This document shows, in pieces, positions 1 to 64,000 of a DNA stretch of 64,000 nt; position 1 is the stretch's first letter; each line of letters starts with the position of its first letter. This stretch comes from a virus: the IMG/VR virus record IMGVR_UViG_3300042543_000303, positions 9,961 to 73,960 of that record; one strand, written 5' to 3'. The notes beneath the pieces were generated by a model. The model was not told where the DNA came from, made no database searches, and saw only the letters and a list, made by a program, of their open reading frames with translations. The position numbers were made by a program, and so were the translations under genes.

Positions 1-145
1 GAACCGGGCATTCGAAACAAATATTTTTAGCCTGGTACTTCTCGTCAGGGTTCTTTGAGAAAAACCAGTCTCTCGTGTGAGAGTACTCTGTTCGAGCGCA
101 GATGGCATCCTTCTGCCACGCAAGCTCGTCAGCTGCTCCACTCAT
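1..145 (-). CDS. whiB: WhiB-family Fe-S transcription factor (5' part, truncated by window edge)
   Basis: Not in the ORF track. Manual translation from ATG at 145 gives MSGAADELAWQKDAICARTEYSHTRDWFFSKNPDEKYQAKNICFECPV, matching the WhiB pattern W...A.C...FF......AK.IC..CPV. Confidence 0.9.
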   Translation of the reverse strand, partial: MSGAADELAWQKDAICARTEYSHTRDWFFSKNPDEKYQAKNICFECPV

Positions 146-211
146 ACGCCCTATTGAAACTTATTAAGCGCGAATTGTAAATACCGTACAAACCGTACGT
201 TTAGTTGTATC

Positions 212-544
212 TTAGATTTCTACCCAGGTAACGACGCAAATCTCGTCAACTACATCGCCTTCGCGTGTCTCTCCAGCTACATCGCACACGGCAAAGTCGA
301 TGGCGCCATCTACCATTCCGGCGTACCCGTGAGTGACGATCGCGGTGTCAAGACTTCTAAAGCCGTCGCCTAATGATACGGCGGATCCGTCGCGCTGAAG
401 CGCGGACGCTAGCGCTCGACGAACTACTTCGTGTTCAATGTCGACGTGTCCAATGGTGAAGAACACCGTTCCGTCATTCTCCGTCTCAAGATCTTCACCG
501 GTCCACTCGTACCAAAGCGTCTCTCCAGTCCTTGAGTCTTTCAT
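212..544 (-). CDS. hypothetical acidic protein
   Basis: ORF 212..667; likely start MKDSRTG at 544, which overlaps the upstream stop codon (ATGA). Confidence 0.65.
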   Translation of the reverse strand: MKDSRTGETLWYEWTGEDLETENDGTVFFTIGHVDIEHEVVRRALASALQRDGSAVSLGDGFRSLDTAIVTHGYAGMVDGAIDFAVCDVAGETREGDVVDEICVVTWVEI

Positions 545-795
545 GACAAGTGCTCGAGCCAGATCTTGCGTACGTTGCTCGCAGGAGTGACAACAGTCTC
601 GAAAGGAACGTATGTGTCTTCGCCGGTCTTGCGGCAGGAGCACGACACGGCGATGCCCATGCCGCACGCGTCAGCTTCAATTGCGCGTACGATGCGGATT
701 TGATGAGGCAAAGAGTCGTCCATGATCATCCAGGAATCATCGTCTACTGGGACGCTGTGAACCAGCCTAAGATGCCCTCTAGTTTTCACACTCAT
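541..795 (-). CDS. hypothetical protein (CSC..., W..H, possible metal binding)
   Basis: 84-aa ORF with ATGA overlaps at both ends. Confidence 0.65.
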   Translation of the reverse strand: MSVKTRGHLRLVHSVPVDDDSWMIMDDSLPHQIRIVRAIEADACGMGIAVSCSCRKTGEDTYVPFETVVTPASNVRKIWLEHLS

Positions 796-1163
796 ATTTT
801 ATTCACCGCTAGCCCGACTAGTTCTCCGACAGCGTCTCGACTAGAAGGAATTTTGTACCAGTCACCAAGCCCGTGATCATACTCGTACACCGGTATAGCC
901 GCGCTCATAGCCGCGGCTACTTCTACGCGCGCGCCGACAGATTTCTTCCAGCCGTCAAGAACAAACACTCGCTGGCAACTAAAAATTCCAGATAGACACG
1001 ACTTCATATAGTGCTCCCACGGTAGATCTGTTCTTCCCCCAAAGAGCTCAGTAGGATCAAAGACTTCATAGCCCGCTTCGCGCAGCTTTCGGCATAGAGC
1101 CGCAAATGCGCCGTAGTTGTGCCCATCTATGCCTGTCATAGGGCCGCTGATGTACGCCCGCAT
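792..1163 (-). CDS. DUF4406 / nucleoside 2-deoxyribosyltransferase-like protein
   Basis: YISGPMTG...N..AF...L...GY.V.DP...W..YM...L.GW..S.GA..E pattern. Confidence 0.85.
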   Translation of the reverse strand: MRAYISGPMTGIDGHNYGAFAALCRKLREAGYEVFDPTELFGGRTDLPWEHYMKSCLSGIFSCQRVFVLDGWKKSVGARVEVAAAMSAAIPVYEYDHGLGDWYKIPSSRDAVGELVGLAVNKI

Positions 1164-1285
1164 GGGTTACTTACCCTTTCGTGCGTCTTAGAGCAAATCT
1201 AAGACAATTTAATAGAGACGTGGTAAACGATATGGAATAGCCTATGTTTGTCCGCTAGAGTCGCCGAGAGAGCCTTATTTTTCAC

Positions 1286-1795
1286 CTAAGCTGCCATGAA
1301 ACCGTCTTGATGCGGCCACAGGTACTCGTATGAGCCCGGGGACGACCCTGGATCCTCCAGATAGTCAAACTGCGAGTACCACTCATAGTTCTTAACCAGC
1401 AGCGCGCGCCGATGCGTTGAGACAAGACGCGAGAAGTAGTCGCCGTCTTGCATCCACGACGGCAAGGTTAGCTCGGAACTGACTCGGCCGAGCTCAAGCG
1501 CGCGATCGAAGGTCGCAAACGTCTTGGGCAGAAGAGTAGACTTGTAGCCTCGGGAACGCCACTCAAAATAGGTAGCTGAAATGTACGAGACAAGCAGCGC
1601 CTCGGAGCCGCGCCACATGCGCGTCACCGGGTGATTGACCCAGCCTTTCTGCTGACGGTCGTTGCCCTCAGGGTCAAGACAAGTAAGAGTAAGAAGTGTC
1701 TGCCATGCCTCAAGTGTCTGCTTGTGAAGTCTTTTATTGTCAAGCTGGCGAGCGGTAACTTCAAAGCTGCCAGTATCTACAAGAAATGTCTGCAT
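1286..1795 (-). CDS. pyrimidine-dimer DNA glycosylase-like protein (DenV / MSMEG_6728 family)
   Basis: MQTFL...LD.KRL.KQ.LE..Q, GW.NHP...MWRG, HR..LL.K, Y.WP motifs. Confidence 0.85.
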   Translation of the reverse strand: MQTFLVDTGSFEVTARQLDNKRLHKQTLEAWQTLLTLTCLDPEGNDRQQKGWVNHPVTRMWRGSEALLVSYISATYFEWRSRGYKSTLLPKTFATFDRALELGRVSSELTLPSWMQDGDYFSRLVSTHRRALLVKNYEWYSQFDYLEDPGSSPGSYEYLWPHQDGFMAA

Positions 1796-1837
1796 ACACG
1801 TCCTAATGTCGTTATGGTAGAGCTATTATATCGTGCA

Positions 1838-3247
1838 CTATCGCACTGTAAACACCTTGCCGCCGCCGGACCCCGGCTTCGCCTGCGGCAGTCTACGACT
1901 TGCAAATGATTTGGCAGTTAGCCGACCGCCAACAAATCCAGGCGGAGGCTTGATCAGAAGCGCAGTCATAGCATGAACTAGTGCGTCGATACGGTCAGGC
2001 GACTTACCCTCGCCGGGAATCCATGCGCACATCTGAGACTCTAGATCTGCAAGAATCCCGACATGGTGAACACGGGTCTGCTCATACGCAAGTACGACTG
2101 GCTCAGCGCGAAGCGCCTTGCCGTGCTTGCTGTGTACCTCGAGAACTTTAATACTCGGGTCGATAGCCTGAATTGCATTGCGCACAAGCGCGCCGCCCTG
2201 ATTGACTTCGGCAACAACCGGCGCCTGCCACTTACGCGCCATCGTGGCAACCGCGCTCGCCCAGACTTCAGGCGAGCCGTGCACCGTGGCATCTTCAACT
2301 ACCCAGGCATGACGCTTATACAGATCGCGATCAGCCATTGCGGTGCATACCACGATGCCGCACTCATCGCGCGGGTTCTCAGCGACAGACGGGTCGACGC
2401 CGACAACGCGCAACGGCGCGTTCATCGGCAATGCCATTTGGCGCCCAGCCTCGATCATCTCCAACGTCCAGAGCGCGCCTTCAACGTCGTCGAGCATCTC
2501 GCCGTACAGCTCTTGCTGCGCCAGGCGGGTGCCTGCGTACACTCCGGTGATCGTGTCCAAGTACGCGCCAGATAGGTTACCCGCGTTGTCGAGCGTCGAG
2601 CCGCGAGAGATGTACACCTTGCCTGTGCGCTCGGCTTCGGAAATCAAACCATAGAGAACCGGCACGCGCTTTGGCGTAGTTGTCGCGATGATCTGCGGGT
2701 TAGAGCCAAGACGACAGGCGACGCGAAGGTTGTCCCACGAGGTCATACCAGCCGCGTCAGGCGTTTGCCGCCAGGCGGCAAGCTCGTCAGCCCAGGCGTA
2801 GTGTGCCTGGATACCGCGGAGGCCGTCAGGTTCATCGGCAGTGAACAGCGTCGCAGTGTTCCCGTTCGCCCAAGTAAGGCGTCGCTTGGATGGCTCGTAG
2901 TGCGGGCGCTCGCTTGGCGGACTGACATTGATGATACCGGATTCGCCTTCAACAATGACGTCGCGAACGTCCGCCGCAGTACGGGCAACTAGCGCAAAGC
3001 GCAGTTGACCCTTGTTTGTGTACTTAGCCTTCTCACGTACCCACTCCGCAGCGGAGCGAGTCTTACCTGCGCCTCGGCCGGCAAGGTACAGCCAGATTGC
3101 CCACGACTCGTCCTGCGGCGGTCTTTGCTCTGGTCGAGCCCACATCGACCAGTCCCAGACGAGCGCGTCCATGTCAAGACCTTCAAGCGCCGCTGCCTGC
3201 TCCTCCGGCGGCAACGTCGCAACGATCTCCATAAGGCTCTTGCCCAT
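1838..3247 (-). CDS. terL: terminase large subunit
   Basis: Walker A AGRGAGKT, Walker B WADE, TTTP coupling motif, RNase H-like nuclease VGVDP...SPDRIDA. Confidence 0.95.
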   Translation of the reverse strand: MGKSLMEIVATLPPEEQAAALEGLDMDALVWDWSMWARPEQRPPQDESWAIWLYLAGRGAGKTRSAAEWVREKAKYTNKGQLRFALVARTAADVRDVIVEGESGIINVSPPSERPHYEPSKRRLTWANGNTATLFTADEPDGLRGIQAHYAWADELAAWRQTPDAAGMTSWDNLRVACRLGSNPQIIATTTPKRVPVLYGLISEAERTGKVYISRGSTLDNAGNLSGAYLDTITGVYAGTRLAQQELYGEMLDDVEGALWTLEMIEAGRQMALPMNAPLRVVGVDPSVAENPRDECGIVVCTAMADRDLYKRHAWVVEDATVHGSPEVWASAVATMARKWQAPVVAEVNQGGALVRNAIQAIDPSIKVLEVHSKHGKALRAEPVVLAYEQTRVHHVGILADLESQMCAWIPGEGKSPDRIDALVHAMTALLIKPPPGFVGGRLTAKSFASRRLPQAKPGSGGGKVFTVR

Positions 3248-3283
3248 GCGTTAGATCATACCCTAAGATCTGCCAAATGGTGA

Positions 3284-3335
3284 CTGCCCCGCGGGCGAAG
3301 TGACAGGGGCTATCACCTCAAGCGCCGCGGGGCAG
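3284..3335 (-). terminator. long imperfect RNA hairpin between the HTH gene and terL (terminator or processing site)
   Basis: 11-bp inverted repeat CTGCCCCGCGG/CCGCGGGGCAG, plus an inner stem GAGGTGATAG/CTGTCACTTC with G-U pairs on the minus strand. Confidence 0.55.
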
Positions 3336-3371
3336 CCAGAGATCTAATGTAACCTAGAGAGAATAAAGCTA

Positions 3372-3839
3372 CTACGCGCTTTCTCGAAGTGCCGCGCGCT
3401 GAACCCCGTAGTACAGAGGGGCGGCCGAACTAAGCCCGAGCTCCTCCGCCAGAGCGGCAAGAGACACGCCCTTCGAGTACTCGGCAGCAAGCGCGGAATG
3501 ATACGCCTCGGCGCCACCGCTGTCTCGGGCCTTTGTCACTCTCTTAGCCGCGGCGGAGATCTCGGCCTCCGAGTACTTAACTCGGCCCTTCTTCATGGTC
3601 GAAGGAGGCAGCTTTGCGGTGAAGACGCGGCGGCGCATTCCGCTATACGCCACGTCTAGTTTTTCCGACAGCGCGACGAGACTGCCGCCATTCTCGTAGA
3701 ACTCCGCAAGAAGTCGAGTATACTCCCGGCTTGCCTCGTGCGCCGGCGTAACCTGCGCGCGGGATCCATAGGCTCTTTTGGCAAGCGGCAATAGCGGCTT
3801 GATCTTCTTGGCGTACTGCTCGACGAGAGCGTCGCTCAC
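3372..3839 (-). CDS. tandem helix-turn-helix DNA-binding protein
   Basis: Two HTH-like units (Y.NGGSLVALSEKLDVAY; YSKGVSLAALAEELGL); GGGAGAG RBS. Confidence 0.7.
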   Translation of the reverse strand: MSDALVEQYAKKIKPLLPLAKRAYGSRAQVTPAHEASREYTRLLAEFYENGGSLVALSEKLDVAYSGMRRRVFTAKLPPSTMKKGRVKYSEAEISAAAKRVTKARDSGGAEAYHSALAAEYSKGVSLAALAEELGLSSAAPLYYGVQRAALRESA

Positions 3840-4030
3840 TTTGTCTCTCCCTGTTGTTTGTCAGTGCGTTGTCTCGATGATGATTTGATTATATTACATG
3901 AGACACGAGAAATAAAATTAAGATTTCTAAAGAGGTTCGCCTTCGCAGCACGACGCCTTAAAACCGCAGTGCGGGCACAGCCAACGAGTGGCTACAGGAG
4001 AAAATCTCTCGCCGCAGGAGTCGCACTCAA

Positions 4031-4279
4031 TCATTCTGCTTGAACCTCTTGACCATCAGTTTTTACGTCGCCCCAGGCGATAGCACGGGCGAGCACGACT
4101 AGTCTCTCTGCCTCGGCATAGAGTTCTTCTGCGGCTACGAGAAGATCTGCCTTGTCCTCAATGCTTTTCGGCGCGGCTAGATCCGAAACTACAGCATTTG
4201 CGGTATACGCGCACGCGGCCATGCGACGAAGCGCGCGTGCCTGCGCGTCTTCGTACTGCCAACTTCGCTCGAATCCCAT
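4031..4279 (-). CDS. hypothetical protein (probably leaderless)
   Basis: 82-aa ORF with TACAAT 7 nt before the ATG. Confidence 0.6.
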   Translation of the reverse strand: MGFERSWQYEDAQARALRRMAACAYTANAVVSDLAAPKSIEDKADLLVAAEELYAEAERLVVLARAIAWGDVKTDGQEVQAE

Positions 4280-4310
4280 GACAGTAATTGTAGTACTGGC
4301 TCACGAAGTC

Positions 4311-4580
4311 TTAGTCTTCCCAGGGGCGAAGTTCAACGATCTCACTGAGATATGGAACTGTCTCTGGATCGCGCTCGACGAAAAGTCCAACTATGGTTAA
4401 ATCAGAACACATGCAGCAAATGTAGACATTTCCTGTTTGCAAGTTTTCTGGAATGGAGACACCGGACAGCTTTGAGACAATATTTCCGTCCTCGTCCACG
4501 CCCTCTGGCTCCCAGACAGTGTTCTCATCTAGCCAGCATCGTTCGCAGATCGGCAGTGTTTCCAGGTTAATCTCGCTCAT
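4311..4580 (-). CDS. small Zn-binding protein (CxxC ... CxxC)
   Basis: CERC and CCMC motifs. Confidence 0.6.
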   Translation of the reverse strand: MSEINLETLPICERCWLDENTVWEPEGVDEDGNIVSKLSGVSIPENLQTGNVYICCMCSDLTIVGLFVERDPETVPYLSEIVELRPWED

Positions 4581-4608
4581 AAAGATATCAAATCACATTT
4601 CGACGCGG

Positions 4609-5862
4609 CTATTCTGAGTACCAGCGCTTGCGCACGGCTTCACGGGAAAAGCCTTTGTCAAGGTTAAGAAGCCACTCACGATCACCAATGAGCTCCCCTT
4701 GCGGGCCAGTAGGCGTCCCCTTGATGGCGCCGTTGATAGCCTCGCCTAGCCACGTGGCGGCTTGCACTGGCACGGCCTTACCCCACACGGCCGGCAGCGC
4801 GCTGTACGTGCGAACGGGCTCGATAGCCCAGCCGTCTGGCAGCCCCTGCATCCGTGCTGCTTCACGATGCGTGATTAGACGCGGCTTTGTTGGGTGTACC
4901 ACGTGATCAAGCGCTGAGCCGGTAAGAACGTTCGCCCAGTAGCGATCGCTCCACCGATACGGCGTCGAAAAGCCTAGACGGTAATCCTTTCTTCGAACGC
5001 CCTCTTCAAGATTCTTCCATGTCGGCGGGAACTCGCCCAGGTTATCAACTGCCTTTTTGAGCGCGTCACCTAGACTTTCATTGGCCATCCAGGCGTCGTC
5101 TTCGGCAATAGACGTGAAAACTTCCTCGACCCGTTGAGCGTGGATATTCGTTCGCCCCATGTGCCCGTCAACCTGGCCGGTCTGATTTCTCAGCGAACGC
5201 GTCCATTTTGTGTCGTCCCCGACGTATGGCTGCTCTTCCCACTGATATGGCATATCGGCAAGGTCACCGATGACTTCCATGATCTTAGGCAACTCAGTGG
5301 GGTCGTCGCAGTGCGCACCAAAAGGCAAGCCCTTCTCAACCGCTACCCAGAAATAACGCGGCCGGAACGAAAATCCGCCAAGACGCAGATTGTTGTGCTT
5401 GACGTGATACAGGTCGTATTCTTTGCCGCTTAGCTGTTCGAGCATGTCGCGGTATTGGAGCATTACCTCGCGCCCTTGAGTGTACGCCTGCTGCACACAC
5501 TCAAACGAGACAACTGTCGGCTTCTGCCGCGCGGCGTACTGCATGAATGCACGCGTATGCACATGCGCCGGTGAATCCGGCCCGCGATATGTTGGCCCGC
5601 TAAACGGTGACCACCCTGAGCACGGAGGACACCCGACCACAGCGTCCGTGTCGTCAAAATCCGGCCAGTCATCTGGGTCATCAGAGAACCAGGCGTCCCA
5701 GTACTCATCATCCGAGTTGAAGTGTTTACGGTTCGCTTCCGCGACGCGGTTACCAAAATCAAGAGTGCCGACTCGTCCTTGCATCTTCATTCCAGCATTT
5801 GCCATGCCAAGGCTCATAAAACCAGCAAGGCCGTTGCAGTCAACAAACTTCGGGGCACTCAT
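4609..5862 (-). CDS. DNA cytosine-C5 methyltransferase-fold enzyme with atypical cofactor motifs
   Basis: Likely start MSAPKF (GGAGA RBS). Catalytic GCPPCSGWS, motif VI FECV, motif VIII RPRYF, motif IX REAARMQGLPD, motif X GKAVPV. Motif I is degenerate (DCNGLAGF). Confidence 0.85.
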   Translation of the reverse strand: MSAPKFVDCNGLAGFMSLGMANAGMKMQGRVGTLDFGNRVAEANRKHFNSDDEYWDAWFSDDPDDWPDFDDTDAVVGCPPCSGWSPFSGPTYRGPDSPAHVHTRAFMQYAARQKPTVVSFECVQQAYTQGREVMLQYRDMLEQLSGKEYDLYHVKHNNLRLGGFSFRPRYFWVAVEKGLPFGAHCDDPTELPKIMEVIGDLADMPYQWEEQPYVGDDTKWTRSLRNQTGQVDGHMGRTNIHAQRVEEVFTSIAEDDAWMANESLGDALKKAVDNLGEFPPTWKNLEEGVRRKDYRLGFSTPYRWSDRYWANVLTGSALDHVVHPTKPRLITHREAARMQGLPDGWAIEPVRTYSALPAVWGKAVPVQAATWLGEAINGAIKGTPTGPQGELIGDREWLLNLDKGFSREAVRKRWYSE

Positions 5863-5893
5863 GTGTCTCCTTCGTCGCGCGGTCGCCCTTACC

Positions 5894-6205
5894 TTACGCT
5901 GAGGTTGATCTGTTCTCAGTGATCTGGCCCACCTCATAGCCGCATCCCGCGTATCCGGCAATGTCGATCCAGGTGTCGGCCTGAAACCCGCCATTGACCA
6001 GTCGCGCCATCTTGACAGCGATCATTGCTGCCGCGACGTCCGATTCGGAGAATGGTCGCCCGAAGAGAACGGTCCAGATCCTAGCAATCCGGTTGAAATT
6101 CTCTTCTGGCCCGCCATACTGCTTGTCGCGATTACCGGCAATAAGATCTGCCGCGGTACAAAGAGCTTCCTCGCGGGGGGTCTTCTTGCTTTCTTTGCTT
6201 GCCAT
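5894..6205 (-). CDS. DUF6378-like protein (all-helical, nucleotide hydrolase-associated)
   Basis: R...YG.P..NF.RIA..W, M...K.AR, D.W.DIAGYA. Confidence 0.8.
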   Translation of the reverse strand: MASKESKKTPREEALCTAADLIAGNRDKQYGGPEENFNRIARIWTVLFGRPFSESDVAAAMIAVKMARLVNGGFQADTWIDIAGYAGCGYEVGQITENRSTSA

Positions 6206-6210
6206 GTCTT

Positions 6211-6420
6211 TTACCTCTTCATTCTTAGATGCACGGTTGCCTTGTACGCGCCATCGGCACTCATGTCTGAGTAGCTAGGAGTAATGTCGACTTCGATGTC
6301 GACCCGATTTTCAATTTCATCGATGCTAATCCCAAGAAACTCTGCGACTGCGCGTAACGTCTTACCAGCAATCTCGTCGTACGTATCGCCTTGCACCTCT
6401 AGCTGCGCTGAAGCTCTCAT
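6211..6420 (-). CDS. hypothetical protein
   Basis: 69-aa ORF, translationally coupled within the operon. Confidence 0.6.
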   Translation of the reverse strand: MRASAQLEVQGDTYDEIAGKTLRAVAEFLGISIDEIENRVDIEVDITPSYSDMSADGAYKATVHLRMKR

Positions 6421-6839
6421 TACTTGACTCTCTTCTCGAGCATGTACGGGCTATGATGCGCGCCTTCAATTGCCGGAGCCTTATCGTCCTCCGACTTAAA
6501 AATGACATCTCCGTATCGAATACCAACAATTCGTCCGCGCCGCCCGTTGTGCGCCGTTCCAGCTTCTCCCGTATACGCGTCAGCCTTAACTCGCACCTCA
6601 TCTCCGACAGTGATTTGCCCCGGCTGCGCTTGAACCCAGATCTCATCGGCAACGCTCTGAGGGATAAGCGCGTGCCCGAGTGCTACCTTGCTAAACACTT
6701 CAACTGTCTCGGCCGCTGACTTATCTGTGTGGTTCATTGTGTTCCACAGCTCCATAAGTCTTAGCACCGCCGTGCCAACCGACTGCTTAACTCTTGCCTG
6801 CGCGAATTGCTCGCGCACCCACTCTTCGCTAATCGTCAT
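6420..6839 (-). CDS. hypothetical protein with C-terminal SH3/KOW-like domain
   Basis: VGDEVRVK...GRRGRIVGIRYGDVI; likely start MTISEE coupled to the upstream stop. Confidence 0.65.
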   Translation of the reverse strand: MTISEEWVREQFAQARVKQSVGTAVLRLMELWNTMNHTDKSAAETVEVFSKVALGHALIPQSVADEIWVQAQPGQITVGDEVRVKADAYTGEAGTAHNGRRGRIVGIRYGDVIFKSEDDKAPAIEGAHHSPYMLEKRVK

Positions 6840-7309
6840 GCCACTACCTCGCACTTCACGCAAATTGTTGAATTAGAAACACTAACCCGGACTTCGTCAA
6901 GAGCCCTCGAGCAGACACCACACTTTACTCCAGCCTCGCGAACTTTGTACCCATCGCGCTGGCGCGCTCGATTCTTTTTCATTTTTTCTAGATAGATTTC
7001 GTCAAGCTCTTCGTCGGTGGCTCCAGCGGCGCAGATGATGTTAGCGACAAAATGCAGAACATCGACCGCCTCCTTAACTAGTTCTTCGCGGTCAAGGTAC
7101 GGGTCATCGTGCTGCCACGGTTTCCACGACATTGCTTGCCGCATTTCGGCAAGTTCATCGTCAATCGCCAACATGTTCCAACGCATATACTCGATAGTGG
7201 CGTTGATATCATCAGGCGCGTTGCTGTGGAAGACCGAGTACTTGGCTCCGTAGCACTCTTCCTGAAGCCTGGCAGTCTCCTTGAGCCAGTCTTGAAAAAG
7301 TCTTTTCAT
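6836..7309 (-). CDS. all-alpha NTP pyrophosphatase (dimeric dUTPase / T4 dCTPase / MazG superfamily) with C-terminal Zn ribbon
   Basis: DELAEM...WKPW...EEL.KEAVDVLHF...Y..K...N..RQ..GY, then CGVC...CVKC; likely start MKRLFQ. Confidence 0.85.
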   Translation of the reverse strand: MKRLFQDWLKETARLQEECYGAKYSVFHSNAPDDINATIEYMRWNMLAIDDELAEMRQAMSWKPWQHDDPYLDREELVKEAVDVLHFVANIICAAGATDEELDEIYLEKMKKNRARQRDGYKVREAGVKCGVCSRALDEVRVSVSNSTICVKCEVVA

Positions 7310-7322
7310 TCTTACCCCTACT

Positions 7323-8348
7323 TCACTTTGATGAGAGCAACAGCGTGTCGAGAAGATACTCAAGCGCTTTGCCTTTAGGCGTAATTGAAGATAGATAACT
7401 GTCCTTTTGCTGCGCGGCAAGACTATCTCGCCGCGCTTGATTCATTTCGTCGACGGTAACGGCTAGATCCATCCACGGGTCACCAAGAATAGCAGACTCT
7501 CGCCAATCGGTAACGACTGGCACCCCTACGCCTATAGACTGGGCAACGCGAGGAGTCCACCATGACCCTGTCGGCTTAGACGGCGCAATAAGCGCGCCAA
7601 CACCTTGCGACATCTGCGCAAGAACGTCACGATCTGCCCATCCCTTGTGCTCTTTCATTGGCACGACATTGGTTTTCATTGTTGCTTGAACGCTGGCCGC
7701 CCACCGCGACTTCACATCGTCCACGACCCAGAATCTACTTCCATCGCTAGAAGAGAAAGTTTCTACGTCGTGTACCCGATCAAAAATTAGTGAGTCTAGA
7801 TTCACTGCTCGAAGACTGTTAACCGCGTGGGGCGGGAGTGCGCTTGCAACCTTGCCCTGGTTTCCCCACGGCAGAATCGGGTACAAAGTTTCCGCCCAGG
7901 TGTACGAATTAAGATAGTTAACAGCGCCGTGAATCTTTGCCGCAGTTTCTGGCGTGCGTGCCTGCGCGTAGAACGGCCTAGCCGAATAGAAAGGCTTGAA
8001 CATCGCGGCAGGAGATTCCTGCATCGCGTGAATGCTGTGCGCAATCTTTCCAGGGTCAGGCGCGTCAAGAAAAAGACGCAGCTTAGGGGAATCGCGCATC
8101 TCATTGATAACCCATAGCGCCGCGTACGCATGGTTAGCGGCGACGCTAGTGAGTGGCGATAGCCCAACGAACACGAGATCATAGTCCTCGAGCGCGTCTC
8201 TAGTCATTCCAAAACTCGGTGCGCAGATTTCGCTTGAATGCAGTTTGGTGCTGAGCGCGCTGGATAGAAGTCCGGCAAATGACACCGAGCGCTCTGCGTA
8301 TTTTTTCGACGCCTGAGGCGCAGTCATCCCAGTGATAAGTGTTTTCAT
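7323..8348 (-). CDS. putative GT-B DNA glycosyltransferase, paralogue 2
   Basis: Paralogous to 8593..9774 (MKTLITGMTAPQ, LFLDAP, GSWWTPR); Rossmann-like start; sits in the DNA-modification cluster. Confidence 0.6.
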   Translation of the reverse strand: MKTLITGMTAPQASKKYAERSVSFAGLLSSALSTKLHSSEICAPSFGMTRDALEDYDLVFVGLSPLTSVAANHAYAALWVINEMRDSPKLRLFLDAPDPGKIAHSIHAMQESPAAMFKPFYSARPFYAQARTPETAAKIHGAVNYLNSYTWAETLYPILPWGNQGKVASALPPHAVNSLRAVNLDSLIFDRVHDVETFSSSDGSRFWVVDDVKSRWAASVQATMKTNVVPMKEHKGWADRDVLAQMSQGVGALIAPSKPTGSWWTPRVAQSIGVGVPVVTDWRESAILGDPWMDLAVTVDEMNQARRDSLAAQQKDSYLSSITPKGKALEYLLDTLLLSSK

Positions 8349-8596
8349 TCGCGCCCGCCCGCGGGCTCGTCAACTTCACCAATTTCATCAAGAACAGCAG
8401 GTAGCGCGTCTAGCACGCGTTCGACATCCTCGCACGCGATACTCCCCCAGTTAAGCGCGTCGTCTCCAGCCGGGTAGCTGTTTGGGAACCACGCGGCAAG
8501 AAGAGCTTGCGCTAGTTTTCTTATGAGCTGATCTGTTACATGCTCTGGTAAGTATTCTTCTGGGAAGCTTGTTTCATTGATCTCCGTGTACGTCAT
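8345..8596 (-). CDS. hypothetical acidic protein
   Basis: 83-aa ORF overlapping both glycosyltransferase genes by ATGA junctions. Confidence 0.6.
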   Translation of the reverse strand: MTYTEINETSFPEEYLPEHVTDQLIRKLAQALLAAWFPNSYPAGDDALNWGSIACEDVERVLDALPAVLDEIGEVDEPAGGRE

Positions 8597-9774
8597 ATCT
8601 TGAGTCCTTTGTCTTCTCGTACTGCACGGTGAACGATTTGATCGCAGTGCGCGATAAATGAATCGTAGCTTGGTATGTACTGCCGTAGCGCGTTCTGCTG
8701 CGTGATCGCGAGCTGCGCGAGCTCGGCGTCTGATAGACGCTCAATCTCGGCAATACTCAGCCGGTGGCAGTCACCAAGCGGCGCGCCTTCGTTCTTGTCC
8801 GCGAAGAGAACTGAACCTACACGCGCGGAGTACATGAATCGACTACGCCACCAGCCAGACCCGGCGTGCGGGTACGGCGGAGACAGAATACCCCAGTGCT
8901 CGTTGTAGAACGCGAGGACGTCCTGTTCAGTCTGAAGGCGCTGACCGCCGAGCTTGCGAACCAACTTGCGCGACCCGACAATTTCGACAGGCCACTCAAA
9001 GCGTTTCTTCTCAAGCCACGTGTCGTGCGGCATTAGCGCCCCAAGCACCCACGCGCGTTTCTTGCTCTCTGGCGGCAGCGCTGTGACGCTGTCAAGAATA
9101 GAATAGATCGTCGAGCTCGGGTCAAGCGCCTCGATCGCTGAAAGCTCTTTCGGCATGCGCTTGCGTACCAGTGAACGATCGCCCCACGCGTACATTGGGC
9201 ACACAGGCACCATGCCTGCCCCCCAGCGCGCCCCGAGCAAGTTTCGCGCAGATTCGACAAGCATTGCGTCGTAGTCGCGAACAGACTCGTCAGTCTCCGT
9301 CATATAGTAGCGCTCGATGTAGATCTTGGCGTTAGGGTTAATGGCTAGCGCGCGTTCCTTGGCAGCTACAGCGTCCGCGTGACTAAAGTACGTGGCGCCC
9401 TCCTCGCCGCGATCCTTGCCGACAAGAAGATATTTGTAGATCATCTCGGGCTTGCGTATCAACGCCTTTGCACCATTGAACACGGTGGAGAACTGCCAGT
9501 CATCAAAGAAACCCACGCAGGGTTTCCCGCTAGCAAGAGCGTAAAGCGCGCCCATAGCGCCTTGTCTTCCGTTAAGTGAGTTTAGGGGCGCGAGGTTCAT
9601 CCAGATGACATCGAAAGACGATAGGTCTTCGCCGGGTGTCACCTTGCGCCACTCGACCTCATGCCCGGCGCTACGCAGCGCGTCAACGATTGACGCAGGT
9701 ACGTCAATCTTTGAGATTGTACGCTTGTCGGTGTTGATCTGCAGGGCAGTAAACCCTGACATCAAGATTTTCAT
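8593..9774 (-). CDS. putative GT-B DNA glycosyltransferase (beta-glucosyltransferase-like), paralogue 1
   Basis: MKILMSG...ALRSAGHEVEW, FFDDWQ, PPYPHAGSGWWRSRF; GT-B-like N-terminus. Confidence 0.65.
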   Translation of the reverse strand: MKILMSGFTALQINTDKRTISKIDVPASIVDALRSAGHEVEWRKVTPGEDLSSFDVIWMNLAPLNSLNGRQGAMGALYALASGKPCVGFFDDWQFSTVFNGAKALIRKPEMIYKYLLVGKDRGEEGATYFSHADAVAAKERALAINPNAKIYIERYYMTETDESVRDYDAMLVESARNLLGARWGAGMVPVCPMYAWGDRSLVRKRMPKELSAIEALDPSSTIYSILDSVTALPPESKKRAWVLGALMPHDTWLEKKRFEWPVEIVGSRKLVRKLGGQRLQTEQDVLAFYNEHWGILSPPYPHAGSGWWRSRFMYSARVGSVLFADKNEGAPLGDCHRLSIAEIERLSDAELAQLAITQQNALRQYIPSYDSFIAHCDQIVHRAVREDKGLKI

Positions 9775-9799
9775 TCCGTCTCCTCAGTAGCCCCTGCGA

Positions 9800-9834
9800 C
9801 GTGCCCGCCCGGTGTAGTGGGCCGGGCGGACACG
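9800..9834 (-). terminator. GC-rich hairpin downstream of the SSB gene
   Basis: Minus strand CGTGTCCGCCCGG-cccactaca-CCGGGCGGGCACG. Confidence 0.55.
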
Positions 9835-9852
9835 CCGTACGCTTCGATCGTA

Positions 9853-10425
9853 CTAGAACGGAGAAGCGGGAGGTGCGCTAGCGCTGACAGCTTCTGGTGC
9901 AGGTGCAGGTGCAGGTGCAGGTGCAGGTGCAGGTGCAGGTGCAGGTGCAGGTGCAGGTGCAGGTGCAGGTGCAGGCGCCGCGGCCGGAGCGGAAGCTGCG
10001 AGGGGTGCTCCAGCCGCCGCCTGAGTGGCGTAGTAGGTCTTGATCTCGTTGCGCTTCTGACCCTGCCACGTGCGACTGCCAACCTGCGCACGGAACGAGC
10101 GCCCAACAAGCGCCTGCTCGATCTGAGCATTCGACGGGTTGGTTGCGAAGTAGTCGCGACCGAGACCAAGAGCGTTCATCTTACGGAAGAAGATGCCAAG
10201 CGCATTTGCGTTGTCAGGTGAGACAACCAGGTTGTCCCAGACAAGACGCTTATTGTGCGCGCCACCCTGAACCTGAGTCTTCAGCGCGAACATTGTCTTG
10301 CCTGACTGCGACACTTTTGCGGTTGCCTCGACCACGGTGAGTTCATAGTCGCCGTCCGGCAGCGGCTCATAGCTGCCGACGTCTCCGGCCTCGTTGACGA
10401 GGTCTGACCAGTTGAGACTGCTCAA
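9853..10425 (-). CDS. DUF669-family single-stranded DNA-binding-like protein with Ala-Pro tail
   Basis: YEPLPDGDY, SQSGK.M, RTWQGQKRNEIK, C-terminal PF; lies next to the Sak4-like ATPase. Confidence 0.8.
   Translation of the reverse strand: MSSLNWSDLVNEAGDVGSYEPLPDGDYELTVVEATAKVSQSGKTMFALKTQVQGGAHNKRLVWDNLVVSPDNANALGIFFRKMNALGLGRDYFATNPSNAQIEQALVGRSFRAQVGSRTWQGQKRNEIKTYYATQAAAGAPLAASAPAAAPAPAPAPAPAPAPAPAPAPAPAPAPAPEAVSASAPPASPF
9896..9973. repeat. perfect (GGTGCA)13 microsatellite encoding (Ala-Pro)n
   Basis: Counted directly in the sequence. Confidence 0.95.
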
Positions 10426-10454
10426 TGTATTCTCCTTACTCTGCCTGACGACTG

Positions 10455-11231
10455 TCAGGACGCCTTCTTCTTGGACTCAGCCGGGGCTGCTTCTTGCTTT
10501 GGCCCGAAGACCATGTCGAGCATACGCTCGATTGATAGGTTTTCCTGCTCGACGACTCCGCCGAGCCTACCCTGTACGCGTTCGCCAGCTTCGTACTTCG
10601 GCGTACGCTCGACGTACATGCGACGCACTCGATACGGCCCTTGCGTTGGGTCAGGATTTGGAAATTCCTCGATAGTAATTGCGCCGAGGATATCGTAGAA
10701 ATACGGAGCCTGAATAGCCAGCTGCCCCTGTAGATACGGCTTGTACCGATCATCCTGCCCCGACCGTGCCATGGCGGTAAGAACCACGGCCTCGAGCGGA
10801 GCGGTAGGGTGCATCGTTAGGTCACGCAGATCACGCAAGAGCGCGCCCATGTGACGAAGTAACTCACCCCACTGCTGCTGACTCATCTGCTGCTTCCCCG
10901 CGATATTCTCCAGGCACTTAACCTGGAGCTCAGACACGGAGTCAATGATGAGCGACTTAAACTGATGCTTACCGAGCTGAAGCCACTGGAACGTTTTCAG
11001 CACGGTGTCGTAGTCACGGATTTGCACGACGCAGGTATCCCACGTCCCATCCGCGACAGGCGGCTCCTCACGGAGCGGGTCCCAGTACTTGACAACGATG
11101 GGAAGGAAGCGGTGACCGCCTTCGACATCGAGCATGAGCCGGGGGTAGGGTGCGGTCACGGCGAAGGTTGACTTACCAACCTTTGACTCACCGTAGACCA
11201 TAATGGTTAGAGAGCGCTGTACTTCCGACAT
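10455..11231 (-). CDS. AAA_24 / Sak4-like ATPase (recombinase)
   Basis: YGESKVGKST, LDVEGG, IIDSVSE. Confidence 0.85.
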   Translation of the reverse strand: MSEVQRSLTIMVYGESKVGKSTFAVTAPYPRLMLDVEGGHRFLPIVVKYWDPLREEPPVADGTWDTCVVQIRDYDTVLKTFQWLQLGKHQFKSLIIDSVSELQVKCLENIAGKQQMSQQQWGELLRHMGALLRDLRDLTMHPTAPLEAVVLTAMARSGQDDRYKPYLQGQLAIQAPYFYDILGAITIEEFPNPDPTQGPYRVRRMYVERTPKYEAGERVQGRLGGVVEQENLSIERMLDMVFGPKQEAAPAESKKKAS

Positions 11232-11234
11232 GCG

Positions 11235-12161
11235 TCACTCAGTTCCTTTCTTTTCGGATTCGTAGTAGCCATACGGGTCGGCCACTTCGAACATCTCAGA
11301 GATTGCCTGCTCCGCCGCGCTGCCGTCATCAATCATGTGGCACACGGTGTAGAACTGGCACTTCCAGCTGCAGTCGCGGCTGGGGCGCGGATACGCAACA
11401 AACGCCGGGTCCTCGCCTTCGTCGAGCGCCTTGCGTGTTCGCATTAGATCGGCGATGGTTCCGTGGATGCGCTTCCAGAACGAGCGCAGTGTGAACACGT
11501 TATGACGAACCTCTACCTGCTCGTAAAAAGGCGGCTTCGCGTTCGCTGAACGCTTGACCTTTTTGAGAAGAGTGAAGATACCGCCGTCGCAGCGCTCGTC
11601 GCCTTCGTTTGTTGTCGCCTCGAGAAGCATGTACGTAAGAATCTGCTCGTTCATATGCGACATCTTGTTAAAGTCAGTAAACGAACCGCCGACCGTCTTG
11701 AAGTCGCGAAAGAAGCGCACGCCGTCAGCCTTGCGCCGAACGCGCATATCAAGTTTGCCCTGCAGCTCGACTTCGCCGTTGAACAGCGGGGCGATGATGA
11801 TTTCCTCCGTCGAGATCATCTCGAGCTCGAGGTCGATGCCTTCCTCGTCAACCCACTGCAGATAGCCCTCGAGCATGATGCGCCCAAGCTCTGCCTCATT
11901 GTCTAGGTCTGACGTGTCGCGCCATTGCTCTGCAAGAATCTCGCGGTCCTGCTCGACAAGTTGCGTGTGCGCTTCGAGAAGAGGAATGCCCTTTGAGTAG
12001 TAGCGATCAAGCGCCTCATGAATACGCGACCCGAGCGCGAGCGCTCCAGTAAAGTCTTTAGACTTAGGCTGCAGACGACGGTAATACGTGAGCCACCATT
12101 TGCGCCGGCAGTCCTTGAACGTCTGTATTTCGGAGTTTGATAGTCTTACGACACCAGTCAC
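11235..12161 (-). CDS. Cas4/RecB-like PD-(D/E)xK exonuclease
   Basis: S.S.I.TFKDC.RKW, G..IH.AL, GKLD...DFKT, C..KCQF..VC. Confidence 0.9.
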   Translation of the reverse strand: MTGVVRLSNSEIQTFKDCRRKWWLTYYRRLQPKSKDFTGALALGSRIHEALDRYYSKGIPLLEAHTQLVEQDREILAEQWRDTSDLDNEAELGRIMLEGYLQWVDEEGIDLELEMISTEEIIIAPLFNGEVELQGKLDMRVRRKADGVRFFRDFKTVGGSFTDFNKMSHMNEQILTYMLLEATTNEGDERCDGGIFTLLKKVKRSANAKPPFYEQVEVRHNVFTLRSFWKRIHGTIADLMRTRKALDEGEDPAFVAYPRPSRDCSWKCQFYTVCHMIDDGSAAEQAISEMFEVADPYGYYESEKKGTE

Positions 12162-13963
12162 AGTTTGTTGTCCTTATCGTCACGAAGCATGGAGAGCAGC
12201 TGCGCCTTGTCGCGGACAATCTGCTCAAAGTTATCTGCCTTGGTTTCAAGCGCCTGAATAACACGTTCTTCGATTGTGCCTTCAGTGACGTAATCGGTAA
12301 TGATCACCGAGTCGTGAATCTCTGAGCCAATGCGGTGCACGCGGTCGAGTGCCTGCTTATGATCGACAAGCGACCATGGTCGCTGCAGCATGACAAGTCG
12401 TCGCGCCGCAGTTAGCGTTACGCCGACGCCGCCTGCCTGCGCAGTGAAAAGAATCCACTTGATTCTGCCGGACTGAAAATCGTCGATAGCCTCTTGACGT
12501 TCGTCTTCGGTCTGCGCGCCGGTGATCAGCCCATGGGGAATCTTAGCTTTTGTCATCGCGTTGCTCAGCAACTCAATCAACTGGCGGGACACGGCGCATA
12601 CGGCGACGCTGTCACTGCCAAAGTCGCCGGATGATATGTCGTTCATGAGCGCATCGACCTTACACGACGGCTCGGCAAGAATAACGCGCGATTCACCGCT
12701 CGTCTCGTCGATGACCATCTCGGCATAGGACGACGCAAACTGCAGCAGACGTGTTGTTTGCGTGAGCGGGCTCGGCGCGGTAAGTGCGTCCCCGCCTTCC
12801 AGCTCCGCGATCATCATGTCGCGCATCTGGCCGTACGCCTTCTTCTGCTTGGTTGACATTTCAACGTCGCGACGCTCAAAGAGTACCTCTGGCAGCCACG
12901 GCAACACGCGCGCCTTAAGCATACGGCGCATGCGCGGGTTGATCGCCGCGTAGAACTCTTCCTGCATATGCGGCTTGACACCGAGCACCATCATGCCGCC
13001 GAATGCGTTGAGCATCGTGTCTACAGTGCGATCGACCCAGCGTGTCTTGCTCGGCCATTCTTCTGGCGATAGCCAGTGCAGAATGGACCAGAGATCGAGC
13101 ACGTCATTGGCGATTGGCGTTCCCGTGAGAGCGAATCGGAATGGCGCGTCCGCGGTGGCAGCCCAGAGCGCGCGTGTTTGCTTGCTCTTAGGCTCCTTCG
13201 AGCGGTGGATCTCGTCGGCGATGACGCTCTTGAAGTCGATTTCGTTGAGCTCGCGCCGGTGCACCTCGCAACGGTTTTCGCTGATACGCTCATCGTGGCC
13301 GCCGCAGTCCTTGCACCGAGCCAGAGCCACAGAACCGTAGGGTGCGAGGCGCGAGTGTGATCGTAGCGACTCCCAGTTGATGACGTACACGTCCGCGTCG
13401 CTGGCTAGTTGCTTGCGGCGTTGTCCGGCGCTGCCTTTGATGACCTCGACATTGACGCCTGGCCACCAGAGCGCGAACTCGCGCTTCCAATTCTTTTTGA
13501 GCGTGTTTGGGCACACGATGAGCGCCGGAAACACACCCTCGCCGGCGTCCTGCAGGCGCTTGAGTGCTCGAATTGCCTGGGCGGTCTTTCCGAGGCCAGG
13601 CTCATCAGCAAGAAGGGCTCGACGGGCCGTGGCAAGAAACTCGACGCCCGCTCTCTGGTGGGGAAATAGGTCCTCGTTGACGCCATTCTCGAGGGTCTCA
13701 AGGTCACGAAGGGCGTTGGCCGGGTCGATACGCGCGACTCGCTCATTGGCCGCCCATTCGCCCAGTCTTGGCCCAATCTCAAGGTCGTCTCGAAACGTCG
13801 AGCGTAGCGCCAGGCAGGTTGCCCACCCGAGGGGCGCTCGCCATACCTGATCCTTCGCTGACCAGGTGGCTCCAGGGATGCTTTTGCAAAGCTCCTTGTA
13901 CCGCCACTCGGCGTCGATCAGAATCGACTTGCCTTCGGCGTCGAGCTCTGTCGTTACGGTCAC
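12158..13963 (-). CDS. SNF2-family DNA helicase
   Basis: LLADEPGLGKT, IADEIH, LTGTP, QA.DRVHRIG; likely GTG start at 13963 after a GGAAGGAG RBS. Confidence 0.92.
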   Translation of the reverse strand: MTVTTELDAEGKSILIDAEWRYKELCKSIPGATWSAKDQVWRAPLGWATCLALRSTFRDDLEIGPRLGEWAANERVARIDPANALRDLETLENGVNEDLFPHQRAGVEFLATARRALLADEPGLGKTAQAIRALKRLQDAGEGVFPALIVCPNTLKKNWKREFALWWPGVNVEVIKGSAGQRRKQLASDADVYVINWESLRSHSRLAPYGSVALARCKDCGGHDERISENRCEVHRRELNEIDFKSVIADEIHRSKEPKSKQTRALWAATADAPFRFALTGTPIANDVLDLWSILHWLSPEEWPSKTRWVDRTVDTMLNAFGGMMVLGVKPHMQEEFYAAINPRMRRMLKARVLPWLPEVLFERRDVEMSTKQKKAYGQMRDMMIAELEGGDALTAPSPLTQTTRLLQFASSYAEMVIDETSGESRVILAEPSCKVDALMNDISSGDFGSDSVAVCAVSRQLIELLSNAMTKAKIPHGLITGAQTEDERQEAIDDFQSGRIKWILFTAQAGGVGVTLTAARRLVMLQRPWSLVDHKQALDRVHRIGSEIHDSVIITDYVTEGTIEERVIQALETKADNFEQIVRDKAQLLSMLRDDKDNKL

Positions 13964-14046
13964 TAAGTCTCTCCTTCCGGGTGCAAACAACATACTAACA
14001 GGAAATCTGCAAAAAGTAATAGTTTTCTCGTAGTATGTACAAGATT

Positions 14047-14514
14047 TTATTGAAGTAGCACGGTTGGCTTCCAACCAAGCTTTACTAGCCGTAGAAGCCC
14101 ATGACGAATCGCGTCATTCGCGTGCCCACCACCGCCGACGTGCCAAGTGCCGATTTTACGCAGCGCGTCGTTCGGGAACATCTTTTTTGCGTCCGACGGA
14201 GACTGAAAAATCAACTCAGCTTCGGCATCGCGGGCGTAGTCTCGCATGATCTGCTTAAGCACGCCGATCTGTTCGAGGCTGTATGGCGCCTGACTGTTGC
14301 GCACTGTCTGCGCGTTGATCACAAAGCGTTCGCATACAACGCCAAGCTCAAGACCATGATGCAGCGCCCACTCTAGCGTGTCGCGAATCGGCTTTGCAAA
14401 CTCATCAGGTTGGTACTCACCGGATGACAGTAATTCAGGAGACTCTGACAGGCTAATCACACTGACGCCAGTAGTCTTTCCAGGGTCTACTGCAAGAACA
14501 TACTTCACGTCCAT
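14047..14514 (-). CDS. RuvC-like Holliday junction resolvase
   Basis: LAVDPGKTTG, VVCERF, H.NDAIRH. Confidence 0.8.
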   Translation of the reverse strand: MDVKYVLAVDPGKTTGVSVISLSESPELLSSGEYQPDEFAKPIRDTLEWALHHGLELGVVCERFVINAQTVRNSQAPYSLEQIGVLKQIMRDYARDAEAELIFQSPSDAKKMFPNDALRKIGTWHVGGGGHANDAIRHGLLRLVKLGWKPTVLLQ

Positions 14515-14828
14515 ACGATATTCGCCACTCCTACTCTGGCCAGCCGGCGCTCACAGCGCTTGCACGGTTTTGACATGGCAGGACTACCATCACGCCCAAC
14601 GCGTGCCACGTAGACTGTTGCACCCTTCGCACGAGGTCCCGCCGCGGCAATTGCCGCTTCCTCGGCATGTACGTGCGCGATGCGCCACGTGTTTGAGTCT
14701 GCTTCACGGATTCTTTTATTCGTTGCCTCTGCGACTACTACGCCGTTCGCAACAACAACGCAGCCGTGCCGGTATCTGCACTTACTCGTCGCGGCAATGT
14801 TGATCGCCTGCTCAAGAAACCGGTTCAC
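14505..14828 (-). CDS. small Zn-dependent cytidine/deoxycytidylate deaminase-fold protein
   Basis: HAEEAA...SKPCKRC. Confidence 0.85.
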   Translation of the reverse strand: MNRFLEQAINIAATSKCRYRHGCVVVANGVVVAEATNKRIREADSNTWRIAHVHAEEAAIAAAGPRAKGATVYVARVGRDGSPAMSKPCKRCERRLARVGVANIVWT

Positions 14829-16663
14829 CGGTACTTATCTCCCCATGTCTCAAGCGGACCGTCAATGCCGGCGGTAAGCGGGACGTCCCAGCCGTCTGAA
14901 GTTGTCATACACTCTTGCACAACCTTCATGATCTCGTGCGCCTCACGGCGCGGCGCCTGCAGCACAATCTCGTCGTGCACCGGCACAATGAGATGCTCGG
15001 TGAGATCTGCCTGATCGAGCTTGACGAGGTTCTGCTTAAACACCTCGGCGGCGCCACCCTGAATTAGATAGTTGACAAGTGTGTACACGCGATTCTCATC
15101 GCAGGGGATTCGGCGGCCTGTCCACGTGTAGACGTAGCCCTGCCCTTCCGAGCGTAATCTCCGCATTCCAGTGTCTTCAATCTTGCGCTGGAAGTCGGCC
15201 ATGCCCGGGTAGCGAATGTCAAATGCGTCTGATACTGAACGCATCTGCGTCTCAGGCACGCCGGCAGTTAGCGCTTGCTTCGCGACGCCCGCTCCGTATA
15301 GGCGACCATAGACGGTGCCCTTGATCAGATTACGGCGCTTGTCGCTCTTTTGCATGTCTGGGTCTTGGTAGATTTCGCGACCAATCTCCGTGAACGGGTC
15401 CGAACCCGTCGCGTCCGCGCGGTTAAACAGCGTGATCAGATTGGGGTCGCCAGACAGCGACGCAAACATGCGAAACTCAACCTGGTCGAGGTCGGACGTG
15501 ATAATCACGTGATCCTCGTCCTTTGGAATGAAGGCGGTACGCACCGTGTCATCGCCCTTCGGCAGCGTCTGCAGCGCAGGGTCGGTAATCGACATCCGCG
15601 ACGTGCGCGCCCCGAGAGTCTTCACCGACGGATGAACGATTCCGTCGATAGACTTGGTCAGGAAGTTCTGAAAGTACGTGCCAGCAAGCTTGTCCGCCTT
15701 GCGCTGCTTAAGCACAATCTCGGCGAGCTGCTTGACCTCGTCATTGCCGTAGATCGTCAACATTTTGAGCTGATCCTTGGTGCACGACTTCTGCCCGGTT
15801 GGCGTCATCTCTGTGATCTCCGCGCCGAGGCTCTCAAACAAGCGCACGAGTTGAATGTTACTTGTGATCGACGTCCCGCCGTACGTTTGCTTGGCCCATG
15901 TCTTAACCGACTCGGTGTACGCGGTCAACTCGTCATACTTGCGCTGCGAATAGTCCAAGTCAATTCGTGCGCCGTTAAGTTCCATGCGCGTGACGATGCG
16001 CCGTGCCGCCATTTCGAGTTCGTACGGGCGATTGTAAGGACCGCCTGGGCCACACTTCTCCCAGAACATGTGCCACAGGCGCATTGTCAACACGGTATCC
16101 AGCGCGCCGTACGCCCAGTATGGCTGGAAGTTGATCGGTACCGTTCCCCACGTCCAGCCGTTCTTGGCCAGCTCTGTGTCCAGCGTGTCTTGCAGCGCGA
16201 CGGCGCGCCCGTCAACGTGCAACGCTGCAAGTCGCTTGAGCGCGCCAGAGCCTAGCGGGTCGATGATATGAGCCATGATCATCGTGTCGTGCGCGCGATG
16301 CCATGGAATTTCCCAGCGCGAACGAATGTCAAACCAACGCGCCTCGAACGCGATGTTGTGGCAGACGATAGGACCGTCGAAGCGGCTCATGGCTTCGTAG
16401 AAGACACCAGACCATTCTTCCCAGGGAATCGACCACCCTTGCTCGCCGTCGCCAACCTGCACAAGTCGCAGACGCCCGTGCCATGGCGATAGCGCATGAT
16501 CACGTGGGTTGCCTGGGAGCTCGCCGGTCTCAGTGTCTACAGCGATCGCGTTCAGTGGGCGTCGTTCACTTAGCCAGCGCAGAAACTCACCTGCTTTGTC
16601 GACAGAGTCGACAAGGTGAAGTTGAACGTCGCCCAGATTACCAGTATCAGACAAGAACGTCAC
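14825..16663 (-). CDS. polA: DNA polymerase family A (3'-5' exonuclease plus polymerase)
   Basis: AVDTETG, HNIAFE, DLDQVEFR, K...YG..YG, PVHDEIV. Confidence 0.95.
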   Translation of the reverse strand: MTFLSDTGNLGDVQLHLVDSVDKAGEFLRWLSERRPLNAIAVDTETGELPGNPRDHALSPWHGRLRLVQVGDGEQGWSIPWEEWSGVFYEAMSRFDGPIVCHNIAFEARWFDIRSRWEIPWHRAHDTMIMAHIIDPLGSGALKRLAALHVDGRAVALQDTLDTELAKNGWTWGTVPINFQPYWAYGALDTVLTMRLWHMFWEKCGPGGPYNRPYELEMAARRIVTRMELNGARIDLDYSQRKYDELTAYTESVKTWAKQTYGGTSITSNIQLVRLFESLGAEITEMTPTGQKSCTKDQLKMLTIYGNDEVKQLAEIVLKQRKADKLAGTYFQNFLTKSIDGIVHPSVKTLGARTSRMSITDPALQTLPKGDDTVRTAFIPKDEDHVIITSDLDQVEFRMFASLSGDPNLITLFNRADATGSDPFTEIGREIYQDPDMQKSDKRRNLIKGTVYGRLYGAGVAKQALTAGVPETQMRSVSDAFDIRYPGMADFQRKIEDTGMRRLRSEGQGYVYTWTGRRIPCDENRVYTLVNYLIQGGAAEVFKQNLVKLDQADLTEHLIVPVHDEIVLQAPRREAHEIMKVVQECMTTSDGWDVPLTAGIDGPLETWGDKYR

Positions 16664-17141
16664 TTTCGTCTAGTGTCGAATGAAAAACGTCAACCTTCAA
16701 TCCGCAAGCGCGCAGATACTTGATGACGAGCTCGGGCTTACGATGCGCGTCTGCCTCGCGCAGGCGCATAACAACTCGAACAAGCCCCGAGTTGGACACT
16801 GCCTTTGCGCACGACATACACATGCTTTCGGTTACGTAAATCGTCCCGCCCTCTACCTGAGTGCGATCTACGTAGAGTAGCGCGTTGAGTTCACTGTGAA
16901 TGCTGGGGCACTGATCGTATGTGTTATCTAGCGGAGTTATCCCTTGAGCTCTTGGGCAGAACTCGATGCAGTCACCTTCACTTGGGTAGGTTGCCGCTGG
17001 GCCGTTGTAACCGGTCGAGCAGATACGATTATTGGCGGACACAACAACAGCGCCGATACCAGCGCGTGTGCAGCGACTCCGCAGCGCGATCGTGTCAGCC
17101 ACAGACATCCACGCCTCGTCCCACGTCAGCCTGCCATGCAT
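16647..17141 (-). CDS. dCMP deaminase (variant motifs)
   Basis: A..IA.RS.C.R..GAVVV...TGYNG, HSELNAL, SMCMSCAK; likely start MHGRLTW. Confidence 0.88.
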   Translation of the reverse strand: MHGRLTWDEAWMSVADTIALRSRCTRAGIGAVVVSANNRICSTGYNGPAATYPSEGDCIEFCPRAQGITPLDNTYDQCPSIHSELNALLYVDRTQVEGGTIYVTESMCMSCAKAVSNSGLVRVVMRLREADAHRKPELVIKYLRACGLKVDVFHSTLDESDVLV

Positions 17142-17142
17142 A

Positions 17143-17331
17143 CTAGTCGTCCTCCCGAGCGTCCTCAATCGCCGATCCGGCGCCAAGAACGATGCTACGG
17201 GCGATCAGATCAAGCGCCTCGCGACGCGTAAAGCCGGCGCGCTTAAGTTCCTGGTAGAGTTCGTGCATTTGAATGGCACCGGCAGCGAGCGGGCTCATGT
17301 CATTTGTTGGTTCACTATTCTCATTCGCCAT
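17143..17331 (-). CDS. small hypothetical protein
   Basis: HELYQEL.RAGFTR.EAL pattern, common in actinophages. Confidence 0.65.
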   Translation of the reverse strand: MANENSEPTNDMSPLAAGAIQMHELYQELKRAGFTRREALDLIARSIVLGAGSAIEDAREDD

Positions 17332-18211
17332 TGCTAGTCTCCTCAGTAATCTTCTTGGCCTTTTCTTCATTGTTGCGAATCGCGGTTACCATCGAGTTAG
17401 TAAACCACTTTTCGTGATCCTGCAAACGGTCATAAAGCGCCTGATCAAAGACAGCCTTTAGACAACCAACGGCACTAGCAGACACTTCCTGCCAGATTCG
17501 ACCAGTGATGTATGGAACCGGTACGCCATCTGTTGCGTACTCAAGACTTTCGGCTGCCGCATAGTGCTGCTCATAGATGTGCAACGAACCAACGTGGTGC
17601 GCGTACGTCCCGGGCTCAATGCCTAGCACTGACGCAATCGCAATCTGCACGCGCGTAAACTGAAACCAGTCATATGCGGCGCCGAGCCAAATATCATTCG
17701 AGCGCATGTACACACTCATGTTGAGCTTGCCGTTACGAATGCGGAACTGATGCAGCACCGTGCACGGATAGTCGCGCTTACTTGGCTGCAGATCGAGCTT
17801 TGGGTCCCAGATGGTTACGACCGCCTGCCGCGTATCCGGGTCTTTCTTAAGCCGTTCAATGACGTGCTCGTATTGTCCCCGAGTGCGCGGGCCGTACGCT
17901 CCATGAAACAGCCCATTGTTCTCAGCGTAGTTCGCGAACTGCGGGCCAACCGCAATCACAAGCTCAGGAGCGCTCACCCCCGCAAGAAGCTGCAGCGACT
18001 CAACTGACGCAATACCCGGCACCGCACCGCGCTTAACACCAAGTGGCAGTGTGTTATACACGTCATCGATGACGATCACCGCGTCCTCAATCTCGCGCGT
18101 CTTCATTCCACGCGGCGCGACTTCGTCACCGTTCTCAAGCACCCAACGAACAACGTCGACGTACCCGTTGACTCCGTCGGCAACGTGCTTAATTTTCATT
18201 GCAGGATCCAC
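17321..18211 (-). CDS. thymidylate-synthase homologue, Asp-type (probable dCMP hydroxymethylase/methylase)
   Basis: AYGPR, DTRQAV, catalytic PCT, RSNDIWLGAAYD (Asp where ThyA has Asn177), SLHIY. Confidence 0.88.
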   Translation of the reverse strand: MDPAMKIKHVADGVNGYVDVVRWVLENGDEVAPRGMKTREIEDAVIVIDDVYNTLPLGVKRGAVPGIASVESLQLLAGVSAPELVIAVGPQFANYAENNGLFHGAYGPRTRGQYEHVIERLKKDPDTRQAVVTIWDPKLDLQPSKRDYPCTVLHQFRIRNGKLNMSVYMRSNDIWLGAAYDWFQFTRVQIAIASVLGIEPGTYAHHVGSLHIYEQHYAAAESLEYATDGVPVPYITGRIWQEVSASAVGCLKAVFDQALYDRLQDHEKWFTNSMVTAIRNNEEKAKKITEETSNGE

Positions 18212-19221
18212 TGAGCGCTCCCTTGTATCTCTTCGCCACGAGCGAGTCGCTCGATAGCCTCACCGTATTTTGCCTTGTCGCTAGAATGAAAACGTCGAAC
18301 GTACTGCGGATGCGCCAGCGTTCCGGCCATCTCAAATTCAAGACCAGCGTCAATCGCAGCCCGCTCGGCCTCGCGGCCTAGCGAAATTACTCGCGGGTAA
18401 CCAAGCGCCGACCATAAACCGTGTAGACGTTCAGTGTCGGCAAGATCGTTCGCGTTGACGATACCGAGCTTTGGCCAGGCCTTCTCGGGCAGCGAGTCAA
18501 GAAGGAACTCGCCTGAGTTGCCGCCAACAGGCATGAATGGGAGACGGGTCTCGTCGCCGTACAGCTCGGTGACATTACGCTTGTCTCCAAGAATAAGAGC
18601 GCGTGGAGTTGTTGGCCCGATGTACTCGGGGTACTCAGTGCGCAGCTTAAATGTCTGCCGCGTAGAGAATCCCGCGCGATCAACCACGGCCTTCGCAATT
18701 CCGCGCAGACTAGAAGTATCATTTGGTTCTGGCACCAGACGCTCGACCACGGACGGGGCAACAGTCATACCAAAGTCATAGCGCTCAACGATCGCGTCGA
18801 GTTCGCCGACCGATACAAAATCATCGCCGCGGGACTCAAGGCGTGTTCGAAGAACATCGAGCGGCTGGCTGAGAATCCACGTTGTCGCTCCGCGGGACAT
18901 AAGAAAAAGCTCAACCCATCGCCAGCCTGCGCGCCCGAGTAAACCGTACCCGTCTTTGTTTGTGTGAGGGCGCTTGAGCGGTGCGTACGTGACCTCGCCC
19001 CAGTGCCAACGGTCCGCGACGATACACGCTCCAGACGTCGCGAGTTCGTCAATCGACAAGACGTATTCATTGAGCACCCATCGCCGCGATTCCTCGAGAG
19101 GGCGACCCTTATGAAAATGGTGCGCGCTATGAACTCCGCACGACACGCTTAGGTGGTGCTCGAGCGCTCCAAGCATTGAGCTCTTACCGGCCGCGTCTGG
19201 GCCTTCGATGATGATAAACAT
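18196..19221 (-). CDS. dNMP kinase fused to a uracil-DNA-glycosylase-like domain
   Basis: N-terminal IIEGPDAAGKSS and DRWHW.E..Y; C-terminal LILGDK, PF...SGEFL, VISLGREA, HPQY. Confidence 0.75.
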   Translation of the reverse strand: MFIIIEGPDAAGKSSMLGALEHHLSVSCGVHSAHHFHKGRPLEESRRWVLNEYVLSIDELATSGACIVADRWHWGEVTYAPLKRPHTNKDGYGLLGRAGWRWVELFLMSRGATTWILSQPLDVLRTRLESRGDDFVSVGELDAIVERYDFGMTVAPSVVERLVPEPNDTSSLRGIAKAVVDRAGFSTRQTFKLRTEYPEYIGPTTPRALILGDKRNVTELYGDETRLPFMPVGGNSGEFLLDSLPEKAWPKLGIVNANDLADTERLHGLWSALGYPRVISLGREAERAAIDAGLEFEMAGTLAHPQYVRRFHSSDKAKYGEAIERLARGEEIQGSAQWILQ

Positions 19222-19284
19222 CGGCGTCCTTTGTCGTTAGGTATGCAAAGTAATTATACCACTACGCGTGCGATTTGCGAATGG

Positions 19285-19755
19285 CTAGGGTATAACCTCG
19301 ACTCGGTACACGGCTTCAATGCGCTCGTCTGCCGCCGCAGCGGTGTCGAGTAGTCGCTGAGCAACGTTGGTCAAGTACCTGGCGCCGCTCTGGTCATACT
19401 TGTACAGAGCCTCGAGTACTGCGTCCGGGTCTTCACTTACCTGCGCCCAGTACCGATGCTTCTCCGGGAAGACCATTTGCGCTTCGAGCGACGGGTTGCA
19501 CTCTCCGCACGGGATCGCGCTGTCAGCAAGCTTACCAACAGATGATTCGTGCAAGCCGTAACGCTTTACGAGAGGGCATGCCGCGCCGTGGTAGACAAGC
19601 GATACTCCCACGCGCGACAAAATATAAGAACCGCTTTTTGTCCTGTACAGCTCAAACTCGATCCACCGGTCCGATCCGCGGCGCCACGAGGTAGAAGACC
19701 CGAGAAGCTGCCCATCAAATTGCAGCTTACGCGACCCGTCTCGTACTTCAAACAC
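19285..19755 (-). CDS. conserved actinophage hypothetical protein (H..C, CxxC)
   Basis: GGAGA RBS; RW.E..LYRT..G.Y pattern. Confidence 0.7.
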   Translation of the reverse strand: MFEVRDGSRKLQFDGQLLGSSTSWRRGSDRWIEFELYRTKSGSYILSRVGVSLVYHGAACPLVKRYGLHESSVGKLADSAIPCGECNPSLEAQMVFPEKHRYWAQVSEDPDAVLEALYKYDQSGARYLTNVAQRLLDTAAAADERIEAVYRVEVIP

Positions 19756-19811
19756 TGCGTCTCCTACGTTTTATGTCAGATATCTCTCTGTACATGGATA
19801 CTCTATACTGG

Positions 19812-20015
19812 CTATACGGACTTATTGGAGTTAGACTTGCCTTCGAGCTCGGCGATTTTCCTGTCTTTTTCCTCAAGTTCCTTTGAAAAATGGACTTTTA
19901 GCACCGCGAGCTGGGTTTCGTACTGAGTAGTTAGTTGGCCAATTCGCGCCTGAAGTTCCTGCGCGACAAGCTCAATTGTGTTGTCTGGCGTCGCGTCTTG
20001 ATTCTTAATCGTCAC
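19812..20015 (-). CDS. small coiled-coil protein
   Basis: 67-aa heptad-rich ORF with RBS. Confidence 0.6.
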   Translation of the reverse strand: MTIKNQDATPDNTIELVAQELQARIGQLTTQYETQLAVLKVHFSKELEEKDRKIAELEGKSNSNKSV

Positions 20016-20024
20016 TGAGGCTCC

Positions 20025-20264
20025 TTAGCTAACCGACGTGCCAGATGAAAGAGCAGCAAGTTTAGTCTCGAGCACGCTCTTCTTAAGTTGAAGATCGTCG
20101 ATCTGTCCCTGAATATCCGCAACATAGCCTAGGTTTGGCTCGCTGATCGCGGTTTCCATGAGCACGTCTAGCTCGAGGTTGTACATTTGGTACGCCGTAT
20201 TCTTGATTTTGGAGCGAATCGACGACGCCTTTTCCTCGTCGGAAAGTTCGCTAAAGTCATCCAT
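20025..20264 (-). CDS. small coiled-coil protein
   Basis: 79-aa ORF with AAGGA RBS. Confidence 0.6.
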   Translation of the reverse strand: MDDFSELSDEEKASSIRSKIKNTAYQMYNLELDVLMETAISEPNLGYVADIQGQIDDLQLKKSVLETKLAALSSGTSVS

Positions 20265-20340
20265 AATTCATCCTTTACTATGCTCGAATAGCGCCAGTGA
20301 TTCTAATTGTACCGCGTTTCTATCGCTGTTACCCCGCATT

Positions 20341-21087
20341 TCACCGATAGCTTTTCGGGGACCAGTACATTTTTTTGTACGCCTCTCCCATGAATAATTT
20401 CATGCCCTCGCCAGCATACTCATCAAACTCGCTAAGACTCGCGACACGATGCTCCCAACTTTCACGCTTGATCGGAATCACCTGCGCGACGGGCGTCCCT
20501 CTCGGGATCAACCCGTTGAAATCTTTCTTAAGGAAGAAAGGTAGATTTACAGGCACACCATACTTATCCGCTTCAACTACTCCTGACATCGTGTAGAATG
20601 GGAGCTCTATGCGATTCAACGGGTGTGTGTACAGAAGGCTATAACCTTTCGGCACTGTGATAGCCCAGTGAAAATTCCACTTATACGGCGCCGGTTCGTA
20701 CTCCTCGGGAGCTTGAAACCCTTCCATCTGCTTTGCCGCGTGCGTGTCAATCATGTTGGTGTTCGAGTCCCAGATGATGCGAGCCTCGTAGTACTGCGGA
20801 TCCACTACTGTCACATCGGTTGGAAGCGTGATCGTGTAACCAGTAAGCATCGAATCAAGAAATGGTTTGCATGCTTTTACCGTGAAATTGGTATTGTTCG
20901 GCGTCGAATTTTTGTCCGGGTATCGACTGCTTTTTGCCTCAGGGACAACGTACTTGCCGAGCGTTTGAAACCACTTTGGAACATTCTTACTTGCAGGCGA
21001 GGGGTGATCAAGTATTCGCTCGGCACGCTCCGTGTCAGGAGTAAAGGTTATTGTTCGCTTTAGAGGCAGCCTGCTAAAAGAAAACAT
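20341..21087 (-). CDS. DUF6065-like / dUTPase-like beta-fold protein
   Basis: K.C.PFLD.M..GY, W.I..P.GYS.L.THP.N, GVV..D, IPRGTP..Q.IP; likely start MFSFSR. Confidence 0.6.
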   Translation of the reverse strand: MFSFSRLPLKRTITFTPDTERAERILDHPSPASKNVPKWFQTLGKYVVPEAKSSRYPDKNSTPNNTNFTVKACKPFLDSMLTGYTITLPTDVTVVDPQYYEARIIWDSNTNMIDTHAAKQMEGFQAPEEYEPAPYKWNFHWAITVPKGYSLLYTHPLNRIELPFYTMSGVVEADKYGVPVNLPFFLKKDFNGLIPRGTPVAQVIPIKRESWEHRVASLSEFDEYAGEGMKLFMGEAYKKMYWSPKSYR

Positions 21088-21097
21088 GTGTTCTCCG

Positions 21098-21364
21098 TCA
21101 GTTGTTAGACACGTCATTAAGCTTTTCTAGGTTACGCTGCAGCGCAGTAATTCGCGCTTGGCAGTTTGTAAGTTCTTTTTCAATGAATCGAAGATGGTCT
21201 TTCTTTTCGTCTGCGTACTCGACGTCGTCATTTGTCAATTCTAGTAGAATAATATCCTGCCTGCTTCGCAATTTGTCCATGCACGCAGTCACTTCTTCTA
21301 TTTTATGCACAGTAATCCACCTTTTAGTGTGATTCTGCGCTTGTGTTTCTTCTTGATTTTCCAT
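21098..21364 (-). CDS. hypothetical coiled-coil protein
   Basis: Likely start MENQEE. Confidence 0.55.
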   Translation of the reverse strand: MENQEETQAQNHTKRWITVHKIEEVTACMDKLRSRQDIILLELTNDDVEYADEKKDHLRFIEKELTNCQARITALQRNLEKLNDVSNN

Positions 21365-21375
21365 AGATGTCTGCT

Positions 21376-23964
21376 CTACGACGCTGGAATGTTGGCAGAG
21401 AGCCCGCTCTGCGTACCGGTTCCACCCCACGGTGTTTGAGGAACTACTCGGTATCTAAACGCGCCGGAAACGGGCGGATTGGCGTAGCTGTCTTGAAACT
21501 GAGTGTTAGTGGTAGATCCAACCTCAGTGCCCGCGGACGTGCCCTGCCCTCGAAACACTGTGTAGCTGACCGTGCCTCCTCCGTTAGCATTGGACGCGCT
21601 CCAAGATATGTTGACATTATTGTTTGTGTTGTTAGCTGAACCGCCGGGCGTCCCCGGAGCTCCAGGCGCTGCGCCTGTAGGTGTTGTAATAGAGCCAAGC
21701 GCTTCGACAGTGTTAATGCTATTTGTCATGCTAACTTTGTAGTAGTATGTCGTGTTTAGCGCAAAGTTTCCTGCGTCCAGCACGGACAAAAGCTGATTAT
21801 TAGTGTTGGTTGTTCCGCCCGCAACGCTGCCGATGCTTGTCTGCGGGTTGGTGTTTTGTCCGCGGAAAACGGAATAGTTTGGAGTATTTCCGCTTCCAAT
21901 ATTTCCGCTGAAAATAACAAGAACTTCCCTAGCATTGCTTGACACTATAGGCAAAACGTTCACAGTCGGCTGCGTCACCGCCAGCTCGGATGATACAGCA
22001 CTCCGCAAGCCAATGGCGCTTAGATTAACGTTCCCTGCGGCGAGCGTGTTCTGTGGAACTACTCTATAGTAGTAGCCTGTCGCACTGCCGGCGATGTTAT
22101 CTGTAAAAGAAGTGTTAGCGATAAGACCAGACCGGTCTGTTGCAACGTTAGCGTCGTTTTGTCCGCGATACACGCGGTAGGAAAGATCACTACCCCCTCG
22201 AGCATCAGCGGCCGTCCAGTTGATCGTCGCTTGCGCGTTCGTAGCGTTAATGGTAGGGTTGCTAAACGCGGGGGTCCCGGGCGTGCTTGGAGAAGAATTT
22301 AGAACAACTTCAACGTACGGTCCAGCGCCTGCGCCGTTAACTGCTCGCACTCTTACTCCGCATTTAGAACCGGAGAAAATACTTATGTCCGAGCTGGTGC
22401 TTGTTCCGTTGCTTGTCCAAATGTCATCAAAAGCGAATGAGCCGCCGGTGTCATCAAGATCGAAATCAAACTCATATCTGGTGATGGGGGTTCCAACGTC
22501 CGGAGCGCCCCAGGCAATGTTCCAGGTAATTAAACTACCAGAAGACCCGGCGGAAACGGCAGCCTGTCGCGGGTTAGTCACAGTGACGTTTTTAACAGCG
22601 GAAGGCACGCTCTGATGCGTGTAACTAACGCTACCTGGGAATCCGTACTGGCCATCATAGGTTGCTCGTGAGATCGGACTAACGGTCACTGAGTACGCTC
22701 TGCCGGAAGTAAGTCCGCTCATTGTGATGCTTGTCCCAGTGGTAAATGCTGAGAAGTCGTCAACACCGCCCGCGGAAGCTCTAACCCAGTAGCCATTAGC
22801 GGTGCTCCCGCTCCAAGACACTGTCGCCGTAGTTGCCGTAGCGTACACGGGCGTGCTCACTGTTGGCGTAGACGGGTAAAACATGTTTGACTTAGTAAAC
22901 GCGCTAGGAGAAAGCGCCGGAGAAGAACTTGTTCCTCCGCCGGTAAACACTAATGTTCCGTTGGTTAAATCCACAGGGTTAGCGACGGGTATCCACCCGT
23001 TAAAGATAGAAGGCGCCGTTGTCGACGGCGCCGCGGAGGCAGCCGCCACCGCGGTTAGCGGGTTCATCGTGACCCGGAACCGCGTGTTTGCCGCGTACGA
23101 CGCGCTGGGGTGCGTCTTAATTTGGTACCCGCCAGACTGCCACGCGGTGTACGTTTCAATGTAGCTGGTTGTGACTGGGTTTACAACAAAAACGTCTACA
23201 ATGTTGCTGTTGTTCGTAAAAACTATCTCCATTTCAATGTTTGGAGTAGAAGGTCTCTGATTTTCTGGAATGTCGTCTCTCCACATTTGATGATAGATAC
23301 GAAACGTGGTCAGGTCAGACTTGTACCATACTTCATAGTGTCGAAATTGCCCGCTGAAGTATCGAAGAATTCTCGCAGTAAGAAGATCAAATGCCGTGGC
23401 AGAAGGAAAATTGCCGTTAGAGTCTGGGTCAAGCATGATAAAGGCGTTTGCGTTGACGCCAAGTGATACGCCGAACGAAAACGTGTAGTATGGATTTGGC
23501 ACTGGTAGAATAATGGAAGCAGATGGAACTGCGGTAGACGCGCGCTCATTGGTACCGGTTATTAGGCATCGAAGAAACCTGCCAATATCCGTGTCTTGAA
23601 CTGTGTATGACAAACCAGTCGCACTGGAAATGTTGCTGTATGTGCCGCCTAGAGTGGGCGCACTCTGCCATTGATATGCGACAGCGTCGGGGCTTCTGTA
23701 GTCTGAAAAATCCCAGAAAAAATAATCGCTAAGCGACACTGTAAACCCGGGGACAGGGGTTCCTGTGACAAATGGCGTAGAGACGTTATCCGGCGGGTCA
23801 GGGTAGACAACTTGCCAAAACCCTCCCGGGTCAGGGCCTCTCCAGGCTGAGATTTTTTTCGCCAGGTACCAGTCAGTTGTTGGAGCACCAGTCGCTGTCG
23901 TCCTGAAAACTTTGAGCCTCTGGGCCAGATCCCAGACGTTATTTCTAAACACCTTAAATGACAT
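21376..23964 (-). CDS. minor tail / receptor-binding protein with Ig-like and several fibronectin type III domains
   Basis: YQWQ...YTV...D.G..LRC Ig unit; repeated P.AP...W.A...G....Y.V FN3 units. Confidence 0.8.
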   Translation of the reverse strand: MSFKVFRNNVWDLAQRLKVFRTTATGAPTTDWYLAKKISAWRGPDPGGFWQVVYPDPPDNVSTPFVTGTPVPGFTVSLSDYFFWDFSDYRSPDAVAYQWQSAPTLGGTYSNISSATGLSYTVQDTDIGRFLRCLITGTNERASTAVPSASIILPVPNPYYTFSFGVSLGVNANAFIMLDPDSNGNFPSATAFDLLTARILRYFSGQFRHYEVWYKSDLTTFRIYHQMWRDDIPENQRPSTPNIEMEIVFTNNSNIVDVFVVNPVTTSYIETYTAWQSGGYQIKTHPSASYAANTRFRVTMNPLTAVAAASAAPSTTAPSIFNGWIPVANPVDLTNGTLVFTGGGTSSSPALSPSAFTKSNMFYPSTPTVSTPVYATATTATVSWSGSTANGYWVRASAGGVDDFSAFTTGTSITMSGLTSGRAYSVTVSPISRATYDGQYGFPGSVSYTHQSVPSAVKNVTVTNPRQAAVSAGSSGSLITWNIAWGAPDVGTPITRYEFDFDLDDTGGSFAFDDIWTSNGTSTSSDISIFSGSKCGVRVRAVNGAGAGPYVEVVLNSSPSTPGTPAFSNPTINATNAQATINWTAADARGGSDLSYRVYRGQNDANVATDRSGLIANTSFTDNIAGSATGYYYRVVPQNTLAAGNVNLSAIGLRSAVSSELAVTQPTVNVLPIVSSNAREVLVIFSGNIGSGNTPNYSVFRGQNTNPQTSIGSVAGGTTNTNNQLLSVLDAGNFALNTTYYYKVSMTNSINTVEALGSITTPTGAAPGAPGTPGGSANNTNNNVNISWSASNANGGGTVSYTVFRGQGTSAGTEVGSTTNTQFQDSYANPPVSGAFRYRVVPQTPWGGTGTQSGLSANIPAS

Positions 23965-23978
23965 GACAACCAGACCCG

Positions 23979-26381
23979 TCAGAATTCAATGTGTATGTCT
24001 CCGGCAGTTCTGCCTGATGTTGGGGCAGTACCACCGTATGTTATCTTATTTGTCGTTGTTCCGTCCGTTGCGTTGCTGTAGCCTCCAGAGTTTCCATCCA
24101 CAGCGGTGCCGTTGACAGTGAAAGTGCCTTGGATATTTGTATTTCCTACTATTAGAATGGATCCGGATCCTCCGGTACTGATGTTGTAACTAGAAGCAAA
24201 CATTGAAATAGTAGAAGTTGCAGGACCAGTAGTCGCCAGATTAATTTCTGGGGGAAACCCGCTGGCCCCTCCGGGATCATAGCCTTCAATATTTAGGGTC
24301 TGATCTGTAGTAGGAGACGCACCAACCGTAAGATACATACGGGCTGGCACAACGGGGGATGAACTCGACCTTGCTATTTTTGATAGAGATGGCGTGACGT
24401 AGACAAATTCAAGCAGGTCAGATTTAGCCCGGCCATCTACATTAGACATTCTAATAAAGTTATTGTTTGCTCCGACCGCAGTCTGGAAAGAATTCGCAGT
24501 AATGCCGCCGGAAAAAGTTCCATTCGCGCCAACCAGGGTCCCAGAGATGTTTAGGCTACTGCCATTCCATTCAACGTATTTGGAAGAGCCTCCAACTCTA
24601 AACTCGGCTGTGGCGCCAGTCTGGCTGAGGGTCCAGTAGTTGTTGGAGTTCAAGAACAACCCATCACGGACAGACATCACGTCTTTGCCGAAAGCGTACG
24701 TGGTGCCTTGGATAGTCAACTTTCCCTTGACGGTCCCCCCGGTGGGGTTAGTTTCGCCTTCGAATGAAGCCGTGCCGTCAGACGCTCTGATATAGAAGAT
24801 TGGATTGGTAGCGGTGCCCTTGTAGCCGAAAATGCCGTCTGATGTCATCTCCACTCGGGTATTGGAGTCGGCAGTTTTGAAGGTGCCTCCCCCGGTGAGG
24901 GTAATATCCCCGCCGGTCAGTTTAAGAAGACCAGAGACTGTGTCGTAAGTCAATTGCTTGGTGCTTGACCCGACGCTAAACGCGGTTGACCCTCCAGTGT
25001 TCGACACCGTCCAGTGATTGTTGGCGTCAATTCTGAGGCCGTCTCGGTTCGACAGAACGTTCTGCCCGATCTCGATTCTGTCTACTGCCCCGGCGATAGC
25101 GCGAATACTAAGTTTTCCCTTTATCACGCCGCCGGTAGGGTTGGTAGTTCCCTCAAAGTTGACCGCGCCACCCTTAGTGACTGTCAACCCCTCAGTGCCA
25201 GAAGACCCAGCCTTGAAAATAAGACTGGTAGAGCCTGTAACCGAGTTGGGGCGGTACCAGTAGTTGTAAGGGCCTAGGCGTATGCCGTCTTCTGCCTCGG
25301 TAGGGCCGACATCGGGTCCAATCAAAAGTGCTTCGTCGCCAGTACCGACTTTAAGTTGTCCAGATATGCTCAGACGATCAATGCTGTCAGGTGTGTTGAA
25401 TTTGATAAATTCCTCAGTGTCTCCGAGAAAGAACGAGCCTTGAGTCGCGTCGAGGCGGAACAGTGCCGGAAGCGATGACTGTGAAGCCGAGTCAAGACCA
25501 TAGGTCTCGCCGTCAGGGTTGCTTAGCACTGTGATTCCGGCGTAGAAGGTAGAAGAAAAATCAACCTCCGCGCCTTCGTCGTGCGCCGCGGACGACCCGG
25601 AGACACCGCGCACAACAGCTAGGGTTGTCCCAGTTCGCGCAGTTACGAGAACTACTTCCTCGTCAGGAGTCCCCGCGTCGATCTTTAAGTTGTACGTCAC
25701 GGCGGGCGACGGCAAACCAGACGCATCCGCTATCGTCAACGTGGTAGCCGAGCTAGTTATCGCCGCAGCAAGCTCACTGCTAAACTCGATATCTCCAGAC
25801 CCGCCCGAGATCTCGAGGCGCGAAAAGCCTTCAGACGTGGGGTACTGGCCTACACGGATGATCGCAGCCGCGTCAAGCACACCAGTTGCGATCTTACCCG
25901 CGTTAAGAAAACGAAATGCCGCGTCGCCAAAAAGAGCCGGCTCCCACGAGTCACCGTCCCACTGGTACGGAGTGTACTTAGGCCGCCCGTCGGTGTCCAG
26001 CGACGTGTCGTACCAGATGTCATCAACTTGATACGTGCCTTCGTCTGGCCGCGTAGCACTAAAGAATAGAGAGTTCTTGCCATTAGCCGCGTTGGTAGAA
26101 AACGTCGCCGACGAGACTAACGCGTCAGTGATGCCGAAACCCTGCTCCTCCGTTGTATCTCCAGTGGAATCACCGCTGCTGTATGTCTGCTGTAAAAGAG
26201 TGAGCAATTCAGGGCTCAGCTTGTCAAGAGTGATCAACCCCGGAGCAAGCATGTCCGAGGTAACACTCCACGAGTCAATGGAAGAACGTGGCCGCCGCTC
26301 GACAGACTTAAGGCGACGGTCAAGATCGTTGAGGTTCTGTCCGAGGTCTTTCTTGGCAGTCCTACGACGACTGGTTGCCAA
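23979..26381 (-). CDS. tail fibre / minor tail protein
   Basis: N-terminal LDRRLKSVER, DIWYDT, internal repeats, C-terminal TAPT...GDIHIEF. Confidence 0.75.
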   Translation of the reverse strand: MATSRRRTAKKDLGQNLNDLDRRLKSVERRPRSSIDSWSVTSDMLAPGLITLDKLSPELLTLLQQTYSSGDSTGDTTEEQGFGITDALVSSATFSTNAANGKNSLFFSATRPDEGTYQVDDIWYDTSLDTDGRPKYTPYQWDGDSWEPALFGDAAFRFLNAGKIATGVLDAAAIIRVGQYPTSEGFSRLEISGGSGDIEFSSELAAAITSSATTLTIADASGLPSPAVTYNLKIDAGTPDEEVVLVTARTGTTLAVVRGVSGSSAAHDEGAEVDFSSTFYAGITVLSNPDGETYGLDSASQSSLPALFRLDATQGSFFLGDTEEFIKFNTPDSIDRLSISGQLKVGTGDEALLIGPDVGPTEAEDGIRLGPYNYWYRPNSVTGSTSLIFKAGSSGTEGLTVTKGGAVNFEGTTNPTGGVIKGKLSIRAIAGAVDRIEIGQNVLSNRDGLRIDANNHWTVSNTGGSTAFSVGSSTKQLTYDTVSGLLKLTGGDITLTGGGTFKTADSNTRVEMTSDGIFGYKGTATNPIFYIRASDGTASFEGETNPTGGTVKGKLTIQGTTYAFGKDVMSVRDGLFLNSNNYWTLSQTGATAEFRVGGSSKYVEWNGSSLNISGTLVGANGTFSGGITANSFQTAVGANNNFIRMSNVDGRAKSDLLEFVYVTPSLSKIARSSSSPVVPARMYLTVGASPTTDQTLNIEGYDPGGASGFPPEINLATTGPATSTISMFASSYNISTGGSGSILIVGNTNIQGTFTVNGTAVDGNSGGYSNATDGTTTNKITYGGTAPTSGRTAGDIHIEF

Positions 26382-29300
26382 TTTCCTCCACCTCCACGTC
26401 TCTGATCAGCTCGAGATCGACAGTCTCGGGCACGCCGTATGCGTCTGGCACGTCCACTTTAAACCCTAGAATCTTACGGACAATCATATCGTCCCGTGGC
26501 TCTTGGTCACTTGCAAGACGCAGGCGAACAAAGGCATCGTCGAAAAGCAAAGAGCACCAGTCCCCCGGGACGTAACTGCCGACCTCTGGATCCATAGACC
26601 CATTGACCGACACGGTCAAGTCGTCGATTGGCGGCAAAGCCTCATTGAGATAGCTCTTGGCTTGGTCGTACAGGTCAATGGCGCCGCTTTGCGCGTCAAT
26701 TTGCTCGGCCGCGTCGAGTACCGGCCAACCCGAGCGAAGCATCTTCTTGGAGCTGGCTCCAGCCATTGGCTGCTTCGTATCATCGCCGCCAGCTGTCGAA
26801 TTCGTGCCAGTAACCCACATGCGTGTCGCCGCGTTCTCCGCTGATTCCTCGAACTTGAACGATGCGATGTTTCCGGGGTAGTCAAACACGAACTTGTCCG
26901 CCCCTAGGCTGGCGGCACTGCGGATGTCGCCGGGTTCTGGGTCGTCGGGGTAGTCGTACCCAGAGAGAACCAGTGTTCGCTTGAATGACTGAGTAGCAGT
27001 ATCAAACGCACAGTCAATACGGTACTCAAAGCCGTTCGGGCCTGACGATGCTTCTTCGAGAATCTCGCCCACGCTCAAAAGACTACTACCGATGAAAATC
27101 TCGCGGCGAGTAAACACGCCAGCGTTGGTTTCCTCTGAAAACTCAATGCCGATATCCGAGTTATCTTCGAATCCTCCATACGTACCAGCGTACACGCGGG
27201 GCCCGAGAGTAGCCGTACCACCGCCCTTAACTTCGATCGTATTAGTTTCAGTGATGATCTCATCTCGCGAAATCTTAATGGGTTCAAACTCGAAGTCACT
27301 GGTGATTTTCGCTGTAGCATTCGCGGGGGGCTCGTTATCATTGCCAGCTCGGTCTGGGAAGTCTTTGACGAACTTCGAAAGAGTCTCAAAGCGAATATTA
27401 GCGCCACTGGCGATGTTAGCTGTCGTATCCGCAGATAGAGTGATCTTCTTCCCATTAGTAGCAACTGAACTAACGAGCGTGCCCGCCGGGATACCCGTGG
27501 CATGCACGGTCATCCCGGCGGAAATGTTCTTTGTATCAGTGACAGTAATCGTCTGAGAGCCAGATGCTACCTGGCCGCCGGCGATCTGCACGGTGATGTT
27601 TTTAGCCTCGCCCGTGGTCTTCTTGGTTAGCTCGACAGTGGTTGAGCCCCCGGACGTGCTGATGCTTTTAATTTTCGCATCGGCCGGCACGCCTGAGCAT
27701 GCGATCGTCATGTCAACAAGCAGACCTGTAGACGTTTCTCCGCTATTAAGCGTCATCTCCGTGCTGCCTTTACTAAAAACAACGTTCTTCTGCGCGTTGA
27801 CTTGCTTCTTAAACGTGAACCGATTCGCGCCTGGAGTGCCGTCAATAACCCACGAGCCGTTGTACCCCTTATCGTTAGGGTCACCAAAGTTGGAGATCGT
27901 GACCGTCTCGCCAATACGGTACCCGTGTGGCGTATTGGTGTAAAGAGTAACAACGCCACCGCGACTGGTTCGTCGCGTGATACTCCGCGAACGGTTGATT
28001 AGATATGTAACTTGATTGTTGGCAGGAATCGTGTCGATCTCATGCTCGCCGTCAAAAGGAGCATTAGCGCCTTGCACCTTGATTTTTCCGGTAGTTAGAT
28101 AGTTATGCGGAGTTTCCACCTCGAGTTTGACAACCCACTTTTCGGGTGATGCCTGATAGTCGATTCCGCGCTTTGTGATGTTGCGCTTGAAGTACCAGAA
28201 CGAATTACTTAAAGACTGCCTGTTGTATACCAACCTATCTGGCGCCGTGATTTCGTCGATTTGCTCAGTCTCGTCGAAAAGGTCCATGTCCTGATTGGTG
28301 ATAGACGTCTTGCTGCGCGGGCGATTAGCGTTGACAACCACTTCATCGCCGACGCTGGCATTGTGATTCTCGGCGAGCGTCAGCGTAACCTTGCCACCAG
28401 TAACGCTGAAGGCAGTGATGTCGAGTGTGCGAAGCCCGTCCTCAGCTGCGGCCGCAAGATCACTGCCGGCGTTTTCGTACTCAAAGCTGAGCTCGCTTGG
28501 CGTGCTAGTTACTGCGTACAGGCCGTCAAAAACTTCATCCACGTCCTTGACGACAACCTCTTGTCCTGGAATCAGTGTATGAGGACGATTGAGCGTCAGC
28601 CGGGCAGTGTTCTCTGTGCGCTGCTTGCCAAGGACCGAGTACTCAGCTGTAAAGCCAGGCTGGTACTCATCACGAGGGATTTCGATCCCTGCAAAGTCGT
28701 CTGCGGTACGCTTGACGATATCCCGCACGAACTTGTAATTGTCCATGCTCTTGCGGAACGTTGCCGACGTTGTCTCAGTGCCCGAGATCGTCTCGTTCGA
28801 ATCAATCAGTACCGTGAAAGTTGAAGCGTTTGGAGTTTGGTAAACGGTAGCGCCTCCGTCAAGCGCAGGCTGACCTGTCCCGATAATGATGATGTCGTTG
28901 CCTGGCGCAAGCAAGTGCTCTCTTGGCTCCGAGCCTTCGCCCAAGTCGACCGGCCGCGTCGTGAATGTTGCCAGGCCGTCGATCGCCGAATACGAACCAA
29001 GTTGAATGGGCGCGTCCATCGAGTAGATGCCTACAGGGGTGCCGGATGAGCGATCGACTAGAGTCTTCCAGACAAAGCGATGGTAGAAGTAGCTGATGAA
29101 CTCAGCGCCGGACACAGACAGCGTGCGGTTTTCAGGGTCGTACTCGCGTGACCAAATGATACCACCCCAAACGCACGCGTCGTTGCGCATGACGTACAGC
29201 GCGGTGCGGCCGGGCATCGTTGAGTTGTAAAGATCCAAGTGAGTGTTCTCGTCGATGACGGGGATATTTCCTGAAAACTCACCAGCTCGGCGAATAGCCC

Positions 29301-29394
29301 GGCTCCAGCCCACACCCTGAAAAGGGATCTCTGCGAGAAGTGTGTTAGTGAGCAGATCAGTCGTGAAGTAGCGGTACCTTGCACCGGTGTCCAT
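26362..29394 (-). CDS. baseplate hub / Tal-like minor tail protein with inserted repeats
   Basis: Siphovirus minor-tail N-terminus (DLLT..LLAEIP, VWGGIIW) and C-terminus (FDYPGNI, GWP.LD); second gene after the tape measure. Confidence 0.8.
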   Translation of the reverse strand: MDTGARYRYFTTDLLTNTLLAEIPFQGVGWSRAIRRAGEFSGNIPVIDENTHLDLYNSTMPGRTALYVMRNDACVWGGIIWSREYDPENRTLSVSGAEFISYFYHRFVWKTLVDRSSGTPVGIYSMDAPIQLGSYSAIDGLATFTTRPVDLGEGSEPREHLLAPGNDIIIIGTGQPALDGGATVYQTPNASTFTVLIDSNETISGTETTSATFRKSMDNYKFVRDIVKRTADDFAGIEIPRDEYQPGFTAEYSVLGKQRTENTARLTLNRPHTLIPGQEVVVKDVDEVFDGLYAVTSTPSELSFEYENAGSDLAAAAEDGLRTLDITAFSVTGGKVTLTLAENHNASVGDEVVVNANRPRSKTSITNQDMDLFDETEQIDEITAPDRLVYNRQSLSNSFWYFKRNITKRGIDYQASPEKWVVKLEVETPHNYLTTGKIKVQGANAPFDGEHEIDTIPANNQVTYLINRSRSITRRTSRGGVVTLYTNTPHGYRIGETVTISNFGDPNDKGYNGSWVIDGTPGANRFTFKKQVNAQKNVVFSKGSTEMTLNSGETSTGLLVDMTIACSGVPADAKIKSISTSGGSTTVELTKKTTGEAKNITVQIAGGQVASGSQTITVTDTKNISAGMTVHATGIPAGTLVSSVATNGKKITLSADTTANIASGANIRFETLSKFVKDFPDRAGNDNEPPANATAKITSDFEFEPIKISRDEIITETNTIEVKGGGTATLGPRVYAGTYGGFEDNSDIGIEFSEETNAGVFTRREIFIGSSLLSVGEILEEASSGPNGFEYRIDCAFDTATQSFKRTLVLSGYDYPDDPEPGDIRSAASLGADKFVFDYPGNIASFKFEESAENAATRMWVTGTNSTAGGDDTKQPMAGASSKKMLRSGWPVLDAAEQIDAQSGAIDLYDQAKSYLNEALPPIDDLTVSVNGSMDPEVGSYVPGDWCSLLFDDAFVRLRLASDQEPRDDMIVRKILGFKVDVPDAYGVPETVDLELIRDVEVEEIGNQSS

Positions 29395-29433
29395 CGTCCT
29401 TTTTCTCCGCCTTAGTGTCGTTAGAGTTGATTA

Positions 29434-31872
29434 TTACGCGAGCCAGCCAGAGCGATACTTCAATGCCACAACGGCGGTTGATGCCGCGTTGCCAGCGTCC
29501 ACGACCTTGATCGCGTTTGCGCCTGGCGCAAACTTGATCCAGTCCGTCACGGCCGCAAGTTTTCCTCGCGCGTAGGGCGCCTGCCCGTTAAGCAAAACCG
29601 AACGCATAGATGTGTCAATGACCAGCCGATCTGTGCCTCCAGACACTGTGCCGCTCGAGGTTGTCTCCTCTATCACGGTAGAGTTTCCACTGCCGACAGT
29701 GTTAGTTAGTCCGACGATAGAAAATGTCGTAACTCGCCCTCCCGTGCTGTTCTGTCCCTGAGCGTTCACCGAAGCGTTCTCAAACGAAGCCAGCGACGAC
29801 TTAGCAGCCGCGCTGATCGGCGCCTCTCCGCTTGCCACGCCGAAGTACTCGATAAGACCGGTTTTCGTAGTCGAAGGAGGAATAACGTCGTAGTAGTACC
29901 TGGTAGCGTTCACCTTCGTGATTGCAAATGATCCATTCAAACCGGTCGGTGCTCGCCCAGCCTTCAGGGGAGTGCGCAGGCGCAGGGTGTCCCCGCTCTC
30001 AAACCTGTGACTTGTCTCAGTATTGACTGTGACGCGGTAGTACTTGCCAGACGCTTTAGCAATCGCGATGCTAGCGGTTTCAACATTAAAACTGGCTACG
30101 TTGAATGTAAACGTGAAGTCTGTTTTGGCGGCCGGCTCTACCGTGATCTCGCTGCTGGTCAAGTTTACCGGGCGACCGCACCCTCCAACGTAGATTAAGT
30201 CATTAGTCGTGAACCCGTGCTTATCCCAAGTTTCGAGCGTAATGACGTCGTCATTCGCGCTGTTTGAGGCCGTGTACGACTTAAACTTCACCGCGCGCGC
30301 GCGATTGGCGTAGTAGCGAAGGCTTAAGCCGTTGCCTGCCACCGAGAGAACAGTCCCATTCGTAATGTTTACTGCGGGTGAGATGTTGTCTACCGTGATG
30401 GAGTCGCCGGCTACAAAATCAACTGGGTCGCCAGAGTACAAAGTCACGATCGACGCGACGGCAGTAGCCGATGCTGCGCCTGACGCAAGAGTCGCAAGCG
30501 CAGGGACGTTAACCGTGAACGTGTTAGCTGTTGGCGTCGCTACGATCTCAAAGCGTCCATTGAGCGCCACCGCGCCAGCAGTGAAACCCGACATAAGAAC
30601 CTCAATGCCGGGGACGAGCTGGTGCGCTGCCGACGTAGTCAGTGTTGCGACGCTGGCTGTCACGCTGCGTGAGGAAATATTTAACGTCTCCCCGAGCCTG
30701 TACGAAGTAAAACCGCTGCTGCGAGTGAGTTCTAGTGCGTAAGAGAATGAATTCTCTGTTGGCACGTCGGTGATCACGTGCGTGCCGTTAAACTCCGCGT
30801 TGACTCCAGACACAGTCACGGTCTTACCGACGTACAGCTTGTGCGGCCCTTCAGTCGTCAACGTAGCGTAGCCGTTGAAGTACGAACGCTTGATGATGTT
30901 TGTTGTCGTGGTACCGCCAACAAGATTTGTGGTTACGGTAAGCTTCTGCTTGGTCGTCGTGTTCTCGATCGTCAGCGGCCCGGTAACCGGACCATCAATG
31001 GTAATAATCCCGCCTACCGCGACGTTGCCGGCGTTAGTAATCGTGTATTCGCCGCTAATTGTCGTGTTCTTGGGCGAGATCGTAGCGGTCGTGTACCCGT
31101 CAACACCAGACCAAGAGTATTTGATCGGGTCCGCCGCAGTCAGGTCTGCTCTGAAATTGATGCGCCCACGAGAGCCAACAACCTCAATCTCTGGTTGCGA
31201 GCCAAGACGAACAAACGCTGCCTTGGTTAGCCCATCGCCAGACTGCACGCTGCCAATCGCGAAGGTGTCGGAGATGCCGCTACCCGTCGAGGCGAATGTT
31301 ACCGCCGCGCCGCTGGAGCTAATCACCGCGAAAGTTCCGTTGACGGCGGAGACGTTGGACGAGACGGTAATCGAGTCGCCAGCGATAAATGGATTAGTCC
31401 CGCTAAGTGTGACAGTCGCTACGTTTGACGCTCGAGAAACCTTCGCGATCTTGGCGAACTTGGTAGCCTGCCGCTCAACTGTCTTAAGCCAGGCTCCAGT
31501 GTACACCAGATTAAGCGCGCGGGCAAGTGAGTCCCGCGCGGCGAGAACAAACGACGGGCTTGGGACTAGTATCGAGCCCCTAAGCGTAACCTCGCGAGAC
31601 TGGTAGCGACCAGACACGTCGTACGAGCCGTCGCCAAAGGCGCGCTCGACACTCGGGTAGTCAGGTTCGGCAAGCGTCCACCAATTTTCGATATCGGTGC
31701 ATACCCAGACCACACCGTTGCCGTCTCGAGTGTTGAGCGTAAGATCTCCTAGGGCGACGTCTCCTAGGAGTTTCATTCCGGTAATTACCGGTTCATCGAG
31801 AGGCGTCAGCCCCTTACGGACGAAGTGGTTTTCACTGCGCTGGAACGCAGGAGTGACATTCTCAGCGGCCAT
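29434..31872 (-). CDS. distal tail protein (Dit) with large insertion
   Basis: Follows the tape measure; R.VTLRG, A.DP.KY, N.G......I.GP, W..F.PG.N.I, YRSGW C-terminus. Confidence 0.8.
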   Translation of the reverse strand: MAAENVTPAFQRSENHFVRKGLTPLDEPVITGMKLLGDVALGDLTLNTRDGNGVVWVCTDIENWWTLAEPDYPSVERAFGDGSYDVSGRYQSREVTLRGSILVPSPSFVLAARDSLARALNLVYTGAWLKTVERQATKFAKIAKVSRASNVATVTLSGTNPFIAGDSITVSSNVSAVNGTFAVISSSGAAVTFASTGSGISDTFAIGSVQSGDGLTKAAFVRLGSQPEIEVVGSRGRINFRADLTAADPIKYSWSGVDGYTTATISPKNTTISGEYTITNAGNVAVGGIITIDGPVTGPLTIENTTTKQKLTVTTNLVGGTTTTNIIKRSYFNGYATLTTEGPHKLYVGKTVTVSGVNAEFNGTHVITDVPTENSFSYALELTRSSGFTSYRLGETLNISSRSVTASVATLTTSAAHQLVPGIEVLMSGFTAGAVALNGRFEIVATPTANTFTVNVPALATLASGAASATAVASIVTLYSGDPVDFVAGDSITVDNISPAVNITNGTVLSVAGNGLSLRYYANRARAVKFKSYTASNSANDDVITLETWDKHGFTTNDLIYVGGCGRPVNLTSSEITVEPAAKTDFTFTFNVASFNVETASIAIAKASGKYYRVTVNTETSHRFESGDTLRLRTPLKAGRAPTGLNGSFAITKVNATRYYYDVIPPSTTKTGLIEYFGVASGEAPISAAAKSSLASFENASVNAQGQNSTGGRVTTFSIVGLTNTVGSGNSTVIEETTSSGTVSGGTDRLVIDTSMRSVLLNGQAPYARGKLAAVTDWIKFAPGANAIKVVDAGNAASTAVVALKYRSGWLA

Positions 31873-34800
31873 TTACGCCACACCCTTTCGCATCTGCTGC
31901 GCAATTGCGCGCGACACACGCGACGCAAGCTGCCGCTCATCCATCCCGGGCGACGGGTATACCTGAATCTGAATGCTTGTCCCGGCCGCAGCAACTCCGG
32001 ACTGCATCTGTGTCATGTAGTTAATCATCGCCTTGTCGCGAGTCGACAGCCCGTTAGGGTCAAGTGGCTCGACGCGCTCGGCGCGGCCAGCCTCTGCAAC
32101 ACGTACCAATGTCCCACCAGCGCGAGGGCGAATGATGCCGCCGTACGCCAGATTAGGAATCTCTGGAATATCATCGCCAGGGTTAAGTAGGTTTGCTCCG
32201 CGAATCGCGATGTTAATTCCATTGATCAGCCCGTTTAACAACCCCTTGATGGTGCCAATCACGGTGGACAGTCCGTTCGATAGGCCAGACCAGAGTGACC
32301 CGGCCGCGCTTGAAACTTTACCTGCAAGGTCAGACAAGAACGGCCAAACCGTGTTGTCCCAGAAGTCTTTTACAACAGTCCAGGCAATTCGGAAAGGCTG
32401 CACGATCCACTTATTAAAGAGCCCACCGATGCCAGACATAATAGTGGTTATGAAACTCTTCATTGCATTCAAGAACGGAATGACAAAGGTGTTCCAACTG
32501 GCCTGCATCCCGCTCCAGATCAGCTTAAACCCAAACAGGATGGGTTTAAAGGCAAGCGCAATCAAGGAAACAATTACCTTGATAATGCCGAGACCAACGC
32601 GGAACAGTCCTAGGAAAAGATCAAACACTGGGCTAAGCAGATCAACAACAGCTTGAAAACCCTTCCAAATAAGCTGAAATGTCGGAACCAAAGTATTGAC
32701 GATAAAGCCGACAATCAGACTAAAGATCGGGAATAGTGCAGTCGACCACCACCAGCCGATGACTCCGGCAACAATCTTAATGATACCGATCACTAGCTTG
32801 AATGCATTAACAATAATGTTGCCCCAGACAAAGCCAATGTACTGTCCGATGGCACTAAAGATCGGTTGAACAAAACTCCAGAAGTTTGTTACCGCGGTCC
32901 CGATTTCTTCAAACGCTGCAGAAAAACCGGGCGCAATCTCGTTTGAGAACCATGACACGACGGTGTCGATAACTGGCTGAACGTTTTCAGTCCATAGCGC
33001 GACAAACTCGTCAATGTATGGTTGGATCCCGGAGACGATGCCTTGAACAAGTGAGACAAGACTTTGAATCACGCCACCGACGACGCGAATAAGGAATCCC
33101 CACCACTGAGCCAGGACCTTAATCGCGCCGACGAGAACAAACTGAATGACGGGAACGATGAAGGTTCCTATAAAGTCGCCAAGCGCCTTGAGCGCGCCAA
33201 GCACTCCGTCAATTACGCTTTGGCCTCCACCCATCCAGGCAAACGCTTCTTCAAACGCCGTTTTAAGCGTGTCCCACGCCTCAGTAAGAGCCCCACCGAT
33301 TGCCTCTGCCATATTCGTCAGCGACTCGCGGAACGCTTCACTTTGCGTGTAAGCTCCGATAAGAATGCCAATCACGGCCGCGATGGCAGCAATGATTCCC
33401 CACAGCGCGGCGGTGCTTACTCCAAGAACAAGCGCTAGTCCGCCAAACCCACCCTGCGCAAGTGTTCCAGCAAACCCAAGCCCTAAGCCTTTAAACAAAC
33501 CGATAACCGCGGCGAGCCCACCCGCGAGCCCCTTAAAGGCGGCGATAGCGCCGAGTACTGCGCCGGCTATGAACATAAATGCTGTTTTACCGATAGAAAA
33601 TAGAAGTCTAAACGCTCGAGTAGCGGCAAAAATTACAGCAGCAAACGCTAGAACCTTTGCCACGGTTTCATTCGAGAAAAAGTCGGCTACGATTTTTGCT
33701 GCTTGATTCAAGATATCGAAGAAGATCTGAAGCGCGCCAGCATCTGTCAACGCGTCAAAGACGCGCATAAGATTATTGGCTAGCTCGCCCATCGTAGTGC
33801 CGAGGTTCGTGTCAGCCATCTTCTCAAAGGCGGAGAAGAAGCTGTCGATTGCTCCGCCGTCCTGCGAAATCGTGTTGAAGAAGTTCGCGACGCCTTGATT
33901 GTTACCAAGGTCGATAAAACCCTTGACAAACCTAGTTATGCCTCGGCCGATAGCAATAAAGTTTGTAGCAACGTCTCGAAAGAAATCTTCAAGCTCGCCA
34001 TTTTCGTTAATGACTCGAGTAAATTCCTCAAACTTTTTTGTTGCGGCCTCGAATGCGTCAAGAATCATCTCGCCGCCGCTGCCTGGGCCGGACGCGGCCT
34101 TTCCGATGTTCATGAACGCGTCAAACAAATTACCAAAGATTCGCCCGAGTTGCCTAGCAATTTCTCCGGCGTACGACATGGTGTCGGCTAGAGCGCCAGT
34201 TTCTTTGTTGGCTTGAAGCGACGTCTTCCATCCACCGGTTAGCGTCTTTGTCCACTCGGCAAATTCTTCAGTCAGCGGGCGCGCCGCATCGAGCAAATCC
34301 AATAGAATGCTGAGAAGGTTACTAATCGTCCCGCCAAGGCTGCCAATAACCTTGTCATTGGTCTTCCAGATGCGCTCAAGATTGCCAAGATTGTCTGCGG
34401 CCGTGACAGTTTTTGAAATCTGAATCGCGACCTTGCCGATTGCGTCGCCGGTGCCTTCTAGCAGCGGAATCAGTCTCGGGAAAAGATTCTTGACAAGATT
34501 GTCGATCGCGATGATTAGCTGAGGAAACAGCTTTCTACCCGCGGCAAACTGAAGTTTCTTCAGCTCATCTTGAATACTAATGATGTAACGAACAAACGCC
34601 TGAGCTTCCGGCGACAACTTAGCCATCGCTTCAGCAAACGCATCAGCACCACCGCCCGCTCCGCCAAAGCCTTTCTTGAGATCCTCAAGAGCGTCGGCAA
34701 GCTCTTCCTCTGCTTCAATGATCGCGCGCTGCGCGTCACGCCGCGCACGCTCCGCGTCGACAACAGCGTCCTGGTAATCACGGAATGCGTCAGCCTCGCG

Positions 34801-35766
34801 CTGCTTAGCGTCTGCCACGTCCTTGCTCGCGTCGGCGAGAAGATCGGCGCCGGCGGACCCAGCCTGCGCAGCCTCCTCTTGTTCTTGACGCAGATCATTA
34901 TTTCGGTCGATCGAGCGACGGTACTCGAGCTCAGCCTCGCGAAACGCGAGCTCGGCTTCGCGCCGGGCAGCGCTGTCGACCGGGAGATCAGAAGCCGCTG
35001 CCAACTGTGTGCGCGCCTGCTCGAGCCGCATCCCTGCGCGTTCTTGCGCGAGCGCGGCTTCCTCGACATCAAAGCCGAGCTGCTGCGTCATCTCAGCAGC
35101 TTCGCGTTGCGCGTCCTTTAGACGATCAACAGCGTCGGTAGTTTCTTCAATCGACTCCTGGTAGTCGCTCCAGGCGTCTTCAACCATTCGCGCCGCGCGC
35201 TCTTCGACCTCGGCCGCGTTTTCAATCGCGTCCGCGAGACGGCGGCGTGCATCCTCTACGCGCTTCGCTGCAGCCTCAGCGGCCTCAGCGCTACCGCCAC
35301 CGCCGCCACCTCCACCGCCGGCGTTCAATCCAGCAGAAATAGCAGCGCCTACGCCAATGAACGCTACCTTGAGAGCTATTGCGCCTTGGATAAGTGCAGA
35401 AAACACTCCAAGAAGGCTGAGTAGAGCTGGCCCTGCCGCTGCTGCCTGAGCGCCAAGCGCAACAAGCCCACTGCCCAGCGCCGATATCGCGGCACCTGCA
35501 CCGGCGAATGCCGGGCCAAGAACGTAGCCCAGCGTGATGAGGCGACTTAGCGAGCGAAATGTGTTTCGCGCGTCGTTCTGGAATTGCCGGCCAAAAAGCC
35601 CGCCACCGCCGCCTCCACGCCGGAATCCTTGCTGAAAACTGCGCCCTACACGGTTGCCCGCGTCGTTTCCAATTCGATCCGCGTCACGAAAGCCCTGCCG
35701 AATATCGTTCGGGACGCCGCGAGTAATCGCGTGGACAATTACATAAGCGTCACCCACGACTGCCAT
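31873..35766 (-). CDS. tape measure protein
   Basis: 1297 aa, Ala/Gly-rich helical protein, Trp/Phe periodic repeats, LA.GG...EAG..E.V.PL C-terminus. Confidence 0.92.
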   Translation of the reverse strand: MAVVGDAYVIVHAITRGVPNDIRQGFRDADRIGNDAGNRVGRSFQQGFRRGGGGGGLFGRQFQNDARNTFRSLSRLITLGYVLGPAFAGAGAAISALGSGLVALGAQAAAAGPALLSLLGVFSALIQGAIALKVAFIGVGAAISAGLNAGGGGGGGGGSAEAAEAAAKRVEDARRRLADAIENAAEVEERAARMVEDAWSDYQESIEETTDAVDRLKDAQREAAEMTQQLGFDVEEAALAQERAGMRLEQARTQLAAASDLPVDSAARREAELAFREAELEYRRSIDRNNDLRQEQEEAAQAGSAGADLLADASKDVADAKQREADAFRDYQDAVVDAERARRDAQRAIIEAEEELADALEDLKKGFGGAGGGADAFAEAMAKLSPEAQAFVRYIISIQDELKKLQFAAGRKLFPQLIIAIDNLVKNLFPRLIPLLEGTGDAIGKVAIQISKTVTAADNLGNLERIWKTNDKVIGSLGGTISNLLSILLDLLDAARPLTEEFAEWTKTLTGGWKTSLQANKETGALADTMSYAGEIARQLGRIFGNLFDAFMNIGKAASGPGSGGEMILDAFEAATKKFEEFTRVINENGELEDFFRDVATNFIAIGRGITRFVKGFIDLGNNQGVANFFNTISQDGGAIDSFFSAFEKMADTNLGTTMGELANNLMRVFDALTDAGALQIFFDILNQAAKIVADFFSNETVAKVLAFAAVIFAATRAFRLLFSIGKTAFMFIAGAVLGAIAAFKGLAGGLAAVIGLFKGLGLGFAGTLAQGGFGGLALVLGVSTAALWGIIAAIAAVIGILIGAYTQSEAFRESLTNMAEAIGGALTEAWDTLKTAFEEAFAWMGGGQSVIDGVLGALKALGDFIGTFIVPVIQFVLVGAIKVLAQWWGFLIRVVGGVIQSLVSLVQGIVSGIQPYIDEFVALWTENVQPVIDTVVSWFSNEIAPGFSAAFEEIGTAVTNFWSFVQPIFSAIGQYIGFVWGNIIVNAFKLVIGIIKIVAGVIGWWWSTALFPIFSLIVGFIVNTLVPTFQLIWKGFQAVVDLLSPVFDLFLGLFRVGLGIIKVIVSLIALAFKPILFGFKLIWSGMQASWNTFVIPFLNAMKSFITTIMSGIGGLFNKWIVQPFRIAWTVVKDFWDNTVWPFLSDLAGKVSSAAGSLWSGLSNGLSTVIGTIKGLLNGLINGINIAIRGANLLNPGDDIPEIPNLAYGGIIRPRAGGTLVRVAEAGRAERVEPLDPNGLSTRDKAMINYMTQMQSGVAAAGTSIQIQVYPSPGMDERQLASRVSRAIAQQMRKGVA

Positions 35767-35826
35767 AGACTCTACTCACCTCCTTTCCCGCTAGATCTAT
35801 TCTTACCTGTTTTTAAGAACTGACTC

Positions 35827-36258
35827 CTACTTTAGAGGCGCGTCCAAGGCGCTTCCGAACGGCAACTTCGCGTCTGAGTCAAACGTTGACGCCGGAGTGA
35901 ACGGCTTAACCGTCTTTGGCTTCGGGCTGAACGGGTCCGGAAGTGGCTCGATCTCAGTGTCTAGGTCGATGTCGTCCGGTACGCCGAAACGCCCGTCTGA
36001 GGGGTTCTTGTCCTTAGGCAGGGCATAGCGGTAGGGGGTGTTATACAGCGCCGGATAGATACTTTCCCGGATAGCTGACTTTGAGCGCGCCGACTCTTCG
36101 CTGGGAGGAGTGTGGTCGGTCTCAAACATGTAGTGGAGTACGTCCAGCATGTCAGATGCATCCATTTCTGCCAAGTTGAGACCGTTCATTTGCGCCCAAC
36201 CATTCACGTAAGGCCAGAGATCTAATCCCCAGGTGGCGAAGGATCGGGCTGCGTCGTA
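35827..36258 (-). CDS. tail assembly chaperone, second (probably -1 frameshifted) segment
   Basis: Overlaps the chaperone ORF in the -1 frame and lies directly before the tape measure. Confidence 0.65.
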   Translation of the reverse strand, partial: YDAARSFATWGLDLWPYVNGWAQMNGLNLAEMDASDMLDVLHYMFETDHTPPSEESARSKSAIRESIYPALYNTPYRYALPKDKNPSDGRFGVPDDIDLDTEIEPLPDPFSPKPKTVKPFTPASTFDSDAKLPFGSALDAPLK

Positions 36259-36572
36259 GGGCGCGTCGCGTACTGCTCCACCAACCAACCCGTGATCTCG
36301 CCAAGCGTCTCGACCGAGACGATGCGATCTGGGTCATCAAGAAGAGCTTCAAAGCGCGCGTAGTCTTCAGAAACGATCACGTAGTTGAAGAACTTAGTGA
36401 CAGTTTCAGCAGCAGCACTTGGGTCATCGTCGTCTGTGCCGGCCACTAGACTAAGCAGGAACTTACCCTGAATGGCCGGACGGCAGGAGAAAGTCTCGCC
36501 GTGAAGAGCGAACTGCAAAGGCTCGGCGCTTGCCTCGCCGCCGCTGCCAAAATCCTTGAATCGAGTAGTCAT
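36222..36572 (-). CDS. tail assembly chaperone
   Basis: Position, plus the C-terminal L.EI..WLVE.Y..RPT motif. Confidence 0.8.
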   Translation of the reverse strand: MTTRFKDFGSGGEASAEPLQFALHGETFSCRPAIQGKFLLSLVAGTDDDDPSAAAETVTKFFNYVIVSEDYARFEALLDDPDRIVSVETLGEITGWLVEQYATRPTTQPDPSPPGD

Positions 36573-36634
36573 GCGGTAAATTCCTCCGTCTTTATCGTGG
36601 TGTCTTAGCTACTGAGCTATTCAGCAACATGGGT

Positions 36635-37015
36635 CTACAGTATCAAACGAAGAGCGTCCGTGAGGTAGTGATTGGCGCGTGTCCCCGGGTGAGACACTGA
36701 CCTGGTGTAAACGATTCGCCCTCCGGCGGCGAACCGTAGGTGTTGGCCTTTGCCGACGATCTGATGCGGACGAGTGCCTTCGTGGTGAAGCAGAGCGTAG
36801 CCTAGCGGCGAGCCGATCTTGAGCTCTTGCCCTGGGCCACGGCGATAGTGCCGCATATGTATCGAGTTCATCAATCTGCCAGAGCGCCTACCTACGCGCG
36901 CCTTTGCAGCCATGACAATTAACTGACCGCGACGGCGAAGCCAGCGGCCGACCGCTCCAGGGGGCTCGTTCAAGAAAAAATCGAGCTCCGCGGCGCGCAA
37001 GCGGACAATTGCCAT
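36635..37015 (-). CDS. HK97 gp10-like neck / tail completion protein
   Basis: GRL..SI, YA..HHEGTRPH, V.HPGT..N.YL..AL; start MAIVRL overlaps the upstream TAA. Confidence 0.75.
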   Translation of the reverse strand: MAIVRLRAAELDFFLNEPPGAVGRWLRRRGQLIVMAAKARVGRRSGRLMNSIHMRHYRRGPGQELKIGSPLGYALLHHEGTRPHQIVGKGQHLRFAAGGRIVYTRSVSHPGTRANHYLTDALRLIL

Positions 37016-37518
37016 TACGGGACGCCGAGCGTGAGCTGCATGTTGACTACCTGAAAACCGCCCTCGGGCACGGGAGCCTCGACCGTCGAGATCACTCCCA
37101 GGCCGAACCCTGTGTCGTCCCAGCCGTCCAGGTCGGCCGCGATCTGCATAAGTGTCCACGCGTCAACCGCGCTGATCTGCGCGCCTTCTTGGATCTTTTC
37201 TGCCGCAGGCGCTTTGCCGTTGTTGCCAACTACGGGAATGCTCCGTGCGATGGACACCTGTAGTACCGCACTGCGTGGAGAATTGCACCGCTGAGGGCGC
37301 GAGGCTTCGTCTCCGGGCGGTCCGAGGTACATCTGAATGAAGGCGACCACTAGCTGTTCACAGTCAATCGACGGCGTCCCCATGGCCCAATAGCGCCGAG
37401 AAGGCAAAGGCACGTTGTAAGACTCAAAACCTGCCACAGCGCGCTCGAGCACCCCGTCCATAAGCTGAGCGAGGTTGATTGCGTCTGGGTGAACGTCGGC
37501 GATAGGAGTAATAGGCAT
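37015..37518 (-). CDS. tail terminator-like protein
   Basis: Position; DC.QL.V...P.GG pattern seen in cluster-B-like phages. Confidence 0.6.
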   Translation of the reverse strand: MPITPIADVHPDAINLAQLMDGVLERAVAGFESYNVPLPSRRYWAMGTPSIDCEQLVVAFIQMYLGPPGDEASRPQRCNSPRSAVLQVSIARSIPVVGNNGKAPAAEKIQEGAQISAVDAWTLMQIAADLDGWDDTGFGLGVISTVEAPVPEGGFQVVNMQLTLGVP

Positions 37519-37523
37519 GTGGG

Positions 37524-37715
37524 CTACGCTTCGGTATTAGAGGGCTTCTGAGCGCTTTTAGCCGTCTTGCGGCTAGTACGGCTGGCAGCAGGCTTTGAGT
37601 CCGTCTCGACGGTCTGAGCGGCCTCAGTTTCAGCGGTAGAAGGCTTTGGAGCAGCCTTTTTGGCCTTCTTTTGATAGCCAGGCATGTCTTCGGGCCTAAA
37701 GTTCGTGATAATCAT
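37524..37715 (-). CDS. small basic/low-complexity protein
   Basis: 63-aa ORF with GGAG RBS. Confidence 0.55.
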   Translation of the reverse strand: MIITNFRPEDMPGYQKKAKKAAPKPSTAETEAAQTVETDSKPAASRTSRKTAKSAQKPSNTEA

Positions 37716-37745
37716 CTTGTCACTCCTTCTTCCGACGGTCGCACG

Positions 37746-38888
37746 CTACTGAAGCGTGTTTCCAATCGTATACGCGTTGATGACGCTAGAAGCAAGACTG
37801 ATGCGAACATTTCCAGACGTTACGCGAACGGTCTCGGGTACTTCAGGATCTTCAACAGAAGGCCGCGTGGCGTACAAATCATACTGACCAATGTCGACCA
37901 TTCCAAGAATACGAAGAGCATCGGCGTAGCCTGCCGACAACTTGACAAGAGCCTCAGCCTCATCAAAAACCGCTCCGCCAGGAACAGTAAAGCTCTTGCT
38001 TCCCGAGTAGTTCATGATGTCAAGCGAAAGCTCCCAGCCGATCTCTTCGTCAAGCCACTCTGCATTGAGATAGTCTAGAGTCAAGTCAACTGATCCGCCG
38101 TCCGGTGTCACTACTAGATCGCCAGGCCCTTCGCCATACAGAGCCGGCTTAGACACAGAGCGCCTGGCGCGAGGCATGTCAGGAGAAAAGACTCGCGACT
38201 TAGCACGGGCACGGTCCGGGTTCACAGACTTAAGAAAAAGGTCGACCGCGTACAGGCCGGTACGCATATCATCAACAAAGTCTTGATTGTCAAGCAGAGT
38301 AAACGACACGCCCTGGCGCGAGATTGTCGTAACGCGCTCTGGAAGAGCGCAGTCGTCGCCAGCCCAGAGCTTGGCAAACTCGAGGGCCAGAATACGCGCG
38401 GCAGCTCGCCCCGCGGCAGGCGGGTAGGCTCCGTACGTGTATGTGACCTCAACGTTACACGGAGTCCAGGGGATGCCGGCCGCGGCTTGAATTGTTGAAT
38501 GATCTACGAGGTAGTATTTGCTGGGGTCGATAACCCCGCCAGACCGGTTACGCACCGTGTGAATCTTGACGACGGGGCGGCCGCGTAGGCGAATACGGGA
38601 CATCGGTGACAATCCGTCAGAAGTGATTTCGGCATAGTTGTCGAACTCCTCCGAAGGAATATTGTAGATATCTCGATCAAGCAAGACAGGGTTATATGTC
38701 TTGGACGAGGCGCCTAGGCGATAAGACTTCGCAGCGCATACGTAGCGCTCAGTCACCGTCGCGATTCCCCCAAACTTGCGCCCCGACAGAGACCACAGAA
38801 TCTGCGAAGCTGCCTTGCACGCGTCATAGGAGTAATCCGACTCGGCATAGTCGCCGAGCTCGTCTGACGTCACCCAGAGATTTGTCAT
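37746..38888 (-). CDS. head-to-tail adaptor
   Basis: AS.ILW.LSGR.F, LA.E.AK...C.LP.RVT.I.RQGV, TGL..VD.F...NP. Confidence 0.8.
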   Translation of the reverse strand: MTNLWVTSDELGDYAESDYSYDACKAASQILWSLSGRKFGGIATVTERYVCAAKSYRLGASSKTYNPVLLDRDIYNIPSEEFDNYAEITSDGLSPMSRIRLRGRPVVKIHTVRNRSGGVIDPSKYYLVDHSTIQAAAGIPWTPCNVEVTYTYGAYPPAAGRAAARILALEFAKLWAGDDCALPERVTTISRQGVSFTLLDNQDFVDDMRTGLYAVDLFLKSVNPDRARAKSRVFSPDMPRARRSVSKPALYGEGPGDLVVTPDGGSVDLTLDYLNAEWLDEEIGWELSLDIMNYSGSKSFTVPGGAVFDEAEALVKLSAGYADALRILGMVDIGQYDLYATRPSVEDPEVPETVRVTSGNVRISLASSVINAYTIGNTLQ

Positions 38889-38925
38889 CGAAGACCTCGC
38901 TGCTAAAGGCGGCTAATACGCGAAA

Positions 38926-38970
38926 CGGGCGACGCGCTTGTGTTGTAGTAACACGTCAGCGCGCCGCCCG
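38926..38970 (-). terminator. intrinsic terminator-like hairpin after the major tail gene
   Basis: CGGGCGGCGCGCT...AGCGCGTCGCCCG followed by TTTCG on the minus strand. Confidence 0.6.
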
Positions 38971-38979
38971 TCAAGCGCA

Positions 38980-39798
38980 CTAGGCTGTCGGGTCCTCCGT
39001 CGACGCGATGATGAAGTCGATCGCGTTGTCGGGGTTGTACTCCTCGCTGCCAGGGACGTTGTAAGCCGTGGTCGAACCCTGCGATGAGAAGTCGGTAACT
39101 GCGGTGTAATCGCCGTCCTCGTCGTCCCAGGTGTAGAAGCCCTTCAAGCCGCTGCCGGGGGCCCACTGAGAGCGAGCGTATGAGTACGGACGCTCTGCCG
39201 CTACTGGGAACTCCCAGCGCCCGTCGGGTCCAGCGCCGAACGTCGCATTACCAAGGCCGTAGCCCTCGAACGTGTTGGCGAGCAGGCCGTTCTCGATCAC
39301 GCGATCGCCAGACTGGCGAAGCTTCGCGAACGGGAACACCCAGTGGAAGAACGGGAGGGTAGCAGCACGGCGGCCCTCCTTGATCGCGTACGACCAAACC
39401 TCGAGCGCCACACCATTGCCGGCGGGATCGTCACCGACCGCAGGGGCGGCCCAGCCGATGCTGCTGCGGCTCGGCGCGCCAAACGTGCCGAGATTCTTGC
39501 GAAGCAGCAGACCGCCTGAGATCAGAGCGGTGAGCTCGGGATCGGGCTCGCAGATTGCGAGCTCCATGGTGATACGCTTTAGAGTATCGGGGGACTTGTA
39601 GGTGACGCACACTGTTCCGTCCGCAGACTTCTCAGTGATCTCGTCGCCTTCCTCGTACTCGGGCGTGAACGACACGCGCATAAACGCAGAGGTCGTGTAG
39701 CTGTCACCAGCATTGTTAAGCAAGTTTCCATCGGCGTCCAGTCGAGTTACTCGAATCGACACGCCCTGGATACTCGCGGCGTAATCTTGAGTAGCCAT
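38980..39798 (-). CDS. major tail protein
   Basis: RVTRLD..G, EEG.EI..K.A.G..C, C..DP.L, ALEVW, W.FP. Confidence 0.85.
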   Translation of the reverse strand: MATQDYAASIQGVSIRVTRLDADGNLLNNAGDSYTTSAFMRVSFTPEYEEGDEITEKSADGTVCVTYKSPDTLKRITMELAICEPDPELTALISGGLLLRKNLGTFGAPSRSSIGWAAPAVGDDPAGNGVALEVWSYAIKEGRRAATLPFFHWVFPFAKLRQSGDRVIENGLLANTFEGYGLGNATFGAGPDGRWEFPVAAERPYSYARSQWAPGSGLKGFYTWDDEDGDYTAVTDFSSQGSTTAYNVPGSEEYNPDNAIDFIIASTEDPTA

Positions 39799-39839
39799 AC
39801 CAGCTTTCTCCTAATTTAGTTACTCGTGGCTGCCGTGGA

Positions 39840-40703
39840 TTAAGCCGTCAGATCAACTCTGACAGCGAAGTGGCATGATGGGTCAAAGTACGCCGCAGCC
39901 GGGCGAACCGCCTTGATGCGCATGTCGTTGATTGCCACGTCGGCACCCTGAGCAAGATTCTCATTCATAAGCTCAGGCTTACCAAGGTGGACGTCTACAG
40001 GTCCTGTGCCGTACATCCACTTGTTAGTCAGGGTCGCTGCGGTGTGCTGTACGTCGATCGGGCCGTCTCCGGAGTATCCGGATCCAACCACGACTGGGGT
40101 ACCAAGCATTGTGGTCAGCTTATCGTCTGATCGGTACAAGTGCTCAGACCCAAGCGCCGAAGCAACGTCCCTGGTTACGTGGATAACGCCACCGGCTCCA
40201 GATGGAGAATCAGCGAGCGCGCCTTCAAGATACGCAAGAGCCCGTGCTGCTGATGCTGCCGAAGTGCCGTTGACTAGCGACGCGGCGTCCTCCTTGCGGA
40301 GATACGCGTTGCTGTTTGTGGCTTCTTGGGCGGCAACGCCAGACCAAAGCTCGAACTCAACTGCCTTCTGCGTCGCCGCTTCAAGCTGCGTGAGAACCCG
40401 CCTTAACCGGTCCTCGCCCGTGATACTGAAGATCGAGCGAAAATCCTCGACCTCGATGCCGAACGGAACATACTCGCGAAAGCGAACATCTCCATCGGCG
40501 TCATAGATTTCTCCGTTAGTAGCCTCGACGTCTTCGAGGGTGAGCAGGGAGAGGGTCATCTGCGAGTCGAACTCGTATGAAAACCCTCGCACCCAGCGCT
40601 CGTCATACTCGCGTGCCGTGTGCTTCATCACACGCGCGACGCTCAGAAGCCCAAAGGGGGCGGGTTCCAATTCAGGAGCAGGGTACACTCCACGAAACAC
40701 CAT
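39840..40703 (-). CDS. second capsid protein (major capsid pentamer-like)
   Basis: P..GL.S.A, RW..G, E..LW.G, LA.LE, G.IH, T..GT.VV.G.GY; lies directly downstream of the major capsid, as in cluster-B-like phages. Confidence 0.7.
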   Translation of the reverse strand: MVFRGVYPAPELEPAPFGLLSVARVMKHTAREYDERWVRGFSYEFDSQMTLSLLTLEDVEATNGEIYDADGDVRFREYVPFGIEVEDFRSIFSITGEDRLRRVLTQLEAATQKAVEFELWSGVAAQEATNSNAYLRKEDAASLVNGTSAASAARALAYLEGALADSPSGAGGVIHVTRDVASALGSEHLYRSDDKLTTMLGTPVVVGSGYSGDGPIDVQHTAATLTNKWMYGTGPVDVHLGKPELMNENLAQGADVAINDMRIKAVRPAAAYFDPSCHFAVRVDLTA

Positions 40704-40767
40704 TTGATTCTCCTCCAGGTCCTGAGCGTCGCGCCGTGTGACTATGGCTTGCTATTCGCGATTCGGC

Positions 40768-42813
40768 TTAGTACTCGATAGCCGCTGCGGTCGCGCCACC
40801 GGTCGTGTCGCGGAGAGCCGCGGCAACGCCGTTGATGCTAATCGTCGAGGTAACCTTGAGGCCCTCAACGCCGACCTTGGCAACGCCCTCGAAGGTCTCA
40901 ACGAACATCTTGTAGTCGTTGGTGCCAACGAGGCTGGAGTCGCGGATGATACCGAGATCCAGGGTGCCGCCGTCGAGGAACAGGAACGTGCCCTCGGCGA
41001 ACAGGTACCACGTGAATGAATCAGCGAACTCGTTGAGCGCGCCGGTGCCCTGGGCACCGTACACGTTCTGATCGAGCGAGTACGAAGCAACCACGCCGCG
41101 GGCGTTGAGGTAACCATCAACCTCGCCGTAAGCGTTGAGCAGGTTGTCACCGGGCATCGACAGCGCGAGGTCAGCAACCATCGCGTCCTTCACCCACGAC
41201 GGGGCGATGAGACGGAGGGGAGCGTCGGCCTCGAGACGGTGACGCGAACGGTAGGCAACAGCGGCGCGAGCAACCTGCACGAGGAAGTCGCGGCCGAAGC
41301 CGATGAGCGACGTCGTCGTGACGGCGGTGCTAGCATCGCCAATCTTGCTGAGGATGTACTGCTCTGCCTCGCGGGCATGCTGGATCAGACCGAGCTCGTT
41401 GTGACGAGCGATCAGCTCCGGGTATGCCCGAGTGGCGAGGTTGCCGAACTGCATCTGCAGCGTAACGGCATCGGTAGCAACCGTGGTCTCAGAAGCCGCG
41501 GTCACCGTGAGGCTCGCCTTGGTTGCGGGATCCGGCGTGTTGTCCGCGTCGTTGGCTGCCGTCCACACGCCGACAGCGTTGGCGTAGTCGGTCAGAACCG
41601 GCGGGGTCACGAAACGGATGCCACCACGATCGGCCTGGAAGCGCGGGAGCGCGTCACGAACCGGACGAGAGGTGGTGCCGATGCCGAAGATCTCGTAACG
41701 GTTGACAAACGGGGCCTGATGACCGCCGGCGGCGACCAGCGCCTCGGGGCCGACCACGTTCTGAATCTTCGACCAGTTCTCCTCGGGATCCGAGGTGAGG
41801 ACGCGGTCCTCAGGGAACTGAGTGGTGACGCTAGCAACAATGTGCTGCTCACCGTCGCCGCCGTTGACACGGCGGAGTGCGTGAAGTCGCTTGGACATTG
41901 CCTCTGCGACATCGGTCATGTTGTTGAGGGGGCTGCCGGCCGTGTAACCCGGAATATCAGCGCCCGCCGTGATAGCCACGGGAGCGGCGGTGGTCCGGGA
42001 AGTCGGACGACGGTCAGCCGGAACCTCGATCTCGAGGCTGTCGCCCTCGTGGGCTGCGGCAGTCACTGGTGCCTCCGGGTTCTCTTGCGTTGTGGTGGAC
42101 TCTTCAGTTGTTGAAAGCTCAGCGATTGCTTCGCTCTCAGTTGATGCCTCGGACGCCTCGGGCGCATCGGCAGCAGTGTCAGTAGTGGTCTCCTCGCTGG
42201 CGGCCAGTTCGGCCTCAACGGGAGTCTCCTCTACAGTGGTCTCCTCAGATGCAGCCTCGGCTGCCTCCTCGACGACCACGGAAGCCTCGGCAACAGCCTC
42301 GGCCTCGGTATCAACGGCAGCCTCGGCCACCGTCTCGGTCTCGACTGCAGCCTCGGCGACCGTCTCGGTCTCCGCTGCAGCGGTCTCAGTTGCATCGGTC
42401 GAAAGCTCGGAAGCCTCGTCCGCAGTTGTCGACGCCTCGGTCATCGGCTTCTTCGACTCCTCCTCGTCCATGGGAGCGGGAGCCGGCGCGGGCGCCTCGT
42501 CCTCGTCCTCGTCCATGTCCTCGGAAGCGTCGACAGAGTCGCCGTCCTCGGTCTCGGCGCCCTCGCCCTTAACGCGCATTGCAGCCTCAGCAGCTCGGTT
42601 AGCGAGCTCCTGGCCAGCAATCTCACGGCGCTTGACTTCACCGCGCACGGTGTCAAGCATATCGGCGAGCGACGTCATCGCGTCGACTGTCTGCGGAGTA
42701 GGATCCTCCTTCTCGACCGTCTCGAATTCGCTGATGATAGCACTCTGGAGCTCAGCGAGCTGATCCTCGCCAAGCTCGGAGAGCTGATCCAGCATCTCCT
42801 TGATACGGTCCAC
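40768..42813 (-). CDS. major capsid (hexamer) protein with N-terminal acidic scaffold region
   Basis: ITAGADIPG, ALVAAGG, RPVRDALP.F.A.RGG, EGTF.FLDGG.LDLG..RDS....ND...F.ETFE. Confidence 0.88.
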   Translation of the reverse strand: MDRIKEMLDQLSELGEDQLAELQSAIISEFETVEKEDPTPQTVDAMTSLADMLDTVRGEVKRREIAGQELANRAAEAAMRVKGEGAETEDGDSVDASEDMDEDEDEAPAPAPAPMDEEESKKPMTEASTTADEASELSTDATETAAAETETVAEAAVETETVAEAAVDTEAEAVAEASVVVEEAAEAASEETTVEETPVEAELAASEETTTDTAADAPEASEASTESEAIAELSTTEESTTTQENPEAPVTAAAHEGDSLEIEVPADRRPTSRTTAAPVAITAGADIPGYTAGSPLNNMTDVAEAMSKRLHALRRVNGGDGEQHIVASVTTQFPEDRVLTSDPEENWSKIQNVVGPEALVAAGGHQAPFVNRYEIFGIGTTSRPVRDALPRFQADRGGIRFVTPPVLTDYANAVGVWTAANDADNTPDPATKASLTVTAASETTVATDAVTLQMQFGNLATRAYPELIARHNELGLIQHAREAEQYILSKIGDASTAVTTTSLIGFGRDFLVQVARAAVAYRSRHRLEADAPLRLIAPSWVKDAMVADLALSMPGDNLLNAYGEVDGYLNARGVVASYSLDQNVYGAQGTGALNEFADSFTWYLFAEGTFLFLDGGTLDLGIIRDSSLVGTNDYKMFVETFEGVAKVGVEGLKVTSTISINGVAAALRDTTGGATAAAIEY

Positions 42814-42814
42814 T

Positions 42815-42937
42815 GTCCCTCCTCCGGGCCAGTCATGACGAACGAGACATGATTCGTTCGTCTCGCTTATCAGTCAAGGCTGAGGGACTTCAACGCATTC
42901 GCGCGGAGGCACTCCACCCAGGACTGAATATTACATG
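42815..42937 (-). promoter_or_regulatory. promoter (TGTAATAT) and structured 5' leader of the capsid gene
   Basis: CATGTAATAT box; hairpin GACGAACGA/TCGTTCGTC; GTCCCTC complementary to the RBS-adjacent GAGGGAC. Confidence 0.5.
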
Positions 42938-42941
42938 GTTT

Positions 42942-45900
42942 TTACGTCAGCAAGCGAAGAAGCTTGCTTAGTTCACTTGAGATTTCAGATTGGTTCATAA
43001 AGTCCCCGCCGCCCTTGTAACTCTCGAGAACCTTTGTTGCTTCCGCCGCATCTTCATCGCCGATCTTGTCGGCGACACGAATAATCATGTCCTCGATCAG
43101 ATCCTTTAGTGCGGGGGGAAGATCACTATAGCGAACCTTGGCAGCATCCTGCCCGAACGGCAAAGGAAGATTGGCGACAACGCGCCCAAGTTCCGCCGCG
43201 GTCGCTCTTACATTCTCAAGAGCGCGCGGATTAAGCGCGCCGGTGTCGATACGGTCAATCATGTCGATCAACTCACCGGCAGAGCCTGCCGCCTGCTCAT
43301 AGTCGCCGGCGTTCTCGTTATTCTCGGCCTCTTCGATCTTCTCAATGATATTGGTAAGACCAGAATCTCCGATATTCTGCTTGAGTCGCGCTAGCACTCG
43401 ACGAAACCGCCCACTATCGTCCCGCGGCTGAGTTTCAGGGGTGTACCTACCCCGCTCATCGACGCTTTCACCTACCGCGGGGACCATTTCTTCAGCCTCG
43501 ACGGCTACCGCTAGAGCCCCAGTGGCAGTTAGACTCGCGATACGCAACCGCATTTCATCGAGCGTCTCATCGATCTCAAACGTGCCCATGCTCTTCCACT
43601 TCTCAGGGATGAGATCCGGGCGATCGAGTTGGCGCGCGCGCTTCATAATGTGGCGACGAATCTGCGCGCGCTTCGACTTCTTGCCTCGGCCGTACGCTTG
43701 AATAGAATCTTTAAGAGAGTCGATGTTGCCGATCGGGTACGACCCGTCTGGGAGCGCCTTGCCCTCCTTGGCCATCTTCATGCGGTACGCGGTGCTGTCG
43801 CCGAAGCCGTCGTCATAGCTCGGCTCGCCCTTGACGCGAAGAGTGAGCTCAGACATTCGTGAGCGCAGGCGCCCCTCCTGCTCGGCCTTGGCCGCCGCGA
43901 AGGTCTCCTTGATCGGGTCAATCTTGGCAGAAAGTTCCGCTTGCTCCAACTGCTCTAGTTTCTCGACACGAGACGCAAGATCTGCCATCGGGTCAGACTT
44001 AAGCTTGGCAAGGACGCTCGCGCCGGCAGCGACAAGCGCCATTACCTGACCGGACGCGACACGGGCACGAGCGATCGGGAATCCTGGAACATTCACCTGG
44101 CAAACTGCGACCAGCTCAAGGTTGCCCTTGATCGGCCGCCAGTCCCCTGACGGTGCTGAGGCGCGTAGCGCGCGAACTTGCTCCGGTGTTACGCCAGGGC
44201 GAAGCGCGCCAGCGACCCAGATCCCAAACCGATCCTCGCCCGCGTGAACATCAGCAATTGCGGACGCGGTGTCATCGTAGTGACGAACCGCCTGTTCCGC
44301 GCTTGCCTCAAGAGCAGCGTGGCCGCCAGCAAGCGTTAGCTGGCCGACTGGAATATCCTCGCCGTTCTCCGCGCGAAGCACACCCGTGTGGAAGTAGGCG
44401 TACCTGCTCTTGCTACGCGGAGGGCGGGTGCCAAAGGCCATTCCAATGTGATCAACGTGCCAGGCGGCAATGTGCCCAAAGACGCGCCCGTCATCCGTCA
44501 CGGTAAGCGCCGCTGGCTTATCGAGCTCCGGGTTGTCGAACCACTCGCGAGGGGGAACAACCGGAATAGCTCCGGCAATCATGCCGCAGGCGACAATGGC
44601 CGCTGCCTCGCTCGGGTCAACCTGCTCGACGTAGACTCCGTCGGGGATCACGTCGCCCTCCTCTTCAGTAGCCTGCTCGGGCTGCTCATTTTCATCCTCT
44701 ATGAGTTGGATGCTGCATTCCTGGAACGCAGGCTTAGGTACAAGGGTAACTGCCATCACTCGGGCCTTGTGGATCCGAATCTTGTCTCCACCGATTCGGT
44801 CCTCGCTATCATCGCCAGCCTCGGACTGCCCATGCTTAGCCTCGAACTGGTCAAGGTCGGCGGATACACCGCGGATAAAGCCCTCGCGAACAAGGCGCTC
44901 GGCCTCGCGGCCGTACGCACCGGTGTCAAACACTCCGTAGGCGTTTCCAATGCCATTTTCGACGCGCTCCATCGTGTCAATGCGACCGACCACGACAGAG
45001 CCTTCGTGCCCATCGGCTGTCTTGATCTGCCACATTAGCGGGAGTGGTAGATCTCGCACTCCAATTGAGTCAGGTTCGAAGCTGCGCCCGTCACCAGACT
45101 CCATATCCTCTGGAATCACCAACGGAATGCAGAACTTAGCGCCATCCGCTCGCTGCGCGCCGCCAGCCATAAGCACTCGATCCTTCGCTGCTCGAGCCTG
45201 CGCGCTTAGCGCAGTCGTGAACGTGACCTCGTCTTCGGTATGAATAACGTCAGTCGAGAACATACCCTTGTTGCGGCCGTACATCTGGCGATGCAGCTTG
45301 TCGCCCGTCCAGAGACCGGTAGCCTCCTTGTGACGAAGAGCGCAGTACCCCTTTGCGCGGGGTCCCATATACTTGGCAAGGTAGCGCACACAGCGCGTCC
45401 AGTCGCCGGGAGTATTCCAGCGAATCTTCGCCGCGCCCTTGCCGTGCAGCCAGTAGCGGCGGAGCTTCTCGGCATTACCACGATTACGGTCGAGACCGCC
45501 CGCGGAAACCAATGCAGCAATCTCGCCCTTTGGTCCCCACAATGGCATCAACATCGCGTCGCGCATTTGCTCGAGCGCTGCGGTCAGTGCTGCGTCGCCG
45601 TCAACTTGCTTAAGCACGTCGTCAAGCGTCGGGTCGTCAAGAACGATGACGGGAGGCGGCGTCGGAGAATTAAGATCGCGCAGGATCTTCTCGTCCGCTA
45701 CCCACTCGCCATTCAAACGCTTAAATGTTGCAGGCTCGAGTGACGTCGAAGTGGCGGGAACAAGTGAAACGAGCTCCATAACCGCACGCGGGTCGTCCGC
45801 GGCAACGATCGCCATATACAGCGGCGCGACGTCAGATGTCTCCGGAGTGAGCGCCTTGCCTTCCTTGGCCGGAGCCTTCTTCTCGTCCGTGTTCTTATCT

Positions 45901-54700: not shown

Positions 54701-57365
54701 CCTCCGCAAGAGCTTTAACCTCGGCGAGATCAGAGCTAACCTGCTCTTCAACGTCCTTAGGCTTTCCAAGAGGGCGATCCTTAACCCATCGCCCTCTACC
54801 GTCTAGAGTAAACCCGAGCTCTTCCATCTTCGCCGGGTCAAGTTTTTCAGCCTCAGGGCCGTCAATGATGATTTGACCAGGAACTCGACCGCCGGGGTAT
54901 CGCTGACCGTCTTCAGTAACCTCAAAACTAAGTCCGGGGAAAAGCTTACCCTTAGCTTTACCTCCAGAAGTATCTGGGTTAAAAATCTTGTCTAGTTTTT
55001 CAGCGGCGGACCTAAGCTCTACCGCGCGCTTCATGTCCAAAGCGTCGCCGGAAATAACTTTGCCATCGGGTCCGATGAAAGACATGCCACCGCGCTCGAT
55101 GTCATACATGGTCTGACTTATCGCGCGCGCCGCCTTGCGATCTTCCGCGTCGAGGTTAGCAGCACGGATCTTCTTTTCGCGATCCATAGCCTTGAGCCAG
55201 GCCTTGAGCGTCTCTGCATCGCCAGGGCCTAGTGACGCTTCGCCAGCTTCTACCTTTTCCTTGAAGTCATTAGCTTCATTGATCGCTTCTTCAATTTCTT
55301 CATCCGACATCTTTTCAAGATCAGGGAAGCGCTTGTCTCTCGACAGGTACGGATGCTGCTCGGACTCCGGCGCTGATTCGGCGCCGGGCAGCTTGGCGAT
55401 CTCCGGCTTATTCTTAAGCCCGCTCAGCGCATCGTCGGCCTCACGAGTCGCGTCCCAGCGATCCTTCTGAAACTTCTGCGGCAAATCAACGTCGCCCGAC
55501 GTCGCCAAATCGTTCTGCGCGTCGCTCCATGTTTCATCGTCGCTCAGCGCCTCAGACACGGCATCGCGAGATTCGCCATTGCGAACCATATCCACGATGC
55601 TCGAGTCGACGCCAACCTTCTCAAGCGCTGCAGCCATGCGCTCACGAGACTTGTCATAGCGCTCCTGAGCAATATCGGGCAGCGCCGCCTGTACGCCGTC
55701 CCAGTTATAGAACGACCTGCCTTCGATCTCAAGGGTACCGTTAGGGCCCTGCTTAACACGGACTGTGTCGCCGTTCAGATCAGCCGTAAACTCGAGATCG
55801 TCAATGAAGTCCGTCGACCTCTTATCAAACGACGGAGCAGCGTCCGGATTCGACTGCTCGGCCTGCCACTGCGAACGCTCCTCGGCACTGCCAGGCGCGT
55901 CAAGCTTCCGCGGGCTATCCGCCGTCTCCGGAAACTCCGCGCTCCAGTTGTCAGGGACGCTTCGGCCAGACGCATCGACGCCACGAGAAACCTGGTCCTC
56001 GAGATCGGCTGTGCGCGTGTAAACATGCTTATCGTACTCAGCCTGGCGCTTCTTCGACCAAGCAGCGACCTTCTCAGCAGTCGCCGCATCATCAATCTCC
56101 GCCTTAGCCTTCGCGTCAGCGTCCGCGGCCTTCTTTGCGTCAGCCGCTACCGAGTTATCCTCGACGATGCCGAGCGTGTCCGCCCAGTCCTGCGCGTAGC
56201 CAACAACACGCTTGCTACCATCCGTGGAGCGAATCTCATAGAGAGGAAGATCCTTATTCCACTTACCAGACGGGTCAGCACCACCGCCGCGAAGATCAAA
56301 CGTGCCCGGATTCTTCTGATTAACGCCGCCAGCCTTGTTGACGCGGGCGCCAAGTTCCTTGTCGATCTTGCTGTAGCGCGCGATTGTGTACTCATCGTCC
56401 GTGAACACGTCAATACCATCACTGGACGCGCTCTCGTCCTTGCGCCATCCCGCGGGCGCGCCAACCATCTCAGGAACAACAGTCTCGAAGTCACTCGTAA
56501 TCGCGTCATCCGGCCCGTCACTATCGACGCCGTCTGGCAACGCGGTATCCGGCAGCATTGCCTTCGCGCCCTCGGTCTTGTTCGCGGGCACGCGAACAAC
56601 TGAGCCGTCCGGCAACTGTAGATCAAGACTTGACCCGTCGTTCGGGTAGCCGACAACACGACCAATCGTCATCTCCGAGCCGCCGCCAGGCAGACCCATG
56701 CGGAAACGCATCGGCGCGCCCATCTCCGCGAACCGGCCCTTACGGTCACGGCGCTGTGCACGAGCGCGCGCCGAGCGCGCCGCACGCGAGTTACCGTCAG
56801 CGATCAACGCCTTGAGCGGGTCTCCAACAACAAACACTGCGGGGACAGACCCGGGAGGTAGCGCGGCCAGACGGGCACGAGCGTGATCCGCCTCGACGCT
56901 GCCCGGCTCATACGAAAACGCCGCCGCGACCAGCGGTCGAGCATCAGGAGCAATCTCCGGGTCAACGCTCAGCCACTGCGCCTGACTGCGACGCAGCGCC
57001 GATGCGGTCATCGCGTGAGGCGCCGTCGAGGAAGGGTGCCCAACCGGCAACAGGTCAGTGTTACGAGGCTCCACACCCTCTCTAGCCCCGCGAGCAGCCA
57101 ACGAAAGAAACGCCGACAGCGCCCGAATCGCCGCTAGGCGACGAGCCTCAGGCTCAAGAGTGCGGAACTCGTCCAGTGCCCGGTTCACAACGCGCGCCGC
57201 GGACAAGTACGTCACCTGGCGTTCAGGCGCGATCATCGCATTGTTGTCACGAAGCAGAGACAGCACGTCACGGCGCAACGAGGAACGCTTAGACGGCGAG
57301 AAGTTCTTCGCGCGGGCAGGATTACGCGAACCAGCCTCGACAAGACGGTCGATCGGGCTTCTCAC
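48711..57365 (-). CDS. giant polyvalent protein (2884 aa): VIP2-type ADP-ribosyltransferase, PI3/4K- or HipA-like kinase, SH3-like repeats and DarT-like C-terminal domain
   Basis: VFRG..SSW..EHE; GSNKGG..YYVK..NE..DAWLANWD..DN..RVDPGG; ILH..GLLS..DYVF..YELM. Confidence 0.75.
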   Translation of the reverse strand: MRSPIDRLVEAGSRNPARAKNFSPSKRSSLRRDVLSLLRDNNAMIAPERQVTYLSAARVVNRALDEFRTLEPEARRLAAIRALSAFLSLAARGAREGVEPRNTDLLPVGHPSSTAPHAMTASALRRSQAQWLSVDPEIAPDARPLVAAAFSYEPGSVEADHARARLAALPPGSVPAVFVVGDPLKALIADGNSRAARSARARAQRRDRKGRFAEMGAPMRFRMGLPGGGSEMTIGRVVGYPNDGSSLDLQLPDGSVVRVPANKTEGAKAMLPDTALPDGVDSDGPDDAITSDFETVVPEMVGAPAGWRKDESASSDGIDVFTDDEYTIARYSKIDKELGARVNKAGGVNQKNPGTFDLRGGGADPSGKWNKDLPLYEIRSTDGSKRVVGYAQDWADTLGIVEDNSVAADAKKAADADAKAKAEIDDAATAEKVAAWSKKRQAEYDKHVYTRTADLEDQVSRGVDASGRSVPDNWSAEFPETADSPRKLDAPGSAEERSQWQAEQSNPDAAPSFDKRSTDFIDDLEFTADLNGDTVRVKQGPNGTLEIEGRSFYNWDGVQAALPDIAQERYDKSRERMAAALEKVGVDSSIVDMVRNGESRDAVSEALSDDETWSDAQNDLATSGDVDLPQKFQKDRWDATREADDALSGLKNKPEIAKLPGAESAPESEQHPYLSRDKRFPDLEKMSDEEIEEAINEANDFKEKVEAGEASLGPGDAETLKAWLKAMDREKKIRAANLDAEDRKAARAISQTMYDIERGGMSFIGPDGKVISGDALDMKRAVELRSAAEKLDKIFNPDTSGGKAKGKLFPGLSFEVTEDGQRYPGGRVPGQIIIDGPEAEKLDPAKMEELGFTLDGRGRWVKDRPLGKPKDVEEQVSSDLAEVKALAEEGASSSQPSVPESIVELPDAPEAKEPPSPASSQSFDFVNVPEGAYKMNLDFFEPEGRVDEDSADYTDDPRVLAQKFSEEQLTEALAEALVNDKSFADSFLEQLDDEPSEDDEDAPKPKKSKPGPKPKKKTNNTATGSGKLAFDGGDEYVPAEALYLALQERGVDIDGLVADMYDSRAGDSQNRDALNESRGEGGSVPLAEIREQEPEVVADELDEILEEESVEEAEPDVYVSQRQLEKLNIAAEISAIDVDELQPGVRELRNFAMQLPIPADESEAMANRAAIAEFLAPALAGVMSDTASDSDKALIASWWGLFQHIDNGDGGVVSTGLREVAKALADYSGIDDSDYNAVSALASEIYKQLGSIDDFKESKSAFAAGEEGSEIYRAFAEILAAGASANQRPVFRGVDMSIFDEDFELYTTEGSVINFAPSSWTWEESTADSYAKRNFKSDDNTAGVVFRLDAGEATSMNIERLSWFFHEHEDVVWGQYVVDSVTKETAPTYGGETKDTYVVNLRPMTTPEWARYNANGDYSSLLSENEYVEMPEGYHDVSPDTYEPEYPEGDNYEGVPEGFTDSPLYLAEMWETNDLIEQLRAGVEDGTGFGSFEYPLDEGYTAQIPVEAIRDALQIQGFDTDEILRDVANAGDGVDADTETDEPDIEPAESIAADEIAAVRDETALSEFDISDWKQVGGQMGSNKGGTYEDADGNRYYVKYPKSDLHAQNETLASALYRAAGVDAAGIYLGRDGNGDLVTVSPMIDGATSDFGSRLDEQDYLEKVQDGFAVDAWLANWDVAGLVFDNVVTDADGNPVRVDPGGALIFRAQGAPKGGAFGNEVTELDTLRDPNKNAQSFAVFGSMSTDQLRESARKLLPMTPDKIEDMVGAIVQDPEQAKELSDKLKARRQYILDYVSLNDEQPETHVNTYVDDEKETPAGVATPEPAGVPDDYTPPAATVDEPSPEPEPESAPVADSYLSSDGTPLQIGMKVRSTKDGLEAEVVKFDKNPKYVFVKDASGKKIVRSTKTLEILTDSDESPASEPEAPEAPEAPSPGEPEDTSTFQSKIDALMALEPVLQGGVGVDAIADALGIEPAVDMYNYLRLRHPAYYDKNPESVFIPSALLPAIRDGLTSDGRDDIDAIVSDVVLNGPKAAYEYERMPISAAYADIAESLADGENGKYSNADIFDLAKDQRWNIYEAMYSGDSVVDIAPPGGYETPISVSALISVLEDKGWSVPEPKDNAPTMPTPAAPEPAAPEIEETPEPEPVASEPTAADSLDLKLPNMETPGSVVKSVPKSALEAIDYSGTVGDGVEYSIKGDLVSDYNVGGKYTGKVAGVTLTVKGKTFPIKDALKKAGYRYNGDDKSWSITLKPGMGVGTLDDALASIYGGLEKIGPVSGEHYTSFKDDNNDSEPEADVSEPEAPPAAAEAVDVPTPPPGAPTLPDANGNPIWVGAKVTDAQGNEGTVVKLQPNGTYVDVKFPDETKKARSIKKVVVSGTGDMPVAKSNTPKKSSKPIQTGAPAVVVDEPQSWNQSNFEDVKSMSGAIDYVRQDADSATRGASVATDAGDVEDLDVRVTRVLDQGGDEKLMLKYRLTSWAGAVLAKKVFGDPDVKSTELRIRKLRRDQDGLMRIAPDSAYKNGYGRTYEFTVDTDSGPATVILHRANTSDGANPSSSGPKAFHNLVQVVLPGNATEDDIAKVMTAAGVRDARPAVQEDARVLIENRVLSLFGKETNPTKNLSGPAREAKLEEIYKKWGFALEDIRVVSGADGRIEYRLPPEVAEKIAKATGVKAILHSITPPSETATGKLLYSGPEDERRAAWLEYYLELFGSPHDGLLSTTTRWTEGIGRNGMSSTSDAVTGGADYVFTAPKGYRPDTTVYSDSYNSGPRIVFRPEAVFERLDMYANQNDKFGKRSNTADIIKNITPYTYELMLKHRLDWSDLDHVLIPEARMRDDLIAALKARGIFSLGGIPIEQIFISKGEDLPDISPEERAKLKAAMDKIS

Positions 57366-58492
57366 TGCTCGACTCCTTCAATGCGTGGTAGCAAATCCGC
57401 GTCCCGAGAAACACGACCGCGGCTAGCGAGTTCGTACGCGCGACGATACGGGTCATCGCCGTCGCGTACAGCGCGCTGCCATGACGCGCGCAAAGGCTCA
57501 ATCATCTCGTAACCCTCGCCAGAGAACTCGGCAAGCGCGAAGATCGCCTGCTCAGGGCTGTCATAGTCCATTGGGTTCAACAACGTGACCTCAAGCTCGG
57601 CCGCGTACAGATCCGCGCCAACCGCGGCGACAATAGACGCGGTTGACTTCGGGTGTGCCGATGGCAACAGGTCGTTATCCTGCACGTAACTCGAACGCGC
57701 AGGGCGCCCGGAACGCAACAAACGCAGAAACGCATTCACTCGAGCCATCGCCCATGCGTCGCGAGACACTCCAGGGCGATGCGAACTCGAGTACGCACCA
57801 GCACCACGGCGATACACAGCCTTAAGCATACTCAGTGTCGCGCGGCGGCCGTCGCTAGCTGTCGCGTTATGCTTTGTCACCTTGCCGCGGAGCGTGTCCT
57901 CGGTCTTCTTTGAAAACTTAATCGACCGCGCCTTACCACGCTGCGCAGAACCGGGCGCATTGCGTTTTGACCCTTTAACGCGATCCTTCTTAGGCGCAGG
58001 GCGAGATGCCGCCGCAGAAATCGAAATCTCGATCTCAGTCTCGTTATCGTCATCGTCGCCCGCGCACTTCTGACAGTCGCAGTCCTCGGCGCAGTCGCAA
58101 CCGGCAGGTTTCCCTGGGCAATCGCACGACGCGGACAAACACGGGCAATGCTTAGGTTCGTCGTCATCGTCTGACTTACCAGACATGTTCACAACGCCAT
58201 CAGGAATCACCGCAAGGCGGCACTTACCCTCCGGCTCAACCTCACGGGCAATAATCCTGCACTCGGTACCGCCGAGATACAGCACGCAGTTCGCGCACTT
58301 AACACCAATATTCGCGTCCTTGTTGATCTCCGCCGGTGCATACGCCGCGTAGATACCCGTGCCATCCTCATTGAACTTGCCATACTTCTCAGCAATCTCA
58401 ATAAGAGCCTTAGCCATCTCCTGCTCTTCTGGCACGAGTTGAATCGCCGCGGTAATCGCGTCCGTGACCTCGTTACTCGGGAAGGAGCTCAT
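57362..58492 (-). CDS. head-associated protein with HiPIP-like, metallothionein-like and DUF5824-like segments
   Basis: CANC...C...C; CPCLSASCDC...CDC..DCDC..C; L..VYRRG.GAY..SHRPG....WA.ARV..F. Confidence 0.65.
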   Translation of the reverse strand: MSSFPSNEVTDAITAAIQLVPEEQEMAKALIEIAEKYGKFNEDGTGIYAAYAPAEINKDANIGVKCANCVLYLGGTECRIIAREVEPEGKCRLAVIPDGVVNMSGKSDDDDEPKHCPCLSASCDCPGKPAGCDCAEDCDCQKCAGDDDDNETEIEISISAAASRPAPKKDRVKGSKRNAPGSAQRGKARSIKFSKKTEDTLRGKVTKHNATASDGRRATLSMLKAVYRRGAGAYSSSHRPGVSRDAWAMARVNAFLRLLRSGRPARSSYVQDNDLLPSAHPKSTASIVAAVGADLYAAELEVTLLNPMDYDSPEQAIFALAEFSGEGYEMIEPLRASWQRAVRDGDDPYRRAYELASRGRVSRDADLLPRIEGVEQ

Positions 58493-60251
58493 CCGCGCCC
58501 TCTCCAGTTGACTCGGGAGCCGCTGGGCTCACGGTGTCAGCGGGTGATGGCGTCGTTGTGTCCGTAGCAGGCGACGCAGGCGCGCCACCCTTCAACATTT
58601 GCTGAACCTCGGGTGGAATCGGCGCCGGCGAGGCAGCCTGCGAAGCACCGCGTGCCGCGTTCATCATCTCTGGCGCGATCGCGTTCAACATCGACTCGAC
58701 AAGCTCAGGCAGCATCTGCCCCTTCTCGAGCATCATGCGCAACGCGAGCTCATTCGGCGTCGGGGCGTCCGCGTCCGAGAACCCGTGTGCGCGGCGCCAC
58801 GTATCAAACGAAACCGCGTGGCGATCAAAGCCCATATCCGCGTCAGCCGCGCGATCATTGCGAGTTGCCACAGCAGTCGGGTCATACCAGACCACAACCT
58901 TCTCGACGTCGCCGGGCGACCAGCCCTGCGCGAGAAGATACGGCCGCAGGTACATAACCGTGAGCGCGTCAACAATGAGAAGCATCAACGGCTCAATATG
59001 AGCCTTGTACAGGTTCTCGTCAATCTGCATCGCGTTGCTGTACTTCACGTTCGCGAGACCGGTAACGACATCCTTCGGAACATCGAGCCCCTGCAGAATA
59101 CGCTCAAGCACGCGATCCGCGCGCTGCGCAAGCGCCGGATCAAACGACCGCTCAAACTTGAACTGCTTAATCTTGTCGCCAAGCTCCGCAGGCCCGCGAA
59201 TAATGAGAGGCACAACAGCGGACGCGGAGTCCTCGTCACGAATTGGCGTCGTCATCGCGTCGATAAGCTGATCCTCGAACTCGTCCGCGGCCTCTTCAGC
59301 GGTAATACCCGGATTCAGATCAAGATCATCATCGTACGGGTAGTCAGGGTCCGGTGACGCGGCAACCGAGAGACCGTCCGGCAGATACAGCGCGCCAGCA
59401 TTAAGACGCGAGCGAGCAGTAGCCCGGAATGTGCGATTCAGTAGCAGAAGCTCCGAGCACAGATCGAGCAGCCCGCGCAGGCTTGAGTCCGCCTCGTCCG
59501 AATAGCGAGGGTGCGGACGCCAGATACGACCAACAAACGCCTTATTCGGAAGCTGGAACCCTCCCTTATTACTTGACATGCCGCCACCGGCAAGATCGCG
59601 GCGAGGAGTCACCATGGTGCCACCGCGCGGATCAACGCTCAGCTCGTCCGTGGAACGAATATCCCAGGTCTCCGGCAAACCCTGCCCGGGACGCTCAGGA
59701 ACCTGCACCAGGTAACACTCGCCGGTCACGGACAGATTTAGCGCCGCGTCACGGAGCAGGCCAGGCTGACCACCATACGCGGAGTTCAAACGCGCCAGCG
59801 CGCGCTGAGCCGCGCCCGCAAGCGCTGGATCCAACCGAGCATCCGAATCGACAGGAACCGGAGCGTCCGACGGGTCATTCGTCACCGCGGCGTACAGGCG
59901 AATTCGAGAGATGACCGAGGCAACCAGATTGAACGCGTATTTGACCTCGCCAATCGCGTCGTAGTACTCCCACGCCTCGGTCTGCCAGGCGGACGCGGCC
60001 GAGGCCCGACGATTCTTAAACTGTTCAACCTCGCCCTTATCGTTGATCTTGATAATCGCGGCGGCGGCGGTCAACGGGCGATAGACTGAATACGGTGGAA
60101 TCTCCTGAGTTGACGAGAACACCGCGAGCGGGCCAGCCGAGGCAACAACCGGAGAGGTCACGGGTGTGAGCGCGGACGATGCGCTACGAGCGCGAACGCG
60201 AGAAGACGACCGATCAGCCGCGGACGAATCGTCCCGCGAGAAAATCCCCAC
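58473..60251 (-). CDS. portal protein
   Basis: WQ.EAW.YYD.IGE.KY, N..V.GE, R.W.PHPR....ADS, SA.VP; first large gene of the head module. Confidence 0.85.
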   Translation of the reverse strand: MGIFSRDDSSAADRSSSRVRARSASSALTPVTSPVVASAGPLAVFSSTQEIPPYSVYRPLTAAAAIIKINDKGEVEQFKNRRASAASAWQTEAWEYYDAIGEVKYAFNLVASVISRIRLYAAVTNDPSDAPVPVDSDARLDPALAGAAQRALARLNSAYGGQPGLLRDAALNLSVTGECYLVQVPERPGQGLPETWDIRSTDELSVDPRGGTMVTPRRDLAGGGMSSNKGGFQLPNKAFVGRIWRPHPRYSDEADSSLRGLLDLCSELLLLNRTFRATARSRLNAGALYLPDGLSVAASPDPDYPYDDDLDLNPGITAEEAADEFEDQLIDAMTTPIRDEDSASAVVPLIIRGPAELGDKIKQFKFERSFDPALAQRADRVLERILQGLDVPKDVVTGLANVKYSNAMQIDENLYKAHIEPLMLLIVDALTVMYLRPYLLAQGWSPGDVEKVVVWYDPTAVATRNDRAADADMGFDRHAVSFDTWRRAHGFSDADAPTPNELALRMMLEKGQMLPELVESMLNAIAPEMMNAARGASQAASPAPIPPEVQQMLKGGAPASPATDTTTPSPADTVSPAAPESTGEGADELLPE

Positions 60252-60309
60252 GAACTAGCTCCTTGTCGTCGTCACGTGCAGGAACGGAGCGAGGCGGTTC
60301 ATGCTCATA

Positions 60310-60633
60310 CTATGAACCGTCACGCGCGGCCAGCAAACCAATCACCGCGCTGATCGCGAAAACTACCGCGACAACCGTGGTTGGCCCTGGAACCATAATA
60401 TAGGCGATCACGAGAAGTGATGAGACCCAGAAACCCGTGCACCACGGGCACGTGAACAAATAGCCGATCCCTCCGCGCTCCGGCGGGCGATGCCGCCATA
60501 GCCATTCCCGAAACCCGTCAAGAACGTGATCCCAGAGTAACAACCGCGTGATGCGATATCCGGCAAGACCGAAAATCACGAGCGCGGTCAAGTAATAGAT
60601 CGGCGTCCAATCGGACGAATAACCTGTGATCAC
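60310..60633 (-). CDS. DUF1360-family membrane protein
   Basis: YR.TRL...D...R, L.TCPWC.GFW, hydrophobic helices. Confidence 0.85.
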   Translation of the reverse strand: MITGYSSDWTPIYYLTALVIFGLAGYRITRLLLWDHVLDGFREWLWRHRPPERGGIGYLFTCPWCTGFWVSSLLVIAYIMVPGPTTVVAVVFAISAVIGLLAARDGS

Positions 60634-61007
60634 AATGTTGGGTCCTTAATCGAGTTGAGCGTCTTATACGGATTCCACGCGCGTAGCCGGCTGCCACAGC
60701 CGCAATTATCCTGCCGGCGAAACGCGAGACCCTTACCAGACTCCGTCAAGAGCTGAGAATCAACGTCACGGGAACCAGAAAGATTCACCGCGCGCACACC
60801 CTCACGAAACACGAGCTGCGGCCCGTTGCCCGCAACGCCGTCAACCGCGACAAGCACCAGCTCCTCGAACACGATGATCCGCGCACGATCAACGCCCATC
60901 GCACCGGAAGGGCGCGAAGAACCCGTGCCCAGCAACGTGTAATCGCCAAAGGAGCCAGACGGAGCCGCGACAACAATCGCCGGAAACACGTCGGACACAA
61001 CCTTCAC
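60630..61007 (-). CDS. hypothetical protein (CGCGSRL C-terminus)
   Basis: Likely GTG start at 61007; coupled to the DUF1360 gene. Confidence 0.6.
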   Translation of the reverse strand: MKVVSDVFPAIVVAAPSGSFGDYTLLGTGSSRPSGAMGVDRARIIVFEELVLVAVDGVAGNGPQLVFREGVRAVNLSGSRDVDSQLLTESGKGLAFRRQDNCGCGSRLRAWNPYKTLNSIKDPTL

Positions 61008-61020
61008 CGCAGGCACCCGC

Positions 61021-61341
61021 TCACTTGCTCGAGATCTCAAACATCTCCCACCCGAGAAACGCTCGAGCAAGAGGAATCGGAACAATCACCGGACGGGACT
61101 CAGTCGCCAGCGCGACACCCGCCGCGTTCGCGTTCAACCAGTATGAGACGTCATCACCGGACAACATCACCGCGCAGCCAGCCGTTGATGGCTCGCGGCG
61201 AAGCGCGACGAGCGGACGAGCAAGAGGGCGACCCGTACGCTCACCCGTCACCGCGACCAGGTACCGAGCACGAGACGAGAACGCCGCTCGAGGATTCGTC
61301 CACACGATCACTCCGAAATCGGCCTCCTCGAGCGTTGACAT
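61021..61341 (-). CDS. hypothetical protein
   Basis: 106-aa ORF with GGGAG RBS. Confidence 0.6.
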   Translation of the reverse strand: MSTLEEADFGVIVWTNPRAAFSSRARYLVAVTGERTGRPLARPLVALRREPSTAGCAVMLSGDDVSYWLNANAAGVALATESRPVIVPIPLARAFLGWEMFEISSK

Positions 61342-61406
61342 CTCTGGGCGCTCCCTTTCCGGTTCATTCGCGCGGAGGCGCGAGGCATACTGCTTGTCTT
61401 ACTAAA

Positions 61407-61919
61407 TTACTTGACTCGAACAGACATCGCGCGGTACGTCACGCCAGCCGCGTTCGCGAGCGCGCGAATCGGCACGCCATGCGAGTGAAGCTCCCGACAC
61501 AGCGCGGTCAGATCCGCGTGCGCCTGCCCGATTGGCGAATTCGGATTCGTCCGCGCCCGATACCGACGCGCCACGGGAGCTAAAGCTGCAATTCGCTGCC
61601 GCGCGTGCTCAGGAATACCCGGTGCAAGAGAACGCGCACGAGACGGCACAGGCTGAGAGGATGACGGCGAAGGAGGCGGAGGAGCGGCGACAAGCGGAAG
61701 ATCCTCAACAGGGAGTGTGCACGCGTTGATCCAGGAGCGCACGGTGGTGCGAGCTCGCGGCGGAGAAAACGCGTCACCGATACTGCTCAACGACCAGCCC
61801 GCCTCGTACAGCGCGCGAACACGCGCGTGCAGTCCGTCGCTTGACAGCGCGGCGAGAACTTCGCACTCGGAGGTTGGTAGCGGCGCACGGCGTGCAGATG
61901 TGCGGGTGCGCTCGATCAC
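61407..61919 (-). CDS. tandem helix-turn-helix DNA-binding protein
   Basis: LYEAGWSLSSIG...TTVRSW and LHSHGVPIRALANAAGVTY units; TATAGT 6 nt before the GTG. Confidence 0.7.
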   Translation of the reverse strand: MIERTRTSARRAPLPTSECEVLAALSSDGLHARVRALYEAGWSLSSIGDAFSPPRARTTVRSWINACTLPVEDLPLVAAPPPPSPSSSQPVPSRARSLAPGIPEHARQRIAALAPVARRYRARTNPNSPIGQAHADLTALCRELHSHGVPIRALANAAGVTYRAMSVRVK

Positions 61920-62106
61920 CGAGTCACTATATCACTCCGGGCGCGCAGTGTACACAGGCGAACATCGACGCGGTGACGAAGAGTTGTACAAAGAGGGGGA
62001 CGAAGAGTAGGTTTAGGTTAAGTGGCTTTGGCGTGAGAGAGCGATATTGTATATTTTGAGGCGATAAGAAAACACTTCTAAAAAGTAGCGGCCTCCTGCA
62101 CTTAAG

Positions 62107-62148
62107 AAAACTTATAAGAAAACTTATCTAAGTTTTCTTATAAGTTTT
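62107..62148. repeat. perfect 20-bp AT-rich inverted repeat with 2-nt spacer
   Basis: AAAACTTATAAGAAAACTTA-TC-TAAGTTTTCTTATAAGTTTT. Confidence 0.95.
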
Positions 62149-62390
62149 TCCATTGATGAATTCTAGTGGCGAGCTGGTCGACCTGCCTGCCTACCTTCCT
62201 GCCACCTTCCTGCCACCTGCCTGGCTATTAGTCTAGTACTAGTCCTTGCCTTGGCTTGTGCCTTGCGCCTGGTTTGATGGCTAGGTTTAGTTGAGCTTGT
62301 CAGGTTGCTTGTGTGTAGTAGCTGGGTGTAGTCGATTGGGTGCAGCTACGTTAGTGCTAGACTAAGTGCGCGTGCCATGGGCTAATAGCA

Positions 62391-62421
62391 AAGTGGCACC
62401 CACCCCCGGTGGATGCCACTT
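62391..62421 (-). terminator. intrinsic terminator
   Basis: AAGTGGCATCCACC-GG-GGGTGGGTGCCACTT-type hairpin followed by TGCTATT on the minus strand, downstream of 62445..62972. Confidence 0.6.
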
Positions 62422-62444
62422 CGTTGTGTGCTGGTTTGCTGGTG

Positions 62445-62972
62445 TTAGACGTGGACGACCACGATCGGGTCGCCCTTGAAGATCGCCTGGAATGTTTCCT
62501 CGTCGACGATGCCTGTCTCCTCGAGACCAATGGCTGCTTGGAAGGCGGCTACGGCGCCAATGGTCAGATTGCCATAGTACCCGTCTCTGTCGTCAGCGGC
62601 CTGCGTGAAGCCGAGCTGGTACAGGCGACGCTGCAGATGATGAACGGTGAGGCTCTTACGGTTATAGAGGTTCTTGACGATGCACTTGTCGAGGTACACG
62701 TTGTCGCGACTTCCAGTCACCGCAGCTGCGTATACCGCATTGTCGTCGGCGTCGCTAGCTAGAGACTGAGGCTGCGACTGTGATTCAGGCGCAGGCGCCG
62801 ACTCGTGGGGCTCCGGCTCACCGTCGACCTCAAGAGCTGGGTCGGGGTCCTGGGTGTCCACGGGCTGTGGGTCAGGCCTGTGCTTGATGCGAGGCTGGGG
62901 TCGCCCTACCTCAACCGCGTCAGCCTCTACCTCAGCCGCAGCCTCAGTCTGGTCTACGGGATCTTCACTCAT
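62445..62972 (-). CDS. peptidoglycan-binding domain protein with acidic disordered N-terminus
   Basis: V..LQRRL..LGF....DG.YG..T..AV.AFQ...GL..TG.VD..T (PG_binding_1). Confidence 0.85.
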   Translation of the reverse strand: MSEDPVDQTEAAAEVEADAVEVGRPQPRIKHRPDPQPVDTQDPDPALEVDGEPEPHESAPAPESQSQPQSLASDADDNAVYAAAVTGSRDNVYLDKCIVKNLYNRKSLTVHHLQRRLYQLGFTQAADDRDGYYGNLTIGAVAAFQAAIGLEETGIVDEETFQAIFKGDPIVVVHV

Positions 62973-63004
62973 CGGCGAGCTTCCTTTGTTCGCTGGCTGT
63001 AAGC

Positions 63005-63247
63005 TTACAGGCCGAGCCAGGCGCGGATGCGCTCGCTCAGCTTGGGCTTTGGGCTGGGTGCTGCCGCAGGAGCTGCTGCCTTCTTGGCGCGAGGCTTGGT
63101 CGGCGTCGTAGCTGCTGCCTTCTTGGCGGCTGGCTTCTTGGCGGCGGCTGGCTTCTTGGTTGCAGGTGTTGCAGGCTTCTTGGCTGCAGGCTTCTTAGCC
63201 GCAGGCTTCTTAGCTGCTGCGGTCTTGCTTGCCTTGGCTTGTGCCAC
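63005..63247 (-). CDS. histone H1 / HupB-tail-like Lys-Ala-Pro-rich DNA-binding protein
   Basis: (AAKKP)n repeats; GTG start after AAGGAAGGGA. Confidence 0.7.
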   Translation of the reverse strand: MAQAKASKTAAAKKPAAKKPAAKKPATPATKKPAAAKKPAAKKAAATTPTKPRAKKAAAPAAAPSPKPKLSERIRAWLGL

Positions 63248-63324
63248 GATTGTGGTGTCCCTTCCTTGTGGCGTGCTGCTGATCGTCACAATTATAGGGG
63301 CGTGTTCGTCGACGTGACCGCAAG

Positions 63325-63359
63325 GGAAAGGGACCCTCGATTGCTCGAGGGCCCCTTCC
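63325..63359 (-). terminator. hairpin with GCAA tetraloop (terminator)
   Basis: GGAAGGGGCCCTCGA-GCAA-TCGAGGGTCCCTTTCC on the minus strand. Confidence 0.65.
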
Positions 63360-63377
63360 GCGCTAGCTGGTGTTGCG

Positions 63378-63689
63378 CTAGAACTCGATGTCGTTGAACT
63401 CCACGGTGTACGTCTTTGCTCCGATCTTGGCGGTCACTGGCTTCCATGCTGCCTTGACTGCTGCTTCGATCTTGTCGAGCGCGGCTTCTGGAAGATTCCA
63501 GGCGCCGTCATGTCCGACGAACGTGAGGTTTCCTGCGATGGGCTGACTGCTCGGCGGTCGCTTGTTCTTTGGTAGCTGCTGCACGAGCTTTTCGTACGCG
63601 TAGTCTCCTCGTGAGCCGAGTTCCTCGAGCACGCGAAGTGCTGCGAGAATCTCATCATCAGTTGGCTTCTTTGGTTTGGCTGCTGTCAT
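63378..63689 (-). CDS. hypothetical protein
   Basis: 103-aa ORF with AAGGA RBS. Confidence 0.6.
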   Translation of the reverse strand: MTAAKPKKPTDDEILAALRVLEELGSRGDYAYEKLVQQLPKNKRPPSSQPIAGNLTFVGHDGAWNLPEAALDKIEAAVKAAWKPVTAKIGAKTYTVEFNDIEF

Positions 63690-63695
63690 TGCGCG

Positions 63696-64000
63696 CTATC
63701 CTTTCTTCCCTTTCTTCGGTGGTGTGTCCTTGCACGGGTATTGACTCATGAACTGACGGAACGGAGCCATGATCCAATTCTCATGGTGCCATGAAGACCA
63801 CCCGCCGTAGTGGCTGGCGTTGAGCGATCCATCGGGATTGAGTCCCCACGGCACCCAATACTTGCCCTTGTTGGTCATGTGCTTGTAGACGATGCGCGAC
63901 TGAGTGTATGGGTCGAGCATTGCACCGCGCGACCACCAGTGCTTACCGGAGTGCGCGGAAGTTTGTATCTGCCAGATACCAAGGGCGCCTGAGTACCAGG
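63696..64000 (-). CDS. lytic transglycosylase / lysozyme-like (SLT) protein, 3' part
   Basis: The frame stays open to the window end: WYSGALGIWQIQ...AMLDPYTQ...GKYWVPW, matching the G..QI...L.DP...W.PW SLT pattern. Confidence 0.65.
   Translation of the reverse strand, partial: WYSGALGIWQIQTSAHSGKHWWSRGAMLDPYTQSRIVYKHMTNKGKYWVPWGLNPDGSLNASHYGGWSSWHHENWIMAPFRQFMSQYPCKDTPPKKGKKG

What the first reader, a model, noticed from the sequence alone, without database searches (positions are those of the whole stretch)
4609..5862. C5-methyltransferase-fold enzyme with a natural motif X Asn->Lys change and a degenerate SAM motif: probably transfers something other than methyl
Seen: the base-activating machinery is intact (PPC catalytic Cys, motif VI Glu, RxR of motif VIII). 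The cofactor-side motifs are all altered: motif I is DCNGLAGF instead of DLFxGxGG, motif VI is ECV instead of ENV, and motif X is GKAV instead of GNAV/GNSV (Lys codon 4777-4779). Established (from memory, verify by alignment): the engineered motif X Asn->Lys changes M.MpeI N374K and E. coli Dcm N436K make these enzymes use carboxy-SAM and write 5-carboxymethylcytosine. C5-MTases without SAM can also add or remove aldehydes and thiols at 5hmC. Inference: this may be a natural C5-carboxymethyl- or other anionic-group transferase, or an enzyme that acts on pre-modified hmC. An ordinary C5 methylase would be redundant next to a dCMP-C5-modifying TS homologue. No CmoA-like Cx-SAM synthase is visible in this window.
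Basis: partly seen in the sequence, partly recalled or inferred. Interest (0 to 1): 0.9.

Follow-up and report, generated by a model that had tools for sequence, protein, structure and literature searches.

The report
Lysine-pocket cytosine-C5 enzyme of hmC phages
A lake phage carries a look-alike of a DNA cytosine methylase that keeps every residue needed to attack cytosine, but its methyl-donor pocket is rebuilt around a conserved lysine; its virus-only family occurs only in phages that make hydroxymethyl-type cytosine nucleotides, so it probably does untested, non-methyl chemistry on DNA.

Summary
Window 4609-5862 (-) encodes a 417-aa protein with the C5-cytosine-methyltransferase fold (Pfam PF00145; AlphaFold pLDDT 96).

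- Kept: the catalytic PPC Cys81, Glu121 and Arg167/Arg169.
- Changed: motif I is DCNGLAGF, motif VI is ECV and motif X is GKAV.
- Lys362 (codon 4777-4779) aligns with Arg350 of SpCmoX, the natural carboxy-SAM enzyme, and with Asn436 of E. coli Dcm.

These changes are not decay. They are invariant in 120 close homologues. A cationic residue in motif X and E-S/C-V in motif VI hold across a virus-only family down to about 30% identity.

The carboxy-SAM reading is disfavoured. No CmoA was found in 31 phage genomes or records of the family, although the positive control rang. CmoA is rare in sampled Actinomycetota. Three of the four adenosine contacts of SpCmoX are lost.

All 31 of these phages encode one thymidylate-synthase homologue of the cytosine (Asp) type. 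The gene sits in a block of glycosyltransferase-like genes and a MazG-like gene. Some relatives are fused to, or lie next to, a 5-hmdU-DNA-kinase-type domain.

My best reading is a DNA cytosine-C5 enzyme of the hydroxymethylcytosine hypermodification pathway that does not do plain methylation. The chemistry is untested. Earlier notes of this scan reached the same reading for homologues in other genomes.

The parts
4609..5862 (-). Gene for the 417-aa enzyme with the C5-cytosine-methyltransferase fold (P0001), here called C5L
   Evidence: PF00145 at E 4.7e-18. AlphaFold model pLDDT 96, pTM 0.94. Foldseek top matches are DNMT1, ZMET2, 3G7U and M.HaeIII. Start at 5862 supported by homologue lengths.
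5818..5841 (-). Motif I, DCNGLAGF (residues 8-15), in place of D-L-F-x-G-x-G-G. Asn10 sits at the adenine-stacking Phe and Leu12 at the first Gly.
   Evidence: Alignment with SpCmoX F25/G27/G30 and Dcm F93/G95/G98. Invariant in 115 of 115 close homologues that cover it.
5767..5769 (-). Gly32 at the position of the ribose-binding motif II Glu (SpCmoX E47, Dcm E115, HaeIII E29)
   Evidence: Gly in 121 of 121 close homologues. Glu in 82 of the roughly 124 distant representatives that cover the position.
5608..5634 (-). Motif IV, GCPPCSGWS, with the catalytic Cys81 (codon 5620-5622)
   Evidence: Aligned with SpCmoX C98 and Dcm C177. Invariant.
5497..5502 (-). Motif VI, Glu121-Cys122 (E-C-V instead of E-N-V)
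   Evidence: Glu invariant. Position 122 is C or S in close homologues and Ser in 131 distant representatives.
5356..5364 (-). Motif VIII, Arg167-x-Arg169
   Evidence: Invariant.
4777..4779 (-). Lys362 codon (AAG), in motif X, G-K-A-V
   Evidence: Aligns with SpCmoX R350 and Dcm N436 and with the HaeIII GNAV Asn. Lys in 121 of 121 close homologues and 139 of 147 distant ones.
5894..6205 (-). DUF6378 gene just upstream
   Evidence: PF19905 at E 1.4e-26. Found beside C5L in 82 of 89 loci that hold it, mostly the close clade.
6836..7420 (-). MazG-like / dimeric-dUTPase-family NTP pyrophosphatase. Inferred to be a dCTP-clearing enzyme.
   Evidence: PF08761 at E 2.5e-10. A homologue lies within 10 kb of C5L in 77 of 89 loci that hold C5L (mostly the close clade) and 68 of 81 distant loci.
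7323..8348 (-). 341-aa protein, a distant paralogue of the 393-aa protein below. Conserved module member.
   Evidence: 33% identical to the DSL-LC01 329-aa protein and 27% to Sixama gp125. 22% identical to window 8593-9774 at E 2e-6. No Pfam, NCBIfam or PHROG hit.
8593..9774 (-). 393-aa homologue of a phage protein annotated as glycosyltransferase
   Evidence: 29% identical at E 6e-44 to the DSL-LC01 'glycosyltransferase'. No Pfam or PDB sequence hit, so the glycosyltransferase assignment rests on that annotation only.
17321..18211 (-). Thymidylate-synthase homologue of the cytosine type (predicted dCMP C5-hydroxymethylase or methylase)
   Evidence: PF00303 at E 1.2e-25. Best solved relative is MilA CMP 5-hydroxymethylase at E 1e-25. 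Asp at the ThyA-N177 position and Asp kept at the D169 position. D169N marks 5-hydroxy-dCMP synthases (PMC13326640).
18196..19221 (-). Kinase-like protein next to the TS homologue
   Evidence: phrog_761 'thymidylate kinase' at E 2e-10. Weak TIGR00041 P-loop match.
16647..17186 (-). dCMP/cytidine deaminase-family protein
   Evidence: PF00383 at E 3e-16.

Best explanation
The gene encodes a catalytically competent DNA cytosine-C5-activating enzyme. It belongs to a virus-only clade whose donor pocket has been rebuilt. It works within the phage's 5-hydroxymethyl-type cytosine modification pathway and does something other than ordinary SAM-dependent methylation.

Shown:
- The fold is that of a C5-MTase.
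- The residues for base flipping and covalent catalysis are invariant: Cys81 adds to C6, Glu121 protonates N3, and Arg167/Arg169 hold O2.
- Three of the four adenosine contacts seen in SpCmoX with Cx-SAM are replaced (Phe to Asn10, Glu to Gly32, and the Phe after that Glu). The first motif I glycine is Leu12.
- Lys362 (Lys or Arg across the family) sits at the position that touches the group carried on the donor's sulfonium, next to C5 of the flipped base.

Inferred: the cationic side chain binds an anionic or oxygen-bearing group at C5. This could be the 5-CH2-O-R substituent of hydroxymethylcytosine (free, phosphorylated or glycosylated) already in the phage DNA. In that case C6-thiolate addition would allow exchange of that substituent, as C5-MTases do in vitro without SAM (from memory, not re-read). 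Alternatively it could be an anionic donor other than CmoA-made Cx-SAM. The product is unknown.
For: 1. Catalytic motifs are invariant while the cofactor motifs are changed in a conserved way. The family-specific residues are near-invariant, which points to selection for a defined ligand.

2. A cationic residue at this position goes with use of Cx-SAM. Natural SpCmoX (Arg350) accepted only Cx-SAM, not SAM, and engineered M.MpeI N374K gained Cx-SAM use. In a more divergent branch the position alternates Arg and Lys while ESV is kept, so the charge is the conserved feature.

3. The protein scores 29 bits against NCBIfam dcm TIGR00675, cut-off 100.65.

4. The family is virus-only. One locus, on a 17.5-kb MAG contig, was found in one-genome-per-species contigs of 185,579 species. 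By contrast 350 and 88 loci were found in viral contigs. ESM Atlas clusters are 96-100% viral.

5. All 31 genomes or records encoding a family member have exactly one TS homologue. Every one has Asp at the ThyA-N177 position and Asp at D169. Conversely, at least five phages at least 91% complete have such a TS but no PF00145 gene. So the dependence runs one way.

6. The gene lies in a conserved block of glycosyltransferase(-like) genes, a MazG-like gene, then C5L. This holds in six divergent actinophages and in distant relatives.

7. One relative is fused to a 5-hmdU-DNA-kinase helical domain (E 5e-40). In another (L146) the gene follows a class-I MTase, a GT-like gene, UDP-glucose dehydrogenase, an epimerase, an HMUDK_hel protein and a MazG-like gene.
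Against: No biochemical or nucleoside data exist for any member, so the chemistry is inferred only.

The co-occurrence with the TS homologue, MazG and glycosyltransferases is partly shared ancestry. The whole replication module (SNF2 helicase, PD-(D/E)XK, AAA_24, DUF669) is syntenic across these phages, so the 31 of 31 are not independent events.

I could not inspect model coordinates, so the pocket reading rests on sequence alignment to solved enzymes. D62 (SpCmoX D69, the adenine N6 contact) is kept in this clade, and the motif II Glu is kept in 82 of about 124 distant members that cover the position. Some adenosyl-cofactor binding therefore cannot be excluded.

No HMUDK-type kinase is present in this record or in the five cultured or complete relatives.
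Confidence: 0.45

Rival explanations
1. It is an ordinary SAM-dependent DNA 5-methylcytosine methyltransferase with an unusually divergent cofactor site. It might, for example, methylate residual unmodified cytosines that escape replacement.
For: PF00145 membership and a complete catalytic set. D62 at the adenine-binding Asp position is kept in this clade, and two of the three motif I glycines are kept in the wider family. Phages often carry orphan methylases.
Against: The motif I Phe, the first motif I Gly and the motif II Glu are all replaced, and the replacements are fixed. The protein is far below the NCBIfam dcm cut-off. The only characterised natural enzyme with a cationic residue at this position did not accept SAM. 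The family is absent from cellular genomes, where real C5 methylases abound.
Confidence: 0.2
2. It is a Lys-type CmoX: a DNA cytosine C5-carboxymethyltransferase that uses carboxy-SAM.
For: Lys362 aligns exactly with SpCmoX Arg350, which binds the Cx-SAM carboxymethyl group. It also aligns with the position whose Asn-to-Lys change turns M.MpeI, and a homologous residue in M.CviPI, into carboxymethyltransferases. The published CmoX survey required Arg at this position, so Lys enzymes were excluded by design.
Against: CmoA (TIGR00740) is absent at E<=0.01 from 31 of 31 family-bearing phage genomes or records, while SpCmoA rings at E 2.5e-34. In the published survey 4257 CmoA sequences were identified on the contigs of 5615 candidate CmoX sequences. 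No SpCmoA- or SpCmoY-like gene lies in any of about 170 loci. None of 101 sampled genomes of the phylum of a Coriobacteriia MAG reaches the CmoA cut-off; there are three weaker hits, the strongest in the unpublished genome G027. SpCmoX keeps F25, E47 and ENV, which are lost here. By profile it is not closer to 8YF3 than to HaeIII or HhaI.
Confidence: 0.12
3. It targets unmodified host DNA rather than phage DNA. It uses cofactor-free C6 attack to damage or mark cytosine, for example by deamination or covalent trapping, while the phage's own C5-substituted DNA is spared.
For: The phages are predicted to replace C, so ordinary C is mainly in host DNA. SAM-free C5-MTases are known to promote cytosine deamination (general knowledge, not checked here).
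Against: This does not explain the conserved cationic residue, nor the fusions to an hmU-kinase-type domain and to class-I MTases. The gene lies in the modification block, not among early host-takeover genes.
Confidence: 0.08
4. It is a non-catalytic DNA-binding or base-flipping protein (a pseudo-enzyme).
For: The cofactor site is degenerate by canonical standards.
Against: Cys81, Glu121, Arg167 and Arg169 are invariant over more than 250 sequences down to about 30% identity. Five of six strain-level differences in lake metagenome contigs are synonymous.
Confidence: 0.05

Closest known systems
SpCmoX, DNA cytosine C5-carboxymethyltransferase of Synechococcus phage S-B43 (PDB 8YF3; Yang et al., Nat Commun 2025, PMC12783734)
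   Same: C5-MTase fold, PPC Cys, Glu and RxR. A cationic residue (Arg350 there, Lys362 here) replaces the motif X Asn. Both are phage-encoded and lie within a DNA-hypermodification context.
   Different: SpCmoX keeps the motif I Phe25 and GxG, motif II Glu47 and motif VI ENV, and is encoded next to CmoA and the ligase CmoY. This protein has Asn10, Leu12, Gly32 and ECV. It has no CmoA or CmoY in the record, and travels with a cytosine-type TS homologue, a MazG-like gene and glycosyltransferase-like genes. Identity is about 21%.
Engineered carboxymethyltransferases M.MpeI N374K and the homologous M.CviPI variant (Kohli laboratory; PMC13288465)
   Same: A Lys at the motif X Asn position.
   Different: These are single-residue changes in otherwise canonical SAM pockets. 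Here the whole pocket is altered and the Cx-SAM source is missing.
Canonical DNA (cytosine-5) methyltransferases (M.HaeIII, M.HhaI, E. coli Dcm, prophage CP-933R 3G7U, DNMT1 catalytic domain; PF00145)
   Same: Fold and catalytic motifs IV, VI (Glu), VIII and IX. A large target-recognition domain.
   Different: Motifs I, II, VI (Asn) and X differ in a conserved way. Below the NCBIfam dcm cut-off. Virus-only distribution.
T4-type hydroxymethylcytosine pathway (dCMP hydroxymethylase gp42, dNMP kinase gp1, dCTPase gp56, DNA glucosyltransferases)
   Same: The window holds an Asp-type TS homologue, a kinase-like gene, a dCMP deaminase, a MazG-like pyrophosphatase and two glycosyltransferase-like genes.
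   Different: To my knowledge T4 has no C5-MTase-fold enzyme in this pathway. That extra member is the finding.

Membership tests
DNA (cytosine-5) methyltransferase (PF00145 / TIGR00675) | Overall sequence and fold homology | tested here: met
   PF00145 66 bits against a cut-off of 22. Foldseek probability 1.00 to DNMT1, 3G7U and HaeIII.
DNA (cytosine-5) methyltransferase (PF00145 / TIGR00675) | Catalytic motif IV Pro-Cys, motif VI Glu, motif VIII Arg-x-Arg | tested here: met
   Cys81, Glu121 and Arg167/169 are aligned and invariant.
DNA (cytosine-5) methyltransferase (PF00145 / TIGR00675) | AdoMet-binding motif I F-x-G-x-G and motif II Glu | tested here: not met
   Asn10 for Phe, Leu12 for the first Gly, Phe15 for the last Gly, Gly32 for Glu.
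DNA (cytosine-5) methyltransferase (PF00145 / TIGR00675) | Motif VI E-N-V and motif X G-N | tested here: not met
   E-C-V and G-K.
DNA (cytosine-5) methyltransferase (PF00145 / TIGR00675) | Curated NCBIfam superfamily cut-off | tested here: not met
   29.4 bits against 100.65.
DNA (cytosine-5) methyltransferase (PF00145 / TIGR00675) | SAM-dependent formation of 5mC | not testable with these tools
   Needs an enzyme assay or nucleoside LC-MS.
CmoX-type Cx-SAM DNA carboxymethyltransferase | Cationic residue at the HhaI Asn304 / SpCmoX Arg350 position | tested here: met
   Lys362 aligns with R350. Note that the published definition demanded Arg.
CmoX-type Cx-SAM DNA carboxymethyltransferase | 'SPPC' motif used in the published survey | tested here: not met
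   Own motif is C-P-P-C. The wider family has N-P-P-C.
CmoX-type Cx-SAM DNA carboxymethyltransferase | Adenosine contacts Phe25, Glu47, Phe48, Asp69 | tested here: not met
   Only Asp (D62) is kept. N10 and G32 replace Phe25 and Glu47; the residue after G32 is Thr, not Phe.
CmoX-type Cx-SAM DNA carboxymethyltransferase | A source of Cx-SAM (phage or host CmoA) | tested here: not met
   0 of 31 phage genomes or records, with a positive control. 0 of 101 sampled genomes of the phylum of a Coriobacteriia MAG over the cut-off. The host of this phage is not known, so host supply is not strictly excluded.
CmoX-type Cx-SAM DNA carboxymethyltransferase | Formation of 5cxmC | not testable with these tools
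   Needs LC-MS in cmoA+ and cmoA- hosts.

The most novel reading that the evidence does not exclude
A natural, SAM-independent enzyme with the C5-methyltransferase fold that derivatises 5-hydroxymethylcytosine (or its phosphorylated or glycosylated form) already in phage DNA. Cys81 adds to C6, Lys362 assists departure or binding of the oxygen-linked group at the 5-methylene, and a nucleophile is then captured. This would be a new enzymatic route to hypermodified cytosine. It would be the cytosine counterpart of the kinase-plus-pyrophosphorylase route for thymidine hypermodification, and a natural example of the cofactor-free exchange chemistry so far shown only in vitro with canonical methylases.
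Probability: 0.25. Interest if true: 0.85.

Novelty: new variant of a known kind. Interest (0 to 1): 0.7.

Why it matters
C5-cytosine methyltransferases are among the best understood DNA enzymes. Only one natural departure from methyl transfer (CmoX) has been shown, in 2025.

This family is large: 529 clusters at 50% identity with E<=0.001, and hundreds of viral contigs. It is restricted to viruses. The published CmoX survey excluded it by design, because that survey required Arg. The family keeps the catalytic machinery but has a differently rebuilt donor pocket.

If it writes or rewrites a non-methyl group on (hydroxymethyl)cytosine, three things follow. It would add a new step to phage DNA hypermodification. 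It would explain part of the restriction resistance of abundant freshwater and soil actinophages. It could also supply a new tool enzyme for labelling 5hmC or C.

Cultured members exist (Gordonia phages Sixama, Phendrix, GodonK and GMA2; Micrococcus phage Kurnik), so the question can be tested directly.

Tried and rejected
- A single-sequence AlphaFold run gave a useless model (pLDDT 36). It was replaced by the alignment-based model.
Contexts were taken from the search for related loci and phage records instead.
- Megablast of the region against GenBank phages found no match.
- P0222 (the kinase-domain fusion) has no relative in viral contigs, so its context is unknown.
- Tet_JBP (PF12851) was not found in 31 genomes, but the control rang nowhere, so this negative is weak.
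- HMUDK_hel is absent from this record and from five related complete phages.
- An HMM of the class-I MTase domain that is fused to C5L elsewhere finds nothing in the window or in the loci around C5L in cultured relatives.
- The 393-aa glycosyltransferase-like protein has no PDB sequence relative.
- RNA-library contigs from lake metatranscriptomes cover short pieces of the MazG-like, GT-like and AAA_24 genes but none of the C5L gene. They may be DNA carry-over, so nothing can be said about expression.
- All sequencing runs that hold this DNA are kept as contigs, so no read-level signal of base modification could be sought.
- 'Dcm N436K' was not found in the papers I could read.
Full report
**The object.** On the minus strand an ORF runs 4609-5994. 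Homologues of 411-425 aa begin at the ATG at 5862, which gives 417 aa (P0001). This start leaves a 32-base gap after the upstream DUF6378 gene (5894-6205). Pfam assigns PF00145 at E 4.7e-18, and PHROGs assigns 'DNA methyltransferase'. An AlphaFold model built on a 125-sequence alignment is confident (pLDDT 96, pTM 0.94). Foldseek places it with DNMT1, ZMET2, the prophage methylase 3G7U and M.HaeIII. Against NCBIfam's dcm superfamily model it reaches only 29 bits, with a cut-off of 100.65.

The Lys codon is at 4777-4779. HMMER aligns ECV with ENV and GKAV with GNAV of M.HaeIII.

I fetched SpCmoX from Synechococcus phage S-B43 (MN018232) and E. coli Dcm and aligned them with family members. The alignment reproduces the residue numbers published for the SpCmoX-Cx-SAM crystal structure (Phe25, Glu47, Asp69, Cys98, Arg350). 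It maps own residues as follows:

| SpCmoX residue | Role in SpCmoX | Own residue |
|---|---|---|
| Phe25 | stacks on adenine | Asn10 |
| Glu47 | binds ribose hydroxyls | Gly32 |
| Asp69 | H-bonds adenine | Asp62 (kept) |
| Cys98 | nucleophile | Cys81 |
| Arg350 | binds the carboxymethyl group | Lys362 |

Lys362 also falls on Dcm Asn436, and Leu12 on the first motif I glycine. SpCmoX and Dcm both have ENV where this protein has ECV.

**The changes are conserved, not decayed.** In 120 homologues of 57-88% identity every one of these residues is invariant or nearly so. An exhaustive HMMER search of 1.84 billion cluster representatives found 529 relatives at E<=0.001. Among the best 150 (28-67% identity):
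- Motif X is Lys in 139 of 147 and Arg in 3.
- Motif VI is E-S-V in 131 and E-C-V in 7.
- Motif I is D-[CV]-Q-G-F-A-G-G.
- Motif IV is G-N-P-P-C-S-G-F-S.
- Cys, Glu and RxR are essentially invariant.

The adenine-binding Asp is not conserved across the wider family. The motif II Glu is present in 82 of the roughly 124 representatives that cover the position, but is Gly in this clade. A more divergent branch has S-[RK]-G in motif X together with ESV, so the positive charge is the conserved feature. In lake metagenome contigs five of six differences within the gene are synonymous.

**What is known.** Yang et al. (PMC12783734) showed that SpCmoX makes 5-carboxymethylcytosine from Cx-SAM supplied by a phage CmoA. 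Arg350 contacts the carboxymethyl group, the wild type accepts Cx-SAM but not SAM, and a ligase (CmoY) then adds glycine. Their survey required 'SPPC' and Arg350, and identified 4257 CmoA sequences on the contigs of 5615 candidate CmoX sequences. M.MpeI N374K, and a homologous M.CviPI variant, are engineered carboxymethyltransferases.

**Why Cx-SAM is nevertheless unlikely here.**
- TIGR00740 (CmoA) finds nothing at E<=0.01 in this record, in five cultured or complete relatives, or in 25 further viral genomes that encode family members, 19 of them at least 90% complete. The same search finds SpCmoA at E 2.5e-34.
- tblastn with SpCmoA and SpCmoY hits no locus other than S-B43 among about 170 loci.
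- Relatives infect Gordonia and Micrococcus, and a close relative (DSL-LC01) is recorded with an Actinomycetia host. In 101 genomes sampled from the phylum of a Coriobacteriia MAG, none reaches the CmoA cut-off. Three have weaker hits, the strongest in an unpublished genome, G027; that single datum rests on it.
- By profile, 8YF3 is no closer to the family than HaeIII or HhaI.

**Context.** The window is part of an IMG/VR record of 73,960 bases, estimated 44% complete. Upstream of the gene, all co-oriented, lie:
- DUF6378 (5894-6205);
- a weak Tad3-like ORF (6420-6863);
- a MazG-like/dUTPase_2 pyrophosphatase (6836-7420);
- a 341-aa protein (7323-8348) and a 393-aa protein (8593-9774), which are distant paralogues. 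The 393-aa one is homologous to a protein annotated as glycosyltransferase in phage DSL-LC01;
- DUF669, AAA_24, a PD-(D/E)XK nuclease and an SNF2 helicase.

About 12 kb away lie PolA, a dCMP-deaminase-family protein, a TS homologue and a kinase-like protein. The TS homologue's best solved relative is MilA CMP 5-hydroxymethylase. It has Asp at the ThyA-Asn177 specificity position and keeps Asp169. The D169N change marks 5-hydroxy-dCMP synthases (PMC13326640). It is therefore predicted to be a dCMP hydroxymethylase or methylase.

**Family-wide associations.**
- The block 'glycosyltransferase(-like), MazG-like, C5L' recurs in DSL-LC01, in Gordonia phages Sixama, Phendrix and GMA2, and in Micrococcus phage Kurnik.
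- A MazG-like gene lies within 10 kb of C5L in 77 of 89 loci that hold C5L (mostly the close clade) and in 68 of 81 distant loci.
- Every one of 31 genomes or records with a family member has exactly one TS homologue, all of the Asp/Asp type.
- The reverse does not hold. At least five phages at least 91% complete have such a TS, plus a class-I methyltransferase and in some a kinase-like gene, but no PF00145 gene.
- The family is nearly absent from cellular genomes: one MAG contig in 185,579 species representatives.
- Fusions link it to hypermodification. One protein carries a 5-hmdU-DNA-kinase helical domain (E 5e-40). At least 13 carry a Methyltransf_23 domain.
- In locus L146 the gene closes a row of class-I MTase, GT-like gene, UDP-glucose dehydrogenase, epimerase/dehydratase, HMUDK_hel protein and MazG-like gene.

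**A caveat on these counts.** The whole replication module is syntenic in these phages, so much of the co-occurrence is inherited together rather than independently acquired.

**Interpretation.** The enzyme can almost certainly flip a cytosine-type base and add Cys81 to C6. Its donor side no longer looks like an AdoMet site, and it carries a fixed cation beside C5. It lives only in viruses predicted to replace C by a 5-hydroxymethyl-type base, and it sits among the genes that decorate that base.

I therefore favour (0.45) a non-methyl reaction within the hmC pathway. Either it acts on the 5-CH2-O-R group of hmC in DNA, or it uses an anionic donor that is not CmoA-made Cx-SAM. C5-MTases are known to perform exchange at 5hmC without SAM in vitro (Klimasauskas laboratory; from memory, not re-read here).

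The rivals are a divergent but ordinary SAM methylase (0.2), a Lys-type CmoX (0.12), a host-DNA-directed activity (0.08) and a pseudo-enzyme (0.05). None can be settled without chemistry.

**Relation to earlier notes of this scan.** Homologues in other genomes were read in the same way. Those notes are not independent evidence. I reached the same points from my own calls before reading them.

**Ecology.** Near-identical DNA is present in contigs of at least 15 lake or freshwater metagenome runs, mostly filed under separate study codes. So this is a common freshwater phage.

Noticed in passing
L098:10001-10771 and L097-L114; fused forms P0165, P0170, P0194, P0272-P0281: A class-I SAM methyltransferase domain (Methyltransf_23) occurs as a separate gene next to Asp-type TS homologues, with a kinase-like gene beside it in three loci, in phages that lack any C5-MTase-like gene. 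It is fused to the C-terminus of C5L in at least 13 proteins. Its role in cytosine modification is unknown.
   Followed up: partly
L146:2980-11221: A hypermodification-like gene row in a 79-kb phage: 457-aa unknown, class-I MTase, GT-like gene, UDP-glucose dehydrogenase, NAD epimerase/dehydratase, HMUDK_hel protein, MazG-like (PRA-PH) gene, C5L. This suggests a uronic-acid- or pentose-derived sugar on the modified base.
   Followed up: partly
L225-L227 (G131, G134, G135) and L224: A more divergent branch of the family has INSYAGSL / AHPPCAAFS / IESV / YLS[RK]GVCP motifs, with Arg or Lys at the motif X position. The fused form in L224 has Arg.
   Followed up: partly
window 6420-6863 (-): A 147-aa ORF with a weak, sub-threshold match to the Thoeris inhibitor Tad3 (PF25185, E 4e-4, 20.5 bits against a cut-off of 27). 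It is conserved beside the MazG-like gene in 77 of 89 loci that hold C5L, mostly the close clade.
   Followed up: no
window 792-1163 (-) and 1286-1795 (-): DUF4406 (nucleoside 2-deoxyribosyltransferase-like) and a pyrimidine-dimer DNA glycosylase (T4 endoV family) lie downstream of the large terminase gene (1838-3247).
   Followed up: no
window 42942-47651 (-) and 48711-57365 (-): Very long ORFs of 1569 and 2884 aa, not examined. The DSL-LC01 relative has giant genes annotated as collagen-like or similar in the corresponding area.
   Followed up: no
window 5264: One freshwater metagenome contig (run X3) carries T>G, which gives D200A in C5L at a position that is otherwise more than 90% conserved. 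It is a single contig at depth about 6.5, so it may be an error.
   Followed up: no
window 4000-13000: Near-identical DNA is held by contigs of at least 15 lake or freshwater metagenome runs, mostly filed under separate study codes, so the phage is widespread.
   Followed up: partly

Follow-up and report, generated by a model that had tools for sequence, protein, structure and literature searches.

A module of genes at nt 4609–19221 of the window (the whole 64,000 nt stretch of DNA analysed here), carried by an uncultured, siphovirus-type lake-water phage of actinobacteria, is predicted to specify a T-even-like modification of DNA, in which hydroxymethylcytosine (hmC) replaces cytosine before replication and a sugar is added afterwards. 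Judged from protein sequences and modelled folds, the probability of this reading is about 0.6. All genes of the module are co-oriented, and are as follows.

4609–5862, minus: C5-cytosine methyltransferase-like enzyme (PF00145, 4.7e-18)
5894–6205, minus: DUF6378 protein (PF19905, 1.4e-26; phrog_474)
6211–6420, minus: 69-aa ORF, possibly HTH (weak HTH matches only; kept only in loci L008 and L009)
6420–6863, minus: conserved 147-aa protein (kept in all related loci)
6836–7309, minus: gp56-like all-alpha NTP pyrophosphatase (dUTPase_2), putative dCTPase/dUTPase (PF08761, 2.5e-10)
7323–8348, minus: GT2, diverged GT1 paralogue with GT-B fold, putative second DNA glycosyltransferase (BLASTP against GT1, 8e-10)
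8345–8596, minus: 83-aa ORF between GT1 and GT2 (restricted to L008 and L009, the nearest relatives)
8593–9774, minus: GT1, GT-B glycosyltransferase of an unnamed family, putative DNA 5hmC glycosyltransferase (fold match to T4 BGT)
9853–10425, minus: DUF669 SSB-like protein (PF05037, 4e-12; phrog_378, single-strand DNA binding protein)
10455–11231, minus: AAA_24 RecA-like ATPase (PF13479, 1.1e-18)
11235–12161, minus: PD-(D/E)XK nuclease (PF12705, 6.1e-23)
12158–14074, minus: SNF2-family helicase (PF00176, 2.8e-37; PF00271, 3.8e-15)
14047–14514, minus: RuvC-like resolvase, outside the modification pathway (phrog_1981, 5.9e-19; DSL-LC01 orthologue annotated RuvC-like)
14505–14828, minus: small second CDA-fold deaminase, 107 aa (PF00383, 1.1e-11)
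14825–16663, minus: family A DNA polymerase (PolA) with 3'-5' exonuclease domain (PF00476, 1.8e-55; PF01612, 2.9e-5)
16647–17141, minus: dCMP deaminase, large (PF00383, 3.1e-16; phrog_174, 5.9e-37)
17321–18211, minus: thymidylate synthase (TS) homologue with dCMP hydroxymethylase signature (PF00303, 1.2e-25)
18196–19221, minus: P-loop nucleotide kinase (residues 1–154) fused to a UDG-superfamily-like domain (residues 155–341) (phrog_761 thymidylate kinase, 2e-10)

A sequence-only reading of this region had listed a TS homologue, a kinase, two deaminases, PolA, a pyrophosphatase, two GT-B proteins, DUF6378 and a C5-MTase, and all of these were found on the minus strand. It had also described an interleaving with replication genes, and the two halves of the module are indeed separated by five replication/recombination genes (RuvC-like, SNF2 helicase, PD-(D/E)XK, AAA_24 and DUF669); membership of the replication genes in the pathway is not supported. 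To call the pathway complete was an overstatement, as the kinase has no relationship to T4 gp1, with a substrate that is deduced indirectly, and sugar-nucleotide synthesis genes were not found within the window. Module genes are 40–97% identical in each related locus of sufficient length, so the ORFs of the module are genuine genes, not chance ORFs. The conserved 147-aa protein gave a weak, sub-threshold match to Tad3 (20.5 bits, cut-off 27). The DUF6378 protein, for which no PDB relative was found, belongs to a family that is widespread among unrelated phages, with reports from phages of Klebsiella, Brucella and Faecalibacterium; nothing links it to base modification, and its proposed place in the pathway is not supported.

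The top PDB match of the TS homologue is the CMP 5-hydroxymethylase MilA (1.1e-25). In the TS homologue, Cys150 corresponds to the catalytic C146, Asp147 to L143 and Asp173 to D169, the first and last being kept, and an Asp occupies the N177 position. Thymidylate synthases have L143 and N177, 5-hydroxy-dCMP synthases carry D169N, and 5hm-dCMP synthases have Asp at both L143 and N177 and keep D169 (PMC13326640). The signature of the window's enzyme is invariant across 25 related loci, and is common to T4 gp42 and MilA. Since Asp169 is kept, the predicted product carries a hydroxymethyl and not a hydroxyl group, and identity as a 5-hydroxycytosine synthase was ruled out. The choice of hydroxymethyl over methyl is a prediction from this residue rule, which is correlative.

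The N-terminal domain of the adjacent kinase matched SPbeta YorR (1.2e-8) and then, weakly, thymidylate kinases in profile comparison with the PDB. No match was found anywhere in the T4 genome, so the substrate was deduced from adjacency to the TS homologue, a position from which a role as 5hm-dCMP kinase is proposed. Of the kinase–UDG fusion described earlier, the P-loop kinase is clearly present but the UDG half is only a lead, resting on a TM of 0.63 between an Atlas structure and an archaeal UDG cluster (feature score 0.85), with no match in a profile search of the PDB; conserved motifs of this domain are GD(K/R)RN, PFMPV.GNSG and HPQYV. By sequence comparison, the pyrophosphatase is a true homologue of the T4 gp56 dCTPase (BLASTP 5e-11, with PF08761 matched by both). 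Its longest ORF extends to 7420, the probable start being at 7309, and that of the large deaminase extends to 17186, with the Met at 17141 the probable start. The large deaminase has a CDA fold and is present in all relatives; the small deaminase retains intact HAE and PCxxC motifs, and occurs in some relatives only (L008, L080 and L082–L084).

AlphaFold models of GT1 (pLDDT 89.4) and GT2 (pLDDT 91.5) adopt a GT-B fold, and their earlier description as paralogues was borne out by the BLASTP match between them. No Pfam or NCBIfam match was found for GT1. Its best PDB matches were T4 BGT (Z 20.2) and T4 AGT (16.9) (VIA); a Foldseek-independent scan of all 48,161 PDB clusters also placed BGT first (18.5) and AGT second (16.6), and BGT was top in Foldseek (2e-7). 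For GT2 the best PDB match was again T4 BGT (Z 17.8, VIA), tied within 1 Z with SenB (16.9). Scores just 2–4 Z below that of T4 BGT are reached by GT-B enzymes acting on a wide variety of acceptors, and the modelled likeness of GT1 and GT2 to BGT is at the level of the fold only: hhalign gave a probability of 0.7%, and PF09198 was not matched. GT1 has homologues in Straboviridae (Aeromonas phage 25, phiAS4, Vibrio phages and Erwinia FBB1) and in Gordonia phages. Two of these Straboviridae phages, Aeromonas phage 25 and Erwinia FBB1, have both a normal ThyA and a gp42-type enzyme bearing the Asp/Asp/Asp signature, which is comparative support beyond shared synteny. In both, a UDP-galactopyranose mutase gene adjoins the GT; the same neighbour is seen in actinophage DSL-LC01, where the mutase lies at the site of the 83-aa ORF; these relatives probably use galactofuranose. 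GT1 and GT2 abut in 78 of 81 loci, the two together with the pyrophosphatase in 70–80 loci, and GodonK gp116 is a GT2 homologue (2e-26). The record encodes a further GT, of family 2 and with TPR repeats, outside the window.

In T-even phages, glucosyl-hmC is produced by gp56 dCTPase/dUTPase, gp42 dCMP hydroxymethylase, gp1 dNMP kinase, the Cd dCMP deaminase, and alpha- and beta-glucosyltransferases. In the pathway proposed here, with every step drawn from sequence and fold, the gp56-like pyrophosphatase would convert dCTP (and dUTP) to the monophosphate, emptying the dCTP pool and supplying dCMP to the TS homologue, which would add a hydroxymethyl group from methylene-tetrahydrofolate to C5 of dCMP. 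The P-loop kinase would then form 5hm-dCDP, a host NDP kinase the triphosphate, and the phage PolA would place the base from 5hm-dCTP into DNA. The dCMP deaminase would turn a share of the dCMP into dUMP, from which the host would make thymidylate. GT1 and GT2 would act on hmC flipped out of duplex DNA, moving a sugar from a host NDP-sugar, either sequentially or to make two different linkages. Protection against restriction and CRISPR is suggested by analogy only.

If all cytosine is replaced, then the C5-MTase-like enzyme has no obvious substrate; both this enzyme and the kinase's UDG-like domain are conserved module components that lie outside the T-even-style scheme. The ORF spans 4609–5994, and the start is probably Met45 (giving 4609–5862), because homology in relatives begins there. 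Retained are PPC (as CPPC, with the catalytic Cys intact), the Glu of motif VI, RxR and motif IX, and GKAV does not vary among relatives, DSL-LC01 and GodonK gp110. Motif I is remodelled, and Lys replaces the motif X Asn in all members, that of GodonK (32% identity) among them, features that would suit a post-replicative route in which this enzyme makes the main or an additional modification with a non-SAM donor (CmoX-like carboxymethyl transfer, or chemistry on hmC) and the GTs decorate the product. At the motif X position CmoX has Arg, which binds the Cx-SAM carboxyl group, and M.MpeI engineered to carry Lys for Asn produces carboxymethylcytosine (PMC12783734). Such a route is nevertheless unlikely: CmoA was not found in the record, two 100%-complete relatives or DSL-LC01, no TET/JBP dioxygenase scored above cut-off in the record or complete relatives, CPPC contrasts with the SPPC of CmoX, the match to SpCmoX (8yf3) is weak (5e-8 in a profile search) and below that to M.HhaI, and the TS homologue, kinase and dCTPase would be left purposeless. 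An atypical C5-MTase is present, as had been claimed, but its pathway role, with no TET or CmoA partner, is a guess.

The C5-MTase-like enzyme would gain a substrate if cytosine stayed unmodified and hmU replaced thymine, the TS homologue making 5hm-dCMP, a deaminase converting this to 5hm-dUMP, the GTs glycosylating hmU and the pyrophosphatase acting as a dTTPase/dUTPase. Two CDA-fold deaminases, one of them kept in all relatives, are consistent with this, dUTP is also hydrolysed by gp56-family enzymes (T4 annotation), PDB titles record crystals of T4 AGT with hmU-containing DNA, and for XP12 a thymidylate is reported to arise by deamination of a C5-modified dCMP. The scheme is improbable, as in known hmU phages the enzyme is of Asn type and acts on dUMP itself (the alignment shows Asn for the SPO1-like gp29), T4 makes hmC despite its own dCMP deaminase, genes for 5-HMUDK or aGPT-PPlase were not observed, and GT1 kin occur in T4-like phages with gp42-type enzymes. 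The same co-occurrence in Straboviridae weighs against a very unlikely alternative, that the TS homologue is a dCMP methylase (giving XP12-like 5-methylcytosine DNA, or dTMP via deaminated 5-methyl-dCMP) and the GT-B pair glycosylates a non-DNA target such as a virion protein or host envelope polymer. Asp at N177 alone would also be compatible with a methylase (Liu and Santi, as cited in PMC13326640), the GTs fall in no named family, resembling BGT in fold only, and the record holds the further GT mentioned above; but the L143 position is Asp, as in hydroxymethylases, the pair lies between recombination genes and the dCTPase homologue and not in structural or lysis modules, and in fold comparison across all PDB clusters the top two places go to the two T4 DNA glucosyltransferases.

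At least 217 IMG/VR loci, which represent one phage lineage and are not independent, have kept the module. It is also found in the cultured Gordonia phages GodonK, Phendrix, Forza and GMA2 and, similarly ordered, in Micrococcus phage Kurnik. GodonK module proteins are 24–45% identical to those of the window. GenBank labels in DSL-LC01 and the Gordonia phages are thymidylate synthase, thymidylate kinase, hypothetical protein, MazG and methyltransferase, and the literature searched held no description of the module and no DNA modification analysis of these five phages (DSL-LC01, GodonK, Phendrix, Forza and GMA2). Co-occurrence of the genes was seen within this lineage, in Gordonia phages and in the pairing of GT1 with gp42-type enzymes in Straboviridae; DUF6378 occurs in unrelated phages also.

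The hmC pathway preferred here resembles that of T-even phages in its predicted activities, the gp42 active-site signature, the gp56 homologue and a GT-B fold best matched by BGT and AGT. The idea that T4 logic operates with a family A polymerase is supported by these features and by the GT1 kin in gp42-type phages, but does not extend to DUF6378 or the C5-MTase. T4 differs in having a family B replisome, a kinase (gp1) unrelated to the UDG-like fusion seen here, GTs of the BGT/AGT sequence families and no counterpart of the conserved C5-MTase-like enzyme. RB69, DLP3 and Rhizobium phage RL38JI make glycosylated 5-hydroxycytosine, also using a TS homologue and their own dNMP kinase to modify dCMP, followed by DNA glycosyltransferases (PMC13326640). 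RL38JI uses a phage UDP-galactopyranose mutase, a gene likewise found beside GT1-family genes in DSL-LC01, Aeromonas phage 25 and Erwinia FBB1. The window differs from the 5-hydroxycytosine systems in lacking the diagnostic D169N change and in having no sugar-nucleotide synthesis genes. Phage clusters of MT, 5mYOX/TET and GT genes (PMC8256090; bioRxiv 10.1101/2023.12.21.572611) similarly combine C5-MTase-family and GT genes in one module, with glycosyl-5hmC predicted, but are post-replicative, whereas a nucleotide-level TS/kinase/dCTPase route is predicted here and TET/JBP was not found. The C5-carboxymethyltransferase CmoX of Synechococcus phage S-B43 (PMC12783734) shares the C5-MTase fold and a basic residue at the position of the motif X Asn, facing the transferred group, but has Arg for Lys and SPPC for CPPC, and the present module is without CmoA or CmoY. 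DSL-LC01 (OQ999401, an Actinomycetia phage), GodonK, Phendrix, Forza and GMA2 carry the same module in the same order at 24–82% identity; compared with the window, the GodonK kinase is without the UDG-like domain, DSL-LC01 has the extra UDP-galactopyranose mutase, and GodonK has two further GTs.

The viral record from which this DNA comes is 73,960 bases long, with an estimated completeness of 44% (CheckV), and the window covers its positions 9961–73960. Almost all genes are carried on the minus strand, beginning with head and tail genes, followed by the modification and replication stretch and then the large terminase. A megablast search with the whole stretch found no close relative at the DNA level among GenBank phages. 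Protein comparison places DSL-LC01, a metagenome-assembled Actinomycetia phage, closest among named phages, with the Gordonia phages of the GodonK group next, and at least 14 metagenome runs on lake water, dating from 2016 to 2024, contain identical DNA. Given this recurrence in lake water and these nearest phages, the host can fairly be inferred to be a freshwater actinobacterium.

Several features of the record lie apart from the modification genes. The head module includes an ORF of 2884 aa (48711–57365, −). Downstream of the terminase is a 123 aa DUF4406 protein (792–1163, −; PF14359, 2e-22), a family akin to the nucleoside 2-deoxyribosyltransferases and the dNMP N-hydrolases; this protein might therefore act on the nucleotide pool. 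A pyrimidine-dimer DNA glycosylase of the T4 endonuclease V type (PF03013, 5.6e-15) is encoded at 1286–1795 (−), and DSL-LC01 has one at the equivalent position. Beyond the low end of the window, the same record (compared as locus L091) encodes a TPR-repeat glycosyltransferase of family 2 (L091:8019-9086, +) and a 176 aa class I SAM methyltransferase (L091:9048-9578, −).

The sequence-only reading had described a complete candidate pathway for cytosine hypermodification between 4609 and 19221, and protein family searches found all of the genes it named. In order of transcription, they are:

18196–19221 (−), kinase with a P-loop domain and an extra C-terminal domain, first in transcription order
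17321–18211 (−), thymidylate synthase (TS) homologue
16647–17141 (−), dCMP deaminase
14825–16663 (−), PolA
14505–14828 (−), small second deaminase, 107 aa
between the small deaminase and GT1, five replication and recombination genes (RuvC-like, SNF2 helicase, PD-(D/E)XK, AAA_24 and DUF669)
8593–9774 (−), GT1, proposed glycosyltransferase, followed by an ORF of 83 codons
7323–8348 (−), GT2, proposed glycosyltransferase
6836–7309 (−), pyrophosphatase of the dUTPase_2 family
between the pyrophosphatase and DUF6378, two small ORFs
5894–6205 (−), DUF6378 protein
4609–5862 (−), protein of the C5-methyltransferase family (MTase-like enzyme), last in transcription order

Three start codons were moved inward from those of the longest ORFs, to the points where homology in relatives begins. 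The replication genes that separate the two halves of the module are a replication module and stand outside the pathway. The second deaminase was found in just five related loci (L008, L080 and L082–L084) and is therefore an accessory gene of the module. The proposal that this is a T4-like pathway is supported for a core set made up of the TS homologue with its kinase, the deaminase, the homologue of gp56 and the two glycosyltransferases resembling T4 beta-glucosyltransferase (BGT), but DUF6378, which had been counted as a member, falls away. Its family is spread over unrelated phages (Klebsiella, Brucella and Faecalibacterium) and large PHROG families, with no link to base modification, and the protein has no match in the PDB. 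One of the two small ORFs beside it encodes a conserved protein of 147 aa (6420–6863, −) that weakly resembles the Thoeris inhibitor Tad3 (20.5 bits against a cut-off of 27).

The TS homologue has the TS fold (PF00303, 1.2e-25), and its best solved relative is the CMP 5-hydroxymethylase MilA (1.1e-25); by alignment, Cys150 corresponds to the catalytic Cys146 of TS and MilA. Active-site positions were mapped directly by HMMER alignment to a true thymidylate synthase. At the position of Asn177 the homologue has Asp (LGAAYD, opposite LGVPFN of the true enzyme), matching the Asp of T4 gp42. At the position of Leu143 (E. coli) it has Asp147, three residues before the catalytic Cys and invariant in the alignment of TS homologues that includes gp42 and an SPO1-like gp29 (A3). 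Asp169 is kept as Asp173, in the motif RSND, both here and in 25 related loci. The active-site pattern of T4 gp42 is identical in the alignment, whereas the SPO1-like dUMP hydroxymethylase keeps Asn, and the diagnostic signature is present in all 25 related loci long enough to include the TS homologue.

Residue rules for this family were tested in a 2026 paper: N177D selects dCMP, L143D/E accompanies hydroxymethyl as opposed to methyl products (this rule is correlative), and D169N is the mark of flavin-dependent 5-hydroxy-dCMP synthases such as that of RB69 (PMC13326640). With Asp at the positions of Asn177 and Leu143 and with Asp169 kept, the protein is placed by these rules in the hydroxymethylase class, as a predicted 5hm-dCMP synthase, the choice of hydroxymethyl over methyl resting on the correlative rule. 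By the same rules it is not a 5-hydroxy-dCMP synthase of the RB69 gp48 type, Asp169 being retained and D169N absent.

The pyrophosphatase aligns directly with T4 gp56 (BLASTP, 5e-11 over 151 residues) and both match PF08761; because of this, it is a gp56 homologue, an all-alpha NTP pyrophosphatase, and its inferred preference is for dCTP. Residues 1–154 of the kinase form a nucleotide-kinase-like P-loop domain, whose nearest solved relative is SPbeta YorR, followed weakly by thymidylate kinases. Searched against the complete T4 genome at E values up to 10, the kinase found no match, and so no sequence homology to gp1; despite this, it may do the job of gp1 as a dNMP kinase. It adjoins the TS homologue even in GodonK, where the kinase is without the extra C-terminal domain, which fits the report that putting modified cytosine into the DNA of E. 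coli required a TS enzyme together with its own kinase (PMC13326640). The C-terminal domain carries the conserved motifs GD(K/R)RN, PFMPV.GNSG and HPQYV, the first occupying the motif A position, as against the GEAPG/GQDPY type. Its likeness to the UDG superfamily (Atlas structure, TM 0.63; feature score 0.85) provides leads only, and a profile of the domain had no match in the PDB at E 10.

GT1 and GT2 are paralogues (8e-10). Neither matched Pfam or NCBIfam at E values up to 10, nor any annotated PHROG family. AlphaFold models, built with alignments of metagenomic relatives, were confident, with pLDDT values of 89.4 (GT1) and 91.5 (GT2). The best structural match of GT1 is T4 BGT (Foldseek 2e-7; VIA-align Z 20.2, 306 residues aligned, rmsd 3.6), and in a scan independent of Foldseek that covered all 48,161 PDB clusters, the top two places went to T4 BGT (Z 18.5) and T4 alpha-glucosyltransferase (Z 16.6), in that order. 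GT2 is also most similar to T4 BGT (Z 17.8, 298 residues), with SenB tied within 1 Z. No Pfam match places either protein in the BGT sequence family (PF09198), and hhalign comparison of the glycosyltransferase alignment (A1) with T4 BGT gave a probability of 0.7%. Because this profile comparison is insignificant, GT1 and GT2 form a separate sequence family, and the likeness seen in the models is one of fold only.

The sequence-only reading had also suggested examining co-occurrence of these genes across phage genomes, and the module was found in IMG/VR loci (one lineage) and in the GodonK group. GT1 relatives were detected in at least 217 IMG/VR loci, and every one of these that is long enough carries the entire gene set in the same order; GT1, GT2 and the pyrophosphatase abut in 70–80 loci. 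The 217 loci are a single lineage, so their co-occurrence shows selection and not independent association. In GodonK, gp118 and gp116 are homologues of GT1 and GT2, gp114 and gp115 are further glycosyltransferases, gp112 is the pyrophosphatase and gp110 the MTase-like protein; these genes lie about 25 kb from the TS gene, past a tRNA array. The cultured Micrococcus phage Kurnik (56 kb) has recombination genes, two glycosyltransferases, MazG, a small ORF and an MTase-like gene in the same order (L099:8327-13173), and its glycosyltransferases (about 250 aa) are of a different type from GT1 and GT2, suggesting that the sugar-adding step may have been swapped inside a fixed module. No paper was found in which DNA modification is considered for DSL-LC01 or for phages of the GodonK group.

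Homologues of GT1 were also detected by tblastn among T4-like members of the Straboviridae from Aeromonas, Vibrio, Stenotrophomonas, Providencia and Erwinia. Two of these phages, Aeromonas phage 25 and Erwinia phage FBB1, have a normal ThyA together with a gp42-type enzyme that has Asp at the three diagnostic positions, and in both a UDP-galactopyranose mutase adjoins the GT1 homologue (L094:3896-6077 and L093:5937-8062, respectively). The GT1-family gene beside the mutase is annotated as 'hypothetical' in these two phages. DSL-LC01 has a UDP-galactopyranose mutase between its two glycosyltransferase genes, and in Rhizobium phage RL38JI a phage mutase has been proposed as the source of UDP-galactofuranose for DNA glycosylation (PMC13326640). 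By their position beside a mutase, in phages with a gp42-type enzyme, the GT1 homologues link this family to modified-cytosine DNA in a second phage group, one unrelated to its own lineage. These Straboviridae, with a mutase, a GT1-family gene and a gp42-type enzyme, would be predicted to contain galactofuranosyl-hmC in their DNA.

The MTase-like enzyme matches PF00145 (4.7e-18) and keeps the catalytic motifs IV (PPC), VI (Glu), VIII (RxR) and IX. The motifs of the SAM pocket are non-canonical: motif I reads DCNGLAG, as against FxGxG, and motif X reads GKAV, as against GN. Neither motif I nor GKAV varies within the clade, and all relatives share the motif X Lys, as do DSL-LC01 and GodonK gp110 (32% identity). 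In CmoX, a natural DNA carboxymethyltransferase, the motif X Asn is replaced by an Arg, which binds the Cx-SAM carboxyl, and an engineered Asn-to-Lys M.MpeI performs the CmoX reaction (PMC12783734). A CmoX-type activity was set aside, the enzyme having Lys, not Arg, and CPPC, not SPPC, and being without a CmoA partner: CmoA (TIGR00740) was found neither in the record nor in two complete relatives or DSL-LC01. It is also no closer to CmoX than to M.HhaI. A cluster of the MT-TET/5mYOX-GT kind was likewise set aside, there being no TET/JBP dioxygenase over the cut-off with the module. The record has no match to TET/JBP (PF12851), and a search of DSL-LC01 and four relatives (two of them 100% complete, two partial) gave none over the cut-off. 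The complete relative L088 has a sub-threshold Tet_JBP match (G001:C1:100746-100940; 16.9 bits, cut-off 34.9) in an ORF of 218 aa far from the module, probably a generic 2OG oxygenase.

Taken together, glycosylated 5hmC is favoured as the base of the virion DNA, with a probability of roughly 0.6. A route to hmU through deamination is unlikely. The correlative nature of the Leu143 rule leaves some room for a dCMP methylase, with the glycosyltransferases acting on targets other than DNA; given the gp42-like active site and the BGT-like fold of GT1 and GT2, this is very improbable. The MTase-like enzyme is the main loose end of the glycosyl-hmC explanation. Full replacement of cytosine would leave an ordinary C5 methylase without a substrate. 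A dominant or extra role for the enzyme is improbable. Keeping its catalytic Cys but with Lys in motif X and an altered motif I, it could draw on a non-SAM donor, or modify 5hmC itself via the covalent C6 adduct, giving a second, undescribed cytosine derivative, and the kinase-UDG-like fusion could conceivably work on DNA as a base-flipping kinase. That these two proteins add further chemistry, so that the module makes more than glycosyl-hmC, is doubtful.

If glycosylated 5hmC is the virion base, then T4-style replacement of cytosine with an added sugar is not confined to T-even phages of Gram-negative bacteria, but would be a common feature of a large actinobacteriophage lineage (at least 217 IMG/VR loci carry the module, and the present phage recurs in at least 14 lake metagenome runs, 2016–2024), where its components are a family A polymerase replisome, a new family of BGT-like glycosyltransferases and a different kinase. 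Public annotations such as 'thymidylate synthase', 'thymidylate kinase' and 'hypothetical protein' would then be misleading, and the modified DNA would affect sequencing, cloning, restriction cutting and CRISPR targeting of such phages. The conserved MTase look-alike, whose cofactor pocket contains a lysine, would be the sole element that could hide new chemistry. Cultured relatives are available (Gordonia phages GodonK, Phendrix, Forza and GMA2, and Micrococcus phage Kurnik), so the prediction is directly testable by nucleoside mass spectrometry.

Among known systems, the TS homologue shares its fold, the catalytic Cys, N177D and L143D with the dCMP hydroxymethylase gp42 of T4, while the kinase-UDG-like fusion recalls, by its architecture, SP10 gp186, a fusion of 5-HMUDK with a glycosylase fold. 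The module is the logic of T4 rebuilt with a different replisome, kinase and glycosyltransferase family, and with two unexplained conserved additions.
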